Shown here: positions 1-64,000 of the stretch, piece after piece
Position numbering within the stretch: position 1 is the first letter of the stretch
Layout: the number at the start of each line of letters is the position of its first letter
Assembly: GCA_945888435.1 (NCBI GenBank)
Contig: CAMCZW010000008.1
Coordinates: 2,235-66,234, forward strand
DNA: 64,000 nt
Reading direction: 5' to 3'
Origin: a bacterium UBP8_UBA817
GTDB taxonomy: Bacteria > Margulisbacteria > Marinamargulisbacteria > SXXA01 > SICP01
The notes under the pieces: generated by a model
Told to the model about the DNA's origin: nothing
Databases searched by the model: none
Seen by the model: the letters and a program-made list of their open reading frames with translations, nothing else
Program-made: the position numbers and the translations under genes

Positions 1-185
1 GGGGGTGGTGGATCGCTTACGCTTTATCTCTTAACGCGAATCCCGATAGGCGAAATGATTAAGAGCTAAATGAAATCTAGGAGAGGATGGCCGAAGCCAA
101 TACGATTGAAGACAGATTAGAACCTATTTTCGCCAAAAACGAAGGCTGGTGGGGGGGTCTTCTTCCTGGATTTATGTTCGGCTTG

Positions 186-3100
186 TTAAACCTCGCCACC
201 CACACCCTTAAACTTCTCAACGAAAGTGGCAATTCTTTGGAAAACACTTTGTTTTTTGCTTAAGTATTGCGGATTAAGCGGGCTTATTTTGGGAAGGATT
301 GCATTTAGCTCTGTGCCATTTTCACTGGCATATTCACGTTTTAATGATGCAGTTATATAACGCTTAGCGGCTTCTGTATTCAGATTTTCAGCACTAATTA
401 ATTCTTCTGCTTCACGTTGTTGTTCAGCTTGAGCAAAGGTAAAGAAAGCATCAATAATGCTGGCTTTGTCGAGAATGTTATCCAAGTTGGTTTGGTTAAT
501 AAAATCAACCAGCAAACTCTCTTTGGCGCGGTTGCCAAGGCTGGCACGAATCACCCGGCGTACATCTTCAACCAGTACTGATTTATCTTTAACCTTTTTA
601 TTGTTTTCAAAAATCAGTTCGAGAATGTAGTCCAGGTTGATCTCTTGTGACTTCAGCAAATCTACCTCAAAGACCACGTCATCCCAATCGATGGCGGATT
701 TTTCTTTTTCAGTGGCAGATTTTTCCCGACGCAGCCAATCGCGAATATCGTTGTAGGTTGAACGGTAGTCCTGAATCTGCCGCTCGGGGGGCATGGCGAT
801 CGCTTGCAGTGTGGCCAAGTCATCATCGTTTAAATAATGCTGCGCCTTAAATGCCTCAACCGCCTGCGGGTCGCTCATATCAACGCTTTGCAAGGCTTTC
901 AGGCTGGCGAATTCATCGTAGTTTTGCAGCACGTTCTCAACGCGCAAATATTCGCCGAACAGTTTCGCGAAGGCCTTTTTGTCCGATTCTTTTTCAATGG
1001 CAGAGGGATCAGGAAAGCGCTGCTCCAGCTCCCTCACAACCTCAACAAAGCCACGCCGTGCCTCACCGGTAAGCAAATCGGTAAAGCCTTCCATGTATTC
1101 CTTGTAGCTTTTTTCCAGCACCACGTTTTTGGTGTTCGTATCGCCAAACAGGGTAATGGCATCAATTGTGGCCTGCTCCAAATCGCGAAAGGTGACGATA
1201 TTGCCAAAGGTTTTGGTGGCATCGTAAATACGGTTGGTACGCGAATAGGCCTGCATCAAACCGTGATAGCGCAGGTTTTTATCCACAAACAAGGTGTTCA
1301 GCGTAGGCGCATCAAAGCCGGTCAGAAACATACCCACTACAATCAGCAAGTCGATTTCCTTGGCTTTTACTTGTTTAGCCAGATCGCGGTAATAGTTTTG
1401 AAAACCATTGCTATCCACACTGAAGTTGGTTTTAAACATCGCGTTATAGTCGGCGATGGCCGCGCTTAAAAACTCTTTGGCGCTGGTGTTCATGGCTGAG
1501 ACATCAAAGCTTTCATCCAGAATATCGCCAACGGCATCTTGTTCTTCATTGGCAGCAAATGAGAAGATGGTGGCCACTTTCAGTGGCTTGCCGCTGCCTT
1601 CTTGTAATTTTTTCAAAGACTCGTAATACAGCTTGGCGGCATCCACACTGCTCACGGCAAACATGGCATTAAAGCCTTTTGCACCAGCCTGCAGGCGATG
1701 GGTTTTTTGCCGGAAGTTATTCAAGATGTACTGCGAAATCTCCCGAATACGGTCTGGGTGAAGCAAAGCTTGTTTGTTTTCCGCCGCGTTGAGTTTTGTC
1801 TCATCCAACTCGGTTTCAAGCGCTTTGAACTGCGGGCGCACATCGTTGTAATCGACCTTGAACTTCAACACCTTTTCGTCACGGATAGCATCGGTGATGA
1901 CATACGAATGCAACTCGCGGCCAAACACGCTGGCAGTGGTTTCTGCACCGAGGGCGTTTTGCGGGAAGATAGGTGTGCCGGTAAAGCCAAACTGATAAAA
2001 CTTTTTAAACTTCTTCTTCAGGGTCTTCTGTGCCTCACCAAACTGGCTGCGGTGACACTCATCAAAAATAAACACCACTTGCTTGTTGTAGATGGGCAGG
2101 TCACATTCACCTTTCATCAGGTTGTTGAGCTTCTGGATGGTGGTGACGATGATTTTGTTGTCGTCCTTATCCAGATTGCGCTTAAGCCCGGCGGTGCTGT
2201 CAGAGCCATTCACACTATCGGGTGAAAAGCGCTGGTATTCCTTCATGGTTTGGTAATCCAGATCCTTACGATCCACCACGAAGAACACCTTGTCGATAAA
2301 ATCCAGCTCAGTCGCCAAACGTGCCGCTTTAAAACTGGTCAGGGTCTTGCCAGAACCTGTGGTGTGCCAGATAAAGCCACCGCCCTCAAGAGCGCTCCAG
2401 CTTTTGGCTTGATAGGCACTTTTGATCTTCCACAAAATGCGCTCGGTGGCGGCAATCTGGTAAGGTCGCATCACCAGCAGCGTGTCGCTCACATCAAACA
2501 CCGAATAATGCAGTAGCACATTGAGCAAGGTGTTTTTCTGGAAAAACGTGGCGGTAAAGTCCTTCAGGTCTTTGATCAGGCCGTTATCAGCCTTCGCCCA
2601 GTTCATGGTGAAGTCGAAGCTGTTTTTGTTGCGCGCCGTGGTGTTGGCAAAATAACGGCTATCGGTGCCATTGGTGATCACAAACAGCTGTAAATACCTG
2701 AATAAAGAATGCTCGCTATTAAAGCTCTCTTTGCTGTAGCGGTGCACCTGATTAAAAGCTTCGCGAATCGCCACACCGCGTTTCTTCAGCTCAACCTGCA
2801 CCAAGGGCAGGCCATTGACCAAAATCGTCACGTCGTAGCGATTGGCGTGGCTGCCGGTTTGCTCAAACTGCTTGATCACTTGCACCTTGTTGCGGGCAAT
2901 GTTCTTTTTGTCCAATAGGTAAATATTCTTAATGCGGCCATCGTCAAACACAAAATCGTAAATATAGTCATCATGGATTTTGCGGGTTTTATCGACGATG
3001 CTATCGCTGGGTTTATCCAGATAGGTTTCTACAAAACGCAGCCACTCGCCGTCAGCAAATTGCATATTGTTCAGGGCTTGCAGCTGCTCGCGCACATTGG

Positions 3101-3341
3101 CGATCAGTTTGTCGGGCGTGTTTAAATCGGGGACATAGCCATAGCCCTGATTCTGTAAATCCTGAATAAATTCCCGCTCCAAGTCATATTCGCTTTGGTA
3201 GCTTTCTCTAACCTTCCATTCCTTGGTGTATTTATCCAGCACGATGAAGCTATTTGATTCGGCGATGGGCGTGGTGTAGTTAATCATTCTTTTTGCCTTT
3301 TTTTGATAACTGCAATTGCCTGGCGTTTTGCGCGCTGACAA
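186..3341 (-). CDS. hsdR: Type I restriction enzyme R subunit (HsdR), SF2 helicase/endonuclease
   Basis: 1051-aa ORF with Walker A (GSGKTLT) and DEAH-like (FDECHRS) helicase motifs, length and architecture typical of HsdR. It is the last gene of the hsdM..hsdS..hsdR operon. The true start may be the internal Met at 3287 (MINYTT, preceded by AAGG), giving an 8-nt overlap with the upstream gene. Confidence 0.93.
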
Positions 3342-4134
3342 CCTGTTTACCCGTTTCTGCTTCTAATTTCAGCTTGGCTTCTTTCGCAACACCGCCCCCA
3401 CGCTTTGCGACATCCTCGTGTTCCGCAAACGACTGCGGGTTCACGACTTCTGAAATCTCTTTGGTGGACAACTCTGCCAGCATATTCATGATCAATTCTT
3501 TATTGGTCATGTTGTCACGCAGGTTTTCTTTTTTAAGCCCTTTATATTGCTTGTATTCCTTAGCGGTTTTCCCTGCCCATGTTTTGTAAATCACATCAGT
3601 CAAAAAGGCGAATTCACCACCTTCTTGCAAGCCGTGTTTTTTCCATTCATCGGTTAATTCTTTGCGGATCTCTATGCTTTTTAGCCGTTGGTTAATCCAG
3701 TTATCCGAATAACCCAGCCGCTTATAATCCAGCATGGCTTGTTCGATGGATAACTCAGGGTCTTGCAGCTGATTCAGTCGTTGATTTGCCACCTCAGCCA
3801 GCCACAGCTTGAAGGGTTCGGCTTTTTTAGATGGAATGGATTGGATGATTCTGAAAACCTGCTGGGTATCCAACACATCGGTGAGGCGTTGCTTTCCGTC
3901 AGGGGCTTCGAGCTTCAACTGGTTAGTGACACTAACCACTTCACTACCTTCTTGTTTAAGCTTGTTTTTTAGCCATTTCCAGTAGTTTCTGGCCTTGGCA
4001 TATTCCGTCTGGTCGGTGAGTGCCGCCACCACGTCCAAGGCAGAAAACCACCATTTTTCCTCAGCCTCATCCCAAGCTGTCCGAACATGGATGGATTCAA
4101 ACAGCTGTAGTTTGACTTTATGATCATTTTGCAT
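3280..4134 (-). CDS. Bro-N domain / DNA-damage-inducible protein D (DinD)-like protein
   Basis: 284-aa ORF between hsdS and hsdR. The mid-region ...[30 protein letters not shown]... resembles the E. coli DinD segment ...RKGLKKNQKILDHMGSTELAANLF..., recalled from memory. It overlaps hsdS by 11 nt and hsdR. Confidence 0.5.
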
Positions 4135-5380
4135 CGGCAGCCCCCTTGAAACTCAGCAGCAAATCGCGGTAATACTCGTATTGCTTTTGCCGCAAGGCAA
4201 TTTCACGAGGCAAGCCTTCGGTGATGGAGTTGGTGAGGGCATCGAATTTATCGAGAACTGACGCGATACGCTCCTGTTCAGAAAGATCAGGAATAGGTAT
4301 TGGCAAAGTCTTAATAATATCTGCATTCAAATTGCTAACCGAACCACTGTTAATTTTCCCTGCCCAGTAGTTCTGCACATTATTCGACGAAAGATAGTGA
4401 TAGAGGTAGTCTGAATTTAGCTTTTTCCGGTAGCCACTGATCGAGGCCCATCCGTCATGAATAGCTCCACTTATACCAAGGATGTAGGGTCGCCCAAAAC
4501 TCATTGAGTTGGACAAAATAAAATCACCTGCATTCAAAATACGTGACTTTCTTGAGCCTTCTAATGTGACCTTTTGAGCTGTGCTATTTACATATTTTGA
4601 GCCTGGCGAAGTATCACCAATTTTAATCCAAGGCACGCCATCCTCATCATCAGTTATGTATTTTGCGATTGGTCTAGGCGATGCTCCGCGTTGCACGTTA
4701 GCAACCTCCCCCAGCGTCTTCCACTCCACTTCCCCTTCTTCAAAACTCAACAACTGATCGCGATAGTAGTTGTATTGTTTTTTGCGGGCGGTCAGCTCGG
4801 CGGTCAGCTCGGCGGTCAGCTCGGCGGTCAGCTCGGTGAAGGCGTCCAGAATGCGGACGATTTCGGCTTGGATTTCAAGCGATTTTTTGGGGTTTTCTGG
4901 GCAGGGGATGGGGATTTGGAGTTTTTTCACAACCCCTGCATTTATATTTGTCTGAGAGCCAGCCCCGAGTGATTTGATATGTTCATATTGGCTAGACAAG
5001 AAATGGAACACATAACGGTAGTTTGCAACATTCTCATTAAGTTGAATATTTGCACACGCCTGATTTGTAGTCATTGGAATTTTGTTAATCCCAATTTTTC
5101 CAACAGTCGCCCCATACATCGCAACAATCACACAGTTTTCAGGTATCCAATTTGCGCTGGAATTTTTCAAGCCAGCTTCTGTGATTTTTACGCCTGTATC
5201 CCAAATTTCTCCAAAATCAACTTCTTGAGTCCGTAACCAAGGAATGTCGCCACCATAATATTCAGGCACACCAGTTCTCGGAGTGCCGCCAGACGAAATT
5301 TTTTTAGCAACCTCTCCCAACGCCTTCCACTCCACCTCAGCGCCATCCAGCAGCTTGTCCATAAAGTTCACGCTGCTCAT
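4124..5380 (-). CDS. hsdS: Type I restriction-modification specificity subunit (HsdS), two target-recognition domains
   Basis: 418 aa. It has a central conserved spacer with (LTAE)x4 and a C-terminal conserved ...ALRQKQYEYYRDLLLSF, both typical HsdS conserved repeats. It sits between hsdM and hsdR. Confidence 0.9.
   Translation of the reverse strand: MSSVNFMDKLLDGAEVEWKALGEVAKKISSGGTPRTGVPEYYGGDIPWLRTQEVDFGEIWDTGVKITEAGLKNSSANWIPENCVIVAMYGATVGKIGINKIPMTTNQACANIQLNENVANYRYVFHFLSSQYEHIKSLGAGSQTNINAGVVKKLQIPIPCPENPKKSLEIQAEIVRILDAFTELTAELTAELTAELTARKKQYNYYRDQLLSFEEGEVEWKTLGEVANVQRGASPRPIAKYITDDEDGVPWIKIGDTSPGSKYVNSTAQKVTLEGSRKSRILNAGDFILSNSMSFGRPYILGISGAIHDGWASISGYRKKLNSDYLYHYLSSNNVQNYWAGKINSGSVSNLNADIIKTLPIPIPDLSEQERIASVLDKFDALTNSITEGLPREIALRQKQYEYYRDLLLSFKGAADAK
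4778..4826 (-). repeat. 12-bp tandem repeat (gcggtcagctcg) x4 inside hsdS, encoding (LTAE)4 in the central conserved region
   Basis: Four perfect direct 12-bp copies are seen directly in the sequence. They are in-frame and lie in the TRD1-TRD2 spacer. Plus-strand GGQL-repeat ORFs are shadows of this repeat. Confidence 0.9.
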
Positions 5381-6417
5381 GCCTCATCCCCTTCCAGCTC
5401 ACGCTCAATCTGCTCAATGCTGGGCAGGTTAGTCTGCAGCGGCTCGGGTAAGGATTCCAGCAGTTTGTATTCGGCAATGCCCATGGGTTGGGTTTTATCG
5501 CCCAAGGCGTATTCCGCCACCACTTTGTTTTTACTCTTGCACAAGAGCAGGCCGATTGTGGGGTTGTCGTCCTCGTTCTTCACTTGCCGGTCTACGGCGG
5601 TGAGGTAAAAGCCCAGTTGCCCCAAATGCTCAGGCTTGAACTTGCCGCCCTTGAGTTCAATCACCACATAGCAGCGCAATTTCAGGTGATAAAACAGCAG
5701 ATCGATAAAAAACTCATCGCCCCCGACTTCTAGCAGCACCTGCCGCCCGACGAATGCAAAGCCCGCTCCCAACTCCAGCAGGAATTCAGTGACATGTTTG
5801 ACCAGTGCATGTTCAACCTCGAGCTCCTGCGCTTCGTCGGTTAAGCCAAGAAAGTCGAAACGGTAAGGGTCTTTTAGTGATTCACGCGCCAGATCGGACT
5901 GGGGTTTAGGCAAGCTGATATCAAAGTTGGTGACGGCTGAGCCGCTGCGCTCCAGTAAGCGGGTTTCGATTTGCATAACCAGCACATTACGCGACCAGTT
6001 GTGCTCAATGGCCTTTGCAGCGTACCAGCGGCGCGCTTCAGGGCTGGATAACTTGTCCAGTAGTGCTAATTGGTGATACCACGGCAATTGTGCAAGCACC
6101 GCTTGCACAAATTCGGCATCGGGCCAAGCCCCCGCAAAAGCGCGCATGTACTTGAGGTTGCGCGGCGAAAATCCTTTCATGTCGGGGAATGTGGTGCGTA
6201 GATCGTGCGCCAAGCGTTCAATGACTTTGGCGCCCCAGCCTTGGTCTGCTTGGCGAGCCAAAATGGCATGGCCAATTTGCCAGTAAAGCGCAATGAGTTC
6301 ATGGTTTACCGCCAGTGTTGCCCGTTGCTGGGCATGGTGAACTTTTATCTTCAACTCGACTAACCAATCGGTATAGCCTTCTGGCGCTTGTATCAGTGAA
6401 ATGGGCTTATCGCTCAC
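5377..6417 (-). CDS. DUF1016 (YhcG-like) PD-(D/E)xK nuclease-family protein
   Basis: 346 aa. C-terminal ...FFIDLLFYHLKLRCYVVIELK... fits a D..(D/E)xK nuclease core. This family commonly sits in Type I RM loci. It overlaps hsdS by 4 nt. Confidence 0.6.
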   Translation of the reverse strand: MSDKPISLIQAPEGYTDWLVELKIKVHHAQQRATLAVNHELIALYWQIGHAILARQADQGWGAKVIERLAHDLRTTFPDMKGFSPRNLKYMRAFAGAWPDAEFVQAVLAQLPWYHQLALLDKLSSPEARRWYAAKAIEHNWSRNVLVMQIETRLLERSGSAVTNFDISLPKPQSDLARESLKDPYRFDFLGLTDEAQELEVEHALVKHVTEFLLELGAGFAFVGRQVLLEVGGDEFFIDLLFYHLKLRCYVVIELKGGKFKPEHLGQLGFYLTAVDRQVKNEDDNPTIGLLLCKSKNKVVAEYALGDKTQPMGIAEYKLLESLPEPLQTNLPSIEQIERELEGDEA

Positions 6418-7023
6418 CTACAGCTCCTCAGTCTTAAATTCGCTATAACCTTCGTAGTAATAGCTCACATCAATCCCCTTCATAAACAGCGCGCGGTCAT
6501 CAATCTGGTCGGTGAGGGCTTGTTTGATCAGGGCGTTTATTTCTAGGTCTTTGACCACGCTGCGTTGCATGGCGGAGAGGTAGTCGTCTTTATCCACGGC
6601 ATTCCAGTCGACTACCTGCTGGATTTCTTTTTTAAGCATCAGATCGAGCCAAATCCGTGTGGCGCGGCCATTGCCTTCGCGGAAGGGGTGGGCGATATTC
6701 ATCTCGACATATTTTTCGATGATTTGGTCAACATTGCTTTGCGGCATGGCGTCTATATGTTTTATCGAGGCTTCAAGGTACATGACCCGCGCAAAAGCGA
6801 TTGTGCCTTTGGCGATATTCACGTCGCGGATTTTTCCCGCAAAGGCGTAAATTTCTTCAAACAAATAGGCGTGGATAAAGACAAGTCCGGCAAATTTACC
6901 CACCTCAGCCTTGTTAATATTGCCAGAATCAAAAAGTTGTTTGGCTTTTTGTTTGCTGATTTTTTCTTCGGCGCGGGCCAGTTCGATTTGATCGGTGATG
7001 TTGAGCTTGTTTGCCAGAATCAT
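6418..7023 (-). CDS. fic: Fic/Doc family protein (AMPylation-type toxin/effector fold)
   Basis: Canonical Fic motif HPFREGNGRATR is present, in a 201-aa protein. Confidence 0.85.
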   Translation of the reverse strand: MILANKLNITDQIELARAEEKISKQKAKQLFDSGNINKAEVGKFAGLVFIHAYLFEEIYAFAGKIRDVNIAKGTIAFARVMYLEASIKHIDAMPQSNVDQIIEKYVEMNIAHPFREGNGRATRIWLDLMLKKEIQQVVDWNAVDKDDYLSAMQRSVVKDLEINALIKQALTDQIDDRALFMKGIDVSYYYEGYSEFKTEEL

Positions 7024-8057
7024 GCTAATTCTCTTTTTTTATCAAGTGTTTTTATCGCTTTATCAAAATCAGATTCATAAAGCCTATCCTGCACAATGCG
7101 GTATTTTTCAAACTCACTTTCGGCATGGGCTTTGGCGATTTCAGCACTCACTTTACCTGCGTCTTGCAAAACCTCCCGATCCGTTGCCGCTATAAAACGA
7201 TTTAAACGATCCTCCCAGTCGGCCATGGTCATGGGTATCTTTCTTAACGCCATGTCTTCTGCCAAATCGAGATAAGCACTCACTAGTCTTTGCAGTTGGG
7301 CAAGCTCAGGGTCGGTTAGGTAATTTTTCGCAATACTGACGTCAAATTTTTGAATCTTACCCTGGGGTGCATCTTTCCATGAGGTTAAGCCCATATTGGT
7401 TTTTTCGGCATCGCAGCGGTTGTGAACCACTTCGGCGGCGGTTTGTCCGTGAATCGCCCAGTGCAATTTATTTTGTACGATCGCAAAGAATCTTTTGGTT
7501 GCAGTGGCTGTTACATCATAGTCAATCGCAGTGGCATAGATGTCGGTAATCTTTTGATAAAACTTACGCTCGCTGAGCCGAATTTCGCGAATACGCGTAA
7601 GTTGTTCTTCAAAATATTTTTTGCCGAGGATACTGCCATCATTTTTAATGCGCTCATCGTCCATAACATAGGCTTTGATGGTGAATTCTTTAATGACGAT
7701 GGTTGCCCATTTACGAAACTGTACTGCACGCTCAGAGTTGACTTTGTAGCCAATTGCGATGATGGCCGAGAGGCTATAGTGCTGGGTGTTATAGTTTTTG
7801 CCGTCTTGGGCAGTTATTCGAAAATTTCGAATAACTGATTCTTTTTCCAGTTCACTATCTGAGAATATTTTTTTTAAATGGTAGTTAACGGTGTGGGTTT
7901 CGACATCGTACAAAACGCCCATCATTTTTTGGCTAAGCCATACATCTTCATCCGCATAGACAGCTTCGACACCGCTCTCGCCGCTGGCTGCGATAAAAGT
8001 TAAATACTCTGCTGCGGACGAGCGAATAGTGGGTACTGTTAGCTTCTTTTTGCTCAT
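7020..8057 (-). CDS. rhuM: RhuM family virulence/defence-island protein
   Basis: 345-aa protein with an N-terminal region typical of RhuM (..[14 protein letters not shown].. ..FRKWATIV..). It overlaps fic and hsdM by 4 nt each. Confidence 0.7.
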
Positions 8058-9604
8058 GATGTGCCCCCTTCAATTTGAGCCACGATGGCGTCGATATCTT
8101 TACGAAGCTGGTCGATCTTAGCAACGGTGGTTTTCAGCGCGGCATTGAGCTGGGTAATAGCCACCACCTCGCGATTGTCCTTGGCTTCGACGTAGCTGCT
8201 GACCGATAGGTTGTAATCGTTAGCAGCGATGGCTTCAAGGCTGACCGATTTGGCAAAGTGCTCAACATCCGCTTTGCTATCGAAGGCCTGCATGATCTGC
8301 TCGATGTGCGTATCGGTAAGCGTGTTGTTATTGGTTTCTTTTTTAAACAGACCACTGGCATCAATAAACTGGGTTTTAGTATCTGTTTTGTGTTTGGATA
8401 GCACGAGAATCGTGACGGCAATGGTGGTGCCAAAAAATAGGTTTGGAGCGAGCGCAATCACGGTTTCGATATAGTCGTTATCAATTAAATACTGGCGTAT
8501 TTTTTGTTCGGCTCCGCCACGGTAAAAAATACCGGGGAAGCAAACAATGGCGGCGCGGCCTTTGCTGGAAAGGTAACTGAGCGCATGCAGCACAAAGGCA
8601 AAGTCAGCTTTGGATTTTGGTGCTAATACACCCGCAGGGGCAAAGCGGTCATCGTTAATCAGGGTGGGGTCGTCTGCGCCTATCCATTTTACCGAGTAAG
8701 GCGGGTTGGAGACGATGGCATCAAAGGGCTTGTCATCACCAAAATGCGGATGTCGCAGCGTATCACCCAGCTGGATATTGAACTTGTCGTAGTTGATGTT
8801 GTGCAAGAACATGTTCATCCGCGCCAGGTTGTAGGTGGTGTGGTTGAGCTCCTGACCAAAAAAACCGTCTTCAATAATGTGGGCGTCAAAGTGTTTTTTG
8901 GCTTGCAGCAGCAGGGAGCCGGAGCCGCAGGCAGGGTCATAAATCTTGTTGACGCTGGTTTGCTTGTGCATGGCGAGCTGCGCAATTAGCTTGGACACGT
9001 GTTGCGGGGTGAAAAACTCGCCACCGGATTTACCGGCATTGGCGGCGTAGTTGGAGATGAGGAACTCATAGGCATCGCCAAACAGGTCGATGTGGCTGCC
9101 CTCAAAGTCACCAAAATCCAGCCCGGCCACGCCTTTGAGCACGGCGGCCAAGCGGGTGTTTTTGTCGCCAACGGTATTGCCGAGCCGATTGCTGGTGGTA
9201 TCAAAATCGGCAAACAGGCCTTTAATGTCACCTTCTGATGGGTAGCCGTTGGCTGAGCTTTCGATGGCCGCAAAGATGGCGGCGAGGTCGGTACTCAAGC
9301 TTTGGTTGGTGTTGGCGCCTGCGGCAATGTTGGCAAATAACTGGCTCGGGTAGATGAAATAGCCCTTGGTTTTAATGGCATCGTCTTTGATTTCCGGGGT
9401 GATGACCTTATCGCCGAGTTGCGCATAGTTGATGCTGTCATCACCGCCTTCAATATAGCTGGCAAAGTTTTCGCTGATAAAGCGATAGAACAAGGTGCTG
9501 AGTACGTATTGCTTGAAATCCCAGCCATCCACTGAACCGCGGACGTCGTTGGCGATTCGCCAGATTGCAGCGTGAAGTGCTGATCGTTCTTGTTCTTTAT
9601 TCAT
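8054..9604 (-). CDS. hsdM: Type I restriction-modification N6-adenine DNA methyltransferase (HsdM)
   Basis: 516 aa. It has the NPPYS catalytic motif (..[11 protein letters not shown]..), a SAM-binding region (DPACGSGS) and an HsdM N-terminal domain. Confidence 0.95.
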
Positions 9605-9605
9605 A

Positions 9606-11876
9606 TCAGCCTAACGGGATTCGCGTTCTTACAAAATTAAGCGCCGATCCCGCCTTAAACCAGTCAATCTGAATATCGTTATAAGTATGCAAAATAGGGA
9701 TCATATCCAAAGTTCCATCCGCATGTCGTGCAATCACTCTCAACTGAGAGGCTGGAGAAAATGTTTCTAATCCTTCAATATCCAAAAGATCATCTTCCCT
9801 AATTTTGTCGTAATCCGTCGGATCCGCAAAAGTCAGGGCCAATAATCCTTGTTTTTTCAAATTGGATTCATGAATTCGCGCAAAAGATTTCACAAGCACC
9901 ACTCTCACCCACAGGTAACGGGGCTCCATAGCCGCATGCTCACGAGAAGACCCCTCTCCATAGTTCTCATCACCAACAACCACAGATCCGCGTCCTTTCG
10001 ACTTATAAAGCCGTGCCGTATCAGGTACCGGTCCGTAAGTCCCTGTCACCTGATTTTTAACCGAATTCGCTTGGCCATTAAATGCATTCATCGCACCAAT
10101 AAACATATTGTTAGAAATATTATCCAAGTGTCCGCGATAGGCCAGCCAAGGCCCTGCCATCGAAATATGGTCAGTCGTGCACTTTCCTTTCGCCTTAAGT
10201 AACAACGGCAATCCACGATAATGGGCAGACTCATACGCATCAAACGCATCAAGTAATTGCAAGCGATCCGATGTCGGACTCACCACAACCTGGATATGTC
10301 CACCGTTCGCAGCTGGTGCAACAAACCCCGCATCCTCAACATCAAAACCCCGTGTCGGAAGCTCATCCCCAGAAGGCGGCGCAAGCTTAACCTGTTGCCC
10401 AGATTCCGTCGTAATCGTGTCTGTCATTGGATTAAATAAAAGTGACCCTGCAAGCGCAAACGCAGTTACAATTTCTGGAGAAGCCACAAACGCACATGTA
10501 TTCGGGTTACCATCATTACGTTTCGCAAAGTTACGATTAAATGAAGTCATAATGGAGTTTTTACGATTAGGATCCGTCGTATGACGTGCCCACTGACCGA
10601 TACAAGGTCCACACGCATTCGCCAACACAACACCGCCAATCTGCTCAAATACACCGAGTATGCCATCGCGCTCTGTTGTAAATCTCACCATTTCTGATCC
10701 TGGAGTAATCGTAAATTCACTTTTGGCTTTAACGCCTTTATCCAAAGCTTGCTGTGCAACAGATGCCGCTCTCGCCATATCTTCATACGACGAATTGGTA
10801 CAAGATCCGATCAATCCAACTTCTAGTTTTTCAGGCCATCCATTTTGGTGCACCGCGTCTTTAAACTGAGATAATGGAGTCGCTAAATCGGGTGTAAAGG
10901 GTCCATTGATATACGGTTCAAGAGTCGATAAATCAATTTCAATCACTTGATCATAGTAGTCATCAGGAGTCGCAACGACTTCGGGATCCGGGCGTAAATG
11001 TTCTCTGATTCCATTGGCCAATGCCGCCACTTCCGCACGTCCGGTGGCGCTTAAGTAGTCCGCCATTCGATCATCAAATCCAAATACAGAAGTTGTGGCC
11101 CCAATCTCCGCACCCATATTACAAATGGTCCCTTTACCCGTACATGACAAGGCATCTGCACCGTCGCCAATATATTCAACAATCGCGCCAGTACCGCCTT
11201 TCACAGTCAAAATACCCGCGACTTTCAAAATAACGTCTTTAGGAGATGCCCAACCAGACAACTTCCCAGTCAATTTAACACCAATAAGTTTAGGAAATTT
11301 AAGCTCCCAAGGAAGTCCGGCCATCACATCCATCGCGTCCGCACCGCCAACCCCAATCGCAAGCATTCCAAGCCCACCCGCATTCGGAGTATGAGAGTCC
11401 GTACCAATCATTAATCCACCCGGAAACGCATAATTCTCAAGAACAACTTGGTGGATAATCCCCGCACCTGGCTTCCAAAATCCGATGCCATATTTATTAG
11501 AAACAGAGGCTAAAAAATTATAAACTTCTTTGTTATCTTTATTCGCAGTTTCCAAATCGGCTTTTGCCCCAACTTTCGCTTGGATTAAGTGATCACAATG
11601 CACAGTCGATGGGACCGACACTTTATCTTTACCGGCTTGCATAAACTGAAGCAACGCCATCTGAGCAGTCGCATCCTGCATGGCCACACGGTCAGGAGAA
11701 AAATTAACATAGTCTTTACCTCGGCCAAATGGACGAAATGGAAATACTTCCTGCAAATGGCTATATAAAACTTTCTCCGACAACGTCAAAGGACGACCCA
11801 ATAATTCGCGAGCCGCAGCCACCTTTTTAGGTAACTCCTGATACACTTTTTTAATCATATCCAAATCAAATACCAT
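9606..11876 (-). CDS. acn: Aconitate hydratase, mitochondrial-type (~750 aa)
   Basis: The ORF extends to 11954, but the Met at 11876 is preceded by AAGGAG. Aconitase family motifs are present (..[12 protein letters not shown].., ..[10 protein letters not shown].., C-terminal swivel domain). Its stop lies 1 nt from the hsdM start codon. Confidence 0.9.
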
Positions 11877-11965
11877 TTTAAGCTCCTTAACTGAACACCA
11901 GGGAATATAGATAATGTAAGCGTATCGATTATAACGCCGCAGAAAAGAAAACAAAATAGATTAAA

Positions 11966-12253
11966 GTGAAATATTTACTTGACAACTTGATAAGAAAAGA
12001 AAATAATAAATATATGGATAAAACAGAATTAAGTGTCGGCGAATTAAAAGCTCATTTTTCAGAAGTCCTAGAAAAAGTACAACAAGGACACCAGATTACG
12101 ATTCTATTTGGAAAGCAAAAAACACCCGTCGCAGAAATCATTCCCTTAACACAAAAAAAATCTCCAATAAGATTAGGGTCCTTATCAAAAAAAGCATCTT
12201 TCAAAATAAATCCAGGATTCAAAATGACCGAAGACGAATTTCTAAATTCATGA
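11966..12253 (+). CDS. Type II antitoxin (Phd/YefM-like), partner of the downstream PIN toxin
   Basis: A small ORF sits immediately upstream of the PIN-domain gene and overlaps it by 4 nt (ATGA). The real start may be the internal Met at 12014. Confidence 0.55.
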   Translation: MKYLLDNLIRKENNKYMDKTELSVGELKAHFSEVLEKVQQGHQITILFGKQKTPVAEIIPLTQKKSPIRLGSLSKKASFKINPGFKMTEDEFLNS

Positions 12254-12648
12254 AAATCCTAATTGATACCCACATATTATTATGGGCAATTTTTGACCCA
12301 TCCAAGCTCTCTAAAAAAGAAAGTGCTATTATAAAAAATCCAGAAAATATCATTCTGGTAAGCGCAGCTTCATTATGGGAAATCAGCCTCAAATATTCAA
12401 AAGGTCAGCTCAACTTAGTCAGGTGTATTCCCACTGCACTACCTTCGATTCTTGTTGAAGACGGTTTTGAGCTAATTGATCTAACCCCTCAAGAAACAGC
12501 CGGAAGTTTTATTCTCCCAAAAACCACACATTCGGACCCATTCGATCGCATGATCATTTGGCAGGCAATATTTCGGCAAATACCCCTACTAACCAGAGAT
12601 GAAAAATTAAAAGAATATACAAACTATGGGCTTCAGCTCGCCTTCTAA
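12250..12648 (+). CDS. vapC: PIN-domain ribonuclease toxin (VapC-like)
   Basis: 132 aa with an N-terminal MKILIDTHILLW.. PIN signature and acidic residues. It is paired with the upstream antitoxin. Confidence 0.8.
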   Translation: MKILIDTHILLWAIFDPSKLSKKESAIIKNPENIILVSAASLWEISLKYSKGQLNLVRCIPTALPSILVEDGFELIDLTPQETAGSFILPKTTHSDPFDRMIIWQAIFRQIPLLTRDEKLKEYTNYGLQLAF

Positions 12649-13439
12649 AGAATTTCCTTAATCTGATAATACAATTCCAAAAACTCGTCCAACGCCAGTA
12701 ATTCACCTCTAATCATCGGATTTTTAATAAAAAATGGGATTGCCTTAATCAATGGCGAAAATTTTGTATGAGGAGATTCAATTAAGCATTTCACCAAAAT
12801 CTTCCGACGCCCCCAAAATGACGCCCTCACAATATTAAAAAAGAAATCCCGATCAATTCCCTCAGGCAACCGGTCATGAGGCACCAAATGCAACATCGCC
12901 GAGTCCACATTGGGCACTGGCCTAAACGATTGCCGCGAAATTAAAAACGAAATCGACGCATCAAAATGCGCCTGGGTATACACCGCCAACGACGTATAAT
13001 CTTTATCCCCTGGCTTGGCCACTAACTTTTTAGCAAATTCCTTTTGCACCATAATCAATGCCGACACCAATCGATGACGATCTTCCACCAACTGCTGGAC
13101 GATTTTAGCCGAAATATAATACGGAATATTGGCCACCAACTTTACTTTAGGCGCTGTCACCTGAGAAAACCCAGTCTTTAAAAAATCACATAAAATATAG
13201 TCAACCGTTTTAATCGGCTCTAGCCTCACTTTTGTTTCAGCCAAAAACCGCTCATCAATTTCAATAATGGCAAGTGACTTAGCCGCTTCCGCTAGCCTAA
13301 ACGACAACCATCCTTCGCCACACCCGATTTCAGCCACATCATCGTCAGCACTAATCCCAGCTTCACGAATAATTTTATCGATAATATTTTTATCTTTAAT
13401 AAACACCTGACCCAAGTGTTTTTTGGTGAAATTTTTCAT
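12645..13439 (-). CDS. rsmA: 16S rRNA (adenine1518/1519-N6)-dimethyltransferase RsmA/KsgA
   Basis: 264 aa with a SAM-binding motif (VAEIGCGEGWLS) and the KsgA family. It lies downstream of pdxA as in the enterobacterial pdxA-ksgA arrangement. Confidence 0.9.
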   Translation of the reverse strand: MKNFTKKHLGQVFIKDKNIIDKIIREAGISADDDVAEIGCGEGWLSFRLAEAAKSLAIIEIDERFLAETKVRLEPIKTVDYILCDFLKTGFSQVTAPKVKLVANIPYYISAKIVQQLVEDRHRLVSALIMVQKEFAKKLVAKPGDKDYTSLAVYTQAHFDASISFLISRQSFRPVPNVDSAMLHLVPHDRLPEGIDRDFFFNIVRASFWGRRKILVKCLIESPHTKFSPLIKAIPFFIKNPMIRGELLALDEFLELYYQIKEIL

Positions 13440-14392
13440 TATGCCATCATCTCCACAGCCAATCGAGCCGCTGCAATAAACGACGACGGATTCGCCTGAT
13501 CCTGATAGGCAATGTCATAAGCCGTCCCATGATCAGGTGACGTCCTCACAAACGGAAGCCCAATCGTGACATTCACAGCATCATGAAATCCAATCAATTT
13601 CACAGGAATCAACCCTTGATCATGATAAAGCGAAATTACCATATCAAATTCACCTTCATAGGCCCTAAAGTACAAGGTATCCGGCGGATAAGGTCCAGAA
13701 ATCGCAATTCCCAATCCCCGCTTCTCAGCCACAAAAGGGATAATAACCTCCTGTTCTTCATCCCCAAACATCCCGCCTTCCCCAGCATGAGGATTAAATC
13801 CCGCTATCGCAATTTTCGGCGATTCAATCCCCAATTGAGCACAAAATAAAATCGCATGGTCCAAAGTCTCAGATAATCGCTGATGAGTCAGCATTTCAGA
13901 CACTTTTTTTAAAGGAACATGAACGGTAGTAAGAACGGTTTTCAGACGAGGAGTATAAAACCCCATCGTCACATAGGGCGCTTTGGCAAGATGCTGTAAA
14001 TAAGTCGTATGCCCCGTATGTTTAATCCCTGCCAATTGAAGCGACATTTTAGAAATCGGCGCCGTCACAATCCCATTCACAATCCCCAGGTCCACCAGTC
14101 TCACAGCGTCTTCAATCGCCGCAGCCGCAGCCTGACCATTATGTGCATCATCCTGCCCAATCACAGGGACATCAAAATGAAATCCAATATCCAAATGATA
14201 AGTTTTGCCCAATTCAAACACCGTATCTGGCGTCCAACTTTCAAAAACCAAGTCACTCAATCGATTAAGCGGCCATCTCGGCCCAATAATCAAAGGAACA
14301 ACCCCCATCGAGTGAACCGCCGAAATCGATTTCACAACGACTTCAGGGCCAATCCCCCCAGGATCACCACAGGTTAATGCCAATACTTTCAT
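13439..14392 (-). CDS. pdxA: 4-hydroxythreonine-4-phosphate dehydrogenase PdxA
   Basis: 317 aa. It has ..LTCGDPGGIGPEV.. and ..GFNPHAGEGG.., which are PdxA signatures. Confidence 0.9.
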   Translation of the reverse strand: MKVLALTCGDPGGIGPEVVVKSISAVHSMGVVPLIIGPRWPLNRLSDLVFESWTPDTVFELGKTYHLDIGFHFDVPVIGQDDAHNGQAAAAAIEDAVRLVDLGIVNGIVTAPISKMSLQLAGIKHTGHTTYLQHLAKAPYVTMGFYTPRLKTVLTTVHVPLKKVSEMLTHQRLSETLDHAILFCAQLGIESPKIAIAGFNPHAGEGGMFGDEEQEVIIPFVAEKRGLGIAISGPYPPDTLYFRAYEGEFDMVISLYHDQGLIPVKLIGFHDAVNVTIGLPFVRTSPDHGTAYDIAYQDQANPSSFIAAARLAVEMMA

Positions 14393-14398
14393 ATCAAG

Positions 14399-14698
14399 TT
14401 AACAGACTTTAATCTGTCCAACCCCTTCCAAGTTAGCCAATCTCTTAAAAAATAAATGCTGAATTAAAGGTGTGGACCGATGTACAACAGTAAAATAAAT
14501 AACATCCTGATGACGAACAAGCGATTTATCAACAACATTCAGCGAAAATCCTCTCAAAATCGAATTCAAGATCTCCAATAATTCGGCAGACTCAAGTTCC
14601 ATCGTAAGTGTATAAACCTCTAATTGAGGAGAATCCCGCTTTTCTCCAAGAAGAATTCCAAAAAGAAGCGCGCCAACTAATAAAAATAACAATTCCAT
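14399..14698 (-). CDS. Hypothetical small protein with N-terminal transmembrane helix
   Basis: 99-aa ORF with a hydrophobic N-terminus (LLFLLVGALLFGILL). No recognisable family. Confidence 0.3.
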   Translation of the reverse strand: MELLFLLVGALLFGILLGEKRDSPQLEVYTLTMELESAELLEILNSILRGFSLNVVDKSLVRHQDVIYFTVVHRSTPLIQHLFFKRLANLEGVGQIKVC

Positions 14699-14790
14699 GA
14701 TTGGTCATTATACCCGACCTTGAAGTAAAAAATACTACAAAGTATTCTCTATCTTAATTTCATCATTAATATAGTAGTACGGAGGCCATT

Positions 14791-16482
14791 ATGACTGCCG
14801 ATTCCAACCAATTTCCACGACCTTTTTCATCCCAAATAGTAGATGGTGCCGACCGTGCCGCCTCTCGAGCTATGCTACGAGCTGTCGGATTTAACGATCA
14901 AGATTTCAAAAAACCTCAAATCGGTATTGCATCAACATGGAGCATGGTCACGCCTTGCAATATGCACATTCACGGCCTCGCCAAAGAAGCCGAAAAAGGC
15001 GCTAATGACGCCGGCGGAAAAGCAGTCATTTTTAACACCATCACTATTTCAGACGGAATTTCCATGGGCACTCAAGGCATGAAATATTCCCTAGTATCCA
15101 GGGAAGTCATCGCCGACTCCATCGAAACCGTCGCTGGTTGCGAAGGCTTTGACGGCATCGTCGCTATCGGTGGCTGCGATAAAAATATGCCTGCCTGTAT
15201 CATGGGTATTACTCGCTTAAATCGCCCATCAGTTTTTGTCTACGGCGGTACAATTTTACCCGGATATCACAATCAAAAAGATATCGACGTCGTTTCAGTA
15301 TTCGAAGCCGTCGGTGCCCATGCCAACCACGCCATCGATGATGAAGAACTCCATAAAATCGAATCTTGCGCCATCCCAGGTCCCGGGGCCTGTGGTGGAA
15401 TGTACACCGCCAACACCATGGCCTCAGCTATCGAAGCCCTCGGAATGAGTCTACCAAATAGCTCAGCCCAGGCCGCAGTATCCGATGCCAAAAAAATAGA
15501 CTGTCAAAATGCCGGTAAAGCAGTGTTAGCCCTGCTCAAAGCCAATATCACTCCAAAAGATATTATGACTAAAAATGCCTTTGAAAACGCCATCACCGTC
15601 GTGACCGCACTCGGTGGCTCAACCAACGCAGTTCTTCACTTACTCGCCATGGCCAAAACAGCCGGCGTCCCACTCAATCTAGACGACTTTACCCGCGTCG
15701 GAAAACGAGTCCCCGTACTCGCAGACTTAAGACCCAGCGGAAAATACGCCATGTCTAAATTAGTGGCGATCGGCGGTGTCACACCTCTCATGAAACGCCT
15801 TCTCGACGCAGGCTTACTTCACGGAGATTGCCTAACAGTTACCGGTAAAACCCTCGCAGAAAACCTAAAAGATGTTCAAGATTACCCAGAAGGGCAAGAT
15901 ATTATTCGCCCCCTCACTGATCCCCTCAAAAAAGATAGTCACTTAGTCATCTGCTACGGAAATCTGGCACCAAAAGGTGCAGTCGCCAAAATTTCCGGTA
16001 AAGAAGGCCTCAAATTTATCGGAAACGCCCGCGTATTTGAATCAGAAGAAATCGCCCTCAAAAAAATCCTAGATGGCACAATCCAAAAACGTGACGTCAT
16101 CGTCATTAGATACGAAGGCCCCAAAGGCGGCCCAGGCATGAGAGAAATGCTCTCCCCTACTTCTGCAGTAATGGGTAAAGGCTTAGGTAAAGACGTCGCC
16201 CTCATCACAGACGGGCGCTTCTCCGGCGGCACCCACGGATTCGTCGTCGGTCACATCACACCAGAAGCCTTTGATGGTGGCCCACTCGCCATCGTCCAAG
16301 ACGGCGACCAAATTACCATTGATGCCGAAAAGCAAGCCCTCACACTTCACATATCCGATGAAGAAATCGCAGCACGTCTCAGCAAATGGGTACAACCAGC
16401 GCCCAATATTACGTATGGGGTTCTCGCCAAATACGCAAAACTGGTCAGCTCCGCATCCGAAGGCGCCGTCACCGACGCATAA
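14791..16482 (+). CDS. ilvD: Dihydroxy-acid dehydratase IlvD
   Basis: 563 aa of the ILVD/EDD family (..CDKNMPA.., ..SGGTHGF..). GGAGG lies 7 nt upstream of the start. Confidence 0.95.
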
Positions 16483-16796
16483 TGACGCCTTACAGTATCG
16501 TCCTCACCACGCTGCCTGATCAAGAAACAGCCAGGCAGCTAGCCTCAGTTATTCTCAACCATCATCTCGGGGCCTGTGTTCAAATTATAGGCCCCATCGA
16601 AAGTCACTATATTTGGGAAGGCAAAGCCGAGCAAAGCACCGAGTTCCAACTTTCCATCAAAACCAAAGAAGTGCTCTACCCAAAACTCGAAGAGCTAATC
16701 AAAACCAACCATCCCTACCAATGTCCCGAAATCATTCAAATCCCAATATCAAGGGGATCAACAGACTACCTTAACTGGATAAAAACAACCGTATAA
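16482..16796 (+). CDS. cutA: Divalent-cation tolerance protein CutA
   Basis: 104 aa starting [12 protein letters not shown].., a CutA1 fold. Its start overlaps the ilvD stop (TAATG). The listed ORF at 16386 is an upstream extension. Confidence 0.8.
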   Translation: MTPYSIVLTTLPDQETARQLASVILNHHLGACVQIIGPIESHYIWEGKAEQSTEFQLSIKTKEVLYPKLEELIKTNHPYQCPEIIQIPISRGSTDYLNWIKTTV

Positions 16797-16798
16797 AA

Positions 16799-16824
16799 GC
16801 CCCTCTTTTGAAAAGAGAGGGGTT
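16799..16824. terminator. GC-rich hairpin between convergent cutA and ppiD-like genes (likely rho-independent terminator, mainly for the minus-strand gene)
   Basis: cccctcttt-tgaaa-agagagggg inverted repeat. On the minus strand it is followed by CTTTTAT. Confidence 0.5.
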
Positions 16825-16853
16825 GGGGTGAGTATTAACCCAGTCTGTATAGG

Positions 16854-18317
16854 TTATTTTTGTTGAGGCTGTTGAACCTGCTTAGCCTGCTGCGCTTTCA
16901 CCGCTTCAGAAATCTTCGCTTCTAAGGCAATGGCCAATTGATTAAATTTGGCCTTCTGAGCATCCGATCCCATTTTTTGGATCAAAGGTTTTAACTGTTG
17001 TAAGGCCAAATAGTCATTCTCAGAAAGAGAAAGCGCTTTATCCAAACTCAATTTAACGTTGCTAGGATCTTTCTCTAAAGAATGAATGTACGCAAGCATC
17101 ATATGGACCGAAGCCAAATCATAAGACGCATTCAATTCACCTTTCACAGAGGCTTTCAATAATTCATCTTTCGCTAAGGCCCCCTGCCCTTCAGAAAGAT
17201 AAATCTGAGCAATAAAGGAATGAGGTAATGCAGAATTTGGCATCAAAGAAACCGCACGTTGATACGCCCCTCTCGCCGCTTCTAATTTCCCTTCGCGCTT
17301 ACGGTGATGCCCTTCTAAAAACGGGTCTGAAAATTCAAATGTTTTACCAGCCAATTGAGTCTGTAAATAAGCTTCAGAAACTTGCTGCCGTTTTTGAGAT
17401 AAAATCGTTTGCTTCTCTCGGTCATAATTCAAGTCCAAAGGACGAAGCCGATCCCGTTTACCAGCCACCTTAATGATATGGTAGCCAAATCGGGTCAAAA
17501 AGGGTTGAGACACTTCGCCAATTTTTAAAGAATGCATCACATCATACATCGCCGGTATCACATCCTGACCTAGCCACCCCAAACGTCCACCAGATTGCTT
17601 AGAAGACTCGTCATCACTATAAAGACGAACTGCCTCATTAAAATCGAGCCCTTGCGCAATTTTAGACCGCACTTCACTAGAAAAAGTAGCCGCCTGAGGT
17701 AATTTACGCTCAGGTGTAATACGAAATAATATATGCTGAACATCCACATCCGTATATTTACGATCCACATCCACATCAGACACTGTGACTTTAGATTGCA
17801 AAAGCCCCATAAATTTTTGGACCTCTAAATCTTGTTTTTGAGAGTTCACAAAATCTTTATACTTCATCTGACGTTCTTTCAGTTTCTTTTTAAATTCACT
17901 TTCAGATTTAAAGCCCATTTGAGGAAGAATCGCGGTCATATGTTGCTTAAGTTCAGCCTTAGTCACTTTAACTTTACTGTCACTCGCACCTTTTTGCATG
18001 ACTAAATATTGAACAGATTTAGAAAACGCATCCATTTGAAGCCATTCCAGAACTTCAGGAGAAGGCACCTGAAAGGGTCGAGAAATCTGAAATGAATAGA
18101 CATTTTCATTGAGATATTGATCATAAATAGATCGATCAACTTGAATATCCCCAGCGACCGCGATCACACCTTCCGATGGTTTGTGAGACATCGATTTACT
18201 CGGCGCATTCCCTGAAAAAAGACCCTGCAATACAATCCCAGAGATCGTAGTTACTAAAAAAATGATAATAATAACCCAAACCACTTTGGTCGAGTGTTTT
18301 CTAAAAAATTCGATCAT
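16854..18317 (-). CDS. Membrane-anchored parvulin-type peptidyl-prolyl isomerase (PpiD/SurA-like chaperone) with C-terminal TPR-like region
   Basis: It has an N-terminal TM helix, a PpiC/parvulin domain (..GGRLGWLGQDV..FGYHIIKV..) and a Q-rich tail. The start is chosen at 18317 (AGGAG upstream); the ORF extends to 18362. Confidence 0.7.
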   Translation of the reverse strand: MIEFFRKHSTKVVWVIIIIFLVTTISGIVLQGLFSGNAPSKSMSHKPSEGVIAVAGDIQVDRSIYDQYLNENVYSFQISRPFQVPSPEVLEWLQMDAFSKSVQYLVMQKGASDSKVKVTKAELKQHMTAILPQMGFKSESEFKKKLKERQMKYKDFVNSQKQDLEVQKFMGLLQSKVTVSDVDVDRKYTDVDVQHILFRITPERKLPQAATFSSEVRSKIAQGLDFNEAVRLYSDDESSKQSGGRLGWLGQDVIPAMYDVMHSLKIGEVSQPFLTRFGYHIIKVAGKRDRLRPLDLNYDREKQTILSQKRQQVSEAYLQTQLAGKTFEFSDPFLEGHHRKREGKLEAARGAYQRAVSLMPNSALPHSFIAQIYLSEGQGALAKDELLKASVKGELNASYDLASVHMMLAYIHSLEKDPSNVKLSLDKALSLSENDYLALQQLKPLIQKMGSDAQKAKFNQLAIALEAKISEAVKAQQAKQVQQPQQK

Positions 18318-18327
18318 CGGTAAGCTC

Positions 18328-19215
18328 CTAATATTTGGTTTTAAGGGTACGGGATACGGCAATAAACGCGCCTACAGTACCTAAAAATATACCAGCACCC
18401 GTAATTGCAAAGTAAACATATCTCAATGTCACCGGATCATAAACCAGCGGGACAAAAGGAACTTTTTTCTGAAATTCAATCGCCAAATAAGAGTACATCG
18501 GCCTCAAAATCCCAACGGATAATAAAGACCCTATCACTCCAATTAAAAACCCTTCAATCAAAAAAGGAGCCCGTATAAACGGATTAGTAGCCCCAACCAA
18601 TTGCATAATTTCAATCTCCGCCTGACGGGCAATGACCGTTAATCGAATCGTATTCATAACAATCATCAAAGTCGCCATCGTCAAAAGCCCAACCAAAATA
18701 TATCCAGAATATCTGCAAAAACGATATAACATTTGGATACGTTCAGCCATAATATCGCCATAAGTCACATCTTCAACATACTCTTCAATCGACGATAAAT
18801 ACTTCGCAAAAGAGACAAATTGAGAGTCATCCACAACAAAGACACGAAATGAATTAGGCAGTGGATTCTGAGTAATCATTTCGCCCAATGCCATCGTCGG
18901 ATAAGACGTCTGGAATTGCTTCCATCCTTCTTCCCGACTTACATATTCTAATTTTTTCACCTGTGGCATAGCTCTTAATCGATCTCTAAACATGGACACA
19001 TCAGATTCGCCAACCGAATCCTTTAAATACACTCTAATTTCAAGTTTAGACGCCATAAAATTAGCCAAATGTGTAATATTGACACTCACTAATAAAAAAA
19101 TACCAAATACCAAAAGAGAAACCGTCACTGTGGCCACTGAAATCACAATCATCATGCCAGACCGTCTCATGCCATTAACGGCTTCAGTCAAAAAGAAAAC
19201 GATATCATTTAACAT
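18328..19215 (-). CDS. ftsX: Cell-division ABC transporter permease FtsX
   Basis: 295 aa with 4 TM segments and the FtsX family N-terminus (..LTEAVNGMRRSG..). It lies immediately downstream of ftsE. Confidence 0.85.
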   Translation of the reverse strand: MLNDIVFFLTEAVNGMRRSGMMIVISVATVTVSLLVFGIFLLVSVNITHLANFMASKLEIRVYLKDSVGESDVSMFRDRLRAMPQVKKLEYVSREEGWKQFQTSYPTMALGEMITQNPLPNSFRVFVVDDSQFVSFAKYLSSIEEYVEDVTYGDIMAERIQMLYRFCRYSGYILVGLLTMATLMIVMNTIRLTVIARQAEIEIMQLVGATNPFIRAPFLIEGFLIGVIGSLLSVGILRPMYSYLAIEFQKKVPFVPLVYDPVTLRYVYFAITGAGIFLGTVGAFIAVSRTLKTKY

Positions 19216-19221
19216 CTAAAG

Positions 19222-19902
19222 TTACCCATCATAAGTACCAAAATGCTTATCTCGGACAATTTTTCCAGATTCCAGTACAACTACACGCTTACGGATATCG
19301 TCCACTATACTCTTGTTATGAGTCGCCACCAACACCGTCGTTTGGCGAGAATTAATCTTGCTCAGTAGCTGCATAATCTCCCAAGAAGTCTCCGGGTCCA
19401 AGCTGCCAGTCGGCTCATCCGCAAGCAAAATCGGAGGATTGTTCACAATCGCCCTGGCAATACAAATACGTTGCTGCTCACCACCCGACAACTCCGCGGT
19501 CACATGGTTTACTTTTTCAGACAATCCAACCAATTCCAACACCTGCGACACATGGCGATGGATCCGTGATCTTGGATAATGCATTACACGTAACGCAAAT
19601 GCCACATTGTCATACACAGTACGACCTGGCAAAAGCTTATAATCCTGAAAAATCATTCCGATATTACGTCTATAATATGGAACTTGAGCAGGCTTAAGAT
19701 GATTGAGCGAAAAATTATCGATATAGATATCACCAGAAGTCGGTAATTCCGATCTAAAAATAACGTCCAGCAAAGTCGATTTGCCAGCACCAGAAGGCCC
19801 AACTAAATAAATAAATTCCCCCTTGCCCACATGTAAATCAATATTATCCAAGGCCAAAAAGCCATTCGGATATTTTTTTACAAGTTTCTTAATCCTAATC
19901 AC
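19222..19902 (-). CDS. ftsE: Cell-division ABC transporter ATPase FtsE
   Basis: 226 aa with Walker A GPSGAGKST, the ABC signature LSGGEQQR and Walker B ILLADEPT. Confidence 0.9.
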   Translation of the reverse strand: MIRIKKLVKKYPNGFLALDNIDLHVGKGEFIYLVGPSGAGKSTLLDVIFRSELPTSGDIYIDNFSLNHLKPAQVPYYRRNIGMIFQDYKLLPGRTVYDNVAFALRVMHYPRSRIHRHVSQVLELVGLSEKVNHVTAELSGGEQQRICIARAIVNNPPILLADEPTGSLDPETSWEIMQLLSKINSRQTTVLVATHNKSIVDDIRKRVVVLESGKIVRDKHFGTYDG

Positions 19903-21896
19903 TAGGCATCCCCTAAAATACGAGCCACTGCGGCCTCCACTGTAAACCCATACTCTTCTCGTAATTGATCAGCCGGTGCACTCGCCCCAAAATGATCCAC
20001 AGAAATACAAATTCCATCGCGGCCAACATATCGGTGCCAGCCAAAAGAGGACTGTGCTTCAAGCGATACATATTTCACTTTTTGAGTTTCAAGCAAAACT
20101 TCATCTCGATATTCTTTCGGTTGAGCATCAAAAAGCTCAAATGAGGGAAGCGATACCACTCTCACCGAGTGACCTTTAGACTCTAAATCCTTCGCAACTT
20201 TCAACGCCAAATCCACTTCAGATCCAGTGGCAATTAAACAAAAATCCACACGAGGATTAGCCCCATGATGCACCACATAGCCGCCCCTACCAACATTCGC
20301 ACTTGAAGTTACTGTTAAATCAGGTGCAGTCAATCGCGTTAAAATCAAAGCCACAGGCCCTTCCACCGTCAATGCCGCAGCCCAAGCTCCACGCACCTCA
20401 TGTGCATCCGCCGGACGAATCACCGTCAATCCAGGCATCGCACGAAGGCCAGCAAGATGTTCAACCGGCTGATGCGTCGGCCCATCTTCACCCAAAAACA
20501 CACTGTCATGAGTAAAATGATAAATGACCTTAACTTTCATCAAGGCCGCTAATCGAATCGCGTTTTTCATATAATCTGAAAAAGTTAAAAATGTTCCGCA
20601 AACCGGTATCGTCATCCCTTGCAACGCAAGTCCAGACGAAATCGCAGCCATCGCAAATTCGCGCACGCCATATTTAATATTTCGTCCGGCATATTGAAAC
20701 GGTTTCACAACACCACCAGACTTCAAAAGTGTATTGTCAGAACAAGACAAATCCGCAGATCCAACAACCAGAGAAGGGATCAAGTCTCCCAACGCTTGCT
20801 GAACGGCATTTGACGATTGTCGAGTCGGGAAATTTGGTTTAATTTCAAGGCGATCAAGAATTTCAAGTAAATTTAAAGGCAGTGAAGGAGATGTAGATCC
20901 CACCAAATCCAAAGCAAGCTCAGGATTTTTCTTCGTCCAGGTTCCAAATGCCACTTCCCATTCACGTCTAAGCAATTCCTGGGCATTTTTTTTCTGTGAA
21001 AAATATTCATACGCTGCATCCGACACCCAAAACGGCATATCCGATGGGATATTATGAAATTTCTTAGTACAAGCCGCTTCATCTGATCCTAAACATTTAC
21101 CATGGACATCAGAAGTCCCCTGAACCGTTGGGGCACCCTTACCAATAATCGTTTTCGCAACAATTAATGACGGCCTATCCGATTTTTTTGCATGATCCAA
21201 TGAGTTTTGAATCTCATCAAAAGAATGCCCATCAATCACCTGAACATCAAATCCATACGCTTCGTATCGTTTTTGAACATCTTCGGTAAAACATTCATCA
21301 ATCGGACCATCTAAGCAAATATCATTAGAATCATAAATAATAACCAGGTTATTCAGTGACAAATGCCCAGCGAATGAAGAGGCTTCAGATGAAATTCCTT
21401 CCATCAAATCTCCATCTCCAGCAAGCACATAAACCTTGGCATCCAAAAGATGCTCAGATGCCAAATGATAACGAGACTCGTTCATCTTAAGACCCAACGC
21501 CATTCCAACCGCCATTGCGATTCCCTGACCCAAAGGTCCAGTCGTCGTTTCAACACCGGGGGTCTCCCGATACTCAGGGTGCCCAGGTGTCTTGGAATGC
21601 AATTTTCTAAACGCTTTAATATCATCGAGGCTTACATCAAATCCAGAGAGATGCAGGGCCGAGTAAAGCACCATGCTGCCATGGCCAGCAGAAAGTACAA
21701 ATCGGTCCCGATTTATCCAGTCCGGCGTACTTGGATCCTGACGCAAACCATTGGCATATAAAACCGCCACAATATCCGCGCACCCAAGAGGCAGCCCAGG
21801 ATGGCCACAACCCGCCGTTTCAACCGCATCAATCGACAACGACCGAATGGACTTCGCAATTTCAGACAAAACAAAATGATTAGCAGTAAGGGACAA
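19902..21896 (-). CDS. tkt: Transketolase
   Basis: 664 aa with a ThDP-binding motif (GDGDLMEG) and transketolase N-terminal, central and C-terminal domains. Confidence 0.95.
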   Translation of the reverse strand: MSLTANHFVLSEIAKSIRSLSIDAVETAGCGHPGLPLGCADIVAVLYANGLRQDPSTPDWINRDRFVLSAGHGSMVLYSALHLSGFDVSLDDIKAFRKLHSKTPGHPEYRETPGVETTTGPLGQGIAMAVGMALGLKMNESRYHLASEHLLDAKVYVLAGDGDLMEGISSEASSFAGHLSLNNLVIIYDSNDICLDGPIDECFTEDVQKRYEAYGFDVQVIDGHSFDEIQNSLDHAKKSDRPSLIVAKTIIGKGAPTVQGTSDVHGKCLGSDEAACTKKFHNIPSDMPFWVSDAAYEYFSQKKNAQELLRREWEVAFGTWTKKNPELALDLVGSTSPSLPLNLLEILDRLEIKPNFPTRQSSNAVQQALGDLIPSLVVGSADLSCSDNTLLKSGGVVKPFQYAGRNIKYGVREFAMAAISSGLALQGMTIPVCGTFLTFSDYMKNAIRLAALMKVKVIYHFTHDSVFLGEDGPTHQPVEHLAGLRAMPGLTVIRPADAHEVRGAWAAALTVEGPVALILTRLTAPDLTVTSSANVGRGGYVVHHGANPRVDFCLIATGSEVDLALKVAKDLESKGHSVRVVSLPSFELFDAQPKEYRDEVLLETQKVKYVSLEAQSSFGWHRYVGRDGICISVDHFGASAPADQLREEYGFTVEAAVARILGDA

Positions 21897-22083
21897 AATA
21901 AACCTCGAAAAAGAGATAAACCGAGTGTACTAAAAAGCCATCAAACTTTAAAGCAAAACTAAAAATTATTTTCAAAAATTCAGTTAAAAAAAGCCGCCAA
22001 TCCTCTCTCAAAAGAAATCCCTCTCAACTTCAAACGATAATTCAACAGAATTAAAGCCGTAACTCAAATCGAGAGATAGCATC

Positions 22084-23130
22084 ATGAATAGAAAAATATT
22101 ATCAAGTTCCATCGCGCCATCAAAACCATTACAGTCCATAGAAATACCAATGGAAGCTTCAAAGGCAATAAAAGCCGCCTTTATGACATTATTTCCAGAT
22201 ACCAGCTTACAGGTCTATGGCAAGCACACCACATTTTCAAAACCAGCAGCCGACATACTTAGAGCCTATCTTCCTACTGCCACTTTAAACACCTTAGAAA
22301 AAGTAAAAAAAGGGGAAATCGATATTATCCATCTGCGAAATTTACCGATTGATGATGTCATCCCTGCCGGTAAAGACATCGAAGAGCGTTTAGCTGCAAA
22401 AACTAGAGTCAGCGAATTAGTCATTATCGGACTAACCGAATTAATGGGCTGCATTTTATGGTCAAATCCAGCCGAACATCAAGGACGTCCAATACACCAA
22501 GTTTCACCCGTAGCGGGAAACCGTGGGTTTTCAAGCCTAAGTAAAGACCCTCAATTCTTTCATGTAGAAATTCCCTATGAAGAAGTTCCTCCTAAATTTT
22601 TGGCCTTGTTTTGCCTGGATTCAGACCCCAATACCAGAACCATCTATATACCAGTTGAAACCTTGCTTCATTACATACCCAAAGATCTCATTGAAATAAT
22701 GAAAAAACCAGACTTCGTCATTAAATCAGGGGCAAGCTATACCACCGGAGCCGTCCAGGGAAATTTCTCCCTAATCGAGGATACAGGTGGGACATTTAGA
22801 TTAAGACTCATGCAAAAATTTGATCGATTTGAAGGCACTACTCCAGAGACAAAACGATGCCTTTATGACCTCTATGTCATTTTAAACAGTCCTGAAGTAG
22901 TAAAGGAAATTAAAGGCGTCGCGCTAAAAGAAGGTGAACTACTTTTATTTAACAATGGAAAAAATACAGATGGAAATACCCCTTGCGGAGTCGTCCATGG
23001 AAGAGATGTTGTTGGAAAAGACGGAAAATCAGATCTAAGCGGAACTCTTAAAGAAGACCGGTGGTTACAAAGAGGTTATCTAATGGCCATAGATAATCTA
23101 ATCCCAACCAGAAATATAGCCGCCAAATAA
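22084..23130 (+). CDS. TauD/TfdA-like Fe(II)/2-oxoglutarate oxygenase (AsnO/VioC-like amino-acid beta-hydroxylase family)
   Basis: 348 aa with a candidate HxE...H facial triad (FHVEIPYEE ... GVVHGRD). This is a motif-level call only. Confidence 0.45.
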   Translation: MNRKILSSSIAPSKPLQSIEIPMEASKAIKAAFMTLFPDTSLQVYGKHTTFSKPAADILRAYLPTATLNTLEKVKKGEIDIIHLRNLPIDDVIPAGKDIEERLAAKTRVSELVIIGLTELMGCILWSNPAEHQGRPIHQVSPVAGNRGFSSLSKDPQFFHVEIPYEEVPPKFLALFCLDSDPNTRTIYIPVETLLHYIPKDLIEIMKKPDFVIKSGASYTTGAVQGNFSLIEDTGGTFRLRLMQKFDRFEGTTPETKRCLYDLYVILNSPEVVKEIKGVALKEGELLLFNNGKNTDGNTPCGVVHGRDVVGKDGKSDLSGTLKEDRWLQRGYLMAIDNLIPTRNIAAK

Positions 23131-23172
23131 GAGAAATATAGACATTCTTAAAATTGACTATAAACTAAGGTC

Positions 23173-24147
23173 ATGAGCAATCATAATCATATTCAAAAAG
23201 CCTATTCGCGCATCGCACCTTATATTCATCAAACACCGATTTTAACGTCATCCATCCTTAATCAAAAAATAGGGCACAAAATCTCCTTTAAGTGGGAAGG
23301 TCATCAAAAAACTGGCTCATTTAAAGTAAGAGGCGCTCTAAACACTTTATTATCGTTAAAAGAAGCAGGCCAACTCCCTCAGGAAGTCATTGCGTTCAGC
23401 TCCGGAAACCACTCTCAAGCCGTCGCTTACGGATCAGCCTTATTAGGGATTAAGTCCACAATATTTATACCCACCAATGTTTCCCCCATCAAAATCCAGG
23501 CTACAAAAGGATATGGCGCCACAGTCGTCCTGACACAAACCCGCCAAGAATCCGAAGACCTCTGCTACCAAAAACAACAACAAGGCGCCTACATGATCCC
23601 ACCATTTGATCATGATAATGTCATCCAAGGCCAAGGCACCGCATGCTACGAAGCCATCGCCATCCAAAAATTGTCTCCAACAGCCATCTTCGCACCCTGC
23701 GGCGGTGGAGGCCTTCTGTCCGGCACCTTTCTAGCTGCAAAAGAAACCCTACCCTCCGCCAAAATCATCGGAGTTGAACCCCTCAACGGAAACGACGCCG
23801 CAACCTCACTCAAAACCGGCGAAATCTTTAGGCTCGCGCACTCTCCCGACACCCTCGCAGACGGCGTAAGAACCCTTGGCATCTCCCCAAGAACTTTCCA
23901 TTACCTCAAACAACTCGACGGCTTCATCGAAGTCGCAGAACAAGACATCATCTACTGGACCCAATGGCTCACTCACCTACTTAAAGTCACAGTAGAGCCC
24001 ACATCCGCCATGAGCATGGCCGCCGTCGTGCAATGGCTCAAATCAGCCACTACACCTCAACACATCCTCGTCATCCTCTCAGGAGGCAACCTAGATCCCT
24101 CCACAGTCACCAAAATCTGGTCCGAGAACCACTTAACTACTACTTAA
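23173..24147 (+). CDS. PLP-dependent fold-type II enzyme (threonine/serine dehydratase - serine racemase - 3-hydroxyaspartate ammonia-lyase family)
   Basis: 324 aa. It has the PLP-lysine motif SFKVRGALN, the SSGNHSQAVA motif and a GGGGL glycine loop. Confidence 0.75.
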   Translation: MSNHNHIQKAYSRIAPYIHQTPILTSSILNQKIGHKISFKWEGHQKTGSFKVRGALNTLLSLKEAGQLPQEVIAFSSGNHSQAVAYGSALLGIKSTIFIPTNVSPIKIQATKGYGATVVLTQTRQESEDLCYQKQQQGAYMIPPFDHDNVIQGQGTACYEAIAIQKLSPTAIFAPCGGGGLLSGTFLAAKETLPSAKIIGVEPLNGNDAATSLKTGEIFRLAHSPDTLADGVRTLGISPRTFHYLKQLDGFIEVAEQDIIYWTQWLTHLLKVTVEPTSAMSMAAVVQWLKSATTPQHILVILSGGNLDPSTVTKIWSENHLTTT

Positions 24148-25198
24148 AGAAAGTATTAAAAAGCGACGACCTCGTCTTCCAAGAAATCGTGTCGTTCCAC
24201 AACGCAAACACCATCATAAAAATTAAAAAGAAAATCCCAACTCGCTGAATCCACATTTGAGTTGCATCTGAAAATGGTTTTCCACGTAAAGTTTCAATCA
24301 CTAAAAGCACTAAGTGCCCACCATCCAATACTGGAAACGGAAGCAAATTAAATACACCCAAACTAATACTAATCAAGGCCACTACACCCATAAAATCCGG
24401 GGTACTTCGATCAAGCCCATGGGACGCAAATTGAACAATCCCAACCGGACCAGACATTTCTTTAAGCGAAACCCTCCCCGTCATTAATAATTGCAAACTC
24501 TTAAAAACACCTTTAGTCACAGACCAGGTTGATTCCGCCCCAAATTTTGCAGACTCTAAAAATTCATACTTTTTAACTGTCCAATCAAACATAACCCCGA
24601 TTTGATACACGCCAGACTTAGAAAGTGCAGGCACAACCGACACATCAATCAGCTCTTCCCCACGACGCACCTGTAGAATCATCGGATTCCCATTTGATGC
24701 TTTAATCGCGCCAATCACATCCGCATGAACTCCCTTAACAGGCTGTCCATTAACCAAAACAACTTCATCTTGAGCTAAAAGACCAGCTTGGGCAGCGACA
24801 CTTGATTCCACAACCGATTTCAGTTTGGAGTTGGCCTCTGGAATACCCGACACCCAAAACACAATCGTAAAAATTAAAAACCCTAAAATAAGATTAAAAA
24901 AAGATCCCGCAACAATAATCGATGCACGGTCATACCAAGGTTTAAGCTGATAATTAAGCTCATCCTTCACAGGCTCTTCAACATCATCCATCCCTGCCAA
25001 CTTTACAAAGCCCCCAAAAGGGAATGCGCGCAAACTATATAAAGTTTCACGTACCTGCTTAGACATTATAATGGGGCCCATTCCAATACTAAATTCCAAA
25101 ACGCCCACACCCGCACGTCGGGCCGCCAACATATGTCCAAGTTCATGGATAACCACAATAATTCCCAATGCAATAATCGTTACTACTACTGAAATCAC
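24140..25198 (-). CDS. rseP: RseP-type site-2 protease (M50 zinc metalloprotease with PDZ domain)
   Basis: HELGHMLAAR zinc motif near the N-terminus, multiple TM segments and a central PDZ-like region. 352 aa. Confidence 0.85.
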   Translation of the reverse strand: MISVVVTIIALGIIVVIHELGHMLAARRAGVGVLEFSIGMGPIIMSKQVRETLYSLRAFPFGGFVKLAGMDDVEEPVKDELNYQLKPWYDRASIIVAGSFFNLILGFLIFTIVFWVSGIPEANSKLKSVVESSVAAQAGLLAQDEVVLVNGQPVKGVHADVIGAIKASNGNPMILQVRRGEELIDVSVVPALSKSGVYQIGVMFDWTVKKYEFLESAKFGAESTWSVTKGVFKSLQLLMTGRVSLKEMSGPVGIVQFASHGLDRSTPDFMGVVALISISLGVFNLLPFPVLDGGHLVLLVIETLRGKPFSDATQMWIQRVGIFFLIFMMVFALWNDTISWKTRSSLFNTFFK

Positions 25199-25977
25199 TC
25201 AAGAGCCTCCTTGGCCAATATCTGCTTTGCTACATTCCAATAGGTTTCTTTCTCTTCTAAAGAAAGTTTACCTATGGCATGTCCATCTTGTTGAATCAAT
25301 TGCCCCATCAGGGCATATCGTTTCATAAATTTTTCATTTGCTTTTTGAAGCGCTTCTTCCGGCAAAACCGATAAATGCCGCGCCACATTTACCATAGAGA
25401 ATAAAACATCGCCCAATTCTTCTTCAATCGTATCAGGATTCTCTAATACCGAACCTTCTAACTCTAAAACTTCTTCTTTTAATTTATCTAACGGACCTTC
25501 AATCGAGTCCCAGTCAAAGCCTTCTCGTGACGCTCGCTTCTGGATTTTCGAAGCCCTCATCAAAGAAGGTAATGCCACAGGGATCGACTCAAAAATAGAA
25601 GTCTGATCGGCCTTTTCCAGGATCTTAATCTGATCCCAATTAGAAATCACATCGTCCGAAGACTTGGCCAAAACATCGCCAAATACATGGGGATGCCTTC
25701 GAATCATCTTTTCAGTCACATCTTCAATAACATCAGAAACCGTAAACCAGCCTTTTTCAGCCGCCATACCTGATAACATGATGACATGGAGCAAGACATC
25801 TCCTAACTCCTCTTGCAATCCAACAGCATCCTCGCGACGCATCACATCTGCAAGCTCATAAGCTTCCTCAATAATATGAGGGGTCAAAGATTCAAAAGTC
25901 TGCTCAATATCCCAAGGACACCCACCGGGCGCCCTAAGCTTGGCAATAATCGCTACAAAGCGATCAAAACACTCCAT
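25195..25977 (-). CDS. mazG: Nucleoside triphosphate pyrophosphohydrolase MazG
   Basis: 260 aa with tandem MazG EExxE-type motifs (..EEAYEL.., ..EELGDVLF..). Confidence 0.85.
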   Translation of the reverse strand: MECFDRFVAIIAKLRAPGGCPWDIEQTFESLTPHIIEEAYELADVMRREDAVGLQEELGDVLLHVIMLSGMAAEKGWFTVSDVIEDVTEKMIRRHPHVFGDVLAKSSDDVISNWDQIKILEKADQTSIFESIPVALPSLMRASKIQKRASREGFDWDSIEGPLDKLKEEVLELEGSVLENPDTIEEELGDVLFSMVNVARHLSVLPEEALQKANEKFMKRYALMGQLIQQDGHAIGKLSLEEKETYWNVAKQILAKEALE

Positions 25978-25980
25978 ACT

Positions 25981-26445
25981 CTAGAAGCTAGCAGTACGGA
26001 AAGAAGAGGTATATCCCCGATCATTAGAATCAGGAATAACCGTATTTTTATCTGATGATTCTGCAATTTGAATGGTAGCTGGAGTAAACAAAAAAATCGT
26101 TTCTCCGATTTTAAGCATATGGCCACTTAACGCATACGCAGTTCCGCATACAAAGTCCACTAAACGCTTTCCAGATTCCGAGTCTAAATATTTCAAGTTT
26201 ACAATCACAGGCTTACCCTCTCTAAGGTTAGTCGCAATATTTAACGAATCTTCGTAAATACGAGGCTCTTCAACCATAATCTCAGCAAATGAAGAACTGT
26301 GATGACGTTGGACAGAAGGCACAGAAACAGAAGCACCTTTAAAGGGTTTAATTGTCGGAGTTTGAAAATCATCCCGTCTCGGACCATGTTCCAACTCATC
26401 TTCCTCCAGCCCAAAAAATACCTTTAATTTTTCTAAAGTACTCAT
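25981..26445 (-). CDS. sepF: Cell-division protein SepF
   Basis: Strong similarity to B. subtilis SepF: MSTLEKLKVFFGLEEDE.. and ..PVIVNLKYLDSESGKRLVDFVCGTAYALSGHMLKIGETIFLFTP. The start is set at 26445 (GGAGG 5 nt upstream); the ORF extends to 26511. Confidence 0.85.
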   Translation of the reverse strand: MSTLEKLKVFFGLEEDELEHGPRRDDFQTPTIKPFKGASVSVPSVQRHHSSSFAEIMVEEPRIYEDSLNIATNLREGKPVIVNLKYLDSESGKRLVDFVCGTAYALSGHMLKIGETIFLFTPATIQIAESSDKNTVIPDSNDRGYTSSFRTASF

Positions 26446-26455
26446 AATGCCTCCA

Positions 26456-27103
26456 TTATTTAAAAATTTTACTTCCAATACGAACCATTGTTGCGCCTTC
26501 TTCAATTGCAATCTGATAGTCTTGGCTCATTCCCATACTCAGAGTATCCATGTGTGGGAAATATCGACAAAGCCACTCAAATTGCTCACGGGATTTCTTA
26601 AAAAAATTCCGTAATTCAGAGTCATTCAAATCAAGGGGCGCAATCACCATTATACCTCTAACCGAAACCCATGAACACTGATTTAATCTCCCAGTTTCCA
26701 CTATGCGTCGAAACTCAGTAACCGACATTCCAAATTTATCAGAATCATCCGCAACATTCACTTGAAGTAACCCAAAAATACGCTTAGAAAGCCGACCTGC
26801 TGCCCCATCAATTTTGATTAAAAGCGATTCAGAGTCAATCGACTGTATCCAATCAAACAAGGCAACGGCAACAGTCACTTTATTTGACTGCAAATGCCCA
26901 ATCAAATGACGAGACACAGATCCAAACCTAATTTGTGGAAATTTCTCTTTCGCCTCCTGCACACGATTTTCGCCAATCGAAATAGCGCCAGCATCCAAAA
27001 TCGACTGAATAAGTGCAGAGGTAACCGTCTTAGTCACCACCACAATTTCTACACGAGAATCAACCTCATGTCTTACTTTTAAAAATTCATCTGAACAATT
27101 CAT
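26456..27103 (-). CDS. yggS: YggS/PLPBP family pyridoxal-phosphate homeostasis protein
   Basis: 215 aa with an alanine-racemase N-terminal-like TIM barrel. It is in the conserved yggS(ylmE)-sepF(ylmF) arrangement. Confidence 0.85.
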   Translation of the reverse strand: MNCSDEFLKVRHEVDSRVEIVVVTKTVTSALIQSILDAGAISIGENRVQEAKEKFPQIRFGSVSRHLIGHLQSNKVTVAVALFDWIQSIDSESLLIKIDGAAGRLSKRIFGLLQVNVADDSDKFGMSVTEFRRIVETGRLNQCSWVSVRGIMVIAPLDLNDSELRNFFKKSREQFEWLCRYFPHMDTLSMGMSQDYQIAIEEGATMVRIGSKIFK

Positions 27104-27268
27104 ATAAAAGGCAGTATATCAACATAGCCGCCTCTGTTAAAATAACAAAATCAATTCAAAATCAGCCTTAAATGCCCCCCAAAAAGAGGTCTATGCAAGA
27201 CATCATGCAAGTTTAAGCCCAATAAGGGACGATATTAGCTTATAACAACAACAAAAGATTGAAAGAAA

Positions 27269-27868
27269 ATGAAAAAAAACAAAACACTCATCACTATCAT
27301 CACAGCACTGGCCCTAATCGGGCACACCCACTTGGTCTCAGCAATCCAAATCGACGAATCAAGCTCTGAAATTACAATGAACCAAATTCTTCACTTCGGG
27401 TCATTCCCAGACGAAGCAATGAGAGATGCCCTCGGAAAAAACAGCTCTACGCTTAGAGGAACAGGTAATGGGCTAACAATCTTAGGTGGGGGATTCCAAG
27501 GGCTTCAACAAGAAATCGGTGACTTCGCAGACGAAGCACTCAACCCTGATGAAGATGTCTCCGCCGCAGCCACTACCCAAGCACTGGTTTACCCAAATCC
27601 ATTTAGACAAGAAACTGGGGCAAAATTAGGCTATGGATTATCCAAAGACTTAGAAATCGAAATCCAATTTTACGACATGCTCGCTCATCGAATTTTAGAA
27701 AAATCGTTTGAAAGAGGGGCTGTCGGTGGAAAAAAGGGATACAACCTGATCAGCATCGACAAAAACGACTTTGGAACCAATATCGATTTATCAGCCGGAG
27801 TTTATTTCTACTTGATCATCAATGAAGGAAAAGTATTGGCGAAAGGTAAAGCGGCAATCATCCCATGA
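27269..27868 (+). CDS. Small secreted protein with type IX secretion system C-terminal sorting domain (Por_Secre_tail-like)
   Basis: It has an N-terminal signal peptide. The C-terminal ~85 aa carry VYPNPF, ..IQFYDMLAHRI.. and ..AGVYFYLII..KVLAKGK.., which are characteristic T9SS type-A CTD motifs. Confidence 0.6.
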   Translation: MKKNKTLITIITALALIGHTHLVSAIQIDESSSEITMNQILHFGSFPDEAMRDALGKNSSTLRGTGNGLTILGGGFQGLQQEIGDFADEALNPDEDVSAAATTQALVYPNPFRQETGAKLGYGLSKDLEIEIQFYDMLAHRILEKSFERGAVGGKKGYNLISIDKNDFGTNIDLSAGVYFYLIINEGKVLAKGKAAIIP

Positions 27869-28818
27869 AAAAACACATTATTCTGTTAATTTTAATACTC
27901 GGACTAATCACACTATTCGCCAAGAATAGCGATGCTCAAGCCCGATTTTTTATGCCCACAGAAGTAGGTAGTTCGGCTGAAATGATCGCACGGGGAAATA
28001 TCGAAGGCTTCAGCAATACAGCCGAAGTCCTTTTAGAAAACCCAGCATCACTTCACACGATCAAACATTTTTCAGTATCCGCATTCACCACAACATTTAT
28101 GGATGAAGTAACTTACCAAGCCGTATCCATCGCCCTCAAAACAAAAAAAGGAGTCATCGGAGCGGCCTATATGTCTGCAGGTGTCGATGACATCACCAAA
28201 ACGTATCAAGATCAAGATGAAATCACAAATCCGCTAGGAATCATTATTCCAGTTGGAACATTTAAATACAGTACCGAAGTCGCTAAATTAAGCTACCAAT
28301 TTTCTCAAACAAAACGTCTTCACTGGGGAATATCTGGTGACTACTACGTCACTACAATCGACACAGTTAGAGGGACGGGATACAACATGGATGCCGGAGT
28401 CAAATATGACGGAAAAAAACTAGACATGGCACTAGCGATTAAAAACTTTTTACCTGGATATGATGTATCATATACGGGTGGCGAGTCAGATGGAAAAGAA
28501 GAAGTCCTACCAGCTGAGATTGTCTTTGTATCAAGATACACACTAGGCCCGATCAATTTATTTGGTCAAATTAAGTCAGGTGGCCGTTACGATCTAGTCA
28601 CGAAATCAGGTGCAATCAGCTATAAACCAGGATTTTTTCCATGGATAGAATTCACCGCTGGTTATAAAGAATTCGGAGTTCTTGATACAATTGAAACGAA
28701 CACGACCTTAGGAGTTGGGTTAACACTAGAAAACGTTAAATTTAATTACGCACTTGAATCAAGCGAGCATATCGAATTTGATAAAAAACATTATTTTTCT
28801 GTGGGGATAAAATTCTAA
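27865..28818 (+). CDS. Outer-membrane beta-barrel protein (possibly T9SS PorP/SprF- or PorQ-like)
   Basis: It has a signal peptide, alternating amphipathic strands and a C-terminal ...GIKF ending in Phe. It overlaps the upstream gene by 4 nt and sits 14 nt upstream of the giant gene. Confidence 0.4.
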   Translation: MKKHIILLILILGLITLFAKNSDAQARFFMPTEVGSSAEMIARGNIEGFSNTAEVLLENPASLHTIKHFSVSAFTTTFMDEVTYQAVSIALKTKKGVIGAAYMSAGVDDITKTYQDQDEITNPLGIIIPVGTFKYSTEVAKLSYQFSQTKRLHWGISGDYYVTTIDTVRGTGYNMDAGVKYDGKKLDMALAIKNFLPGYDVSYTGGESDGKEEVLPAEIVFVSRYTLGPINLFGQIKSGGRYDLVTKSGAISYKPGFFPWIEFTAGYKEFGVLDTIETNTTLGVGLTLENVKFNYALESSEHIEFDKKHYFSVGIKF

Positions 28819-28832
28819 GATATGACAAAAAT

Positions 28833-31800
28833 ATGAAAATAAAATCAATCATTTGGAGTTGTTTTTTAATCTGTTTCCTTTGCAGTCCGATTACTGCAAG
28901 TGTAGAGCTCCAAGTGTCTGGAAGCCTTCCGCCTATTAACGGAACCTTTATTTCAGGTAGTCATGCCGCAACAATTGGGATTTATAAAGGCACTACAGGC
29001 ACCCCCGTATGGTCAGAGCCAATTGCCAGCGTAACATTCAGAAACGGAATGTTTACAACCATTATCGGAAAAGTCACGCCCCTTGAAGCAAGCTATTTAT
29101 ACGTCACAAATCCACATATTGGCATCACTCTCACAGACACCCCTCATACAATTCAATTTGTTAAACTCACCGCATCACCATACGCATTCAAAGCCGCGGT
29201 AGCAGAGCGCGCCCGTAAAGTCTCAGCCAATGTCATCACCGGAACAATGGTTTCAACAGCAAACTTATCAAAAGGGCTATATGTTAAAGCAAGTAGCCAA
29301 AATTACTCCCTATTCGTCAATGCAAATAGCGTAGGGATTGGGAAATCAAATCCAACCACCAAGCTCGATATAAACGGAATCATCAATGCCGACGGATTTA
29401 GAATTAGAGGAGAAGATATCGCAGGAGCTCTCTCCTGGAAACCTAACACCGTCATCACCCAAAATATTTACTTTAATACAGGCCGGGTAGGAATCGGAAC
29501 CTCCATCCCCCGCTACACATTAGAAGTTGCAGGCACCATTAATGCCTCTGAATTATTTACCAAATCTAGAAAAATCTCATCCACATTAGATTGGCAACGA
29601 TCTCCAGTCGCATCAGAAAATTTGTATTTTATTAACCTGGATAAAAAGGTCGGTATTGGAGTAGAAAATCCAAGATCAAAACTTCATGTATTAAACGAGA
29701 TTAGAGTATCCACCAACGTCTATCCTGCGGCGGTTGGTATGATTAGAAGATCCTCTGCAAATAATGAGATTGAAGGTTATACCACCAGGGGCTGGTTACC
29801 CCTCACCGGCGTACGAGGCGGCGGCCAAAAAGATCGTCTAACTTTTTTTACAACTCCTAAAAATATTAGCTCTAGCCCATTATTTCTTCAAAATCATACT
29901 AATTCTTTTGTAGGAGTTGGAGTCTCCGCCCCCAACTCAACACTTCAGATCAAAGAAACCAATTCTAATAAAAAATTATTTCAAGTAACTTCAACACAAA
30001 ATAAAACATTGCTAATGGTTGGCTCTACAGGCAACGTTGGGATCGGAACCCCTACTCCAAACCAAAAGCTAAAAGTAATTGGCAGCCTCGCTGCTGACGA
30101 TATCACACTAAACGGCCTATCTATCCTTCTCGCAGTATCAAAAGACTCTGTATGGCTATTAAACGCAAGTCATAATGTCTACTATATGTTAGGGAATGTC
30201 GGGATTGGCCAAAACAGACCTGAAAGCCTTTTAGAAATTGCCCAAAGAACCAACTCAAATGATGACCCCGCCATTACATTAACCAACGGTAGAAATGTCA
30301 GCTATACCATGGGAGTCGATAACGATAAGCCAGATACATTTAGAGTAGAGTTTGGAACCACGCTTGGATCAACATCTCCATTATTTGTCGCAAAAAATAA
30401 CTTTTTAGGTATTGGCTTAGAAACCCCCTTAGCGCCCCTTCATATCAACGGAAAAATAGGAACTGTTTTTAGCGGGACATTTTACGGAGTCCCAGAAGAA
30501 ACTGCACAAGAACTCGATCCGTTAACCGGTGATGAGCTTATCCCGACTCTTCCAAAAGAAGGTCCTGGGACTCGATTTTTATGGCAACCTCAAAGGGCAA
30601 TATTCAGAGCTGGCCAAGTGGAATCAACATCCCCTTACCTAAGAGGAGAAAATTGGGATAATGAAAACTCAGGCAAATTTTCAAACGCATTTGGACTAAA
30701 TAGTATCGGTAGCGGTAATTACACCACCGTCGCCGGTGGAAAAAATAATATCGGCAGTGGCGCCTATTCGACCGTAGCTGGTGGAGAAAATAACATTTCA
30801 GAAGGAGACTTTTCACTTGCTGTCGGTAAAAATGCGACCGCACTTCACGAAGGATCTTTTATTTTTCTCGACTCATCAGCAGCCCCAACATCAACTATTA
30901 AACACAGTCAATTTTTAGTATTCGCGTCACGAGGTATGGGGATTGGAACAACCCTAACCACGGTAGACGGCATCAGATCAGGCTTAACTATTAAACGAGA
31001 TAAAAGTAGTGGGAACATTCTAAGATTTATCGGTTACCCCACAGAAAATACAGGAACCGCCCTATCATCATCTGGAAATATGATTATCGGATCACTCACT
31101 CCGGGAAACGCCAAATTATCCATAATGGGGGCAATGAACATCGGCGGAACACCAAGAACCCCCTCAGGCAATATTATTACGGCCAATATTAAGCTCAGCG
31201 TCAACCGTGACACCCCCGGTCTTTACAATACCTTCATAAAATCGATTGAAGCCATCACAACACCTGGCATGGCCATTTTAAGTGGCCCAGGGCACATCGG
31301 CATGGCCATTATTCCAAATATGTTTACAGCAGCAGACCTATTAACCGGACTTCAAGTAGGAAGCGGAAGTGTATTAGCTAGTGAGTACATTCAACCCGAC
31401 GGAACCCGCCTTGGAAAAGAAGCCGTCATTGTGTGGTTAGAAAATTCAGACGGAGATGTTTACTTCGTCTCTGGAAACACAGGAATTGGGATGGCATCAC
31501 CAAATAGTATGTTGGAACTATCTAATATCGGGAATACATTGTTTGCAAACCCACAAAATCCGGCAATTAGCTTCACCTCCTCACCCATTAGCTACAGTAT
31601 AGGGGTCAAAAGATCCGGAAACTCAGCACTCCGTATCATTAACGGCATCAATCTAACGACAGACACACCAGCATTTGCAATCCATGATAATAAAATCGGG
31701 ATTAAAACAGATACCCCGCTCGCCATGCTCCATGTCAACGGAAACGCAATTTTTAGAAGTGGCCTTGCTGTTGGAACCACCAATCAACAAGCCAATCAAT

Positions 31801-34800
31801 TGACTGTCCCTAGCGTTATGACCCGAGGCCTTAATATCAGAGGCGACGTCGTCACCTCTAGCGGAGACAAATGGAGCATAACTGGCAATACAGTCTACAA
31901 ATCATTACTTGATCCAGTAGGGATTGGAACAAGCACTCCAAGAACTGACCTTGAAGTCATTGGAATAGTCTCTGCAAACAGTTTTGTAGTTAAAAACCAA
32001 TTCGATGTTTTAGGGAATACCAAAGTCAATCGAATTGATTTCAATCTCGACGAATCTGAATTTAGATTTGAAGTACAAAATGAAAAACTATTTTTGGATG
32101 ATGTTCCTCTATCCGATATTTTATCGAGAGGGTTACCATCCGATACCAGCATTGGCCCGATCGTCATTTGGGTAGTAGATCCAACTCGAGATACTGATCA
32201 AATATTAAGCGAAACCGACATGATCTGGTATTCAGAAACCCCAAGAAGAATTGGCACTTTAGTCTCATCTCATAACATCAATATCGGAAATACCATAAAA
32301 GACTCAAGCACCTCCTTCGAAAAAACAATCCAAGTTAAAGTAGGCACCCAAAGCATACTTGATGGCCTCAGTTTACAGGGCAATATCACTCACGACGGAA
32401 CTCTCTCTCATTCTAAAAATTTCACGCTTAGATCAAGCAGATTAGTAATTGATGAAAGATGGTCAACACCGAGCACGACCAATGTTCAATATGCAAATCA
32501 TATATTTGATATCTACGGAAAATCCGTCAAATTAAAAAATTCCAACGATGGCGCAGGTACCACTAGCATGATTAACCAAGCACCCGCCACGGGAGTTCGA
32601 GTCAACGTCAGCGATGTAAAACCTCAAACCAGCGCAGAAAAAGTATATTCAGCGATCTTTATGGGGGATGTCGGGATTAAAAAATTCCCAGCTGCAATCA
32701 CTGGTGAATATATATTAGACGTTAAAGGGATCGTTTCTGCAAATCGATTTATCATTTCAAAACGACTCAGAATCACTACCATCAATGCCAACAACATTCT
32801 ATTTATTAATGAAGCAACCAATGCAATTGGAATTGGGACATCAACCCCAACCACAACACTAGAAGTAAAAAATGAAATTAAAACAACACATCTTAGAGCA
32901 AGAAGCCTAGATACCAACAAATTAGTAGTCCAAACAAAAAGCTTATATGTCGATAATCAAAAAGTCGGTATGGGCACAATTACACCTGAAAGTTTACTCC
33001 ACATCAGTAAAACACTCACAAGAACACCCACTACTGAATATATTAACTTTTTAATCACAACCAACATCCAAACTACCCAAAAAAATAATAAAGGACTAGA
33101 AATCGTCTTAGCTACTAGCGCCAACTCCACATTTGGGACACTCACAACACCAAAAACGGTTAAAGGTATGGACATCACAATGGCCAATTTTAATAGTCAT
33201 GACAGTGGTCAAGTCATTGGGATTAGCGCCGAAACCAAAAGACAAAACAATGCCTACTCTGCAATTTTCAAAGGGGGTAACGTTGGTATCGGAGTTCCAA
33301 ATCCGGTTTACCCTCTCCAAGTATCAGGGACGATTCGAGCCGACAATGTCCTTCAAATCAACCTCTTAACCCGACAAGAAGCTGCGTCATTTAATTATCT
33401 AAATGTCCTTTCACCAACTGATAATACAATGATTTCAGGGACAGCAATTGCTCGAAATATGGTTGTTCGGAAAATGAAACAAAGCAGCCGTTCTTTTATA
33501 GTGAATAATCAAATTAATCTACCGACTATCACACTTCAGGTCACCGCGAATGGATTTCTTGAAGCCATCAATTTAATTGCAAGCGAAAGCATAAAAACAA
33601 AAGACATGACATCAAGCAGACTACTATCGGGTAAAGATGCTGAGTTTCAAGGCCTTACCATCGGGATTGCCGAAGAAACCTTAGACACAGTGAGAGTTCA
33701 GACAAGCGCAAATGCCACGCAAATAATCGCAGATAAAAGCATTCTCGCAGGCGCTGCAAAAATCAACTCAACTACGCTCAGTGTTCTTCCATATGGATTT
33801 GTCGGAATCAATGAAGCGACACCGAGAGCCATCCTAGACGTCAAACTCACTAACGACACGTTCGTTACACTTCATAACAATAGCAATACCGAAAATACCA
33901 GCGTCGGGATTATCTTCACCCCAGCATCCGCAACCAATATTCGAAATATTGGTTCAGGGATTGTTGCTATCAAGACAACCGCAGATATATCCGCTTCAGA
34001 ATTAGCGTTCATGACAAATCCAGTAAGTAACACACCTCAAGAGAGAATGAGGATGTTTAACGAGGGCGGTATCCGAATCGGAGCCCCGACGGTCTCTGAA
34101 ATAGCCCCTAAAAAGAGTCATCTGCTCGTTAAAGGCACCGCCTTAGTTTCAGGGATAAGTACGGTAAATCTATACGTAAACACAGAAACCATTCGAAACA
34201 ACGGTAATATTCGAATTGCAAACTCAATCAAAATTTTTGACCAAGATTTTATCGTCTCAAGAAATTTAATGACCAATACGGTTCAGCTTCAAGAATTATC
34301 AAGTCATCCCGTCACAAGCAATCAAAAATCAATTTTATACGCCTTCAATAATGGTAGCGCAGCCGGGATTTACTATGGAACCATATTAGAAGACGGAGTA
34401 TTCGCAACAGGAAATATGGAAGATACCTTTACCGGAACAAGAAAAGTAATCCCTGCATTTAATAGTAGCCACAGCATCGTCGATACCAATGTCATGCACT
34501 GGACTACAAGCAATATCAACTCGGTCGGTATTGGAAAATTAACCGTCGGATCTCATATCACATCAAACGTAGTGGGATCAGAAGCATCTCAGTTACATGT
34601 AGCAGGTGTCACCAACTCAGTATTAGCCGATAAAACCCTTAAAAAATTGCAATTAGAATTTAAAGACAGAAACACAGCAGGCTTCAGAACATTCCAAGGC
34701 TATAAATTAACCTCCACATTCGCCACATCAAAGTTAGCCGAAAATGAACAAATGATTGGATTAGACGTCAATCTCACTACACTTGCAAGTGAAAGTAGAC

Positions 34801-37800
34801 GGTTTGGCAACGGCACTATCCTAAGAGGTACAAAATACGCAGCTCTATTCCGAGGTGCTCCAGTAGGAATTGGGAATGCCACACCAAGCAGCCAGCTTCA
34901 TGTAGTAGAAACAACATCAATCAACGCCTTTATCGTAGATGGCCATCAAGCCGGAGTAACGACCAATGCACTCACATTAAAATCAAATGGATACCTTGGA
35001 TTTGGAACCAATGCCCCGGAAGCAAAAGTGAGCATAAAAACACCAGCAACAGATACCACATTTAAAATACAAGGGGTAACAGAAAATATACTGATGCTCA
35101 TCACTAACGGCGGTAAAATCGGAATTAATCAATCTAACCCAACCTATAATCTAGATATTTTGGGGACACTAAAAGCAAAGAAAGCAACCTCAAATATACT
35201 ACTTGGAAAAACAATGAATATTAGAAATCAAGCCCTCGTAGTAGATCAAAACGGCTACGTAGGGATTAATAATTCATCTCCCGCCGCACAATTAGACCTG
35301 ATCAAAACATTCACTACATCTGATAGTAATGCTCTATATAATCTTCAAAAAATAAACTTAACCACATCAGGTGCCATAAGCAAAGGCATCACCGGCGTCG
35401 AGTACAAAATCGCAGTAAACACCAATACTATCGTAGGAATTCCGGCCCAAAGTAAAACAGTCACAGGAGCAAAATTTAACCTCTCTAACCTTGCTGCACA
35501 GTCCATCTCAGCAAAAATCATTGGTCTCCAAGTGCTAGTCACCAGAAATACCAGCCCTGTCGCAATCTTCAATGGAGGAAAAGTAGGAATTGGGGTTACA
35601 GAGCCTACTTATATGCTTCATGTTAATGGCGGCATAAAAGCACGGCATGTCACCCTAAATTCAAGCAGCAGAACACAAGCAACTGCAATCACAACCAACA
35701 CACTGAGTGCAATTAATGCAGGCCTCGGTAATATGACTATTAATAATAATAAACATATCATTATTCGGGGGACACTCCAGGCCGCAAACTTTATCAAAGA
35801 ATTTCCCTTTTTAAATCGAGCCCCAACTGCAAACCCTGTATTTTTACTTGCACAGGTTGTCACTGCAAACCGACTTCGAATCGGAACAAGTAGTATTTCA
35901 ACAACCACCCCAGTCATCATTCAAGGAACTTCCATATTTACGGGCGGAAGCTTAGTGATTAAGGACACTCCAGGAATCCTACAAAATCCATCTGCAAATC
36001 TACACATCTATGGCAACAGCGAGACGAGCCAGAAAGTGGCATTATTGGTTCTTAAAAATAACATTCCTATTCTAAGAGTCGATAAAGTCGGAAATGTGGG
36101 CTCATTTGCTGCCACTCCAGGTGGAAACGTTAACCCAACAGCCAATTTATACCTACAAAGTGATTTTGGAAGAGTAGTCAGCATCGAAGATCCCGTATCA
36201 AAAGTATTTATCGTCAGTCAAAACACATTAGTTACACTCGGAAATCAACGAATAGGACCAATGAGTGTTCTCTCCATCAAACAAAAAACAGCAGATACAC
36301 CAATCCTAAGAGTAGAAAGTGCACAAGTCCCCTACACAATGTTCATTCCAGCATCCCAATTAATAGGGCTAGGAACATCCCTGCCTCTAGCAGCGCTTCA
36401 TGTATCAGGATCCATGATCATCGATAAAGTTGGAACGCCAAAACTCGTTCAAATCAGCCCCACTGGAAGTATTGGCTTAGGAACTCCGGCAACACGTTTC
36501 ACTCTAAGTACATTAGAAAATATGCAACTCTCAAGCAGCAATATGTCTGGAGGAAGTGTCCCAACTGAAATCTCAACATTTACCGGAAATGGAACCCTAA
36601 TGAGAATTGGAACACGCCATCTCTTTTTTGGATTACAACCACATCCAACATTGGTCAACACTTACGACACTCATATTCAAGCATCTTCAGCAAGTGATAG
36701 CCAATATATTTTCAGAAATGGAGATACTGAAATCATGCGTTTAGTCGATACAAAATTAGGAGTTGGAACTTCTCGCCCTTCCGCTAATATTCATGTCGTC
36801 GGAGCATCTGGATCGCTGACTCCATTGTTTAATGTCAGCAGAGGTACCTCCAAAAACATTTTATTTATCAATGCCACCGGAGAAATTGTCATTAATGGGA
36901 CAAGGGCATCAGCAGACATCGATGTAAACGGAAATGTAAGCAGTTTAGGATTCCAAAATCATCCAGATGGAACTGAGTTCACAGCCCCCACCCTCAACGT
37001 AACGAATGCTAAATTTGCAGCAAGAAGTATATTCGATATCATCAAAACAACGAGCGCCAATAAAACTCATAAACTTGAAACGATTCGAATCAATTTAGAG
37101 AGAGACCATTCAAAAGCACTCACTGCATTTGATTTTGGGATTACAGGTGGATCTACATTCCGCAACATCGGAACTAACGCAAATGCTTATGGTCTCCGCA
37201 TCGATGTCAACGGAATCAAATTACCAGATCCAACATTCCAAAATCAAACAGCCTTCAAATATGCAGCGATCTTTAGAGGTGGAAACGTTGGGATTGGAAC
37301 ACTCACCCCAGACGAAGCCACCCTCAACGTAGTAATTACAACAACCAATGGCACAGTACTTCAGTCTGGAATCGTAGTTTCAATGAGAACTACCCCCAAT
37401 ATCATACCAGGAGGGATAGCTGATAGAGGAAGTCAACTTCAATTCGTCATTAACCCATCCTATAACATTCCACTCACTCAACGATTCGCAGTGCCTACAG
37501 ACAGTTTTAAAAGTATTGTCTACACATTAGGACAAGGCCAATTCTACCTTGGAGGATCCACATTTTATGCAACCACCGCAATCTCAAATCAGGTCATGAA
37601 ATCACTTAAAGACAACGGAGTCTTAACCTCCGATGGACGAGTCGACGGAGTGATTACATCATATGCAAACCTTCTCACTCAGCTTAGGAATAAATATTTA
37701 AGTGGATTTGTGCAAGATTACATTACAACCAGTGACGTTGCGAAAGTATTAACTCCGTTTATCATCGAAAACTCATTCACACTTAAAACAAAAAATCTGG

Positions 37801-39209
37801 ATAGTGACGCAAATAAAATCAACTCACCCCTCACCCTATATTCAGGTACCTATCCAATCATCCCGATTACAACAGGGTCCGAAGACTCCATCCAAAAACA
37901 AGCCTTCCAATTTGTAGGCCGTGTCTTAATTAACGCAGGCCCAATTAGTGGAAGCGCACTCGATAATGAAGGCCCTGACAGCTATGGAAACCGAATGCCC
38001 GTATTAATTGTCAGCGGCGACATGAGAGTCGGAGCTAAAGTAAATAAAACTGAAACAGAATTTGCAGGCCAAGGAAAAAAACTAATTTTCTCAGGGGGAT
38101 ATCTTATCAATAGCAGTACGACCGATGGTAATAACGAAGATCCAATGCATATCACAAGAGTCAACACCAACGACCAGGCATCAGACCTGCAAATTTCGAT
38201 TGGAGAAGATCACACCATTAACAATGCCGCATTCAAAATAGGGGTTTCCGAAATAACCAATCAAAAATGGCATACATCCCTTGTCGCAAGAACTTTTTCA
38301 GAAACCTCAAATGCAAATACATCAATGGTCGGTATCGGATTAAACAATCCAACCACAGCCTTCTATGTTAAAGGGGTTGCCTCATTTAATATGAGACCGG
38401 ATGTCACCTCAAATACTACTACATTTGTAACCAACAACATCGCTCACCGCGCTCTCGTTCTCTTTGAAAACACGACTGCCAATGCCAACTCCCTTCTCAT
38501 CAAACATAGTGCGGAAGCTTCTAACGGGGTTGTCGGATCCGACTCTAATTTTATTAGCTTCAAATCATCAATATCACCCACAGGAGCACTGATCAGCTTA
38601 GGCGCAATTGAAGGGAACGGAGAAACAGGGGTTCAGCTCACATCTCCAGAAGCGGACTATGCAGAGTATTTACCAAAACTCTATAACAGCGAAGAAATTA
38701 GCTCAGGTCAAATTGTCGGGGTATTTAACGGCAAAGTCAGCAAGGTCACCAAGGGCGCAGATCAAATCATGGTCACCAGTGTGGCTCCAATTATCGCGGG
38801 TAACTGGCAAGGGGACACTAAAACCAAACAAGTCCTCGTCGCATTCCTAGGCCAAGTTCCAATTAAAATCAGAGGAGCAGTATCAGCAGGAGACTATGTC
38901 ATCCCATCAGGACTTAATGACGGGACTGGAATTGCCATTAAACCCAATGAAATCAACGCCAAAAATAGTGATCTCATTTTAGGCCGTGCCTGGGGGATTA
39001 ATTCAGTCGATAAAGTGAGCACCGTAACAGTGTTACTTGGATTAACAAAATCTCCAGCCCACACTATTTCGTCACAAAAAGTAGAAACATTGGCCGAAAA
39101 ATTAATCACTTTAGAAAGTAATATCGCTCAACTAGAAACAACATATCAAAATGTTCTTCAAAAACAACGTGATCAAATTAAACTTCTTAAAGCAAAGGTA
39201 AAAAAATAA
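28833..39209 (+). CDS. Giant secreted fibre-like repeat protein 1 (3458 aa): signal peptide, ~29 (V/I)GIGTxxPxxxLHVxG-core repeats, conserved C-terminal module + coiled coil
   Basis: It is an uninterrupted 10.4-kb ORF with a signal peptide ([22 protein letters not shown]|S). Repeat cores recur every ~40-150 aa (for example [34 protein letters not shown]). It is paralogous to the 40137 gene. Confidence 0.85.
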
Positions 39210-39211
39210 AA

Positions 39212-40147
39212 ATGATCAAATCTGCAATAAGTGGGTTTTTTAATTACCTCCAATATGAGAAAAAACTCTCAAAAAATTCGCTTGCCGCGTATCAAGTAGA
39301 TTTAGAGCAATTTACAATATATTGTCCAGAAGCAATTTCATCTTCCGTAGATTGTGAAAAATATATCTCGTATATTCAAAATCAAGTCTACAAACCAGCC
39401 ACGCTCAAAAGAAAAGCTTCCTCCATACAACAGTTTTTAGACTACCTCTATCATGATTCTTGGATCACTTCCAAAATTGAACTTCCAATAACCACACCAA
39501 AAATTCCAAAGACACTTCCAAAAGTAATGACCAAAGTCCAAATCGATTCCATTATTTCAGGCCTATTAAAAGTAAGTAAAACCCCATTGAGGGACCAGAT
39601 CGTCATCAACTTACTCTACAAATGTGGCCTCAGAGTTGATGAATGCGTTCATATCACGATAGAAAATATTAATCGCAATCTCACCATCAAAGTAATTGGA
39701 AAACGATCTAAAGAACGGATTATTCCAATCAGCAAAGAAACACTTAAACTTATTAAAAGTTATATCAAAAAAGAACGTACCTCACTTGAGAAATCGCCGT
39801 CTCCGTACTTGATTTTAAACCGGAGAGGCACGAACTTAACCAGGCAAGGGATTACCTTCATAATCAACAAAAATACTTTGGGGCCACTCACAACCCCTCA
39901 TATATTCAGACATAGTTTTGCCACTCATCTTTTAGAACGGGATGCGTCAATCCGAGAAGTACAAGAACTATTAGGTCACAGCTCCATAATTACCACACAA
40001 AAATACACACAGGTATCCACTAAAAAAAGAAGAAGTATCTATGATATCGCACATCCAAGAAGTCGCCATGCAAGAAAATTATTAGATTCAACGATGATAT
40101 GTTTAATGGAAGAACAAAGGAAAAATAAGGTACAATATGGCAAATAG
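39212..40147 (+). CDS. Tyrosine site-specific recombinase, XerD/XerC-like
   Basis: 311 aa with an N-terminal SAM-like core-binding domain (..[15 protein letters not shown]..). Catalytic-domain residues R (GLRVDE), H-x-x-R ([12 protein letters not shown]) and Y (..[15 protein letters not shown]) are present. It starts 2 nt after the stop of giant gene 1 and overlaps giant gene 2. Confidence 0.85.
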
Positions 40148-40172
40148 ATTTCCCACCATTAATTGGAGTCCC

Positions 40173-43100
40173 ATGAGAAAAATTTGCCTCGCATTTTTGA
40201 CAGCACTTTTGTTCACTGCCGGTGCGCATGCACAAAACACACCTGCGTATATTACATTCCAAGGAAGCATGTCTACCGCAACCGGCGGACTTGTAGAAGG
40301 CTCAAAAGAAATCAACTTGGCAATTACAGAAGGTAAAAACGGTCGTAAAACTTATGAGAAAACCGGAGTTACCACACTATTCGTCAATGGAAGTTGTAGT
40401 GTCGTCCTCGGTCCATTAACCACAACACAACTCGACATTGTATCTCCACACCTTCAAATTACATTAGATGGCTTATCCGCCTCATTTCCAATTCCAGCAT
40501 CGGCCTACGCAATTCAAGCCAGACTGGCCGACACTGTTAAAGCAGTTGATGCAGGAACAATCACAGGCACATTTACTTCCACTGTAAATATCAACAGCAA
40601 TTTATTTGTTAAAACCAATGTATTAACCGTTGTCAGCAGAAATGTAGGTATCGGTACAAGCGCACCTGCATACCCATTAGATGTAGTCGGAGAAGTCAAC
40701 GCTACAGGATTCAAAGTCAACGGAAGAGATATTGAAAGCGTCTTATCATGGCAAAAAAATGGAAGTACCCTCTATTACAACACAGGCAGAGTCGGAATCG
40801 CTTCAACAAATCCAACCACCCTACTAGATGTCGCCGGGACCATAAATGCGCGTGAATATCGACTCAATGGCGTCGAGCTCTCTAAAGCACTTGCTAACGA
40901 ACTCGCATGGAAACCAGCAATTAGAGACGGAGATATCTACTTTAACGACGGGAAACCAAATTCATCAGGAAGAATTGTAGGCAGCGTCGGTATCGGGACT
41001 AGTCAACCAGAAAGCCGTCTTGATGTCCGAGGTGAAATTAGAATTGGGGAAGCTGCTTTCGCACCAGGCTTAGGTACCATCCAATATGTCGGGGACGACT
41101 TTTTAGGGTATACCCCAGACGGTTGGGTATCCTTAATCGGGTTACAAGGTCAAGGAAATGCCAACCAAATTACCTACTGGACTGACACAGATAATATCGG
41201 AGGATCCGATAGCTTAGTCTGGGATTATACCAATCAAAAAATGGGGATTGGAACAAGCAATCCAACTGCACAATTAACCGTCAAATCAGTATCTGACAAC
41301 CGAGCAGTACTCAATGTCACAGATAAAAATAATAAAAGCTTACTCTATATCTCGTCTCGAAACGTCGGGATTGGAACAACCACCTCTAACGTTGCACTTA
41401 AAGTTAAAGGGACTGTAGATGCAGAAAATTACTTTTTAAATGGCGTCCCTATTGCGGCCGCATTACGATCATCCTCATTATGGAATTTCCAAAACGATGG
41501 ACGAATTTTTTATAGTAATGGCAACGTTGGTATCGGGACCACAGAGCCTCGAAATTTACTCGAATTAGCCTCTAGTCCATCAGTAAATCCAATCATTACC
41601 TTTGACATTAAAGACGTTAATTTATTTAGTATGGGGATTGATAGCAGAACCCCTTCAGCATTTATTTTGTCTCAAGGAAGTGACCTGTCAAAACCAATTT
41701 TCGTATTCAAAGAAAATAAAATCGGTGTCGGATTAAATAATCCAAGCGCTAATCTTCAAGTCAGCGGCAATGGCGGCATCTTGTTCACGGGAGAATTTGG
41801 ATCGAACGATCAAGTACAAGCGAGCGGAGCCGGGACCAGACTTATGTGGATACCTTCCAAAGCAGCCTTTAGAGCTGGCCACGTCGTCGCAAATCAATGG
41901 GACCATGCCAATATTGGTAATCATTCCGTTGCATTAGGTTACAACGTCACGGCCAATGGGCTCGCATCAACCGTCGTCGGGGGATACGAAAACTGGGCAA
42001 AGGGGGATTACTCCAGTGTCCTAGGAGGATTCCAAAATAGAGCTGAAGGCAATTATTCATTCGCTGCTGGCTACAAAGCCCTTGCTAACCAAATCGGCAC
42101 CTTCGTATGGGCCGATTATTCTCCAACCGCTCCCGTTCAAACATTTTCATCCACACAACGAGACCAGTTCCTAGTCCGCGCAAGTAATGGGGTCGGAATT
42201 AACACCAACCAAACCAATCAGACCTCCTTAACCGTCGCAAGAAAAATTCCAAGCGAATACATATTTAGAGCCATCGGAAATACGAATGCCCCAAATGCAT
42301 TAGTCGTCACAACTTCAGGCAATATCGGAATTGGGACTTCTGACCCTGGCACAGCAAAACTAGCAGTTATTTCTGGAAGAGTAGGAATCGGAACGACAGA
42401 CCCAATTGCCCCACTTACCATAAGTCCTAATGCAACTGATCAATATGTCTTTGTGGCCTACAGAGAAGATGGTAATCCAGCAATGTTTATTAGACGAGAT
42501 GGAAGAATTGCCATCGGTCATGCATTAAACTTCACATTCCCAGACGATGTGACAGTTGCGGTTGCTGGCAGTTTTGGTGGCCCTACATTCAAAAAAGTAG
42601 ACCCTCGTAATCCAAGTGCATCCGTCATTATTGGTGGTAACGCCGGTTCTCCATGGCTAGTTCCATCAGAGAACAACAACAACACCTTCTTCAACAGAGG
42701 ACGAGTAGGGATAGGAACCTCCGCCCCAAGATCACTTCTTGAATTATCAAACGCCAATGGAATCGCTCCAGTTATGACTTTTAATGTTGATAACTCCACA
42801 TTTTATAGTATGGGGGTTACCAAAAATAAATTTACTATTCAACCAACCCGTGGACTAAATGCAAGCTCTCCCCTATTTACGTTAGACGGTAATGGCATCG
42901 GTATTGGAATTGGGTATAAAACACCAAGCGCCTCCCTACATGTCGCAGGATCTTCAATTTTATCTGGAAATATCGCAGTAGGAACCAGCAATGTAAGCTC
43001 TATATTCAATATCAACGTCGGCGGCCGATTAAATACACAGCAACTATTTATCGACGGAGTCGAATACAATCCAGTTCCATCTAAATGGTTAACAGGCGCA

Positions 43101-46100
43101 GGCTCACAAATCTACTATAACGATGGAAACATTGGGATTGGAACATCCACACCAAGATCCAAATTAGAAGTACTAGGAACAATCTCTGCTAATGCCATCG
43201 TCCACTCCGGGACATTCACATTAAATGGTCGTCTAAGAACAACTGAGCTCCACCTGAGAGATACAGTCGCGCCTACACTTAAATACGGTAGAGTTATCGT
43301 TGACGATGATGAATTAATTTATATCGACCCAAGCGATCGAAGAAAAGTACTATCATCTCCACTTCAAAGAGACCGAAGCCTTACCAATTCAGGATATCTC
43401 GCTCACTGGTCAAGTGATTCAGATATAGGAGTCACCAATATTTTATGGGATCGCAGCAAAAAATCGCTTGATGTCTCAGGAAACATTGATTTAAGCAGTA
43501 CATTTTCAGAACCAAACGGAATCAAGATCAAGAGTAAATTATTAATGGGTGTCCCTTCAGGAATCAGCCTAACCACAACACTTAACCATAGTGGCGACTT
43601 AAGAAGAATTAAAGGTTATACAGGTGAAGACATAACCCTGAATATCAACCAAAACTGGGGCAACTCAACCGAAATCGTCACCATTAAAGGGATGAATTTA
43701 GAAATCACACAAGAAGATGCTAGTTTACTCCTTAACAGAGCCCGAGTCGTGGGATTACATGTCGATGTATCCAGCGTCAACGTTAATACCGCACAACGAG
43801 CATCCAAAGCAGCCGCTGTCTTTTTAGGTGGAAACGTTGGTATCGGATTAGAAAACCCGAGAGAAGCCCTTGAAGTTAATGGAACAGTCTCTGCGAACTA
43901 CTTCAACCTAACGGGTGGATTATTTGTTCCAGAATTATCCGTCAACACAAACGCTCTCGTTGCCTATCGAGATTCACTATCATTACTACCAAGAGTGGGA
44001 ATTGGACTCACAAATCCTTCAACCGAACTTGAAGTAAGAGGAACCACATCAACTAACATCATGACAATCACCGGCGGATTAACAGCCACCACGCTCAACG
44101 TTAACAGCGGAACCCTATTCGTAAATAGCGCTGGCCAAATCGGGATCGGAACCACCCTACCCAATGGGCAAATCGAAATTAAAAAAACATTACTATCAAC
44201 CACAGCAGATCCATTTATTGGTGAGAAAATAAACATTGTCATCGATGGCGCAGGGACGGACCAAACGTTTTCATTTAATCAAAATTTATCTGGGTTAAAA
44301 ATTAACTTTGCAAGTAATACAGGCAGCCAAATTGGAAGTGGCAAAAAAGCCATTGGTACTGACATTAATGCAACAAGAATGACCGTCGTAACCCAAAATA
44401 CATTAATTGGGCTTAATGTTGATGTAACAGGCACTGGCGGAAAACGATATGCAGGATTATTTTTAGGCGGAAAAGTGGGGATTGGAGTCACTCAGCCTCT
44501 CGCAGAATTACATGTCAGCGGAAGCATTTTAGCCGATAACCTATTCTTAAATGGAACTTTAGAATCCGAAAGAGCCACCTTTAATAGATTGACCGTCAAC
44601 ACGCTCGCACGCTTCAACGGATCCGTCACAATCAACCAATTAGAAGTACTGGGAACACTCACCGCAAATACATTTGTACTTGAAACAGCCCTTGAAGCCC
44701 AAAATGCAAATTTTGCAACAATTAATGCAAAATCAGCATCAATCAACACCCTTACCAAAACTCGGGATTTAACTATCAGAAGAAAACTAACTGCCCCTCA
44801 AGGAATATTTTCAGGCGGAGTCGGAATTGGAACCCCCGCACCAAGTAGCGGATTAAGTGTTAACGGCCCCCTACTCGCAACCAACATTGCAGCCTCCGAA
44901 ACTCTAAGTCTTACATCCGGCACAATGAATATCCTTGCGGGGACTCTATACGCCATCAATGGAAAAGTAGGGATTGGAACCACTCAACCACAAAACCTAC
45001 TTCACATTAAAACATCACGTGCTACAGAGTTTGATCCAACAGATACTCAAACATGGAATGCAATGAGAATTCAAAATGCAAACGACACTCTTAATACAGC
45101 CGCAAGTCTTTTATTTTTAGTCGATACCAATAGCCCCTCAATTAATATCGGGTCCGCCATTGGTGCGTTGCGTAGCACAGCTTCAAGGGGTGAACACGGA
45201 TCATCCCTATACTTCGCAACTGACCCCGCAACGGATGTCCCCACCATTAGAATGTTCATTTCATCAGAAGGGAATGTCGGGATTGGAACAACGACTCCAA
45301 CATCCATGCTTCATGTCAACGGAAGTTTAAAAGTAGACAATGTGGCGACTCTAAACACTTTAGCAACATCTCTCATTAGATCATCCGGAGAATTGGTCTT
45401 TAGACCATCTGACACCATCATCGTTGAAGGGTATGTCAGTACCAACCAAGTCATTCAAGTTAATAATGGATTAAGCTTCAAACACGCAACAACTATCCCA
45501 ACCCAAAGGACAGGGTATGGAACCCTTTACGTCGATGGAAGAAGTAACGATTTATTCTTCTTAAAACCAAGCGGAGCTTCAGTCAACATTACCCGAGGCT
45601 TTACGGGTAAAGCCTATAGAATCCCATTCTTCAACTCTCAAGGTCAACTTGACGATGACACAGAGCTATACTGGAATAACGCCACAAAAACATTCAGAAT
45701 CGGTACAGCCAATGTAGTAGCAATCGTTGAACACCGAGTAACAGTTGATAATCTAATCAATCAAAGTCTTGCCGCAGAAAAAATCACAATGGACTTTGGA
45801 GATCGAACCACTGCCAGCTCAGCGATATTTAGAGGGCTCCAAATTAATCTCACAGGACAAACACCCTCAGATCCAGATAATTTTGGAAGACTCGCTCAAA
45901 ATGAAACAGCCATCGGACTAGATATCGATCTATCGACACTAAGATCTGAAAGAAGCACTTCCCAATCACTTGGTGGGGTTGTTTTACAAGGATTTAAATA
46001 CGCAGCCCTATTTAGAGGTGGAAGCGTCGGAGTAGGCACTGCAACTCCAATAGCAGGCCTCCATGTAGTCAGCGAAACTGCCGGAAAAGCAGCCTTTAGA

Positions 46101-49100
46101 GTCGATACTACTCGAAAAGATTCTGTAGTTATGACCAATGCATTAGTCGTGAGTTCCAACAGCTTAGTCGGTATCGGAATAGCAGATCCAACCGCTAAAC
46201 TTCATATCAAAGCCAATGATGATCCATTTATTAATGACGCTGACGAAGCGGTTTTCAAAGCAACAAAAACAGATGGTAGTCCACTATTCATCGTTAAAAA
46301 TAATGGAAGAGTCGGAATCGGAACAACATCTCCTGTATCAGCACTCACTGTTTCAGGAAACTTGTTTGCGACCACAGCATCCTTTAATGAAATCACCGCG
46401 ACCACTCTCAACGTCTCCAACGGTGGTTTATTTGTAAACGCAGCAGGAGAAGTCGGATTTGGAACAACTCAACCTCAAGGAAATCTCAGCTTCTCAAAAA
46501 CGATTAATGCCGCCAATATTCCGGCAGCAGGCTTTATCTCTCAAAAAATGTTACTTAACCTCAACGGAGGAACTGACTCGTTAACATTTAACCTTAACCG
46601 AGATATTACCGGCATGGATATCGCTATCCAATCCGCTGCAGCCAGTCAATTAGGCTCAGGAAGCACAGCCCGAGGGCTTTCAATCGATCTAAGGCAAGTC
46701 GCTCTAGACACCAGTAGTAAGATTGTCGGGTTAGACATCGATGTCACAGGCGCAACAGGAACAAGATACGCCGCAATTTTGAATGGGGGACGCGTCGGTA
46801 TCGGGGTAACAAACCCAACCACCACATTAGACGTCTCTGGAGATATTAAAGCAACCGATCTTGATTTAACTGGTCGATTAACCGCAGGTCAAATTACTGC
46901 AAATCAGTTAGTCGTTCTCCAAACATCTATATTTAATGGATCCATTACAGCCAATAATTTAGTCGCCACCACCATTTCTGCAAATAACATCACATTAAGT
47001 GGCTTGTTTAGAATTTCAACCGCATCCATTACAACGCTTAATGCCAATATCGCAACGTTCAATAAATTAGGGATACGAGTCAGCTCCCCACGACAACCAT
47101 TAGATGTCTCTGGAAATGCCATCATCTCAGGCGGATTATTAGGGGTAGGCGTCACTAACCCAACCGCACTCCTTCATATCGGGACATCAACATCAGCAAG
47201 CCCACTCAGAGTCCAAATTAACAATGGCTTCTCAAACCCATACGCACTAGTAGTCAGTGGAAACGGACGTATCGGGATCAGCACTTCAAACCCAGTCGCA
47301 AAATTAAGTATTTCTAAAGTACTAGGAGATACCGATGATTTATTGTTAATCGAAAAATCAGACGCAACCCCTCTGATGAAAATTACCAATGCAGGTCTCG
47401 CAGGGATTGGGACCGCAGTTCCAGTAGCTCAGTTACATATCAAGTCAACCGCAAGCGTATCGCCATTAAGAATTGATGGATCAACATCAAATCCCCTACT
47501 TCATATCGGGCCTACAGGGAACGTCGGGGTAGGAATTAGTAATCCAGCAGCAACGCTCCATGTTAGCGGGAATATCCCTCTGATTGTTGGAAACGCCACC
47601 AACCCATATTCACTCTATGTTGGAGACACCGGACGTGTCGGGGTTGGAACGTCAGCATTAACCTACCGATTCAATGTCAACGGCAAAATGTTAATGGGAT
47701 CATTAGGATCAATCACATTACCAAGTTGGATTGAGTCTAATAACAATATTGGATTAATTTCAGCAAAAGGAGCTGATTTTTCAATCCTAGGTCTAGAAAG
47801 ACGAAGTGGAGGCACCACTGACTATGACTCCGTAATTCAGTGGGGATCAAGTTCAGATGACAGCCTTTTATTTAAAAACAATGCAAATCAAACTATCATG
47901 CAACTCATTGGAAGCGGAAAACTAGGGATTAATGCCACTCCAACCGCAGCACTTCATGTCAGTGGTAATACACCTCTTATCATTCAAAGTGCAAGCCGAC
48001 CATTTGCATTAATCGTCTCAAGCAACGGATTTGTAGGGATTAATACCAATCGTCCTCTAGTTGCCCTCGATGTTAACGGAACCATTCGTGCAAAAGGATT
48101 TAGTGTCACTCATGAAAGTCTGAACGCATCAACCGTCAATATTACAAAACAAATGTCACTTCTAAGAACCGTCACAACTAACATCGCAGTTACAATGCAA
48201 AATATTAGATTAAATCTTGAAAATGATATTAACAATGAAGTAGTAGGCCTAGATATCGTCCTCGACTCTCTGCCAAACGCAGCCCTCGGTGGCGCACGGG
48301 ATTACTCATTATTTAATACCAATGCCTATGGACTTAAAGTCGACATGACGGGGCTTCTAACCACAGACCCCACATTAGGTGGAAGTTCAAATGGCAAAAA
48401 ATACGCAGCCGCTTTCTTAGGTGGCGCAGTGGGGATTGGATTAACTAACCCAGATACCACTCTACAAGTCGTAGGTCCTGCCGGCGGCAATATTGCAAAA
48501 TTTGGAAGTATAGCAGCAGACTTAACAATTAAAGACGAGAATAACGGTACCATCCTTATGTCAATAAGAAATCTAATTAGCCGTGATACGGAAGCGCAAA
48601 AAACACTCTATCTTTCTGGAGATAAAGTAGGGATTGGAGTCGATCCACAAACCGATGAGGCTAGTGTTAAATTTGTAGTCAATGGAGATATTAGAGTTGG
48701 GATGAAAACCAGCGCATCAACCAGCAGTGGTAACCGAGTTTACTTCTCTGGCGGACCAGATTTGAGCCTTACCCAAGACAATGACAACAATAGCCCATTA
48801 TGGATTGGACGAAGCAACGTCAGAGCCAACCAATCTGAATTACTAGTCAATGCCGGTAACGGTGACGGGTTAGATCGATTTGTGGTTGGGTTTACAAAAA
48901 GTACAACATTCAGACCGGTCTTACAGGTTATCCCATCTGTAAATGCCGCGGGTACTCTATATAAAAGTAGAGTGGGTATCAGTGATGGATCTAGCACAAC
49001 ATTTAAACCATCTGCACAGCTCCATGTATTTGGATCAACAAGTGGCAGTGCAAGCAGTATTTCAAGCCACCTTGTCACGTTTGAGAACAACGGCGGTGAA

Positions 49101-49814
49101 GATGCCGATTCTCTCGTCATCTGGCATACCGGCTATGCAAATGCGTCCGCAGTTCCAACCGGATCTAACTTTATTACATTCGCCGACCAAACCCACATCT
49201 TAGGTGAAATCGAAGGCAGTGGAGATAACGGTATCCGATTCAAAACCAACGGTGCGGACTATGCAGAGTATCTTCCTAAAATTAATCCAACTGAAGTCAT
49301 TGCCAAAGGGGATATCGTCGGTGTTTATAACGGTAAAATCAGCCTAAAAACAAGCGGCGCATCTCAAGTACTCGTCAGAAGTTCGGCCGCAAGTATCGCA
49401 GGAAACTGGCCAGGTGAAGAAAAAGAAAAAGAATATGAACTTATCGCTTTCTTTGGACAAGTTAAAGTAAAGGTAACCGGCCCAATTAATGAAGGTGATT
49501 ATATTATCCCATCCAGTCAAAATGACGGAACTGGTATTGCAATCCCTAAAGAAGCGATTACCCCTAAGGACTTCTCAAATATCGTTGGTCAAGCATGGCA
49601 AACTAACCTTAGCAAAGAAACTAAATTAGTTTTAGCCGGTGTCGGATTCAACTTCACAATGCCAAAAATTGGAAGTTATCTTGAAAGAATAGATTCTCTA
49701 GAAATAAAAATGAAAGAGTTAGAAAATAAACAAATTCAAATTGAAACCAACTTCAAATCAGAATTTGAACGTCAATCAAAAGAAATCGATAAATTACTTA
49801 AAAAGTTAAACTAA
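40173..49814 (+). CDS. Giant secreted fibre-like repeat protein 2 (~3213-3225 aa), paralogue of protein 1
   Basis: The ORF begins at 40137, but the signal peptide MRKICLAFLTALLFTAGAHA|Q starts at 40173, which has GGAG upstream. It has the same repeat cores (for example RVGIGTSAPRSLLELS, NVGIGTTTPTSMLHVNGS) and the same C-terminal module as protein 1. Confidence 0.85.
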   Translation: MRKICLAFLTALLFTAGAHAQNTPAYITFQGSMSTATGGLVEGSKEINLAITEGKNGRKTYEKTGVTTLFVNGSCSVVLGPLTTTQLDIVSPHLQITLDGLSASFPIPASAYAIQARLADTVKAVDAGTITGTFTSTVNINSNLFVKTNVLTVVSRNVGIGTSAPAYPLDVVGEVNATGFKVNGRDIESVLSWQKNGSTLYYNTGRVGIASTNPTTLLDVAGTINAREYRLNGVELSKALANELAWKPAIRDGDIYFNDGKPNSSGRIVGSVGIGTSQPESRLDVRGEIRIGEAAFAPGLGTIQYVGDDFLGYTPDGWVSLIGLQGQGNANQITYWTDTDNIGGSDSLVWDYTNQKMGIGTSNPTAQLTVKSVSDNRAVLNVTDKNNKSLLYISSRNVGIGTTTSNVALKVKGTVDAENYFLNGVPIAAALRSSSLWNFQNDGRIFYSNGNVGIGTTEPRNLLELASSPSVNPIITFDIKDVNLFSMGIDSRTPSAFILSQGSDLSKPIFVFKENKIGVGLNNPSANLQVSGNGGILFTGEFGSNDQVQASGAGTRLMWIPSKAAFRAGHVVANQWDHANIGNHSVALGYNVTANGLASTVVGGYENWAKGDYSSVLGGFQNRAEGNYSFAAGYKALANQIGTFVWADYSPTAPVQTFSSTQRDQFLVRASNGVGINTNQTNQTSLTVARKIPSEYIFRAIGNTNAPNALVVTTSGNIGIGTSDPGTAKLAVISGRVGIGTTDPIAPLTISPNATDQYVFVAYREDGNPAMFIRRDGRIAIGHALNFTFPDDVTVAVAGSFGGPTFKKVDPRNPSASVIIGGNAGSPWLVPSENNNNTFFNRGRVGIGTSAPRSLLELSNANGIAPVMTFNVDNSTFYSMGVTKNKFTIQPTRGLNASSPLFTLDGNGIGIGIGYKTPSASLHVAGSSILSGNIAVGTSNVSSIFNINVGGRLNTQQLFIDGVEYNPVPSKWLTGAGSQIYYNDGNIGIGTSTPRSKLEVLGTISANAIVHSGTFTLNGRLRTTELHLRDTVAPTLKYGRVIVDDDELIYIDPSDRRKVLSSPLQRDRSLTNSGYLAHWSSDSDIGVTNILWDRSKKSLDVSGNIDLSSTFSEPNGIKIKSKLLMGVPSGISLTTTLNHSGDLRRIKGYTGEDITLNINQNWGNSTEIVTIKGMNLEITQEDASLLLNRARVVGLHVDVSSVNVNTAQRASKAAAVFLGGNVGIGLENPREALEVNGTVSANYFNLTGGLFVPELSVNTNALVAYRDSLSLLPRVGIGLTNPSTELEVRGTTSTNIMTITGGLTATTLNVNSGTLFVNSAGQIGIGTTLPNGQIEIKKTLLSTTADPFIGEKINIVIDGAGTDQTFSFNQNLSGLKINFASNTGSQIGSGKKAIGTDINATRMTVVTQNTLIGLNVDVTGTGGKRYAGLFLGGKVGIGVTQPLAELHVSGSILADNLFLNGTLESERATFNRLTVNTLARFNGSVTINQLEVLGTLTANTFVLETALEAQNANFATINAKSASINTLTKTRDLTIRRKLTAPQGIFSGGVGIGTPAPSSGLSVNGPLLATNIAASETLSLTSGTMNILAGTLYAINGKVGIGTTQPQNLLHIKTSRATEFDPTDTQTWNAMRIQNANDTLNTAASLLFLVDTNSPSINIGSAIGALRSTASRGEHGSSLYFATDPATDVPTIRMFISSEGNVGIGTTTPTSMLHVNGSLKVDNVATLNTLATSLIRSSGELVFRPSDTIIVEGYVSTNQVIQVNNGLSFKHATTIPTQRTGYGTLYVDGRSNDLFFLKPSGASVNITRGFTGKAYRIPFFNSQGQLDDDTELYWNNATKTFRIGTANVVAIVEHRVTVDNLINQSLAAEKITMDFGDRTTASSAIFRGLQINLTGQTPSDPDNFGRLAQNETAIGLDIDLSTLRSERSTSQSLGGVVLQGFKYAALFRGGSVGVGTATPIAGLHVVSETAGKAAFRVDTTRKDSVVMTNALVVSSNSLVGIGIADPTAKLHIKANDDPFINDADEAVFKATKTDGSPLFIVKNNGRVGIGTTSPVSALTVSGNLFATTASFNEITATTLNVSNGGLFVNAAGEVGFGTTQPQGNLSFSKTINAANIPAAGFISQKMLLNLNGGTDSLTFNLNRDITGMDIAIQSAAASQLGSGSTARGLSIDLRQVALDTSSKIVGLDIDVTGATGTRYAAILNGGRVGIGVTNPTTTLDVSGDIKATDLDLTGRLTAGQITANQLVVLQTSIFNGSITANNLVATTISANNITLSGLFRISTASITTLNANIATFNKLGIRVSSPRQPLDVSGNAIISGGLLGVGVTNPTALLHIGTSTSASPLRVQINNGFSNPYALVVSGNGRIGISTSNPVAKLSISKVLGDTDDLLLIEKSDATPLMKITNAGLAGIGTAVPVAQLHIKSTASVSPLRIDGSTSNPLLHIGPTGNVGVGISNPAATLHVSGNIPLIVGNATNPYSLYVGDTGRVGVGTSALTYRFNVNGKMLMGSLGSITLPSWIESNNNIGLISAKGADFSILGLERRSGGTTDYDSVIQWGSSSDDSLLFKNNANQTIMQLIGSGKLGINATPTAALHVSGNTPLIIQSASRPFALIVSSNGFVGINTNRPLVALDVNGTIRAKGFSVTHESLNASTVNITKQMSLLRTVTTNIAVTMQNIRLNLENDINNEVVGLDIVLDSLPNAALGGARDYSLFNTNAYGLKVDMTGLLTTDPTLGGSSNGKKYAAAFLGGAVGIGLTNPDTTLQVVGPAGGNIAKFGSIAADLTIKDENNGTILMSIRNLISRDTEAQKTLYLSGDKVGIGVDPQTDEASVKFVVNGDIRVGMKTSASTSSGNRVYFSGGPDLSLTQDNDNNSPLWIGRSNVRANQSELLVNAGNGDGLDRFVVGFTKSTTFRPVLQVIPSVNAAGTLYKSRVGISDGSSTTFKPSAQLHVFGSTSGSASSISSHLVTFENNGGEDADSLVIWHTGYANASAVPTGSNFITFADQTHILGEIEGSGDNGIRFKTNGADYAEYLPKINPTEVIAKGDIVGVYNGKISLKTSGASQVLVRSSAASIAGNWPGEEKEKEYELIAFFGQVKVKVTGPINEGDYIIPSSQNDGTGIAIPKEAITPKDFSNIVGQAWQTNLSKETKLVLAGVGFNFTMPKIGSYLERIDSLEIKMKELENKQIQIETNFKSEFERQSKEIDKLLKKLN

Positions 49815-49818
49815 GTCA

Positions 49819-50319
49819 TTGCAAGCATCACGAATATTGACCATCGTTAGCTTACTCGATCGATTAAATGAAACACTACTCCAGTCCAAAAAAATAGAGG
49901 ACTGGTTATGGGAATGGGTTAAGATTGAAGGCTTTAAAATCACAGGTCAATGTCAGCATACTGGCCGCTGCTGTAAAAAGATCATGATCTATACTCAAAA
50001 TAGGGCCATCCAAACACAAAAAGAATTTATCCAATTTCAAGAAAATAAAAATCCCCTGCCCTTCATTCCCAATTACAATCAAAAAAACTCAGAAAAAATC
50101 GACTCATTTGACTGTCAAAATCTTAGCCAATACAATACCTGCAAAGATTATCAAAATCGTCCCTTAGCCTGCAAAAATTACCCTCAAAGCAATATTTTAT
50201 CCGAAACACCTCTCTACGAAGGCTGTGGCTACCGCATCCAAAGTAGCTCTCCACCCAAATGGGCACATCCCAAGTTAATTCAAAAAATCAAAGTGCTACA
50301 AAAAAAACTAGAACTTTGA
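49819..50319 (+). CDS. Cys-rich protein, putative Zn/Fe-chelating CxxCxxCC (YkgJ-like) domain
   Basis: 166 aa with a CQHTGRCC cluster plus further Cys (CQN..C..C..C). It starts 5 nt after giant gene 2. Confidence 0.35.
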   Translation: MQASRILTIVSLLDRLNETLLQSKKIEDWLWEWVKIEGFKITGQCQHTGRCCKKIMIYTQNRAIQTQKEFIQFQENKNPLPFIPNYNQKNSEKIDSFDCQNLSQYNTCKDYQNRPLACKNYPQSNILSETPLYEGCGYRIQSSSPPKWAHPKLIQKIKVLQKKLEL

Positions 50320-50410
50320 CACAAAATCCTGCTATCATACTAGGTTCGGAGACTGCCTATAACAGGCACTTTTTGTAAGACTATTTCAAAAAAAGTCGGA
50401 GGCTAACCTA

Positions 50411-50866
50411 ATGTATGTTAATCGCGCGGTAGAGCTCAATTCGGACAATATGCATCGATTTCAATGCTTTATTGTATTTGATCCCGCATCATCACGAATC
50501 AATGAAACAGATGTCTTAGTACGAGGCTCAAAGATTTTAGAAATGTACGAAAAAGTGGCATCTGGAATTGAAGATAATCAATCAATCAAAGCCCTCACCC
50601 TCAGAAACAGACTCTCCAAAATTGGCCAAATGCTCGATTTACTCGTCACTCATGATAACCTCATTGTGACAAAGTTTTTTGACAGAATCTGGAGAAGATA
50701 CTCATATGTCAGCAATATTAGTGAATTATTTTTAGACTACCCAACATTCATTAAATTTTTCCCAGAATACGAAAAAGAAAACTTGCTCGCCCAACGTATC
50801 GATGGAAGCGAAGATGATGAAGATTGTGAAACAGTCGCTGATGGGGCTCCAATAGCCGAAGAATAA
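50411..50866 (+). CDS. Hypothetical protein with acidic C-terminus
   Basis: 151-aa ORF with GGAGG upstream. No recognisable family. Confidence 0.3.
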   Translation: MYVNRAVELNSDNMHRFQCFIVFDPASSRINETDVLVRGSKILEMYEKVASGIEDNQSIKALTLRNRLSKIGQMLDLLVTHDNLIVTKFFDRIWRRYSYVSNISELFLDYPTFIKFFPEYEKENLLAQRIDGSEDDEDCETVADGAPIAEE

Positions 50867-50874
50867 ACAATTAT

Positions 50875-51969
50875 ATGGGACTCGCTGTTGGAATCGTTGG
50901 ACTGCCAAATGTAGGGAAATCAACCCTATTTAATGCCATTACAAATGCAGGGATTGCCGCAGAAAACTACCCATTTTGCACTATCGATCCTAATTCAGGA
51001 ATAGTTGAAGTACCCGATCACCGGCTTCAAGTCCTATCTGATATCTCCAAGTCCGAAAAACTAATTCCGGCCACCATCGAATTCACCGATATCGCCGGGT
51101 TAGTCAAAGGGGCATCTAAAGGTGAAGGTCTAGGAAATCAATTTCTAAGCCATATCCGAGAATGTAATGCCATTGCACATATCGTACGATGCTTTGATGA
51201 TCCCAATATTATTCACGTGGAAGGACGCATCAACCCACTTGAAGATATCGAGATTATCAATGTGGAGCTCATTTTATCTGACCTGCAAAGTATCGATAAG
51301 GCCATAGACACCCAACGAAAAAAGGCCAAAGGCACCAACAAAGAAGAAATCGACAAATTAGCCTTATTTGAAAAGATAAAAACTCACCTATCCTATTCAA
51401 AACCAGTAAGACAATTGGAACTAACGCCTGCAGAAAATGAACTTCTTAAAAGCAACCCCTTAATTACCAACAAAAAAGTCATTTATGTCGCAAACGTATC
51501 AGAATCAGAAGTTACAACTGGTAACAATTACAGCAAAATCGTCGAAGAGTTCGCCAGATCTGAGGGCGATGAATTCACGCTCATCAGCGCAAAAATAGAA
51601 GAAGAAATCGCCGGTCTCTCCAAAGAAGACCAACCAATGTTTTTACAAGAAATTGGACTTACTGAATCGGGCCTCAATAAATTAGCAAAGAGCTGCTACT
51701 TTCTATTAGGGCTACAAACATATCTCACCACCGGTCAAAAAGAGACCCGAGCATGGACCATTCCAGTAGGATTCAAAGCCCCCCAAGCCGCAGGCGCCAT
51801 CCATACTGATTTTGAAAAAGGATTTATCCGCGCCAACATCATCTCATTTGAAGAGTATGTCAGCCATAATGGATTAAAAAACGCAAAAGAAAAGGGTGCC
51901 CTACGACAAGAAGGCAAAGACTACATAATGAAAGACGGCGATGTAGTCGAATTTTTATTTAATGTTTAG
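50875..51969 (+). CDS. ychF: Ribosome-binding ATPase YchF (Obg family)
   Basis: 364 aa with the G1 motif GIVGLPNVGKST, YchF-specific coiled-coil and TGS domains. Confidence 0.95.
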   Translation: MGLAVGIVGLPNVGKSTLFNAITNAGIAAENYPFCTIDPNSGIVEVPDHRLQVLSDISKSEKLIPATIEFTDIAGLVKGASKGEGLGNQFLSHIRECNAIAHIVRCFDDPNIIHVEGRINPLEDIEIINVELILSDLQSIDKAIDTQRKKAKGTNKEEIDKLALFEKIKTHLSYSKPVRQLELTPAENELLKSNPLITNKKVIYVANVSESEVTTGNNYSKIVEEFARSEGDEFTLISAKIEEEIAGLSKEDQPMFLQEIGLTESGLNKLAKSCYFLLGLQTYLTTGQKETRAWTIPVGFKAPQAAGAIHTDFEKGFIRANIISFEEYVSHNGLKNAKEKGALRQEGKDYIMKDGDVVEFLFNV

Positions 51970-52759
51970 ACCCCTCAAATTAATCATCTCTGGAATATAT
52001 ATCGGTATTGCAAGCTTACTTCCTGGAATAAGAAGTGGCATAATCACAACTAAACTAGGACTCTCTACTCATATTAATGAAGCACTAGGCTATGTCCTCA
52101 GAACCCCATTTAGAGCAAAAAAACATCTTCATATTCTTATTCCCATTGCTATAGGATTCATAATTGCCCTTAAAACGGGTTCTTCAACGCTAAATTATTG
52201 GCTAATCACCTATACCAACCCCACATTATGGTTATTTATTGGGTTAGTCGTAGCAAGCGTCCCAAGCCTGCTCAGAAAACACCGTCACATGAGAATGACA
52301 CCAGGACGATTTGTAGCCCTAATCATCCCGCTACTCATCATGATGGCACTCACCCTAATCAAAGCACCCGAACAATATGGAACCGTCCATAACACCCCGC
52401 TTCTCATGCTCGTAGCATCTGGAATAATCATCGCCTCAGCTATAGTCATCCCAGGAATGAGCGCAACCCCCCTTCTACTCTTGATGGGGACCTATTCAGA
52501 TCTAGTTGAATCAATGATCCATATTAATTTAAAAATCATCTTTATCGTTGGATTAGGCACCCTTATCGGGCTTCCAATTTTATCTAAACTCATTAATTAT
52601 TGGATTAAAAGCTATCCAGCCACAAGTTACTACGCCATAGTAGGCTTGGTATTAGGCTGTGTCTTTTCAATGTATCCAGGAATATCCTTCAGCTTCGAAG
52701 GGATCGTTCATATCCTACCCGTCTTTGCGGGCTACTCAATCGCCAGAAGACTTAGCTAG
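51962..52759 (+). CDS. Polytopic membrane protein, DUF368-like (possible polyprenyl-phosphate translocase family)
   Basis: 265 aa with ~7 TM helices. It has an N-terminal ..LLPGIRSGIITT.. motif and a second ..IPGMSATPLLLLMG.. motif. It overlaps ychF by 8 nt. Confidence 0.35.
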   Translation: MFRPLKLIISGIYIGIASLLPGIRSGIITTKLGLSTHINEALGYVLRTPFRAKKHLHILIPIAIGFIIALKTGSSTLNYWLITYTNPTLWLFIGLVVASVPSLLRKHRHMRMTPGRFVALIIPLLIMMALTLIKAPEQYGTVHNTPLLMLVASGIIIASAIVIPGMSATPLLLLMGTYSDLVESMIHINLKIIFIVGLGTLIGLPILSKLINYWIKSYPATSYYAIVGLVLGCVFSMYPGISFSFEGIVHILPVFAGYSIARRLS

Positions 52760-55359
52760 GGTTTAGCCAAGGTCCCCACAAAATCAAAGACTTGAGGGTT
52801 CACTAAAATCCGCTTGGCCATTGCCTGGATATCTTCTTGTGTCACTTCAGAAAGATATTTCTCTGATTGACCCAAGGAATAGCGATACCCCAACCCATAT
52901 AACTCATCAGTCACGCACAAAGCCCCTCTAGACTCCAGTGGCTCTACTTGATCCTTATAGGCATACCGTAACTGTGCAACGGCTTCTTTAAACTCAACCT
53001 CTGTGATCAAGCGCGTCTGTAAATCTTTGATTTGGTCAAAAACAATCTTTTTGACATCTTCTTTGGATTTTTGATTCGTCAGCGCATAAATTAAATAGTG
53101 ACCAGGTTCAATCCCAACTTGAGAACTTGCGTGAACCATATACACGTACCCTTTATCTCTCAACAGGTTATGAAGCCGTCCGCCAGGGTAATTTGCCCCA
53201 GACAAAACTGTATCCATTAAATCCAAAACGATCAGATCCTTAGGCGTGGCATAATTAAGTCCATCATATCCAATTAACACCCCCACCACATCCTGAGGAA
53301 TCGTAAATACCTGAGCAGAAGAAGTCTTATGGAGAGGTCGAGCTAAAGGAGTAAATGCATTTCCAGAAATAGGCTTAATATGAGCAAATGCTTTCTCTAA
53401 TTTAGAAAGTGCCTCTGCTTCATCAAATTGACCTACAACACTAATCACAACATCTACAGAAGAAAATAATGACTGATAATACTCATTAACATTCTTTAAG
53501 GTCAGCTTAGACACTGTATCCGCTTCTCCAAGGAAAGAGGATCCATAAGGATGTCCTTGATAAAAAGACTGCTTAAACTGATACATCGCATATCTCATCC
53601 AATCATCTTTACGGCTAGAAATCGATTTAAGCATTTGACGGCGGGTTTCCTCTACATCTTCAGAGTCAAACTCCGCATGTAAAAGAGTTTCTAAAAATAC
53701 AGGAAATAACTCTTTAAAATCTTCAGAAAGAGTATCAAGACTATAATAAAGCGTATTATTTCCAAGCGATGCAGATAAGTCGGCACCTTGATCTTCAATT
53801 AAATTTCTAATTTGCTTTTTAGAATATTTTTTAGACCCTTTTCCGAGTAAATCAGACACCATATAGGCAAGTCCTTGAGTTTCAGGGCGATCCGTCCGGA
53901 TTCCGCCCGTCACAAATACTTTGGCGAATACCTTTGGAAGAGCAGAATTCTGTTCAAAAATAACCCGTATCCCATTCGACAACGTCACCATGCGAGGCCC
54001 CACTTCCGCAGGAGCAGTCGCTGTAACAGAAGCAGTTGGCACTATCTCAGACTTAGGCGTCATCATTGTCACAACCAATCGCTGAGGAGTTAAATATTGT
54101 TTAGATACTCGCTCAACATCCGCTAAAGACACCGCTTTAAAATGGATCAAATAGTCTTCAAAAAAATGGGCACTATGACCATACATAAATCCAAGTCCAA
54201 ACCGGGATACTTTATCTTCAATCGTTGAAATTGAAAAAATATCCTCAGCTACCTTTTGTTTTTTAGCCCGAATAACCAAACTCTTATCTAAACGGCCATG
54301 TTGAATCTCATCGATAATCCGAAACACTTCTGCCTGGGCTTTATCGCGATTGGCCTCGTCTAATTCAAGCGTAATTTCAAAATATCCAGTCGATGTCGAC
54401 GGCGTATAAGAGGATGCCCTGACTGAATACGCAAGCTGAGTATCCTCAACTAAACGGCGATGCAAAATAGAGTCCTCTCCATTAGATAAAATAAATTCAA
54501 GTAAATCCAAGGGGTATAAGTCCGCAGAAAATAAATCCACAGTCGGAAATCGGAAACTAAGATAAGTCACCGATGTATCACCAACTCCCTCTGAAAACCG
54601 GGATGTAAAAGGAAGCGGCTCTGGTGTATACACATGAAGGGGAGAAGATGACTCTACAATCTTGCCAAAGGTGGACTGGATTTGACCCATGACTTTATCC
54701 TGATCAAATGCCCCCCCAATGACCAGTACCATATTAGACGGCACATATCTGGAGTGGTAGTAATCAAGCAATTGCTCCCGAGTCACTTTTTTAAAGTTAT
54801 CCAAATACCCAATCACCGGATACCTGAGTGGGCTTATTTTATAAAAATTATCGCTGCAAAGCTGATAAAATTGACGCCCCACATTGGCATCACTTTTTTC
54901 AATTTCTCGCGTAATAACCTCGCGTTCACGAGCAAATTCACTTTGCTTAAAGTCGCAAAAAAACATCCATTCATACACAATATTAATCGCAGTACTCAGC
55001 TCTTCTGGAACCGTATTTAAAAAATAAGAAGTATGATCCAGAGTCGTATACGCATTATAAGCGCCACCCAATGTCGCGATGAGCCGTTTATACTCTTCCT
55101 CAGGCCGTTTAGAAGTCGATCCGCCCGCAACAAGATGCTCCAGGTAATGAGAAAGCCCACTTCCTAAGTGAGGAGCTTCATCAATAGATCCAGCTTTAAC
55201 AAAGGTACGTACAGATACCAAGGATGACGACGGGTCATTTACTAAAACGATTGTTAAGCCATTATCGAGTCGCTTTGTAACCATATTCAAACTCCATAAA
55301 CTACCTGAAAATAAAAAAAAGAAAGCAAAAATCCAAAAACCCCATTGTCTCATCATCAA
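52756..55359 (-). CDS. Secreted M16-family zinc peptidase (fused tandem pitrilysin-like domains)
   Basis: 867 aa with a signal peptide and the inverted zinc motif HYLEHLVAGGS (HxxEH). The second half is an inactive-type M16 domain. Confidence 0.85.
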   Translation of the reverse strand: MMMRQWGFWIFAFFFLFSGSLWSLNMVTKRLDNGLTIVLVNDPSSSLVSVRTFVKAGSIDEAPHLGSGLSHYLEHLVAGGSTSKRPEEEYKRLIATLGGAYNAYTTLDHTSYFLNTVPEELSTAINIVYEWMFFCDFKQSEFAREREVITREIEKSDANVGRQFYQLCSDNFYKISPLRYPVIGYLDNFKKVTREQLLDYYHSRYVPSNMVLVIGGAFDQDKVMGQIQSTFGKIVESSSPLHVYTPEPLPFTSRFSEGVGDTSVTYLSFRFPTVDLFSADLYPLDLLEFILSNGEDSILHRRLVEDTQLAYSVRASSYTPSTSTGYFEITLELDEANRDKAQAEVFRIIDEIQHGRLDKSLVIRAKKQKVAEDIFSISTIEDKVSRFGLGFMYGHSAHFFEDYLIHFKAVSLADVERVSKQYLTPQRLVVTMMTPKSEIVPTASVTATAPAEVGPRMVTLSNGIRVIFEQNSALPKVFAKVFVTGGIRTDRPETQGLAYMVSDLLGKGSKKYSKKQIRNLIEDQGADLSASLGNNTLYYSLDTLSEDFKELFPVFLETLLHAEFDSEDVEETRRQMLKSISSRKDDWMRYAMYQFKQSFYQGHPYGSSFLGEADTVSKLTLKNVNEYYQSLFSSVDVVISVVGQFDEAEALSKLEKAFAHIKPISGNAFTPLARPLHKTSSAQVFTIPQDVVGVLIGYDGLNYATPKDLIVLDLMDTVLSGANYPGGRLHNLLRDKGYVYMVHASSQVGIEPGHYLIYALTNQKSKEDVKKIVFDQIKDLQTRLITEVEFKEAVAQLRYAYKDQVEPLESRGALCVTDELYGLGYRYSLGQSEKYLSEVTQEDIQAMAKRILVNPQVFDFVGTLAKP

Positions 55360-55397
55360 ATCTCCTACACAACTGGTATCGCAATCATCCCACTTCG

Positions 55398-56150
55398 ATG
55401 ACGTTCAAGCAACAATATGAAATAATATCCGACACAATGAATAGCGAAAAAGACCACTTATTTACATCCCCTAGGCCCAGGTTTCAATTTAACCAGGAAG
55501 TTGCCAATGTCTTTGATAACATGATCAACAGAAGCGTTCCTCACTATAGTGAAATTCAGCAGGAATTAGCCTGGCTAGTAGACCATCTAATCCAAGGCAA
55601 CACCACACTATATGATTTAGGATGCTCCACAGGAGCTACCTATCACGCCCTTCTCCCGACCTTAAATCAAAAAAAAATCCAATATATCGGTATAGACAAC
55701 TCAGACGCCATGCTCACCAAAGTACAGCATCTCCCAAGTACAAACCGACCACCAAAATGGCTAAATCATGACCTCAATAGCCCATTTGAGTTTCAACCAT
55801 CCCAAATCGTCATTCTTAATTTAGTGCTTCAATTTATTCAGCCCAAAAATAAACTCGCGCTTCTAACTGATATCCGAAAGTCGCTTCTCCCATCAGGACA
55901 TCTTCTCCTGGTCGAGAAAATTACACCCGCCCACTATGACTTATTTACAAATCGGTATTATCAGTTCAAAACACATAATGGATACAGCCAAGACGAAATT
56001 ATCAATAAACAAAATGCCCTCAAAGATGTCCTCGTCCCCCAATCTCTCGCAGACCATCATGCCCAACTTAAAGAAGCCGGCTTCACATCTACAGACGTCT
56101 TTTTCCAATGGTACAATTTCGCAGGGATTTTAGCGTCTACTGGACAATAA
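55398..56150 (+). CDS. cmoA: Carboxy-S-adenosyl-L-methionine synthase CmoA-like methyltransferase
   Basis: 250 aa, collinear with E. coli CmoA (..FDNMINRSVPHYSEI.., YDLGCSTGAT, ..IDNSDAML.., C-terminal ..FFQWYNFAGILA). Confidence 0.75.
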   Translation: MTFKQQYEIISDTMNSEKDHLFTSPRPRFQFNQEVANVFDNMINRSVPHYSEIQQELAWLVDHLIQGNTTLYDLGCSTGATYHALLPTLNQKKIQYIGIDNSDAMLTKVQHLPSTNRPPKWLNHDLNSPFEFQPSQIVILNLVLQFIQPKNKLALLTDIRKSLLPSGHLLLVEKITPAHYDLFTNRYYQFKTHNGYSQDEIINKQNALKDVLVPQSLADHHAQLKEAGFTSTDVFFQWYNFAGILASTGQ

Positions 56151-56484
56151 CATTCTCTAAATGGGTAATATCAAAAGCCGTCTTAACCACGATGGCATCA
56201 AACCGACAGGCAATATCTGGATTACCCAATCGCTTCAAATAAAGTTCCGCGGATCTAATCAAGCGGCGTTGCTTTGTGGGAGTAATGGCTTCTAAAGGAT
56301 GAACCAGTGATCCTAGTGCATAATATTTTACTTCACAAAACACCAATGTCCCATCTGGTGCTTTAGCAACAATATCCAGCTCTCCACCCTTCATCACAAC
56401 ATTTCTCGCTAAAATCGAGTACTTCTGCCGCTCCAAATAAGCGGTCGCAATATCCTCACCCAACTGACCTTTTAAACGAGACAC
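56137..56484 (-). CDS. yraN: YraN-family (UPF0102) endonuclease
   Basis: 115 aa with ..GEDIATAYLERQKYSILARN..GELDIVA..CEVKYY. It lies in the conserved rnhB-yraN pair. Confidence 0.8.
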   Translation of the reverse strand: MSRLKGQLGEDIATAYLERQKYSILARNVVMKGGELDIVAKAPDGTLVFCEVKYYALGSLVHPLEAITPTKQRRLIRSAELYLKRLGNPDIACRFDAIVVKTAFDITHLENVIVQ

Positions 56485-57059
56485 CTTAATTTCTCCTCAA
56501 TCAACTCAAGCTGGCGACTCACATTAAATGTCATGCGGTGCACCGAGGTCTGTCCATGGTCAAAAATCGCCTGAAAATGCGCACAAGTGCCATACCCTTT
56601 ATGAATCGCAAATCCATATTCAGGAAATTTAGAATGAAGTGCGCACATAATCCGATCCCGAGTTACCTTAGCCACAATCGACGCTGCAGAAATACAAGTC
56701 ACTGTCGCATCCCCATCCACAATTGCTTCACATAAAATACCCCCCAAATCTGGAGAACGATTACCATCAATTAAAACCTTGGAGGGTATCTCTCCAATAG
56801 CAAAAACACTTCGTCGCATAGCTTCCATCGTCGCTTGTAAAATATTAACCTGATCAATATAGCGATGGCTTAATACCCCGACTCCAATACGAGCATCAGA
56901 CTCTACTAATAGCTGAAATAAAAATTCACGCCGAGCAGGCGATAACACCTTAGAATCCTTAAAACACTGATCATCCATATCAGGAGGTAACCAAACCGCA
57001 GCCGCAACTACAGGCCCTGCCAACGCTCCTCGTCCCGCTTCATCTACACCAACAATCAA
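56472..57059 (-). CDS. rnhB: Ribonuclease HII
   Basis: 195 aa starting MIVGVDEAGRGALAGPVVAAAV, with the RNase HII DEDD motif. Confidence 0.9.
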   Translation of the reverse strand: MIVGVDEAGRGALAGPVVAAAVWLPPDMDDQCFKDSKVLSPARREFLFQLLVESDARIGVGVLSHRYIDQVNILQATMEAMRRSVFAIGEIPSKVLIDGNRSPDLGGILCEAIVDGDATVTCISAASIVAKVTRDRIMCALHSKFPEYGFAIHKGYGTCAHFQAIFDHGQTSVHRMTFNVSRQLELIEEKLRCLV

Positions 57060-57062
57060 AAA

Positions 57063-57869
57063 TTACTCCAAAACTTCCTTAAAAAATCGCTGCATATCTC
57101 TAAATGATCGGCCATCTGTTAATCGGTTATAAGTAGCGCCAGAAGCACCCAAACGATCCTTAGAAGGAGGCTCAGTAAATGCATGCCCAGAATTCCCGTA
57201 AACACTCACCTGCCAATCACAGATAGAATGTTGCATTTCATGTCGAAATATCTCCAATTGCCCCCAAGATACAGTCGTATCCTCTGCACCATGGATAATT
57301 AAAATAGCACTCTTAATATTTTTAGCATCCTGAGGTATAGGAGAATCTAGATCTCCATAAAAACTAATAACCCCTTTAATCTCCGCCCCACTCCGAGCCA
57401 ATTCTAACGCTGTTGTCCCCCCAAACCCATATCCGATGGCTCCAATAAGATGAGTATCTGTCCATTTTTGGCGATTGAGTGTCGCCAATGCCAATTGAGC
57501 CCGACGACGCATCAGCGATCGATCACTTTTAAATGCTTTCACCATCGAAGACGCCTTAGCCGCATTAGACGGATTTGCACCGCGCCCATAAACATCAGCA
57601 ACAAGCACCCCATAACCCAGTCGAGCCAACTGCTCAGCCCGCTTACGCTCATAGCGCGAAATACCCATAGATTGGGGGAAAATCAAAATACCAGGACGAA
57701 CATCATCCAAACTATCGTCATACGCCAAAAAGCCTTCTAAAGGAAATCCTTTGTCTGAATAAGTCACAGACTTACCCATAATTTTGGCATCATTTAAAGA
57801 AGTCAGGGAAAATAAGAAAGTAGCAACCAGACCACCGATGAAGGCATACCGTGGCACTTTAATATGCAT
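57063..57869 (-). CDS. Dienelactone hydrolase-family alpha/beta hydrolase (secreted)
   Basis: 268 aa with a signal peptide and a DLH-like nucleophile region (..GYGFGG..), His near the C-terminus. Confidence 0.65.
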   Translation of the reverse strand: MHIKVPRYAFIGGLVATFLFSLTSLNDAKIMGKSVTYSDKGFPLEGFLAYDDSLDDVRPGILIFPQSMGISRYERKRAEQLARLGYGVLVADVYGRGANPSNAAKASSMVKAFKSDRSLMRRRAQLALATLNRQKWTDTHLIGAIGYGFGGTTALELARSGAEIKGVISFYGDLDSPIPQDAKNIKSAILIIHGAEDTTVSWGQLEIFRHEMQHSICDWQVSVYGNSGHAFTEPPSKDRLGASGATYNRLTDGRSFRDMQRFFKEVLE

Positions 57870-57876
57870 CAGTCGA

Positions 57877-59109
57877 CTAACCTAGTTTTTGAATCGCCAG
57901 AACCGCATTGTGACCACCAAATCCAAAAGAATTGGACAAAATAGTGGAAACTTCCCGTTTAATTGCTTTATTGGGAGTGTAGTTCAAATCACAGTTAGGA
58001 TCCTGAGTAAAACAATTAATCGTCGGAGGGATAATCCCTTCCTGAATAATAAGTGCAGAAGCAACCAATTCAATCGCACCAGCAGCACCCAATAAATGCC
58101 CTGTCATGGATTTTGTTGAGCTGATCGCTAGCTTATAGGCATGATCACCAAATACAGCCTTAATGGCTTCCGTTTCATTTTTATCGTTTAATTCTGTAGA
58201 AGTCCCATGTGCATTAATATAATCCACATCTTTTGGGGTAAGCCCAGCCATTTTAAGCGCCATTTTCATTGCACGTTGAGCACCTTCTCCTTGAGGAGCG
58301 GGAGCAGTTAAATGGTAAGCATCTCCGGTGGATCCAAATCCAACCACTTCCGCATAAATTTTAGCCCCACGAGCTTTCGCATGCTCATAATCTTCAAAAA
58401 TCAAAATCCCAGCACCTTCACCCATTACAAAGCCATCTCGATCTAAATCAAAAGGACGCGATGCAGTAGAAGGATCATCGTTACGGCTAGAAAGTGAGCG
58501 GGCCGCACAAAAACTACCCAACCCAAGAGGGGTAATACACGCCTCAGATCCACCAACAATCATTGCATCTGCAAGACCGCGTTGAATCAAAGAAAATCCA
58601 TTGGCCATCGAATGCGCAGAAGATGCACATGCGGTTACCGTACATGCATTAGGGCCTTTCGCCCCAGTCCTCATTGCAACCTGACCAGCCGCCATGTCAC
58701 AAATCATCATCGGAACGGTAAACGGACTAATTCGAGAAGGCCCACGAGTCGCAATCATCGTGCAAGCTTCTTCTAAAAATTCAATCCCACCAATTCCAGA
58801 TCCAATTTCAACACCTACTCGTTCAGGGTTAAGGGCGATCTGAAGTCCAGAATCCTTCACCGCTTCCTGAGCAGCTAAAAGAGCAAACAGAATAAATCGA
58901 GATGTTTTTCTTATTTCTTTTTTGTCAAAGTGAGCTTCAAAATCTAATCCTCTAACTTGCGCTGCAAATCGAGTAGAAAATTGAGAGACATCAAACGTAT
59001 CAATATTTTGAACGCCGGATTGACCAGAAATAAGACCATTCCAATACTGAGAAACTGTATGCCCAATGGCAGTAACCGCTCCCAATCCTGTAATTACAAC
59101 TCGATTCAT
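57877..59109 (-). CDS. fabF: 3-oxoacyl-ACP synthase II FabF
   Basis: 410 aa with active-site Cys (..ACASSAHS..) and His-His motifs. It lies downstream of acpP. Confidence 0.95.
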   Translation of the reverse strand: MNRVVITGLGAVTAIGHTVSQYWNGLISGQSGVQNIDTFDVSQFSTRFAAQVRGLDFEAHFDKKEIRKTSRFILFALLAAQEAVKDSGLQIALNPERVGVEIGSGIGGIEFLEEACTMIATRGPSRISPFTVPMMICDMAAGQVAMRTGAKGPNACTVTACASSAHSMANGFSLIQRGLADAMIVGGSEACITPLGLGSFCAARSLSSRNDDPSTASRPFDLDRDGFVMGEGAGILIFEDYEHAKARGAKIYAEVVGFGSTGDAYHLTAPAPQGEGAQRAMKMALKMAGLTPKDVDYINAHGTSTELNDKNETEAIKAVFGDHAYKLAISSTKSMTGHLLGAAGAIELVASALIIQEGIIPPTINCFTQDPNCDLNYTPNKAIKREVSTILSNSFGFGGHNAVLAIQKLG

Positions 59110-59133
59110 AAAGAGTCCTTAGAAAAAATCAAT

Positions 59134-59382
59134 CTATTTAACTGTGCTAAGAATAAAATCAACTGTTTTACCAACAGTAGTCAATTTTTCAGCATCTTCG
59201 TCAGAAATTTCAGTTCCAAACTCTTCTTCAAGAGCCATAACCAATTCAACTGTGTCTAAAGAATCTGCACCCAAATCATCTGTGTAAGATGCTTCACGAG
59301 TAACTTCATCTTCAGAAACCCCTAGTTGTTCAACAATAACGTTTTTAACCTTCTGCATAACTTCCTGTTCTGATAGTGCCAT
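59134..59382 (-). CDS. acpP: Acyl carrier protein
   Basis: It has the ..[19 protein letters not shown].. phosphopantetheine-attachment motif. The true start is probably the internal Met (MQKVKNV..). Confidence 0.9.
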
Positions 59383-59439
59383 TATATTATCTCCTTCGCT
59401 TAAAAAATAAAAAGATGCAAGCAGTATACACGATACAAC

Positions 59440-60183
59440 CTACATATGCATTCCACCATCGACACCGATTACTTGGCCAGTCACATAAGCAGACATATCC
59501 GAGCTGAGAAACAATACAACTCCTGAAACATCTTCTACGCTACCAAGTCGTCTCTGGGGAACAAGGGCTATTATATTATCAATATATTCCGCAGGTAAAG
59601 TCGCAATCATATCCGTATCAATAAATCCTGGGGCAACCACATTACAAGTAATTCCCTTAGCCCCAATTTCCTTCGCAATTGATTTACTAAATCCAATGAT
59701 TCCAGCCTTAGAAGCCGCATAATTCGCCTGCCCAGGATTACCCATAACACCCACAACAGATGAGATATTAACGATACGACCTTTCTTTTGCTTAAGCATG
59801 GGACGTAGCACTGCTTTAGTACAATTAAACACTGAGTTTAAATTGACGTTAACAACTTGCTGCCATTCATCATCAGACATTCTTAATACTAAATTATCTC
59901 GGGTAATCCCTGCGTTATTAATCAAAATATCCACATGTCCAAATTTTTCAACAACTGCCTTCACCATCGCCTGCACAGACACTGACGACGAGACATCGCA
60001 TGCAAGGCCAATACTTTGAGTTCCATACTGCGTGGCAAGAGAAGCGGCGACTTCATCACATTTAGCTTGCTGAGTCGCCACTACAACCACATGGACGCCC
60101 TCACGAGACAGCGCCTCAGCGATACCTAAACCAATCCCTCTCGACCCACCCGTAACAATTGCAACTTGATCTTTTAAATTCAT
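59440..60183 (-). CDS. fabG: 3-oxoacyl-ACP reductase FabG
   Basis: 247 aa SDR with TGGSRGIG and YAASKAG motifs. Confidence 0.9.
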   Translation of the reverse strand: MNLKDQVAIVTGGSRGIGLGIAEALSREGVHVVVVATQQAKCDEVAASLATQYGTQSIGLACDVSSSVSVQAMVKAVVEKFGHVDILINNAGITRDNLVLRMSDDEWQQVVNVNLNSVFNCTKAVLRPMLKQKKGRIVNISSVVGVMGNPGQANYAASKAGIIGFSKSIAKEIGAKGITCNVVAPGFIDTDMIATLPAEYIDNIIALVPQRRLGSVEDVSGVVLFLSSDMSAYVTGQVIGVDGGMHM

Positions 60184-60192
60184 TTTTTCCCT

Positions 60193-61107
60193 CTATGAAA
60201 GTGATAATTGACTAACGTCATCCATGGTAGATACCGAAAATACTGGGAAATCCGGGACAATTTTTTTACATAAGCCAGACAAAACCTTTCCAGCACCGCA
60301 TTCAATAATGACATCCACCTGAGTCGCAAGATATCGAACAGACTCAATCCACTGCACCGGTGACACCACCTGCAAGACCACATTACTCTTAAGCGCCAAC
60401 GCATCCGTTTCAGGCACAGCCAAGCGATTAAGCACAACTGGGATAGTCGCATCAGAAAACGAAAATTGATCCAATTTTGAAGCAAGTTGATCAGCCCCTT
60501 TTTGCATTAAAGGCGAATGGAATGCGCCACTCACTGGCAGAGGGATTAAGCGCCCACCCTTTTCAGCCAACAGCTTACCAGCTGCCTCCACGCCAGATTT
60601 AGTTCCAGAAATCACAATTTGCCCAGGACAATTTAAGTTAGCCGCAACCACTGGTACGTCTTTAAAATCAGCCAAAATTTCTTGAATCACATCTAAATCC
60701 AGCTTCATCACCGCCGCCATCGCAGATTGATCCGATGGGTAACTGGAGGACATCGCCTCAGAGCGAGCCTGGATCAATTTTAACGACTGCTCCAGAGTAA
60801 GCACTCCAGCCGCATAATAAGCAGTTAATTCACCCAAACTATGGCCAGCCACAATAGAAGGAAATATCCCTTTTTTTGCCAAGGCATCCAATAACACTGC
60901 AGACACCATAAATAGCCCAGGTTGCGCATTACGAGTATCCTTCAAAGCCTCTTCAGGCCCTTCAAAACAAATATTAGAAATCGAATATCCTAAAGTCTGA
61001 TCTGCCTTTTCAAATAAAGTTTTCGCATGAGGAGACGCAACAACGACATCCGCACCCATCCCCACTTTTTGAGAGCCTTGACCAGGAAACACAATTGCAA
61101 TTTTCAT
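60193..61107 (-). CDS. fabD: Malonyl-CoA:ACP transacylase FabD
   Basis: 304 aa with the GHSLGE active-site motif. Confidence 0.9.
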   Translation of the reverse strand: MKIAIVFPGQGSQKVGMGADVVVASPHAKTLFEKADQTLGYSISNICFEGPEEALKDTRNAQPGLFMVSAVLLDALAKKGIFPSIVAGHSLGELTAYYAAGVLTLEQSLKLIQARSEAMSSSYPSDQSAMAAVMKLDLDVIQEILADFKDVPVVAANLNCPGQIVISGTKSGVEAAGKLLAEKGGRLIPLPVSGAFHSPLMQKGADQLASKLDQFSFSDATIPVVLNRLAVPETDALALKSNVVLQVVSPVQWIESVRYLATQVDVIIECGAGKVLSGLCKKIVPDFPVFSVSTMDDVSQLSLS

Positions 61108-62097
61108 TTAACAACTCCAACGTAAAAGGGTCACGCCCCAAGTAAATCCAGCACCAAAACCAACTAAAACAACCAAATCTCCACGAGACAAACGTCCTTC
61201 AGAAACAGCCTCGCAAAGCGCAATCGGAATTGAAGACGCTGATGTATTACCATATTTAGGTAATGTAATGACGACTTGATCAGGCGTAAATCCTAACCGT
61301 TCACATGCCGCATCAATAATTCTTAAATTAGCCTGATGAAACACCAATAATTTGACATCTGAAACTGCGATTTGATTAGCCGCGAGCACAGACTCAACCG
61401 CAGGAACCACGGTATTCACCGCTACTTTAAAGACCGCACGACCTTCCATACTCACCAAAGGACGTGTTGGGTTATCCATCGAAATCGGATTTCGAGACCC
61501 ACCTTCTTTCGCATATAAAATCTCAGCCAGTTCGCCTCGACTAAATAAATCAGATGCAATAATCCCAAGGCCAGGATCTACTTCCCCCAAAACAACAGCA
61601 CCTGCGCCATCTCCAAACAAAATACAGGTCGATCGATCCGTCCAATCTAAAAATTTACTTAAAAGATCCGCGGCAACGACCAAGACTTTCTTCGCTGCTC
61701 CAGAAGCCACATACTGAGCCCCCGCAGACAATGCGTAATTAAACCCAGTACACGCCGCAGACATATCAAATGCCGGAATCGGACGAGTACATCCCAATCG
61801 ATGCTGCACAATACAAGCAGTAGACGGAAATAAAAAATAATCAGGAGTAGAGGTTGCTACGATAATCAAATCCAAGTCATCCGCAGTAATCCCCGCCGAT
61901 TCAAGGGCTTGTACCGAGGCATGATAGGCCAAATCCGAAGTCGCCTGACCAACAGCCGCAATACGTCGCTCCTCAATACCAGTTCTTTCTCGGATCCATT
62001 CATCAGAAGTATCCAACCCCATGGCTTGGATATCATGATTGGTCATGACATGGTCGGGCAAATACCGACCAATGCCAATTACACCAACCGGCTTCAT
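61108..62097 (-). CDS. fabH: 3-oxoacyl-ACP synthase III FabH
   Basis: 329 aa with active-site Cys (..AACTGF..) and ..FHQAN.. motifs. Confidence 0.9.
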   Translation of the reverse strand: MKPVGVIGIGRYLPDHVMTNHDIQAMGLDTSDEWIRERTGIEERRIAAVGQATSDLAYHASVQALESAGITADDLDLIIVATSTPDYFLFPSTACIVQHRLGCTRPIPAFDMSAACTGFNYALSAGAQYVASGAAKKVLVVAADLLSKFLDWTDRSTCILFGDGAGAVVLGEVDPGLGIIASDLFSRGELAEILYAKEGGSRNPISMDNPTRPLVSMEGRAVFKVAVNTVVPAVESVLAANQIAVSDVKLLVFHQANLRIIDAACERLGFTPDQVVITLPKYGNTSASSIPIALCEAVSEGRLSRGDLVVLVGFGAGFTWGVTLLRWSC

Positions 62098-63092
62098 TGT
62101 GAAATAGCCTTATTAATTTTATCAACGACATTGGTTCTGACATCGTTAGACGCCAATCGAATCGCATTTTTAATAGCTACAGCGCTAGATCTACCATGAG
62201 AAATAATTGAAACTCCATTAACACCAAGTAAAGGGGCTCCACCATATTCCTCATAATCATATTGACGATAAATTTGTTTTAATAACGGTTTTAAAAATAA
62301 AAGTCCAAGTTTAGATCGAATCGATCCTGAACGAGCGGCCTCTTTAAAATGGCCAAATAATGCCGAAGAAATTCCTTCTCCAAATTTTAAAAGGACATTT
62401 CCTACAAAGCCATCGCAGACCACAACATCCACATCGCCCTCTAAAATATCCCGACCTTCCACATTACCAACAAAATTAATGGGTAATGCTTTAATCAATT
62501 CAAAGGCAGCATGAACCGCTTGATTCCCTTTTTCTGGTTCTTCACCAATACTCAAAAGGCCAACACGAGGAGACTCTTTTTGTAGGACAGATTGAGCGAA
62601 GTAATATCCCATTGTTGCAAACTGAGCCAAATGCTCCGGCTTACAATCAACAGATGCGCCCATATCCAATACCACCACGGGACGCTTTGCCTTAGTAGGG
62701 ATCAAAGAGGCAATCGCAGGTCGCTCCACACCAGGGATACGCCCAAGTATAAGCGTAGACGCCATCATAACCGCGCCCGTATTACCCGCAGAGACAAACC
62801 CATTTGCATGGCCGTCCTTAACAAGTTTTAATCCAATTTGGATTGAGGAATTTTTCTTTTGGCGAAATGAGAGAGCCGGAGATTCAGACATTCCCACCAC
62901 ATCAGGGGCATGAGAAATCGAAATAAGATCTTTGGGATATCCAGGAAAACGAGAAAGCTCTGAGGATATGACATCCTCAGGCCCAACAAGTACAACACAC
63001 ACCCCAAGCTGCTGGGCTGCTAAAACAGCACCCTCAACAACGACTGAAGGAGCATGATCACCGCCCATGGCATCAAGGGCAATGCGGATCAA
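62094..63092 (-). CDS. plsX: Phosphate acyltransferase PlsX
   Basis: 332 aa starting MIRIALDAMGGDHAP.., the PlsX family. It overlaps fabH by 4 nt. Confidence 0.9.
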   Translation of the reverse strand: MIRIALDAMGGDHAPSVVVEGAVLAAQQLGVCVVLVGPEDVISSELSRFPGYPKDLISISHAPDVVGMSESPALSFRQKKNSSIQIGLKLVKDGHANGFVSAGNTGAVMMASTLILGRIPGVERPAIASLIPTKAKRPVVVLDMGASVDCKPEHLAQFATMGYYFAQSVLQKESPRVGLLSIGEEPEKGNQAVHAAFELIKALPINFVGNVEGRDILEGDVDVVVCDGFVGNVLLKFGEGISSALFGHFKEAARSGSIRSKLGLLFLKPLLKQIYRQYDYEEYGGAPLLGVNGVSIISHGRSSAVAIKNAIRLASNDVRTNVVDKINKAISQ

Positions 63093-63093
63093 C

Positions 63094-63303
63094 TTATGCG
63101 TCCTTAGAAGCGTCCTCGGTAGTTACGGACGCAACCGATAGTACAGGCTTTCCGTTATAGAAACCGCAAGTCGTACATGCTCGGTGCGAATGAGACAAAA
63201 TACCGCAGTTAGAACATGGTCTTAACTCTGGCATAATGACTTTCCACGCAGCATGCCGAGTTCGTTTTTTTGATTTTGATCGTCGATGCTTTGGAACTGG
63301 CAT
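63094..63303 (-). CDS. rpmF: 50S ribosomal protein L32 (bL32) with C-terminal extension
   Basis: N-terminal MPVPKHRRSKSKKRTRH.. and a CxxC...CxxC zinc ribbon. It lies upstream of plsX as in rpmF-plsX-fab clusters. Confidence 0.85.
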   Translation of the reverse strand: MPVPKHRRSKSKKRTRHAAWKVIMPELRPCSNCGILSHSHRACTTCGFYNGKPVLSVASVTTEDASKDA

Positions 63304-63514
63304 AATTAACCTTCTTTAAATTTTAAATATCCTATCAAATTGCAAGGGTGCAAATGACAAAAGAGAGACAAATGATAAAAAATCAACCCATAATTGTCAA
63401 GCAACTTCCCAAAAAGAAGAAGCCTAATCTTAAAAAGGATGGGCTGTGTAATTTATCGCGAAGGGAGTTTATTGAAATAAATGACCAAAGCGAAAATTGC
63501 ACAGAACTCCTTTT

Positions 63515-64000
63515 TTAAACGTCGTAGTATAAGGCAAACTCCCAAGGATGTGGCCGTAAGTCCATCTCTTTCACTTCTTTACGAAGCTTATAAGAAATCC
63601 ACTCTTCAATCACATCTTCTGTAAACACATCGCCTTTTAGTAAAAATTCATGATCTTTCTGAAGGGCCCCCAAGGACTCATGAAGAGACCCGGGAGTTTG
63701 AGGCACCAATAGTAACTCTTCTGGTGGAAGATCATAAATATCCTTATCCAGAGGCTCACCAGGATGAATCTTATTCACAATCCCATCCACTGCCGCCATC
63801 AAAATTGCACTAAAGGCTAAGTATGGGTTTGCAGATGGATCTGGACAGCGGAACTCAAAACGCTTGGACTTCTCGGATGAATGCACCATTGGGATCCGAA
63901 TCGCAGCACTTCGATTACGACGAGAATACGCCAAATTAACTGGAGCCTCATATCCTGGAACCAATCGTTTATAGCTATTGGTCGTTGGATTAGTAAATGC
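63515..64000 (-). CDS. glnA: Glutamine synthetase type I, C-terminal portion (gene continues past window end)
   Basis: The C-terminal GS catalytic-domain sequence ends ..[11 protein letters not shown]. The ORF is open to the window edge, so the annotated Met is internal. Confidence 0.8.

What the first reader, a model, noticed from the sequence alone, without database searches (positions are those of the whole stretch)
27269..28818. T9SS-type C-terminal sorting domain protein and OM beta-barrel at the head of the giant-protein operon, in an organism that uses strong Shine-Dalgarno sites
Seen in sequence: the 199-aa protein ends with VYPNPF...IQFYDML...AGVYFYLII...KVLAKGK, matching the Por secretion tail (T9SS type-A CTD) consensus as I recall it. 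The next gene overlaps it by 4 nt and encodes a signal-peptide beta-barrel ending in Phe. Established knowledge: in Flavobacterium the giant adhesin SprB depends on the PorP-like SprF encoded beside it. Inference: the barrel may be a PorP/SprF-like adaptor tethering the giant fibres. Genes here carry AAGGAG/GGAGG sites, and Bacteroidia generally lack SD sites, so the host is probably a different FCB-group or otherwise unusual lineage.
Basis: partly seen in the sequence, partly recalled or inferred. Interest (0 to 1): 0.55.

Follow-up and report, generated by a model that had tools for sequence, protein, structure and literature searches.

The report
PorV-like barrel with partner CTD protein
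Two overlapping genes in a marine Margulisbacteria genome, a lineage related to Cyanobacteria, encode a small secreted protein that is little more than a type IX secretion sorting domain and an outer-membrane barrel most like PorV; they sit ahead of two giant fibre genes, and type IX secretion parts have not been described in this lineage.

Summary
ORF 27269-27868 (199 aa) has a signal peptide, a disordered linker and a C-terminal seven-strand Ig domain. That domain just passes TIGR04183 (23.6 bits, cut-off 23); 19 of 20 homologues also match. ORF 27865-28818 overlaps it by 4 nt, has a signal peptide, ends in Phe and models as a 14-strand barrel (pLDDT 92).

The interpretation needs correcting.
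- The giant proteins have signal peptides but no CTD was detected, so an SprB-SprF-type tether is not supported. Only the small protein carries the CTD.
- The host is a Marinamargulisbacteria, not a member of the FCB group.
- The operon genes lack Shine-Dalgarno sites.

The order CTD protein, barrel, giant fibre recurs in dozens of Marinamargulisbacteria loci, often beside sepF. My best reading is a docking pair like PorZ-PorQ that anchors or assembles the fibres. I found no type IX core genes in the window or in any neighbourhood I examined, but I could not scan a whole genome.

The parts
27269..27868 (+). Small secreted CTD protein (199 aa). Signal peptide is about residues 1-25. Residues about 26-99 are a poorly structured region with two conserved short motifs (LHFGS, LTILGGGF). 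Residues 100-199 (nt 27566-27865) are a seven-strand Ig-like domain of the T9SS type A CTD kind.
   Evidence: ORF. TIGR04183 23.6 bits against 23. 19 of 20 homologues hit TIGR04183, 15 of 20 hit the C-terminal end of the PorU model, and 3 hit PorZ. In the AlphaFold2 model, residues 100-199 have pLDDT about 95 and seven strands, while the N-terminal part is below 50. Invariant residues are L106, Y108, P109, P111, G177, V178, Y179, F180, G193, K194.
27865..28818 (+). Outer-membrane 14-strand barrel (317 aa) of the PorV/PorQ/PorP (FadL-like) superfamily, with a signal peptide, an N-terminal helical segment and a C-terminal Phe.
28833..39209 (+). Giant fibre protein 1 (3458 aa). It has a signal peptide, many copies of a VGIGTxxPxxxLxVxG-type repeat, a weak Peptidase_G2-like C-terminal region and a terminal stretch that reads as a coiled coil. 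No CTD was detected.
   Evidence: Translation. No Pfam family at E<=0.01. The C-terminal 349 aa hit Peptidase_G2 at 21.7 bits against 25, E 1.5e-4. The repeats are visible at DNA level. No relative in the PDB by sequence.
39212..40147 (+). XerC/XerD-like tyrosine recombinase (311 aa) wedged between the two giant genes. Its role in the system is unknown.
   Evidence: Phage_integrase 127 bits. TIGR02224 XerC 243 bits, below the cut-off of 335. It starts 2 nt after giant 1 ends and overlaps giant 2 by 11 nt.
40137..49814 (+). Giant fibre protein 2 (3225 aa), a paralogue of giant 1 with the same signal peptide, repeats and C-terminal ADYAEYLPK... region plus coiled-coil-like end.
   Evidence: Translation. 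Both window giants match the same fibre ORFs in related loci at about 27-30% identity. Only a weak bactofilin-like Pfam hit.
49819..50319 (+). CxxCxxCC (YkgJ-type) small protein. It may be the last gene of the transcription unit; membership is uncertain.
   Evidence: PF03692 30 bits. It starts 4 nt after giant 2 ends. A terminator-like hairpin lies at 50354-50368, but such sites are no more frequent than in shuffled sequence.

Best explanation
The two genes encode a matched pair.

Shown:
- One product is a 14-strand outer-membrane barrel of the PorV/PorQ family.
- The other is a small Sec-exported protein whose only folded part is a type A CTD-like Ig domain.
- The pair is conserved in Marinamargulisbacteria, directly upstream of giant fibre genes whose products carry signal peptides.

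Inferred:
- The CTD docks non-covalently on its cognate barrel and stays attached. This is how the uncleaved CTDs of PorU and PorZ stay on PorV and PorQ, and how type B CTD proteins stay on PorP/SprF.
- The conserved but unstructured N-terminal part of the small protein, about 75 aa, then serves as the adaptor that holds or nucleates the giant fibres at the outer membrane. The fibres resemble trimeric phage tail fibres.

Not established: how the fibres, or the CTD protein itself, cross the outer membrane. A type IX translocon may or may not exist elsewhere in the genome.
For: Homology of both parts
- The invariant residues fall in the YPNP, GVYF and KGK positions. I equate these with CTD motifs B, D and E from my own knowledge of the consensus. 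The review PMC10202324 says B, D and E are modelled to contact PorV loops and that the motif E lysines are needed for secretion.
- The model has the seven-strand Ig fold described for type A CTDs.
- The barrel matches PorV/PorQ profiles in all 31 homologues, and PorV is its best structural match.

Coupling of the two genes
- They overlap by 4 nt.
- Among 31 metagenome loci found with the CTD profile alone, 22 have the barrel immediately downstream and 3 more are cut by the contig end.
- The same pairing occurs in 8 of 16 species-representative loci, and in L025 at 32% barrel identity.

Link to the fibres
- A giant fibre-like ORF follows the barrel in L007, L008, L012, L016, L018, L025, L028-L031, L035, L040, L042, L043, L054 and L059.

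The domain looks like a dedicated partner rather than a general tag
- An exhaustive profile search gave 708 cluster representatives at E<=1e-10. Of the best 150, nearly all are 100-320 aa (most 175-235) with the domain at the extreme C-terminus.

Precedent
- PorU and PorZ keep their CTDs bound to PorV and PorQ, and cognate PorV-like barrels are proposed to protect CTDs from cleavage (PMC10202324).
- Type B CTD proteins are proposed to anchor by binding PorP/SprF, on co-purification and cross-linking evidence (PMC9143113).
Against: - No physical interaction was tested. I could not model the complex.
- The barrel is below the curated PorV/PorQ cut-off (44.9 against 90 bits), and the CTD passes only one of two curated cut-offs.
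- The Ig fold is generic. Foldseek ranks unrelated Ig domains above the T9SS CTD hits, and the CTD profile also touches FlgD-Ig repeat proteins of a Firmicute.
- Two larger proteins (P0206, 1080 aa; P0219, 854 aa) carry this CTD subtype at their C-terminus like ordinary cargo. That points to a general sorting pathway.
- If there is no translocon, the CTD protein would stay in the periplasm, where no CTD-barrel docking has been described.
- The link to the fibres rests on gene order alone. Conservation along the giants shows no distinct docking segment.
- Some CTD genes are orphans with no barrel next to them (L041, L045, L051).
Confidence: 0.5

Rival explanations
1. Marinamargulisbacteria have a complete type IX secretion system, for example acquired from marine Bacteroidota. 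The barrel is then a PorV/PorQ-type shuttle or attachment barrel, and the 199-aa protein is an ordinary substrate or accessory. Their position next to the fibres would reflect co-regulation, not anchoring.
For: - The type A CTD motifs are intact.
- Cargo-like proteins P0219 and P0206 carry the same CTD subtype. P0219 passes both curated cut-offs, TIGR04183 at 31.9 bits and PF18962 at 28.4 bits.
- A separate, well-conserved stand-alone barrel paralogue exists in at least 10 genomes and could be a general PorV.
- NCBI's pipeline already labels relatives 'T9SS type A sorting domain-containing protein' and 'PorP/SprF' in Margulisbacteria MAGs.
Against: - No T9SS core family was found in the window or in the related neighbourhoods whose genes I checked.
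- Reviews restrict T9SS to the FCB superphylum, and no paper pairs Margulisbacteria with T9SS.
- Nearly all carriers of this CTD subtype are small barrel-linked proteins, unlike the diverse cargo of real T9SS organisms.
- The taxon of P0219 and P0206 is unknown.
Confidence: 0.25
2. The barrel is a FadL/BamG-type outer-membrane protein used for hydrophobic-substrate uptake or outer-membrane biogenesis. The small Ig-domain protein would be an unrelated secreted protein, and the resemblance to T9SS parts only reflects shared folds.
- The stand-alone paralogue lies in a conserved gene cluster that includes lpxB.
- Nine of 31 homologues touch TraF_2 and one touches Toluene_X.
- The Ig fold is generic.
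Against: - The sequence profiles point specifically to PorV/PorQ (31 of 31) and not to FadL (1 of 31).
- The partner's matches are specifically to T9SS CTD models, including the CTDs of PorU and PorZ.
- The overlapping pair is conserved across barrels only 32-46% identical.
Confidence: 0.1
3. The pair is itself a dedicated export device for the giant fibres, a two-partner-like system in which the barrel is the channel and the small protein a plug or chaperone.
For: - The order pair-then-fibre is strictly conserved.
- The fibres have Sec signal peptides but no recognisable outer-membrane targeting signal.
Against: - From general knowledge, a 14-strand FadL-type barrel whose lumen is occupied by its own N-terminal segment is too narrow for a folded or trimeric fibre. 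The model places a helical N-terminal segment ahead of the barrel strands.
- There is no POTRA or TpsB-like feature.
Confidence: 0.08

Closest known systems
PorQ-PorZ and PorV-PorU pairs of the Porphyromonas gingivalis T9SS attachment complex
   Same: A 14-strand PorV-family barrel holds a partner protein through that partner's retained type A CTD (PMC10202324). Here the barrel family matches the PorV/PorQ and PorQ models, and the partner's CTD matches the CTD ends of the PorU and PorZ models.
   Different: - The partner here is only about 200 aa, with no enzymatic or LPS-binding body.
- The two genes overlap and head a fibre operon.
- The host is Marinamargulisbacteria, outside the FCB superphylum.
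- No sortase or translocon was seen.
- The barrel is below the family cut-off.
SprF-SprB (Flavobacterium johnsoniae) and PorP-PG1035 (P. gingivalis)
   Same: A PorP-like barrel encoded beside a very large surface adhesin is reported to bind it, and the authors propose this as the anchoring mechanism (PMC9143113).
   Different: - The CTD in those systems is type B and is part of the adhesin itself.
- Here the giants have no detectable CTD and the CTD is type A-like on a separate small protein.
- The barrel scores lower on the PorP/SprF models than on PorV/PorQ.
PorV, the outer-membrane shuttle of the T9SS (PDB 6H3I chain F)
   Different: - Only 11-15% sequence identity.
- PorV works with the SprA translocon, which was not found here.
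- These barrels occur as several paralogues per genome. One MAG has three.
Phage tail fibres and tailspikes with a C-terminal intramolecular chaperone (Peptidase_G2 type, as I recall for phi29 gp12)
   Same: Both giants end with an ADYAEY-containing region that weakly matches PF11962 (21.7 bits, E 1.5e-4). The Pfam pre-annotation of the L025 fibre also lists Peptidase_G2 as faint.
   Different: - The match is below the Pfam cut-off.
- The proteins are cellular, carry Sec signals and are about 3,200-3,500 aa long.
- Autocleavage and trimerisation are untested.

Membership tests
T9SS type A CTD (TIGR04183 / PF18962) | Score at or above the curated cut-off of the NCBIfam model TIGR04183 | tested here: met
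   23.6 bits against a cut-off of 23, so marginal. 19 of 20 homologues match, best E 7.2e-10.
T9SS type A CTD (TIGR04183 / PF18962) | Score at or above the Pfam gathering threshold of PF18962 | tested here: not met
   15.7 bits against 27. Seven of 21 database homologues carry a precomputed PF18962 hit.
T9SS type A CTD (TIGR04183 / PF18962) | Seven-strand Ig-like sandwich at the extreme C-terminus of a Sec-exported protein, with conserved motifs B, D and E | tested here: met
   The model of residues 100-199 has seven strands at pLDDT about 95. The invariant residues are YPNP, GVYF and GK, which I equate with motifs B, D and E. The fold description is from PMC10202324. The fold itself is generic.
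T9SS type A CTD (TIGR04183 / PF18962) | Export depends on the T9SS translocon; the CTD is recognised by PorV and cleaved by PorU, or retained | not testable with these tools
   This needs genetics or proteomics. No cultured host exists.
PorV/PorQ family (NF033709, NF033711, NF033710) | Score at or above the curated cut-off | tested here: not met
   NF033709 44.9 bits against 90, and PorQ 37.2 against 220. The relation is significant all the same: E 1e-11, and 31 of 31 homologues hit, best 5.9e-23.
PorV/PorQ family (NF033709, NF033711, NF033710) | 14-strand FadL-like barrel closest in structure to PorV | tested here: met
PorV/PorQ family (NF033709, NF033711, NF033710) | Binds CTDs of T9SS proteins | not testable with these tools
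   Inferred only from the conserved, overlapping gene pair.
PorP/SprF family (PF11751 / TIGR03519) | Score at or above the curated cut-off | tested here: not met
   PF11751 17.7 bits against 22.3. Eight of 31 homologues hit PF11751 and 7 of 31 hit TIGR03519.
PorP/SprF family (PF11751 / TIGR03519) | The neighbouring large cargo carries a type B CTD (PF13585 / TIGR04131) | tested here: not met
   Neither giant has a CHU_C or Por_Secre_tail hit. The C-terminal 349 aa of giant 1 hit only Peptidase_G2 and coiled-coil models. TIGR04131 itself was not scanned on the giants.
Type IX secretion system (whole system) | Core genes porK/L/M/N (gldK/L/M/N), sprA/sov, porU and porW in the same genome | not testable with these tools
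   None in the 64-kb window, nor in the neighbourhoods whose genes I checked. No whole-genome scan was possible.
Type IX secretion system (whole system) | Host belongs to Bacteroidota or the FCB superphylum, the distribution stated in reviews | tested here: not met
   All 16 species-representative loci carrying the barrel are Marinamargulisbacteria or Margulisiibacteriota MAGs or SAGs. Synteny and identity tie the window to them. The reviews are cited.
FadL/TodX transporters (PF03349) | Profile match to Toluene_X | tested here: not met
Peptidase_G2 intramolecular chaperone domain (PF11962), for the giant fibres | Score at or above the gathering threshold | tested here: inconclusive
   21.7 bits against 25, E 1.5e-4, covering part of the profile only.

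The most novel reading that the evidence does not exclude
A CTD-plus-PorV-like-barrel docking module works on its own, without a type IX translocon, as the outer-membrane anchor for giant phage-fibre-like surface proteins in Marinamargulisbacteria, a Terrabacteria lineage sibling to Cyanobacteria. The CTD-barrel interaction would then be older than, or separable from, the T9SS. It would be a stand-alone surface-attachment device outside the FCB superphylum.
Probability: 0.3. Interest if true: 0.8.

Novelty: new variant of a known kind. Interest (0 to 1): 0.6.

Why it matters
Type IX secretion and its CTD and PorV parts are described as confined to the Bacteroidota/FCB superphylum. No paper in the searched library links them to Margulisbacteria.

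Here a CTD-barrel pair is vertically conserved in an abundant, uncultured marine lineage related to Cyanobacteria, with paralogues in at least one genome. It sits at the head of operons for some of that lineage's giant genes. Margulisbacteria are already noted as enriched in very large, uncharacterised proteins.

Either outcome would be new.
- If a full T9SS exists there, its known range expands beyond FCB.
- If it does not, the CTD-barrel interaction is a free-standing anchoring module, which bears on how the T9SS attachment complex evolved.

It also gives a concrete handle on how these giant fibres are held on the cell: two small genes to model, express or delete.

Tried and rejected
- **PDB sequence-profile searches.** The barrel family returned only chance hits (spermidine synthase, E 0.16). 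The CTD family returned one weak hit to the C-terminal part of a Flavobacteriaceae ice-binding protein (E 0.59). Giant 1 returned nothing.
- **Naming the organism from exact-sequence cluster look-ups.** The window proteins and the L023 proteins are in the collection but carry no organism names. The taxonomy therefore rests on named homologues and on synteny.
- **Placing the cargo-like CTD protein P0219 taxonomically.** Its contig L023 shares no gene with my Marinamargulisbacteria loci, and its GC content is uninformative.
- **Looking for recombination substrates around the Xer-like gene.** I found only the short degenerate fibre repeat (60-75% identity) and one chance-level inverted repeat. 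A shufflon or cassette model is not supported.
- **Promoter and terminator scans.** Counts are at or below those in shuffled sequence.
- **Searching the giants for a conserved docking segment.** Windowed identity across six fibres is flat, 0.17-0.42.
- **Looking for T9SS core families among unannotated neighbours in L020, L021 and L023-L025.** None was found.
Rejected for the operon genes themselves.

Full report
**1. The observation**

- ORF 27269-27868 encodes 199 aa. It has a cleavable-looking signal peptide (...HLVSA/IQ) and the quoted C-terminal motifs.
- ORF 27865-28818 overlaps it by the 4-nt ATGA. It encodes 317 aa with a signal peptide and the ending ...SVGIKF.
- A 3458-aa ORF starts 14 nt later.
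- It is followed by a 311-aa tyrosine recombinase, a 3225-aa paralogue of the giant and a small CxxCxxCC protein. All are on the + strand with gaps of at most 14 nt or small overlaps.

**2. What the two proteins are**

The small protein:
- It just passes NCBIfam TIGR04183 (23.6 bits, cut-off 23) but not Pfam PF18962 (15.7 against 27).
- The family-level signal is clear. 19 of 20 homologues hit TIGR04183, best E 7e-10. 15 of 20 also hit the C-terminal end (positions 994-1075 of 1095) of the PorU model, and 3 hit PorZ. I read that region of the PorU model as PorU's own CTD. According to PMC10202324, PorU and PorZ are the two T9SS proteins whose CTDs are kept and stay bound to PorV and PorQ.
- In the alignment the invariant residues are Y108, P109, P111, G177, V178, Y179, F180, G193 and K194. 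I equate these with CTD motifs B, D and E. The review models those motifs as the ones contacting the PorV loops.
- AlphaFold2 gives a confident seven-strand sandwich for residues 100-199 (pLDDT about 95) and no confident structure for residues 20-99.
- The fold search returns generic Ig domains. A T9SS substrate CTD (8glk_D) ranks 8th and PorU (6za2) 10th. The structure is consistent with a CTD but does not prove one.

The barrel:
- It matches NCBIfam PorV/PorQ (NF033709, 44.9 bits, E 1e-11) and PorQ (37.2 bits), both below their cut-offs. Pfam PorP_SprF reaches only 17.7 bits against 22.3.
- Across 31 homologues, 31 hit PorV/PorQ, 29 hit PorQ and 18 hit PorV2. Only 7-8 hit the PorP/SprF models.
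- The AlphaFold2 model (pLDDT 92, pTM 0.83) has 14 strands and a helical N-terminal segment.

**3. Host and conservation**

Named homologues of both proteins come from Candidatus Margulisiibacteriota or Marinamargulisbacteria. All 16 loci recovered from one-genome-per-species contigs are from that lineage.

The window is syntenic with them. The block RseP-MazG-SepF-YggS lies divergently upstream of CTD protein, barrel and giant in L012, L028-L031, L040, L042, L043, L054 and L059. Identities to the window range from about 35% to 80%.

That is right, but the host is outside the FCB group.

Shine-Dalgarno use is moderate overall (12 of 39 ORFs against 9% background) and absent from the first four operon genes.

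**4. Strength of the gene association**

- A metagenome scan seeded only with the CTD profile returned 31 loci. In 22 the barrel is the next ORF, and 3 are cut by the contig end. Three carry orphan CTD genes, one has a fibre gene directly after the CTD gene, and two are distant hits.
- Wherever enough sequence follows the barrel, a fibre-like giant ORF comes next in most cases.
- A second class of barrel has no CTD partner. It sits in a conserved lpxB-pdf-dcd-RNase T context and forms one tight clade in a distance tree.

**5. General tag or dedicated partner?**

An exhaustive HMM search over 1.84 billion cluster representatives found 3117 hits at E<=1e-3 and 708 at E<=1e-10. The best 150 are almost all 100-320 aa (most 175-235) with the domain at the extreme C-terminus.

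Exceptions:
- FlgD-Ig repeat proteins, one from Acetivibrio. This is a reminder that the fold family is broad.
- Two cargo-like proteins. P0206 is 1080 aa and, from its sequence, appears to contain FN3-like repeats. P0219 is 854 aa with lectin-like matches and passes both curated CTD cut-offs. I could not determine their taxon.

**6. The giants**

- Both have signal peptides and dozens of VGIGTxxPxxxLxVxG-type repeats. I detected no CTD.
- Both have a C-terminal ADYAEYLPK... region. In giant 1 it weakly matches the Peptidase_G2 intramolecular-chaperone domain (21.7 bits, E 1.5e-4). It is followed by a stretch that reads as a coiled coil.
- This resembles phage tail fibres. Trimerisation and autocleavage are inferred, not shown.

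**7. Type IX core genes**

None is present in the window or in the related neighbourhoods whose genes I checked.

Reviews state that the T9SS is restricted to Bacteroidota/FCB. No paper in the library pairs Margulisbacteria with T9SS. NCBI's automatic annotation has already put T9SS-type labels on relatives of both proteins.

**8. Interpretation**

- Best supported (confidence about 0.5): a cognate CTD-barrel docking pair, comparable to PorZ-PorQ or PorU-PorV, that anchors or assembles the giant fibres. The homology and the gene coupling are shown. The docking and the fibre link are inferred.
- Main rival (about 0.25): a complete T9SS elsewhere in the genome, with these two genes as ordinary parts of it.
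- Minor rivals: a FadL/BamG-type role with only fold-level resemblance, and a dedicated export channel.

**9. Verdict**

I rate it a new variant of a known kind, in a lineage where that kind has not been described, with interest 0.6.

Noticed in passing
window 39212-40147 (+): A XerC/XerD-like tyrosine recombinase gene (TIGR02224 243 bits, below the equivalog cut-off of 335) is wedged between the two giant fibre genes. It starts 2 nt after giant 1 ends and overlaps giant 2 by 11 nt. I found no long direct or inverted repeats that could act as recombination sites.
   Followed up: partly
window 186-9604 (-): A type I restriction-modification island (HsdR, HsdS, HsdM) is interleaved with Bro-N, YhcG-type PDDEXK nuclease, Fic/DOC and RhuM genes. 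Its GC content is 0.465-0.494, against 0.395-0.46 in the rest of the window, so it may have been acquired horizontally.
   Followed up: no
L009, L010, L013, L014, L015, L017, L024, L026, L027 (barrel at about 10001-10950 in most): A stand-alone paralogue of the barrel has no CTD partner. It sits in a conserved lpxB - peptide deformylase - dCTP deaminase - RNase T-like exonuclease context in many Marinamargulisbacteria. It forms a single short-branched clade, and several members hit Pfam PorP_SprF. It may be a housekeeping PorV- or BamG-like protein.
   Followed up: partly
window 28833-39209 and 40137-49814; also L007, L016, L028 and others: The giant proteins carry dozens of VGIGTxxPxxxLxVxG-type repeats and an ADYAEYLPK... 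C-terminal region weakly matching the Peptidase_G2 intramolecular chaperone, followed by a stretch that reads as a coiled coil. Two papers note that Margulisbacteria are enriched in very large, uncharacterised proteins.
   Followed up: partly
L023 8913-11477 (P0219), and P0206: Two larger secreted proteins end in the same CTD subtype, like ordinary T9SS cargo. P0219 is 854 aa with lectin-like matches. P0206 is 1080 aa and appears, from its sequence, to contain FN3-like repeats. The host taxon could not be determined. L023 also encodes LpxR, a pilin-like N_methyl protein and a TIGR03545 family protein.
   Followed up: partly
L025 3889-10004: In a 1.92-Mb contig, the CTD-barrel-fibre set (1355-aa fibre) is preceded by three further genes: a 1169-aa protein with coiled-coil (SMC-type) matches and faint SLH and FlgD_ig hits, a 328-aa protein with no match, and a 243-aa protein with a collagen-like stretch. 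The fibre locus can therefore be larger than in the window.
   Followed up: no
window 24140-27103 (-): The cell-division gene sepF lies in a cluster with yggS, mazG and an RseP-type protease, next to genes for outer-membrane proteins. The fibre locus keeps this position across many Marinamargulisbacteria.
   Followed up: partly
L041 5520-6182, L045 471-1160: An orphan subfamily of the small CTD proteins (P0066/P0067 type) has a long hydrophobic N-terminus and no adjacent barrel. A convergent unrelated gene follows it.
   Followed up: no
window 22084-23130 (+): A 348-aa ORF has no Pfam family and only a weak match to a GntD-like (guanitoxin pathway) hydroxylase model (38 bits against a cut-off of 345). 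It is conserved at the same position in L001.
   Followed up: no

What the first reader, a model, noticed from the sequence alone, without database searches (positions are those of the whole stretch)
28833..49814. Repeat architecture: about 25-30 degenerate (V/I)GIGTxxPxxxLHVxG cores per protein; the antisense VPIPT ORFs are shadows
Seen in sequence: protein 1 has about 29 repeat cores ([67 protein letters not shown], and so on). Protein 2 is similar. The GIGT nucleotide consensus ggNatNggNacN reverse-complements to V-P-I-P-T. This produces more than 30 spurious minus-strand ORFs in the track (for example 30604-30843, 42218-42421, 44798-44983). The spacing suggests a beta-helical or beta-solenoid fibre with variable inserts. 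Several inserts contain short GG(K/E)NN(I/A) motifs (aa ~620-680 of protein 1), reminiscent of a nested sub-repeat.
Basis: seen in the sequence. Interest (0 to 1): 0.5.

Follow-up and report, generated by a model that had tools for sequence, protein, structure and literature searches.

The report
Giant tail-fibre-like surface fibre proteins
Two neighbouring 10-kb genes of an uncultured Margulisbacteria-like bacterium encode 3,200-3,500-residue secreted proteins built like phage tail fibres, and the repeated (V/I)GIGTxxPxxxLxV motif is a structural loop already known from such fibres, so the repeat is real but of a known kind.

Summary
A profile of the core motif finds 23-28 copies in protein 1 (window 28833-39209) and 32-38 in protein 2 (40137-49814). 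Fifty shuffles of protein 2 gave none. Spacing is irregular (19-358 residues, commonly 41-54), with older duplications of 100-290 residues. The minus-strand ORFs are by-products of the sense coding, but only 11 of 31 carry the VPIPT-type peptide.

The motif matches the published "capping loop" of the intertwined trimeric beta-helix in Bdellovibrio MAT fibres and phage tail fibres. Sequence profiles and a predicted fold both point to those fibres. The GG(K/E)NN sub-repeat is a YadA/UspA1-type head repeat. The last ~185 residues are a phi29 gp12-type (Peptidase_G2-like) self-cleaving intramolecular chaperone plus a coiled coil.

Both genes are vertically conserved chromosomal genes across Margulisiibacteriota. 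In all five genomes examined, the protein-1-type gene follows a small protein with a T9SS-like tail and a PorV/PorQ-like barrel.

Verdict: new member of a known kind (bacterial tail-fibre-like trimeric surface fibres), unusually long. Function (adhesion) and trimer state are inferred, not shown.

The parts
27269..27868 (+). 199-aa secreted protein with a T9SS type-A sorting-domain-like C-terminus (LVYPNPF...). First gene of the conserved cassette upstream of protein 1.
   Evidence: TIGR04183 23.6 bits against a cutoff of 23. 38-48% identical counterparts lie directly upstream of the protein-1-type gene in L007, L086 and L087. Same gene sizes in a fifth genome.
27865..28818 (+). 317-aa PorV/PorQ-family-like outer-membrane barrel candidate, ending in ...HYFSVGIKF. 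It overlaps the previous gene by 4 nt and ends 14 nt before protein 1.
   Evidence: NF033709 E 1.1e-11, below the curated cutoff. ~39% identical counterparts in L007, L086 and L087 in the same position.
28833..39209 (+). Protein 1 gene (3458 aa), a giant tail-fibre-like protein.
   Evidence: Collinear with protein 2 at 30% identity over ~2800 aa and 36% over the C-terminal ~400 aa.
28833..28898 (+). Protein 1 signal peptide ([22 protein letters not shown]|S), read from the sequence.
   Evidence: Inspection only, no predictor was run.
28899..29282 (+). Protein 1 N-terminal domain (~aa 23-150), conserved in the family.
   Evidence: Alignment A3. A profile from Margulis-type sequences only hits the N-termini of distant giant relatives, some of which end in Peptidase_S74, at E 1e-17 to 1e-27.
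29331..38372 (+). Protein 1 fibre body with 23 strong (28 including weak) capping-loop cores, at aa 167, 219, 273, 360, 402, 456, 525, 883, 955, 1029, 1332, 1378, 1484, 1657, 2011, 2055, 2096, 2143, 2251, 2511, 2642, 2819 and 3166.
30630..30902 (+). Protein 1 YadA/UspA1-head-like repeats (the GG(K/E)NN sub-repeat, aa ~600-690).
   Evidence: UspA1 3PR7 E 6.9e-5. Pfam YadA_head is weak, E 0.041.
37974..38654 (+). Protein 1 distal beta-rich region (aa 3048-3274). It would be the C-terminal tip after cleavage.
   Evidence: Homologous to protein 2 aa 2846-3040. The model of the protein 2 counterpart is only moderately confident, pLDDT 50-65.
38655..39062 (+). Protein 1 phi29-gp12-type (Peptidase_G2-like) intramolecular chaperone. 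It starts at D3275 of the invariant ADYAEY. Cleavage is predicted between A3274 and D3275.
39063..39206 (+). Protein 1 C-terminal coiled coil (~aa 3411-3458).
   Evidence: By alignment to the protein 2 model helix.
39212..40147 (+). XerC/D-like tyrosine recombinase between the two giant genes. It is context, not part of the fibre.
   Evidence: PF00589 E 7e-37. TIGR02224/02225 at ~240 bits, below the equivalog cutoffs. The same position is conserved in L005/L007 and L086.
40137..49814 (+). Protein 2 gene (3225 aa), a giant tail-fibre-like protein.
40137..40232 (+). Protein 2 signal peptide (...LLFTAGAHA|QNT), read from the sequence.
   Evidence: Inspection only.
40233..40586 (+). Protein 2 N-terminal conserved domain (~aa 33-150).
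40644..48473 (+). Protein 2 fibre body with 32 strong (38 including weak) cores, from aa 170 to aa 2765. It includes an internally duplicated ~290-aa super-module (aa 1286-1575 and 2058-2348).
   Evidence: PDB profile hits to Bdellovibrio fibres. AF2 model plus Foldseek.
41859..42116 (+). Protein 2 YadA/UspA1-head-like repeats (aa ~575-660).
   Evidence: PF05658 26.7 bits against a gathering score of 25. UspA1 3NTN E 7.3e-4.
48672..49256 (+). Protein 2 distal beta-rich region (aa 2846-3040), the predicted mature tip.
49257..49667 (+). Protein 2 G2-type intramolecular chaperone, starting at D3041. Cleavage is predicted between A3040 and D3041.
   Evidence: Profile A1 against PDB: phi29 gp12 C-terminal fragment 3GQH E 2.6e-5, with the D aligned to residue 1 of the cleaved fragment. 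Model pLDDT is 80-94 in this part. Foldseek top hit is 3GQH, prob 1.00, TM 0.56 on the target.
49668..49811 (+). Protein 2 C-terminal coiled coil (aa 3178-3225).
   Evidence: Single long helix at residues 343-389 of the model.
42218..42421 (-). Example shadow ORF (67 aa) containing VPIPT and VPIPI, antisense to two GIGT cores.
   Evidence: No Pfam hit.
44798..44983 (-). Example shadow ORF (61 aa) containing two VPIPT.
49819..50319 (+). CxxCxxCC-domain protein directly after protein 2. Conserved neighbour, role unknown.
   Evidence: PF03692 E 8.8e-7. Same position in L005.

Best explanation
Both genes encode Sec-exported proteins that most likely assemble as homotrimeric, phage-tail-fibre-like surface fibres. 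These are of the kind described as 'mosaic adhesive trimer' (MAT) fibres in Bdellovibrio.

Architecture. After a signal peptide and a conserved ~120-residue N-terminal domain (presumed cell-proximal) comes ~2,700-3,000 residues of concatenated beta-helix modules. The recurrent (V/I)GIGTxxPxxxLxV core is the 'capping loop' that closes the edge of each module. This is why it recurs 23-38 times at irregular intervals: the modules differ in length and type, including a YadA/UspA1-like head segment and duplicated 100-290-residue super-modules.

C-terminus. The last ~185 residues are a phi29-gp12-type (Peptidase_G2-like) intramolecular chaperone followed by a coiled coil. By analogy, it nucleates trimerisation from the C-terminal end and then cuts itself off before the invariant Asp of G-A-D-Y-A-E-Y (protein 1 A3274|D3275, protein 2 A3040|D3041). 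That would expose the distal beta-rich region as the fibre tip.

Length. Scaling from the published Bdellovibrio fragments (370 aa = 142 A; 334 aa = 95 A) gives mature fibres of roughly 85-125 nm.

What is shown: the motif statistics, the homology of the fibre body and of the C-terminal domain, and the conserved chromosomal synteny.

What is inferred: the trimer state, autocleavage, surface exposure, the adhesive role and the length.

The minus-strand ORFs are non-coding shadows of the sense frame.
For: - Motif: 23/32 significant cores against 0 in 50 shuffles. Orthologues and paralogues of 2.8-4.9 kaa carry 15-40 each.
- Published consensus: the motif equals the capping-loop consensus of trimeric beta-helix fibres (PMC10769870).
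- Sequence homology of the fibre body: phmmer of protein 2 against PDB gives Bd2133 at 2.1e-5. Profile A2 gives Bd2133 3e-13, Bd3182 1.8e-7, Bd1334 2.3e-5, Bd2439 8.7e-5, lambda gpJ 3e-4 and MyRF 9e-3. PHROG tail-fibre families hit at 1e-18 to 3e-31.
- Fold of the fibre body: the AF2 model of protein 2 aa 1950-2350 has pLDDT 75-92 over residues 10-160. Its top 10 Foldseek PDB hits are all Bdellovibrio fibres.
- C-terminus: A-D-Y-A-E is invariant and the following Tyr nearly invariant in 23 sequences. The profile hits the phi29 gp12 C-terminal fragment, whose first residue aligns with the Asp, and also the Dpo31 tailspike chaperone domain. Pfam Peptidase_G2 gives E 3e-4 in both proteins and is precomputed in several orthologues. 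The fold match to 3GQH has prob 1.00 and TM 0.56.
- Head repeats.
- Not a prophage: housekeeping neighbours (SepF, MazG, RseP-type M50, YchF) and gene order conserved in distant Margulisiibacteriota genomes.
Against: - No whole-protein Pfam or NCBIfam family passes its threshold. Peptidase_G2 scores 20.6-20.7 bits against a cutoff of 25.
- Only monomer models could be made. The fibre model has mean pLDDT 65.8, with TM-scores to the solved fibres of 0.1-0.35, so the fold evidence is local.
- Homology of the N-terminal domain to the Bdellovibrio MAT N-domain could not be tested.
- How a Sec-exported 350-kDa chain would cross the outer membrane is unknown.
- There are no expression or localisation data.
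Confidence: 0.75

Rival explanations
1. The proteins are single-chain beta-solenoid or repeat surface proteins (S-layer-like or bactofilin-like) that do not form intertwined trimers. On this reading the motif is simply a turn of a monomeric solenoid.
For: Weak Bactofilin match at protein 2 aa 2232-2276, 27.5 bits against 27.9. The monomer AF2 model gives regular beta structure.
Against: All significant structural relatives are obligate trimers. The C-terminal domain is of a type whose known role is trimer assembly. A C-terminal coiled coil follows it.
Confidence: 0.1
2. They are cargo or components of a type IX-like secretion or gliding apparatus (SprB-like adhesins), exported and anchored through the PorV/PorQ-like barrel encoded upstream.
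For: The adjacent conserved genes resemble a T9SS sorting-domain protein and PorV/PorQ. This cassette precedes the protein-1-type gene in 5 of 5 genomes examined.
Against: Neither giant protein has a T9SS C-terminal sorting domain. Their C-terminus is an intramolecular chaperone plus coiled coil. The barrel and tail matches are at or below curated cutoffs. No other T9SS core genes were seen in the window. This rival concerns export and anchoring and is compatible with the fibre architecture.
Confidence: 0.08
3. They are trimeric autotransporter adhesins (type Vc).
For: YadA/UspA1 head repeats in both proteins.
Against: There is no YadA_anchor barrel. The C-terminus is a gp12-type chaperone plus a helix. 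The head repeats cover less than 3% of the chain.
Confidence: 0.02
4. They are tail-fibre genes of an integrated or misassembled phage.
For: PHROG tail-fibre hits. A tyrosine recombinase lies between the genes.
Against: There are Sec signal peptides and no other phage genes. The flanks are housekeeping genes. The same gene order, including the recombinase, is kept at 30-50% protein identity across distant genomes.
Confidence: 0.02

Closest known systems
Bdellovibrio bacteriovorus MAT (mosaic adhesive trimer) fibres: Bd2133, Bd3182, Bd1334, Bd2439 (PMC10769870; PDB 8OND, 8OJN/8ONB, 8OML, 8OL4)
   Same: Signal peptide, a long beta-helical fibre body, a recurrent capping-loop motif of the same consensus, mosaic module composition, and a bacterial (not viral) chromosomal gene. 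These are the best sequence-profile and fold matches.
   Different: About three times longer (3.2-3.5 kaa against ~1 kaa). The C-terminus is a G2-type chaperone plus coiled coil, not an S74 domain or an adhesin tip. There is an internal YadA-head segment. Two paralogues sit in a locus conserved across the phylum. N-domain homology is untested. The host is not known to be a predator.
Bacteriophage phi29 pre-neck appendage gp12 auto-chaperone (Peptidase_G2 IMC, PF11962; PDB 3GQH, 3SUC), and the Dpo31 tailspike chaperone domain
   Same: A C-terminal domain that starts with D-(F/Y)-A-E-Y. There is a conserved second block (FFGQVxVKV here, LLGQIAVRI in gp12) and a fold match.
   Different: Below the Pfam threshold. 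It carries an extra ~45-residue C-terminal coiled coil. It caps a fibre rather than the phi29 gp12 or Dpo31 tailspike. Cleavage is not demonstrated here.
S74 intramolecular-chaperone fibres and spikes: T5 pb1, K1F endosialidase, MyRF
   Same: The triple-beta-helix stalk carries the same capping-loop motif. MyRF and related fibres are hit weakly by the profile (PMC10769870).
   Different: There is no S74 domain and no SDxxxK motif. A different chaperone family is used.
YadA/UspA1 trimeric autotransporter heads
   Same: Head repeats of the type GxYSTVAGGxNNxA.
   Different: Only a ~70-90-residue insert. There is no autotransporter anchor.

Membership tests
MAT / bacterial tail-fibre-like trimeric fibres (Caulton et al. 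2024) | N-terminal Sec signal peptide | tested here: met
   Read from the translations: a hydrophobic core followed by ITA|S in protein 1 and AHA|Q in protein 2. No predictor was available.
MAT / bacterial tail-fibre-like trimeric fibres (Caulton et al. 2024) | Conserved ~130-aa beta-rich domain right after the signal peptide, homologous to that of the Bdellovibrio MATs | not testable with these tools
   A conserved N-domain exists here and is shared with distant giant relatives, some of which end in S74. No Bdellovibrio N-domain sequence or structure could be retrieved.
MAT / bacterial tail-fibre-like trimeric fibres (Caulton et al. 2024) | Recurrent capping-loop motif V-G-G/N-pi-x-x-P-x-x-x-L | tested here: met
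   23-28 and 32-38 copies, against 0 in 50 shuffles. Consensus taken from PMC10769870.
MAT / bacterial tail-fibre-like trimeric fibres (Caulton et al. 2024) | Fibre body homologous to the solved MAT beta-helix domains | tested here: met
   Profile hit E 3e-13 to Bd2133 plus three other MATs. The Foldseek top 10 are all MATs, though TM-scores are low because only a monomer was modelled.
MAT / bacterial tail-fibre-like trimeric fibres (Caulton et al. 2024) | Intertwined homotrimer | not testable with these tools
   Only monomer prediction was available.
MAT / bacterial tail-fibre-like trimeric fibres (Caulton et al. 2024) | C-terminus is an S74 chaperone-protease (SDxxxK) or an adhesin tip domain | tested here: not met
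   No PF13884 hit. The C-terminus is G2-type instead. More distant relatives do carry PF13884.
Peptidase_G2 intramolecular chaperone (PF11962) | Score above the Pfam gathering threshold | tested here: not met
   20.7 and 20.6 bits against 25. PF11962 is precomputed for orthologues P0011, P0015, P0017, P0022, P0040 and P0047.
Peptidase_G2 intramolecular chaperone (PF11962) | Domain boundary D-x-x-E aligned with the first residue of the released gp12 fragment | tested here: met
   Invariant A-D-Y-A-E. The D aligns with residue 1 of 3GQH, DFAEYFE.
Peptidase_G2 intramolecular chaperone (PF11962) | Fold of the gp12 auto-chaperone | tested here: met
   Model pLDDT 80-94 in this part. 3GQH is the top hit, prob 1.00, TM 0.56 on the target, 178 aligned columns.
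Peptidase_G2 intramolecular chaperone (PF11962) | Autoproteolytic release after trimerisation | not testable with these tools
   Needs biochemistry.
Trimeric autotransporter adhesin (type Vc) | C-terminal YadA-type membrane anchor barrel | tested here: not met
   No PF03895 hit. The C-terminus is a chaperone plus a helix.
T9SS cargo | C-terminal sorting domain on the cargo itself | tested here: not met
   NCBIfam found nothing in either giant protein. The only TIGR04183 match is in the small upstream protein.

The most novel reading that the evidence does not exclude
The two giant fibres, together with the small T9SS-tail-like protein and the PorV/PorQ-like barrel always encoded just upstream of the protein-1-type gene, form a previously undescribed surface-fibre system conserved across Margulisiibacteriota. 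In this reading the barrel is the outer-membrane anchor or export partner that has not yet been identified for MAT-type fibres. The fibres could correspond to the fimbria-like filaments seen by TEM on the Marinamargulisbacterium 'Ruthmannia eludens' (PMC6784892), and could mediate attachment to hosts or other cells.
Probability: 0.25. Interest if true: 0.6.

Novelty: new member of a known kind. Interest (0 to 1): 0.35.

Why it matters
Margulisiibacteriota is an uncultured sister phylum of the Cyanobacteria. Genomes of its class Marinamargulisbacteria are small, 0.5-2 Mb according to PMC6784892. Two ~10-kb fibre genes kept in a fixed chromosomal position across the phylum are therefore a large investment and probably define the cell surface.

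Recognising them as tail-fibre-like trimers with a self-cleaving G2-type chaperone turns about 7,000 residues of 'hypothetical protein' into testable domains. It gives a precise predicted cleavage site. It also points to a candidate outer-membrane partner for this class of fibre.

The C-terminal cassette is widespread: 1,679 clusters at E<=1e-30. Yet it falls below the Pfam threshold in the two window proteins, which is useful for annotation.

For genome scanning, this is a clean example of repeat-driven antisense shadow ORFs.

Tried and rejected
- My first whole-protein self-BLAST showed no internal hits. That was an artefact: HSPs enclosed by the identity hit are culled. The fragment-against-whole comparison replaced it.
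- Whole-protein Pfam and NCBIfam scans gave essentially nothing. Scanning segments was needed.
- A profile search with the N-terminal domain returned only short fragments and no named Bdellovibrio protein.
- I tried to retrieve full-length Bd2133 with fragments printed by HMMER. One query was too short. The other found only 44-68-aa fragments. MAT N-domain homology therefore stays untested.
- Three 'tail fiber domain-containing' proteins (P0083, P0102, P0116) that I picked by eye as sharing the N-domain, two of which I added to alignment A3, were not supported by the Margulis-only profile.
- The P0033 look-up was not on record.
- The genome scan did not return the window's own species. The best hit was 57% identical. 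The taxon is therefore inferred from the nearest named relatives and from the unnamed MAG GCA_947493445.1.
- I considered and rejected three readings: prophage, trimeric autotransporter, and a shufflon or inversion role for the recombinase. On the last point, both genes are on the same strand and the recombinase position is conserved across genomes.
Full report
**What is there.** The region holds two very long + strand ORFs: protein 1 (28833-39209, 3458 aa) and protein 2 (40137-49814, 3225 aa). A 311-aa tyrosine recombinase gene lies between them at 39212-40147. Both proteins begin with a typical signal peptide. They are collinear paralogues, 30% identical over ~2,800 residues and 36% over the last ~400.

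**Checking the repeat.**
- A profile built from 46 strict cores detects 23 copies in protein 1 and 32 in protein 2 at i-E<=1e-3. The counts rise to 28 and 38 at i-E<=1.
- Fifty shuffles of protein 2 gave no copy.
- The spacing is not periodic. It ranges from 19 to 358 residues, with a cluster at 41-54 residues and several long core-free stretches of 170-360 residues.
- My first self-BLAST found nothing. That was an artefact of HSP culling.
- Comparing 150-residue fragments with the whole protein shows many significant internal matches. The best are protein 2 1286-1575 vs 2058-2348 (~41% identity, E down to 4e-30) and protein 1 440-540 vs 867-970 (E 1e-18).
- The equivalent duplications occur in both paralogues, so they predate the split between the two genes.
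- The repeat is therefore ancient, degenerate and modular, not a recent tandem array.

**Antisense ORFs.**
- Reading the reverse complement of GTN-GGN-ATH-GGN-ACN one base out of register gives V-P-I-P-T.
- All 31 VPIPT-like peptides lie in a single minus frame.
- There are 31 minus-strand ORFs of at least 60 aa in the two genes, and 26 of them are in that frame. Only 11 contain a VPIPT-type peptide.
- The main cause is that this minus frame has 119 and 88 stops, against 238-326 in the other two minus frames.
- Glycine and isoleucine codons in the cores vary freely at third positions, as expected if selection acts on the + strand protein.
- They are shadows. The GIGT codons explain about a third of them.

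**What the motif is.**
- phmmer of protein 2 against PDB sequences finds the Bdellovibrio fibre Bd2133 (8OND), another fibre (8OJN) and the UspA1 head.
- Caulton et al. 2024 (PMC10769870) describe a family of 'mosaic adhesive trimer' fibres in Bdellovibrio. These have a signal peptide, a conserved N-terminal domain, an intertwined trimeric beta-helix body, and either an S74 chaperone-protease or an adhesin tip.
- The paper reports 'capping loops' on the edges of the beta-helix domains with the consensus V-G-G/N-pi-x-x-P-x-x-x-L. The same loops are found in MyRF, and the paper finds the beta-helix itself structurally similar to those of phage T5 pb1 and K1F endosialidase.
- A profile of protein 2 aa 1950-2350 with 26 homologues (A2) hits Bd2133 at 3e-13, Bd3182 at 1.8e-7, Bd1334 at 2.3e-5 and Bd2439 at 8.7e-5. 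It then hits lambda gpJ and MyRF.
- An AF2 monomer model of that stretch has mean pLDDT 65.8, with 75-92 over residues 10-160. The Bdellovibrio fibres are its top ten Foldseek PDB matches, with probabilities 0.69-1.00. TM-scores are low, as expected when one chain of an intertwined trimer is modelled alone.
- PHROG tail-fibre families also match.

**The sub-repeat.** The GG(K/E)NN stretch of protein 1 (aa ~600-690) matches UspA1 head repeats at E 6.9e-5. The equivalent stretch of protein 2 passes the Pfam YadA_head threshold, 26.7 against 25 bits, and matches 3NTN at 7.3e-4. It is a short YadA-type head module inserted in the fibre. No autotransporter anchor is present.

**The C-terminus.**
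- Across the family the sequence G-(V/I)-(R/Q)-(F/Y)-x-T-x-G-A-D-Y-A-E-Y-L lies ~187 residues before the end. A-D-Y-A-E is invariant in 23 aligned sequences.
- The profile of this region hits the phi29 gp12 C-terminal fragment 3GQH at E 2.6e-5. The invariant Asp aligns to residue 1 of that fragment (DFAEYFE...). A second conserved block also aligns (FFGQVxVKV with LLGQIAVRI). The chaperone domain of the Dpo31 tailspike is hit as well.
- Pfam Peptidase_G2 matches both proteins at E 3e-4, below threshold. It is precomputed for several orthologues.
- The AF2 model of protein 2 aa 2836-3225 is confident from residue ~200 on (pLDDT 80-94). It ends in a single 47-residue helix.
- Its best PDB matches are 3GQH (prob 1.00, TM 0.56 on the target) and premature gp12 3SUC.
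- phi29 gp12 carries an intramolecular chaperone domain that is absent from the final virion (PMC9863714).
- I therefore predict trimerisation-coupled self-cleavage at A3274|D3275 in protein 1 and A3040|D3041 in protein 2. This is an inference.
- The cassette is widespread. It occurs in 6,400 50%-identity clusters at E<=1e-3 and 1,679 at E<=1e-30. In the listed hits it nearly always lies at the extreme C-terminus of proteins of 190-5,651 residues. It is found in many phyla.

**Whose genes.**
- The recombinase, with both giant genes beside it, is found on 18 contigs, including the unnamed MAG GCA_947493445.1.
- Full-length relatives of protein 2 (80% down to ~25% identity, 2.8-4.9 kaa) are almost all unnamed. 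Those with names are Candidatus Margulisbacteria, Margulisiibacteriota or Marinamargulisbacteria.
- Flanking genes are housekeeping: SepF, MazG, an M50 site-2 protease, a PLP enzyme, YchF and an M16 peptidase.
- In a distant Margulisiibacteriota MAG the order is: 202-aa ORF, 315-aa ORF, protein-1-like gene, Rrf2, epimerase, NUDIX, Xer, M50 fragment, protein-2-like gene, CxxCxxCC, 154-aa ORF, YchF. A third genome is similar.
- This rules out a prophage. It makes the recombinase a conserved chromosomal neighbour rather than an inversion switch.
- A Margulis-only profile of the N-terminal domain hits the N-termini of more distant giant proteins, some of which end in Peptidase_S74 (E 1e-17 to 1e-27; Pfam column). 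The same N-domain and fibre body are therefore combined with either chaperone type, which is the mosaic logic described for MAT fibres.

**Upstream cassette.**
- The 199-aa protein (27269-27868) ends in a T9SS type-A sorting-domain-like tail (TIGR04183 23.6 bits against 23).
- The 317-aa protein (27865-28818) resembles PorV/PorQ barrels (E 1e-11, below cutoff) and ends in an aromatic residue.
- ORFs of the same sizes, with the same 4-nt overlap and the same position directly before the protein-1-type gene, occur in all five genomes examined. In the three with DNA available they are 38-48% identical.
- This is the most interesting lead. It may be the outer-membrane partner of the fibre. It is circumstantial.

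**Mechanism and confidence.**
- Most likely (0.75), these are trimeric, tail-fibre-like cell-surface fibres.
- The modules are delimited by capping loops.
- They are folded from the C-terminus by a self-removing G2-type chaperone.
- Lengths of roughly 85-125 nm follow from scaling the published fragment dimensions (370 aa = 142 A, 334 aa = 95 A). This is an inference.
- An adhesive role is plausible by analogy and unproven.
- TEM of the Marinamargulisbacterium 'Ruthmannia eludens' shows fimbria-like filaments reaching the host vacuole membrane (PMC6784892). Any link to these proteins is speculation.

**Novelty.** All the modules are known, and the architecture is that of a known kind. New here are:
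- the size;
- the G2-type rather than S74 chaperone on a capping-loop fibre;
- the conserved two-paralogue locus across the phylum;
- the associated barrel cassette.

I rate it a new member of a known kind, of moderate interest.

Noticed in passing
window 27269-28818: A 199-aa protein with a T9SS-like sorting tail and a 317-aa PorV/PorQ-like barrel overlap by 4 nt and sit directly upstream of protein 1. The same pair precedes the protein-1-type giant gene in all five genomes checked, at 38-48% identity where DNA was available. It is a candidate outer-membrane anchor or export partner.
   Followed up: partly
window 39212-40147: A XerC/D-like tyrosine recombinase starts 3 nt after the protein 1 stop and overlaps the protein 2 start by 11 nt. 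A recombinase gene also lies between the two giant genes in distant Margulisiibacteriota genomes (L005/L007, L086). It is probably the housekeeping Xer kept in synteny, not a switch.
   Followed up: partly
window 49819-50319: A CxxCxxCC (PF03692) protein lies directly downstream of protein 2, followed by a 151-aa ORF and YchF. The same order is seen in L005. Any relation to the fibre is unknown.
   Followed up: no
loci L032-L085; The C-terminal cassette (GADYAEY ... FFGQV ... coiled coil) is found at the end of proteins of 190 to 5,651 aa in Saprospiraceae, other Bacteroidota, Verrucomicrobiota, Gemmatimonas, Sedimenticola, Planctomycetota and others. It occurs in 1,679 clusters at E<=1e-30. 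It scores below the Pfam Peptidase_G2 threshold in the two window proteins, so a dedicated model would improve annotation.
   Followed up: partly
window 46830-46964 (protein 2 aa 2232-2276): This is a near-threshold Bactofilin match (27.5 against 27.9 bits), in a stretch of short xxTAxxLxV-like repeats. The surrounding stretch of the family profile (A2 positions 270-344) aligns to the beta-helix of the lambda central tail fibre gpJ. It is likely a plain triple-beta-helix segment without capping loops.
   Followed up: partly
(P0032/P0051, L016, L023, L034): Some close family members sit in assemblies labelled Thermoproteota archaeon, Rickettsiales or Actinomycetota. Given the 35-45% identity to Margulisiibacteriota proteins and the identical synteny (L086), these labels look like binning or naming errors.
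   Followed up: no
PMC6784892: The Marinamargulisbacterium 'Ruthmannia eludens' shows thin fimbria-like structures and outer-membrane vesicles by TEM. Genomes of this class are 0.5-2 Mb, so two ~10-kb fibre genes would be about 1-4% of such a genome.
   Followed up: no

What the first reader, a model, noticed from the sequence alone, without database searches (positions are those of the whole stretch)
38520..39209. Conserved ~170-aa C-terminal module plus terminal coiled coil shared by both giant proteins (second copy at 49150-49814)
Seen in sequence: conserved blocks [16 protein letters not shown](F/Y)NGK(I/V)S, IAGNW(Q/P)G, (A/F)F(L/F)GQV.(I/V)K(I/V).G and GDY(V/I)[11 protein letters not shown] are followed by ~40 aa with heptad-like periodicity (..[29 protein letters not shown].. 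and ..LEIKMKELENKQIQIETNFKSEFERQ..). Inference: a tip or receptor-binding domain, or an intramolecular-chaperone/trimerisation domain, as in tail-fibre and endosialidase proteins. It lacks the S74 SDxRLK cleavage motif as I recall it, so it may be a new module.
Basis: partly seen in the sequence, partly recalled or inferred. Interest (0 to 1): 0.6.

Follow-up and report, generated by a model that had tools for sequence, protein, structure and literature searches.

The report
Self-cleaving chaperone cap on giant fibres
The C-terminal module shared by the two giant secreted proteins is a divergent relative of the phage phi29 tail-spike "auto-chaperone" (Peptidase_G2 type) with an added coiled coil; it most likely helps three chains assemble into a fibre and then cuts itself off, which is a known device found here in an uncultivated bacterium rather than a phage.

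Summary
Both giant ORFs (28833-39209, 3458 aa; 40137-49814, 3225 aa) end in a ~215-aa module that is 42% identical between them (E 1e-53).

The module is not new. It is a divergent Peptidase_G2-type intramolecular chaperone, as in the phi29 gp12 C-terminal domain:
- Pfam PF11962 scores just below threshold in both copies and above threshold in four of nine relatives tested.
- A 133-sequence family profile hits gp12 at E 1.5e-6.
- The D-x-A-E motif, found in 145 of 146 relatives, aligns exactly with the first residues of the cleaved gp12 fragment.

Predicted self-cleavage sites are A3274|D3275 and A3040|D3041, which would release fragments of about 20 kDa.

The module differs from phi29 in three ways: a family-wide ~45-aa terminal coiled coil, loss of a ~45-aa insertion, and its position on signal-peptide-bearing 3,000-4,500-aa fibres of Margulisbacteria-like genomes. 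S74, T9SS-sorting and receptor-tip readings are not supported.

Cleavage and trimerisation are inferred, not shown. I rate it a new variant of a known kind, of modest interest.

The parts
28833..39209 (+). Giant ORF A (3458 aa). It has a signal-peptide-like N-terminus ([22 protein letters not shown]|S), about 3,200 aa of beta-helical fibre repeats, and the C-terminal module.
   Evidence: ORF list and translation. Full-length paralog of giant B. 17 strict 'VGIG..P...L.V' motifs. The same ORF length is called on independent ENA and Logan contigs.
40137..49814 (+). Giant ORF B (3225 aa). It has a signal-peptide-like N-terminus (…LLFTAGAHA|Q), fibre repeats, and the C-terminal module.
   Evidence: Matches Bdellovibrio fibre Bd2133 (8OND, E 2.1e-5) and the UspA1 head (E 7e-4). 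Sub-threshold bactofilin-like beta-helix hit. 24 strict repeat motifs.
38547..39206 (+). Copy A of the G2-like auto-chaperone module (residues 3239-3458).
   Evidence: PF11962 at 22.9 bits, E 6.4e-5. 42% identical to copy B. Family alignment. The AF2 model has the same order of strands and the terminal helix, but low confidence (pLDDT 64).
38652..38669 (+). Copy A predicted autocleavage site: A3274 | D3275-Y-A-E-Y. It would release a 184-aa, 19.8-kDa fragment.
   Evidence: The motif aligns with residue 1 (DFAEYFE) of the cleaved phi29 gp12 fragment 3GQH. D-x-A-E is present in 145 of 146 family representatives. Coordinates and mass.
39060..39206 (+). Copy A terminal coiled-coil helix (about residues 3410-3458).
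   Evidence: AF2 helix at model residues 179-228, pLDDT 80-91. Heptad test: 36 of 2000 shuffles reach the observed value.
49167..49811 (+). Copy B of the G2-like auto-chaperone module (residues 3011-3225).
49254..49271 (+). Copy B predicted autocleavage site: A3040 | D3041-Y-A-E-Y. It would release a 185-aa, 20.5-kDa fragment.
   Evidence: Same alignment evidence as for copy A. Coordinates and mass.
49668..49811 (+). Copy B terminal coiled-coil helix (residues 3178-3225).
   Evidence: AF2 helix at model residues 182-228, pLDDT 82-90. Family-wide a/d hydrophobic pattern with a periodogram peak at 3.5-3.6. phi29 gp12 has no such helix.

Best explanation
Each giant ORF encodes a signal-peptide-bearing polypeptide that assembles into a very long homotrimeric beta-helical surface fibre. 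Its last ~215 residues are a Peptidase_G2-type intramolecular (auto-)chaperone, homologous to domain D4 of the phage phi29 pre-neck appendage gp12, extended by a ~45-residue C-terminal coiled coil.

Proposed mechanism:
1. Inferred: the coiled coil and the beta body of three chains associate first. This sets the register and caps the C-terminal end, so the triple beta-helix can fold from the C-terminus towards the N-terminus.
2. Inferred from homology: once the trimer is formed, the peptide bond before the invariant Asp of the D-Y-A-E-Y motif is hydrolysed autocatalytically, at A3274|D3275 in A and A3040|D3041 in B.
3. Inferred: the ~20-kDa chaperone trimer is released, or stays loosely bound, exposing the mature distal tip of the fibre.

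Shown here: homology in sequence and predicted fold, exact alignment of the motif with the known gp12 cleavage site, invariance of that motif, and family-wide conservation of the coiled coil. Not shown: trimerisation, cleavage and release.
For: **Sequence**
- PF11962 is the only non-coiled-coil Pfam family hit in both copies (E 6.4e-5 and 8.8e-5).
- Four of nine relatives tested exceed its gathering score, at 26.9-33.8 bits. One relative already carries a precomputed PF11962 annotation.
- A 9-sequence profile finds three structures in the PDB: the cleaved gp12 fragment 3gqh (E 0.0045), the 'chaperon domain D4' of tail spike Dpo31 (E 0.012), and full gp12 6qz9 (E 0.013).
- A 133-sequence family HMM scores gp12 residues 660-854 at 31.1 bits, E 1.5e-6 for a PDB-sized search space.
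- hhalign gives probability 70%, E 3.9e-5.

**Structure**
- The template-free AF2 model of copy B has pLDDT 81.
- Foldseek ranks 3suc and 3gqh second and third, each with probability 1.00.
- In the viral structure library, 40 hits have E <= 1e-3. They include 'Preneck appendage protein', 'Tail fiber protein' and 'Peptidase G2 IMC autoproteolytic cleavage domain-containing protein'.

**Cleavage site**
- Chain 3gqh starts at D of DFAEYFE, preceded in gp12 by ...TWS. This D aligns with D of DYAEYLPK.
- D-x-A-E occurs 153-231 aa (median 187) from the C-terminus in 145 of 146 representatives. The remaining one has D-L-S-E.
- The residue before D is usually small: A 78, G 30, S 11.

**Position**
- The module is always at the extreme C-terminus of proteins of 250 to 4,544 aa.

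**Trimeric fibre context**
- Giant B matches the Bd2133-type beta-helix and the YadA/UspA1-like head.

**Literature**
- The gp12 and Dpo31 D4 domains are auto-chaperones that are cleaved off after trimerisation (PMC13317679, PMC3357383, PMC4690869).
Against: - Both window copies fall just below Pfam's gathering score (22.9 and 22.4 bits against 25).
- The HMM matches cover mainly the first third of the domain plus the GQ(V/I) strand.
- The hhalign probability is only 70%.
- The copy A model is of low confidence (pLDDT 64).
- No oligomer could be modelled.
- No experiment shows cleavage.
- From my own recollection of Xiang et al. 2009, release of the phi29 domain needs ATP. PMC13317679 also refers to an ATP-binding site in the D4 domain. 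A Sec-exported protein would fold where there is no ATP, so at least the release step must differ, or the domain may stay attached.
- The ATP-site residues could not be checked.
Confidence: 0.8

Rival explanations
1. It is a G2-derived trimerisation cap that is retained: a permanent 'foldon' plus coiled coil at the distal end of the fibre, with no autocleavage or no release. The P22 tail-spike C-terminal domain is retained in this way.
For: The homology evidence is the same as for the best explanation. The added, family-wide coiled coil would make a very stable trimer that might not dissociate. There would be no ATP outside the cytoplasm to drive a phi29-like release. PMC3357383 documents auto-chaperone domains that are not cleaved, as in P22.
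Against: D, A and E of the cleavage-site motif are conserved in 145 of 146 representatives, and the residue before D is usually small. That level of constraint is hard to explain for a purely structural loop. Every characterised relative, gp12 and Dpo31 D4, is cleaved (PMC13317679).
Confidence: 0.13
2. It is the receptor-binding tip domain of the fibre and determines what the cell attaches to.
For: It sits at the distal C-terminal end, where phage fibres and Bdellovibrio non-S74 MAT fibres carry their binding tips (PMC10769870). It has a compact beta-rich body.
Against: Binding tips vary between paralogs. This is among the most conserved segments between the two giants. It is shared, with about 25 nearly invariant residues, by more than 6,000 cluster representatives in many phyla. 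Its best structural and sequence matches are chaperone domains, not adhesin tips.
Confidence: 0.04
3. It is a divergent Peptidase_S74 (endosialidase/T5 pb1-type) intramolecular chaperone, as in the S74 subfamily of Bdellovibrio MAT fibres.
For: The position and general role are the same, and like S74 chaperones it ends in a C-terminal helix that could form a triple coiled coil (PMC4690869).
Confidence: 0.01
4. It is a C-terminal secretion or sorting signal, such as a T9SS CTD recognised by the PorV/PorQ-like protein encoded just upstream.
For: Weak T9SS-related hits occur in the two ORFs upstream of giant A: Por_Secre_tail at 23.6 bits and PorV family at 44.9 bits, the latter below its cutoff.
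Against: The modules themselves hit no NCBIfam family at E <= 0.01. T9SS CTDs are ~70-100-aa beta-sandwiches at the very end of the protein, whereas this module ends in a 45-aa helix. Its homologs occur in phyla without T9SS.
Confidence: 0.02

Closest known systems
phi29 gp12 (pre-neck appendage/tail spike) C-terminal auto-chaperone domain D4. This is MEROPS family G2 and Pfam PF11962 Peptidase_G2 (PDB 3GQH, 3GQK, 3SUC).
   Different: Sequence identity is only about 21%, and the window copies score just below the Pfam threshold. The window family lacks the ~45-residue insertion of gp12 (FEWQG...NKNYIP). It adds a ~45-residue C-terminal coiled coil that gp12 does not have; gp12 ends ...GVAIVLVK at the end of the beta body. 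The host protein is a signal-peptide-bearing 3,200-3,450-aa cellular protein, not a cytoplasmically assembled 854-aa virion protein. ATP dependence is unknown.
Domain D4 of the marine podovirus tail-spike depolymerase Dpo31 (PDB 28nb; PMC13317679).
   Same: It is a G2-type auto-chaperone that begins ...GSDYAEYFE and is cleaved off on expression. The family profile detects it at E 0.012.
   Different: It is a phage protein. The chain is 173 residues long, of which only about 38 follow the GQ-strand match, as in gp12, so it probably has no coiled-coil extension. That is inferred from the alignment, not from inspecting the structure.
Peptidase_S74 intramolecular chaperones (K1F endosialidase, T5 pb1, GA-1 appendage, Bdellovibrio S74-MAT fibres such as Bd3182).
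   Same: The job is the same: a C-terminal, trimeric, self-cleaving chaperone for triple beta-helices. [quoted passage not shown] In Bdellovibrio it sits on secreted cellular fibres (PMC10769870).
   Different: The family is unrelated in sequence and body fold, and uses a serine-lysine (SDxxxK) mechanism. The motif and the Pfam hit are both absent here.
Bdellovibrio 'mosaic adhesive trimer' (MAT) fibres (PMC10769870; Bd2133, PDB 8OND).
   Same: The architecture is the same: a signal peptide, a conserved ~130-aa N-terminal domain, a long beta-helix with GxVGIGTxxPxxxLxV-type capping-loop repeats, and a C-terminal chaperone or tip. Giant B and the region upstream of the module hit Bd2133 directly (E 2.1e-5 and 2e-4). 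35 family sequences, giant A among them, share an N-terminal domain.
   Different: These proteins are three to four times longer. They terminate in a G2-type rather than an S74-type chaperone and occur in a different phylum. Homology of the N-terminal domain to the MAT N-domain could not be tested.
Trimeric phage capsid decoration/cement proteins and the phi29 head-fibre gp8.5 base.
   Different: No sequence similarity was detected, apart from one weak PHROG hit annotated 'head scaffolding protein' (E 0.0014). They have no cleavage motif and a different biological role.

Membership tests
Peptidase_G2 / phi29 gp12-type intramolecular chaperone (Pfam PF11962, MEROPS G2) | A match to the Pfam PF11962 HMM at or above the gathering score (25 bits). 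| tested here: not met
   Copy A scores 22.9 bits (E 6.4e-5) and copy B 22.4 bits (E 8.8e-5), both just below 25. Four of nine close relatives reach 26.9-33.8 bits, so the subfamily straddles the curated boundary. This is an operational threshold, not a biological feature.
Peptidase_G2 / phi29 gp12-type intramolecular chaperone (Pfam PF11962, MEROPS G2) | Statistically significant sequence homology to the gp12 C-terminal domain. | tested here: met
   [not shown]
Peptidase_G2 / phi29 gp12-type intramolecular chaperone (Pfam PF11962, MEROPS G2) | The beta-body fold of the cleaved domain (PDB 3GQH). | tested here: met
   [not shown]
Peptidase_G2 / phi29 gp12-type intramolecular chaperone (Pfam PF11962, MEROPS G2) | A cleavage-site motif x|D-[FY]-A-E-[YF], with the Asp as first residue of the released domain and a Glu three residues later. 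| tested here: met
   A|DYAEY is present in both copies. It aligns with residue 1 of chain 3gqh (DFAEYFE). D-x-A-E occurs in 145 of 146 representatives. The catalytic role of the Asp and Glu is recalled from Xiang et al. 2009 and MEROPS; I did not verify it here.
Peptidase_G2 / phi29 gp12-type intramolecular chaperone (Pfam PF11962, MEROPS G2) | Location at the extreme C-terminus of a trimeric beta-helical fibre or spike. | tested here: met
   The module ends at the stop codon in both giants and in all listed relatives. The upstream sequence matches trimeric beta-helix and head structures (8OND, UspA1). The trimeric state itself is inferred.
Peptidase_G2 / phi29 gp12-type intramolecular chaperone (Pfam PF11962, MEROPS G2) | Autoproteolytic removal after trimerisation, and a chaperone requirement for folding. 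| not testable with these tools
   This needs protein expression with mass spectrometry and mutants, or metaproteomics.
Peptidase_G2 / phi29 gp12-type intramolecular chaperone (Pfam PF11962, MEROPS G2) | An ATP-binding site and ATP-dependent release of the cleaved domain. | not tested
   The residue list of the gp12 ATP site was not available in the papers I could read, and Xiang et al. 2009 is not held.
Peptidase_S74 intramolecular chaperone (endosialidase/T5 pb1 type) | A Pfam Peptidase_S74 match and the catalytic S-D-x-x-x-K motif. | tested here: not met
   There is no S74 hit at E <= 1 in either copy and no SD...K in the last 400 residues. No S74 chaperone structure appears among the matches listed.
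T9SS C-terminal sorting domain (TIGR04183 and relatives) | An NCBIfam T9SS CTD model match at the extreme C-terminus. | tested here: not met
   Both modules hit no NCBIfam family at E <= 0.01. The C-terminus is a long helix, not a beta-sandwich.
Bdellovibrio MAT (mosaic adhesive trimer) fibre superfamily | A signal peptide, a conserved ~130-aa N-terminal beta-rich domain, a beta-helix with capping-loop motifs, and an S74 chaperone or alternative tip. | tested here: inconclusive
   Signal-peptide-like N-termini are seen in the sequence. 35 family sequences, giant A among them, share a conserved N-terminal domain, but its homology to the MAT N-domain could not be tested. The beta-helix repeat hits Bd2133. 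The terminal chaperone is G2-type, not S74.

The most novel reading that the evidence does not exclude
The module defines a large, essentially uncharacterised, cell-encoded clade of G2-like auto-chaperones. It has 6,361 50%-identity cluster representatives at E <= 1e-3, and the window's own copies score just below the Pfam threshold.

This clade has fused the phi29-type beta body to a trimeric coiled-coil 'registration' helix. Unlike phi29 gp12, it works outside the cytoplasm, so cleavage and release would have to be ATP-independent. It caps Sec-exported fibres of 3,000-4,500 residues.

In Margulisbacteria-like genomes these fibres sit in an ancient conserved locus: giant, tyrosine recombinase, giant, CxxCxxCC protein, YchF. 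They could be the lineage's main attachment organelles, analogous to the Bdellovibrio MAT fibres.
Probability: 0.3. Interest if true: 0.55.

Novelty: new variant of a known kind. Interest (0 to 1): 0.35.

Why it matters
The result turns two 10-kb hypothetical genes into a testable model. They would encode trimeric surface fibres several hundred nanometres long whose assembly is nucleated and proof-read by a self-removing C-terminal cap.

It gives an exact predicted cleavage bond and fragment mass for proteomics. It also marks where the mature distal tip lies, which is where a binding specificity should be sought.

More generally, the phi29-type (G2) auto-chaperone is not mainly a phage device. 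A coiled-coil-extended version is widespread on cellular fibres of Margulisbacteria, Bacteroidota, Verrucomicrobiota, Planctomycetota and others. Some members, including both window copies, fall below the current Pfam threshold.

If these domains work in the periplasm or at the surface, they also raise a mechanistic question: how is a G2 chaperone released without ATP?

Tried and rejected
Translating 49150-49814 as given yields stop codons because it is out of frame by one base. I used 49125-49811 instead.
- **Single-sequence phmmer against the PDB.** It found only a spurious coiled-coil hit, Hook3 at E 0.86. A profile was needed.
- **NCBIfam.** Nothing for the modules.
- **PHROGs.** Only an unannotated family (phrog_34132) and weak hits.
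- **tblastn against 50,697 phage genomes.** No match at E <= 1e-3, so this subfamily has no close relative in sequenced phages.
- **Pfam on the full-length giants.** Only a sub-threshold bactofilin hit.
- **Word-indexed protein search with the module.** It returned only 9 proteins. The exhaustive HMMER search was needed to see the family.
- **Word-indexed search with a 16-sequence alignment of the giants' N-terminal domain.** It returned a single fragment, so a link to the Bdellovibrio MAT N-domain remains untested.
- **Xiang et al. 2009.** The paper could not be read. A search for the catalytic residue names found nothing relevant. The Dpo31 paper does not list the ATP-site residues.
- **The afdb50 fold library.** It was unavailable.
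- **Long DNA repeats between the two giants, as possible recombinase substrates.** Only the degenerate repeats that encode the VGIGT..P...L.V motif were found. A cassette-switching idea therefore has no support.
- **S74, T9SS-CTD and receptor-tip readings.** I considered and rejected them; see the rival explanations.
- **First attempt at the genome scan.** It failed because alignment A1 contained fragments. It was repeated with a 4-sequence alignment.
Full report
**1. The observation**

The window holds two very long ORFs on the + strand: 28833-39209 (3458 aa, giant A) and 40137-49814 (3225 aa, giant B). A 311-aa ORF lies between them.

The second, 49150-49814, is one base out of frame and gives stop codons. 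Read in frame, the two tails align at 42% identity and 61% positives over 223 residues with 9 gaps, E = 1e-53. All the quoted blocks are there, apart from small differences: copy A has [10 protein letters not shown] and GQIVGV.

The giants are paralogs over their whole length: 30% identity over 2978 aa, then 36% over the last 403 aa. The module is therefore not the only shared part. It is, however, one of the best conserved and least gapped windows, at 46%.

**2. Context**

The surrounding genes are ordinary chromosomal ones: SepF, MazG, an RseP-type M50 protease, YchF, an M16 peptidase and a PopT-like transporter. This is not a prophage.

The same recombinase protein is encoded on 18 public contigs. 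The four inspected all show the same giant-recombinase-giant arrangement, and they include an NCBI MAG, GCA_947493445.1.

The closest genomic relatives of the module are in Margulisbacteria and Marinamargulisbacteria assemblies, at 56-42% identity. Both giants begin with signal-peptide-like sequences, read directly from the sequence.

**3. Identity from sequence**

Pfam gives one family other than coiled-coil noise in both copies: PF11962, 'Peptidase_G2, IMC autoproteolytic cleavage domain'. It scores 22.9 and 22.4 bits against a gathering score of 25. Of nine relatives scanned, four pass the threshold at 26.9-33.8 bits, three fall just under, and two have no hit. The positive control, phi29 gp12 residues 660-854, scores 311.8 bits.

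A 9-sequence profile finds three relevant PDB entries:
- the cleaved gp12 C-terminal fragment, 3gqh (E 0.0045);
- the 'chaperon domain D4' of the marine tail spike Dpo31, 28nb (E 0.012);
- full-length gp12, 6qz9 (E 0.013).

A profile built from 133 family members scores the gp12 C-terminus at 31.1 bits, E 1.5e-6 for a PDB-sized search space. hhalign gives E 3.9e-5 and probability 70%.

**4. Identity from predicted structure**

A template-free AlphaFold2 model of copy B has mean pLDDT 81. It shows a beta-rich body followed by one long helix.

In the viral model library, 40 hits have E <= 1e-3. Among them are 'Preneck appendage protein', 'Tail fiber protein' and 'Peptidase G2 IMC autoproteolytic cleavage domain-containing protein'.

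The copy A model is weaker (pLDDT 64), but it has the same order of strands and the same terminal helix.

**5. The cleavage motif**

Chain 3gqh, the fragment released from gp12, begins at the D of DFAEYFE. In gp12 this is preceded by ...GGNTWS. In every alignment this D pairs with the D of DYAEYLPK.

Among 146 cluster representatives, 145 carry D-x-A-E at 153-231 residues (median 187) from the C-terminus, and the last has D-L-S-E. The residue before D is mostly A, G, S or N.

By homology, the predicted scissile bonds are:
- A3274|D3275 in giant A (nt 38652-38654 | 38655), releasing 184 aa, 19.8 kDa;
- A3040|D3041 in giant B (nt 49254-49256 | 49257), releasing 185 aa, 20.5 kDa.

That the Asp and the Glu three residues later are the catalytic pair is my recollection of Xiang et al. 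2009 and MEROPS G2. I could not read that paper here.

**6. The coiled coil**

gp12 stops at the end of the beta body (...GYGVAIVLVK). The window family continues for a median of 58 residues after the last conserved glycine of the body, and 129 of 133 members have at least 35 residues there.

Over this tail the fraction of L/I/V/M/F per alignment column peaks at spacings of 3 and 4. The periodogram is maximal at 3.5-3.6 residues.

The heptad tail is thus a conserved part of this subfamily and an addition relative to phi29. In role it resembles the central triple coiled coil that ends S74-type chaperones (PMC4690869), which are otherwise unrelated. The family also lacks the ~45-residue insertion of gp12 between the GF/AG and N..P positions.

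**7. The family**

An exhaustive HMMER search of 1.84 billion representatives finds 6,361 proteins at E <= 1e-3 and 1,682 at E <= 1e-30. The module is at the extreme C-terminus in all those listed.

Of the representatives first returned by that search (146 of the 150 listed; the other four were already held), 37 are at least 2,400 aa long (up to 4,544), and 97 are under 1,000 aa.

Genome hits spread from Margulisbacteria to Saprospiraceae, Flavobacteriales, Chitinophagales, Verrucomicrobiota, Planctomycetota, Gemmatimonas and Lysobacterales. No sequenced phage has a close relative by tblastn. Where source databases name these proteins, they are almost all 'hypothetical protein'.

Thirty-five family sequences, giant A among them, share a ~130-aa domain right after the signal peptide. 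Giant B also matches the Bdellovibrio fibre Bd2133 (8OND) and the UspA1 head.

This signal peptide, N-domain, beta-helix and C-terminal chaperone layout is that of the Bdellovibrio 'mosaic adhesive trimer' fibres. Thirteen of those end in an S74 chaperone that cleaves itself (PMC10769870). Here the cap is G2-type.

**8. How it most likely works**

This section is inference unless stated otherwise.
- After export, three chains are brought into register by the C-terminal helices and the beta bodies.
- The trimeric cap templates folding of the triple beta-helix towards the N-terminus.
- Once the trimer is formed, the bond before the invariant Asp is hydrolysed and the ~20-kDa cap leaves, exposing the mature tip.

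For phi29 gp12 and Dpo31 it has been shown that the homologous domain is needed for soluble trimers and is cleaved off (PMC13317679, PMC3357383). For this family only the homology and the conservation pattern are shown.

One step cannot simply be copied. As I recall it from Xiang et al. 2009, phi29 releases its cap with ATP, and PMC13317679 refers to an ATP-binding site in the D4 domain. ATP is absent outside the cytoplasm.

**9. Rivals**

- **A retained, uncleaved trimerisation cap.** This is the main alternative (about 0.13). The near-invariant D-x-A-E argues against it.
- **A receptor-binding tip.** This is unlikely, because the module is the conserved part of the proteins, not the variable part.
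- **S74.** Excluded by the lack of a Pfam hit, motif or fold match.
- **A T9SS-type sorting signal.** Suggested only by weak T9SS-like hits in the two upstream ORFs. The modules match no NCBIfam family, and the C-terminus is a helix.

**10. Verdict**

The chaperone reading is right, and the 'new module' reading is not. The module is a divergent, coiled-coil-extended, cell-encoded variant of a known phage-type auto-chaperone.

Xiang et al. had already proposed, as I recall their abstract, that bacterial adhesins might mature like gp12. S74-capped cellular fibres are published. A specialist would therefore not be very surprised.

What is new is the defined variant, its abundance, its place on 3,000-4,500-aa exported fibres, and the ATP question.

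Noticed in passing
window 39212-40147 (+); related loci L026, L029, L031-L035, L044, L048, L075, L079: A XerC/XerD-like tyrosine recombinase lies between the two giants. It scores 242.8 bits on TIGR02224, below the equivalog cutoff of 335. It starts 3 nt after the stop of giant A and overlaps the start of giant B by 11 nt. A 29-38% identical recombinase gene follows a module-bearing gene in 11 related loci, and four contigs carry tandem pairs of module-bearing genes. No long DNA repeats between the giants were found that could act as recombination substrates.
   Followed up: partly
window 49819-51969 (+); loci L006, L007, L011-L018, L020-L025, L027, L030, L047, L073: The genes downstream of giant B are syntenic across many related genomes. 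They are a CxxCxxCC (PF03692) protein at 49819-50319, an unannotated 151-aa ORF at 50411-50866, and YchF at 50875-51969. Matches were found in 17, 14 and 13 loci respectively. The giant-fibre locus therefore looks like an old, vertically inherited chromosomal feature rather than a mobile element.
   Followed up: partly
window 27269-28818 (+): Two ORFs lie directly upstream of giant A. One is 199 aa with a borderline T9SS Por_Secre_tail match (23.6 bits against a cutoff of 23). The other is 317 aa with a sub-threshold PorV/PorQ-family match (44.9 bits against 90). Pfam finds nothing in either. They may be an outer-membrane partner for the fibres, but the T9SS assignment is weak for a Margulisbacteria-like genome.
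   Followed up: partly
window 37335-38003 (+), giant A residues 2835-3057: Giant A has a ~220-residue non-repetitive stretch with no counterpart in giant B; the BLASTP alignment breaks there. It lies about 220-440 residues upstream of the predicted cleavage site, near what would be the mature distal end. This makes it a candidate specificity or binding domain. It has no Pfam match.
   Followed up: no
window 41898-42092 (+), giant B residues 588-652; window ~30684-30890 (+), giant A from residue 618: There are YadA/UspA1-head-like repeats (e.g. SVALGYNVTANGLASTVVGGYENWAKGDYSSVLGG). In giant B they match UspA1 head structures 3ntn and 3pr7 at E 7e-4 and 3e-3. A similar-looking stretch in giant A was seen by eye only; giant A had no PDB match at E <= 0.01. 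This is a second type of trimeric module within the fibres.
   Followed up: no
window 28833-39209 and 40137-49814 (+): The fibre bodies are punctuated by a 'G(N/K)VGIGTxxPxxxLxVxG' motif, with 17 and 24 strict matches. The motif is also visible as degenerate 20-60-nt DNA repeat families, and it is the part that matches the Bdellovibrio Bd2133 beta-helix capping loops. Giant B residues 2232-2276 give a sub-threshold bactofilin hit (27.5 bits against 27.9).
   Followed up: partly
window 28833-29300 and 40137-40640 (+); proteins P0010-P0064, P0128, P0058: A conserved ~130-aa domain directly follows the signal peptide. It is shared by both window giants, 32 other giant relatives and two short (585- and 670-aa) relatives. 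It has no Pfam family. Its position parallels the conserved N-terminal domain of Bdellovibrio MAT fibres, but homology between the two was not testable.
   Followed up: partly
[not shown]
   Followed up: no
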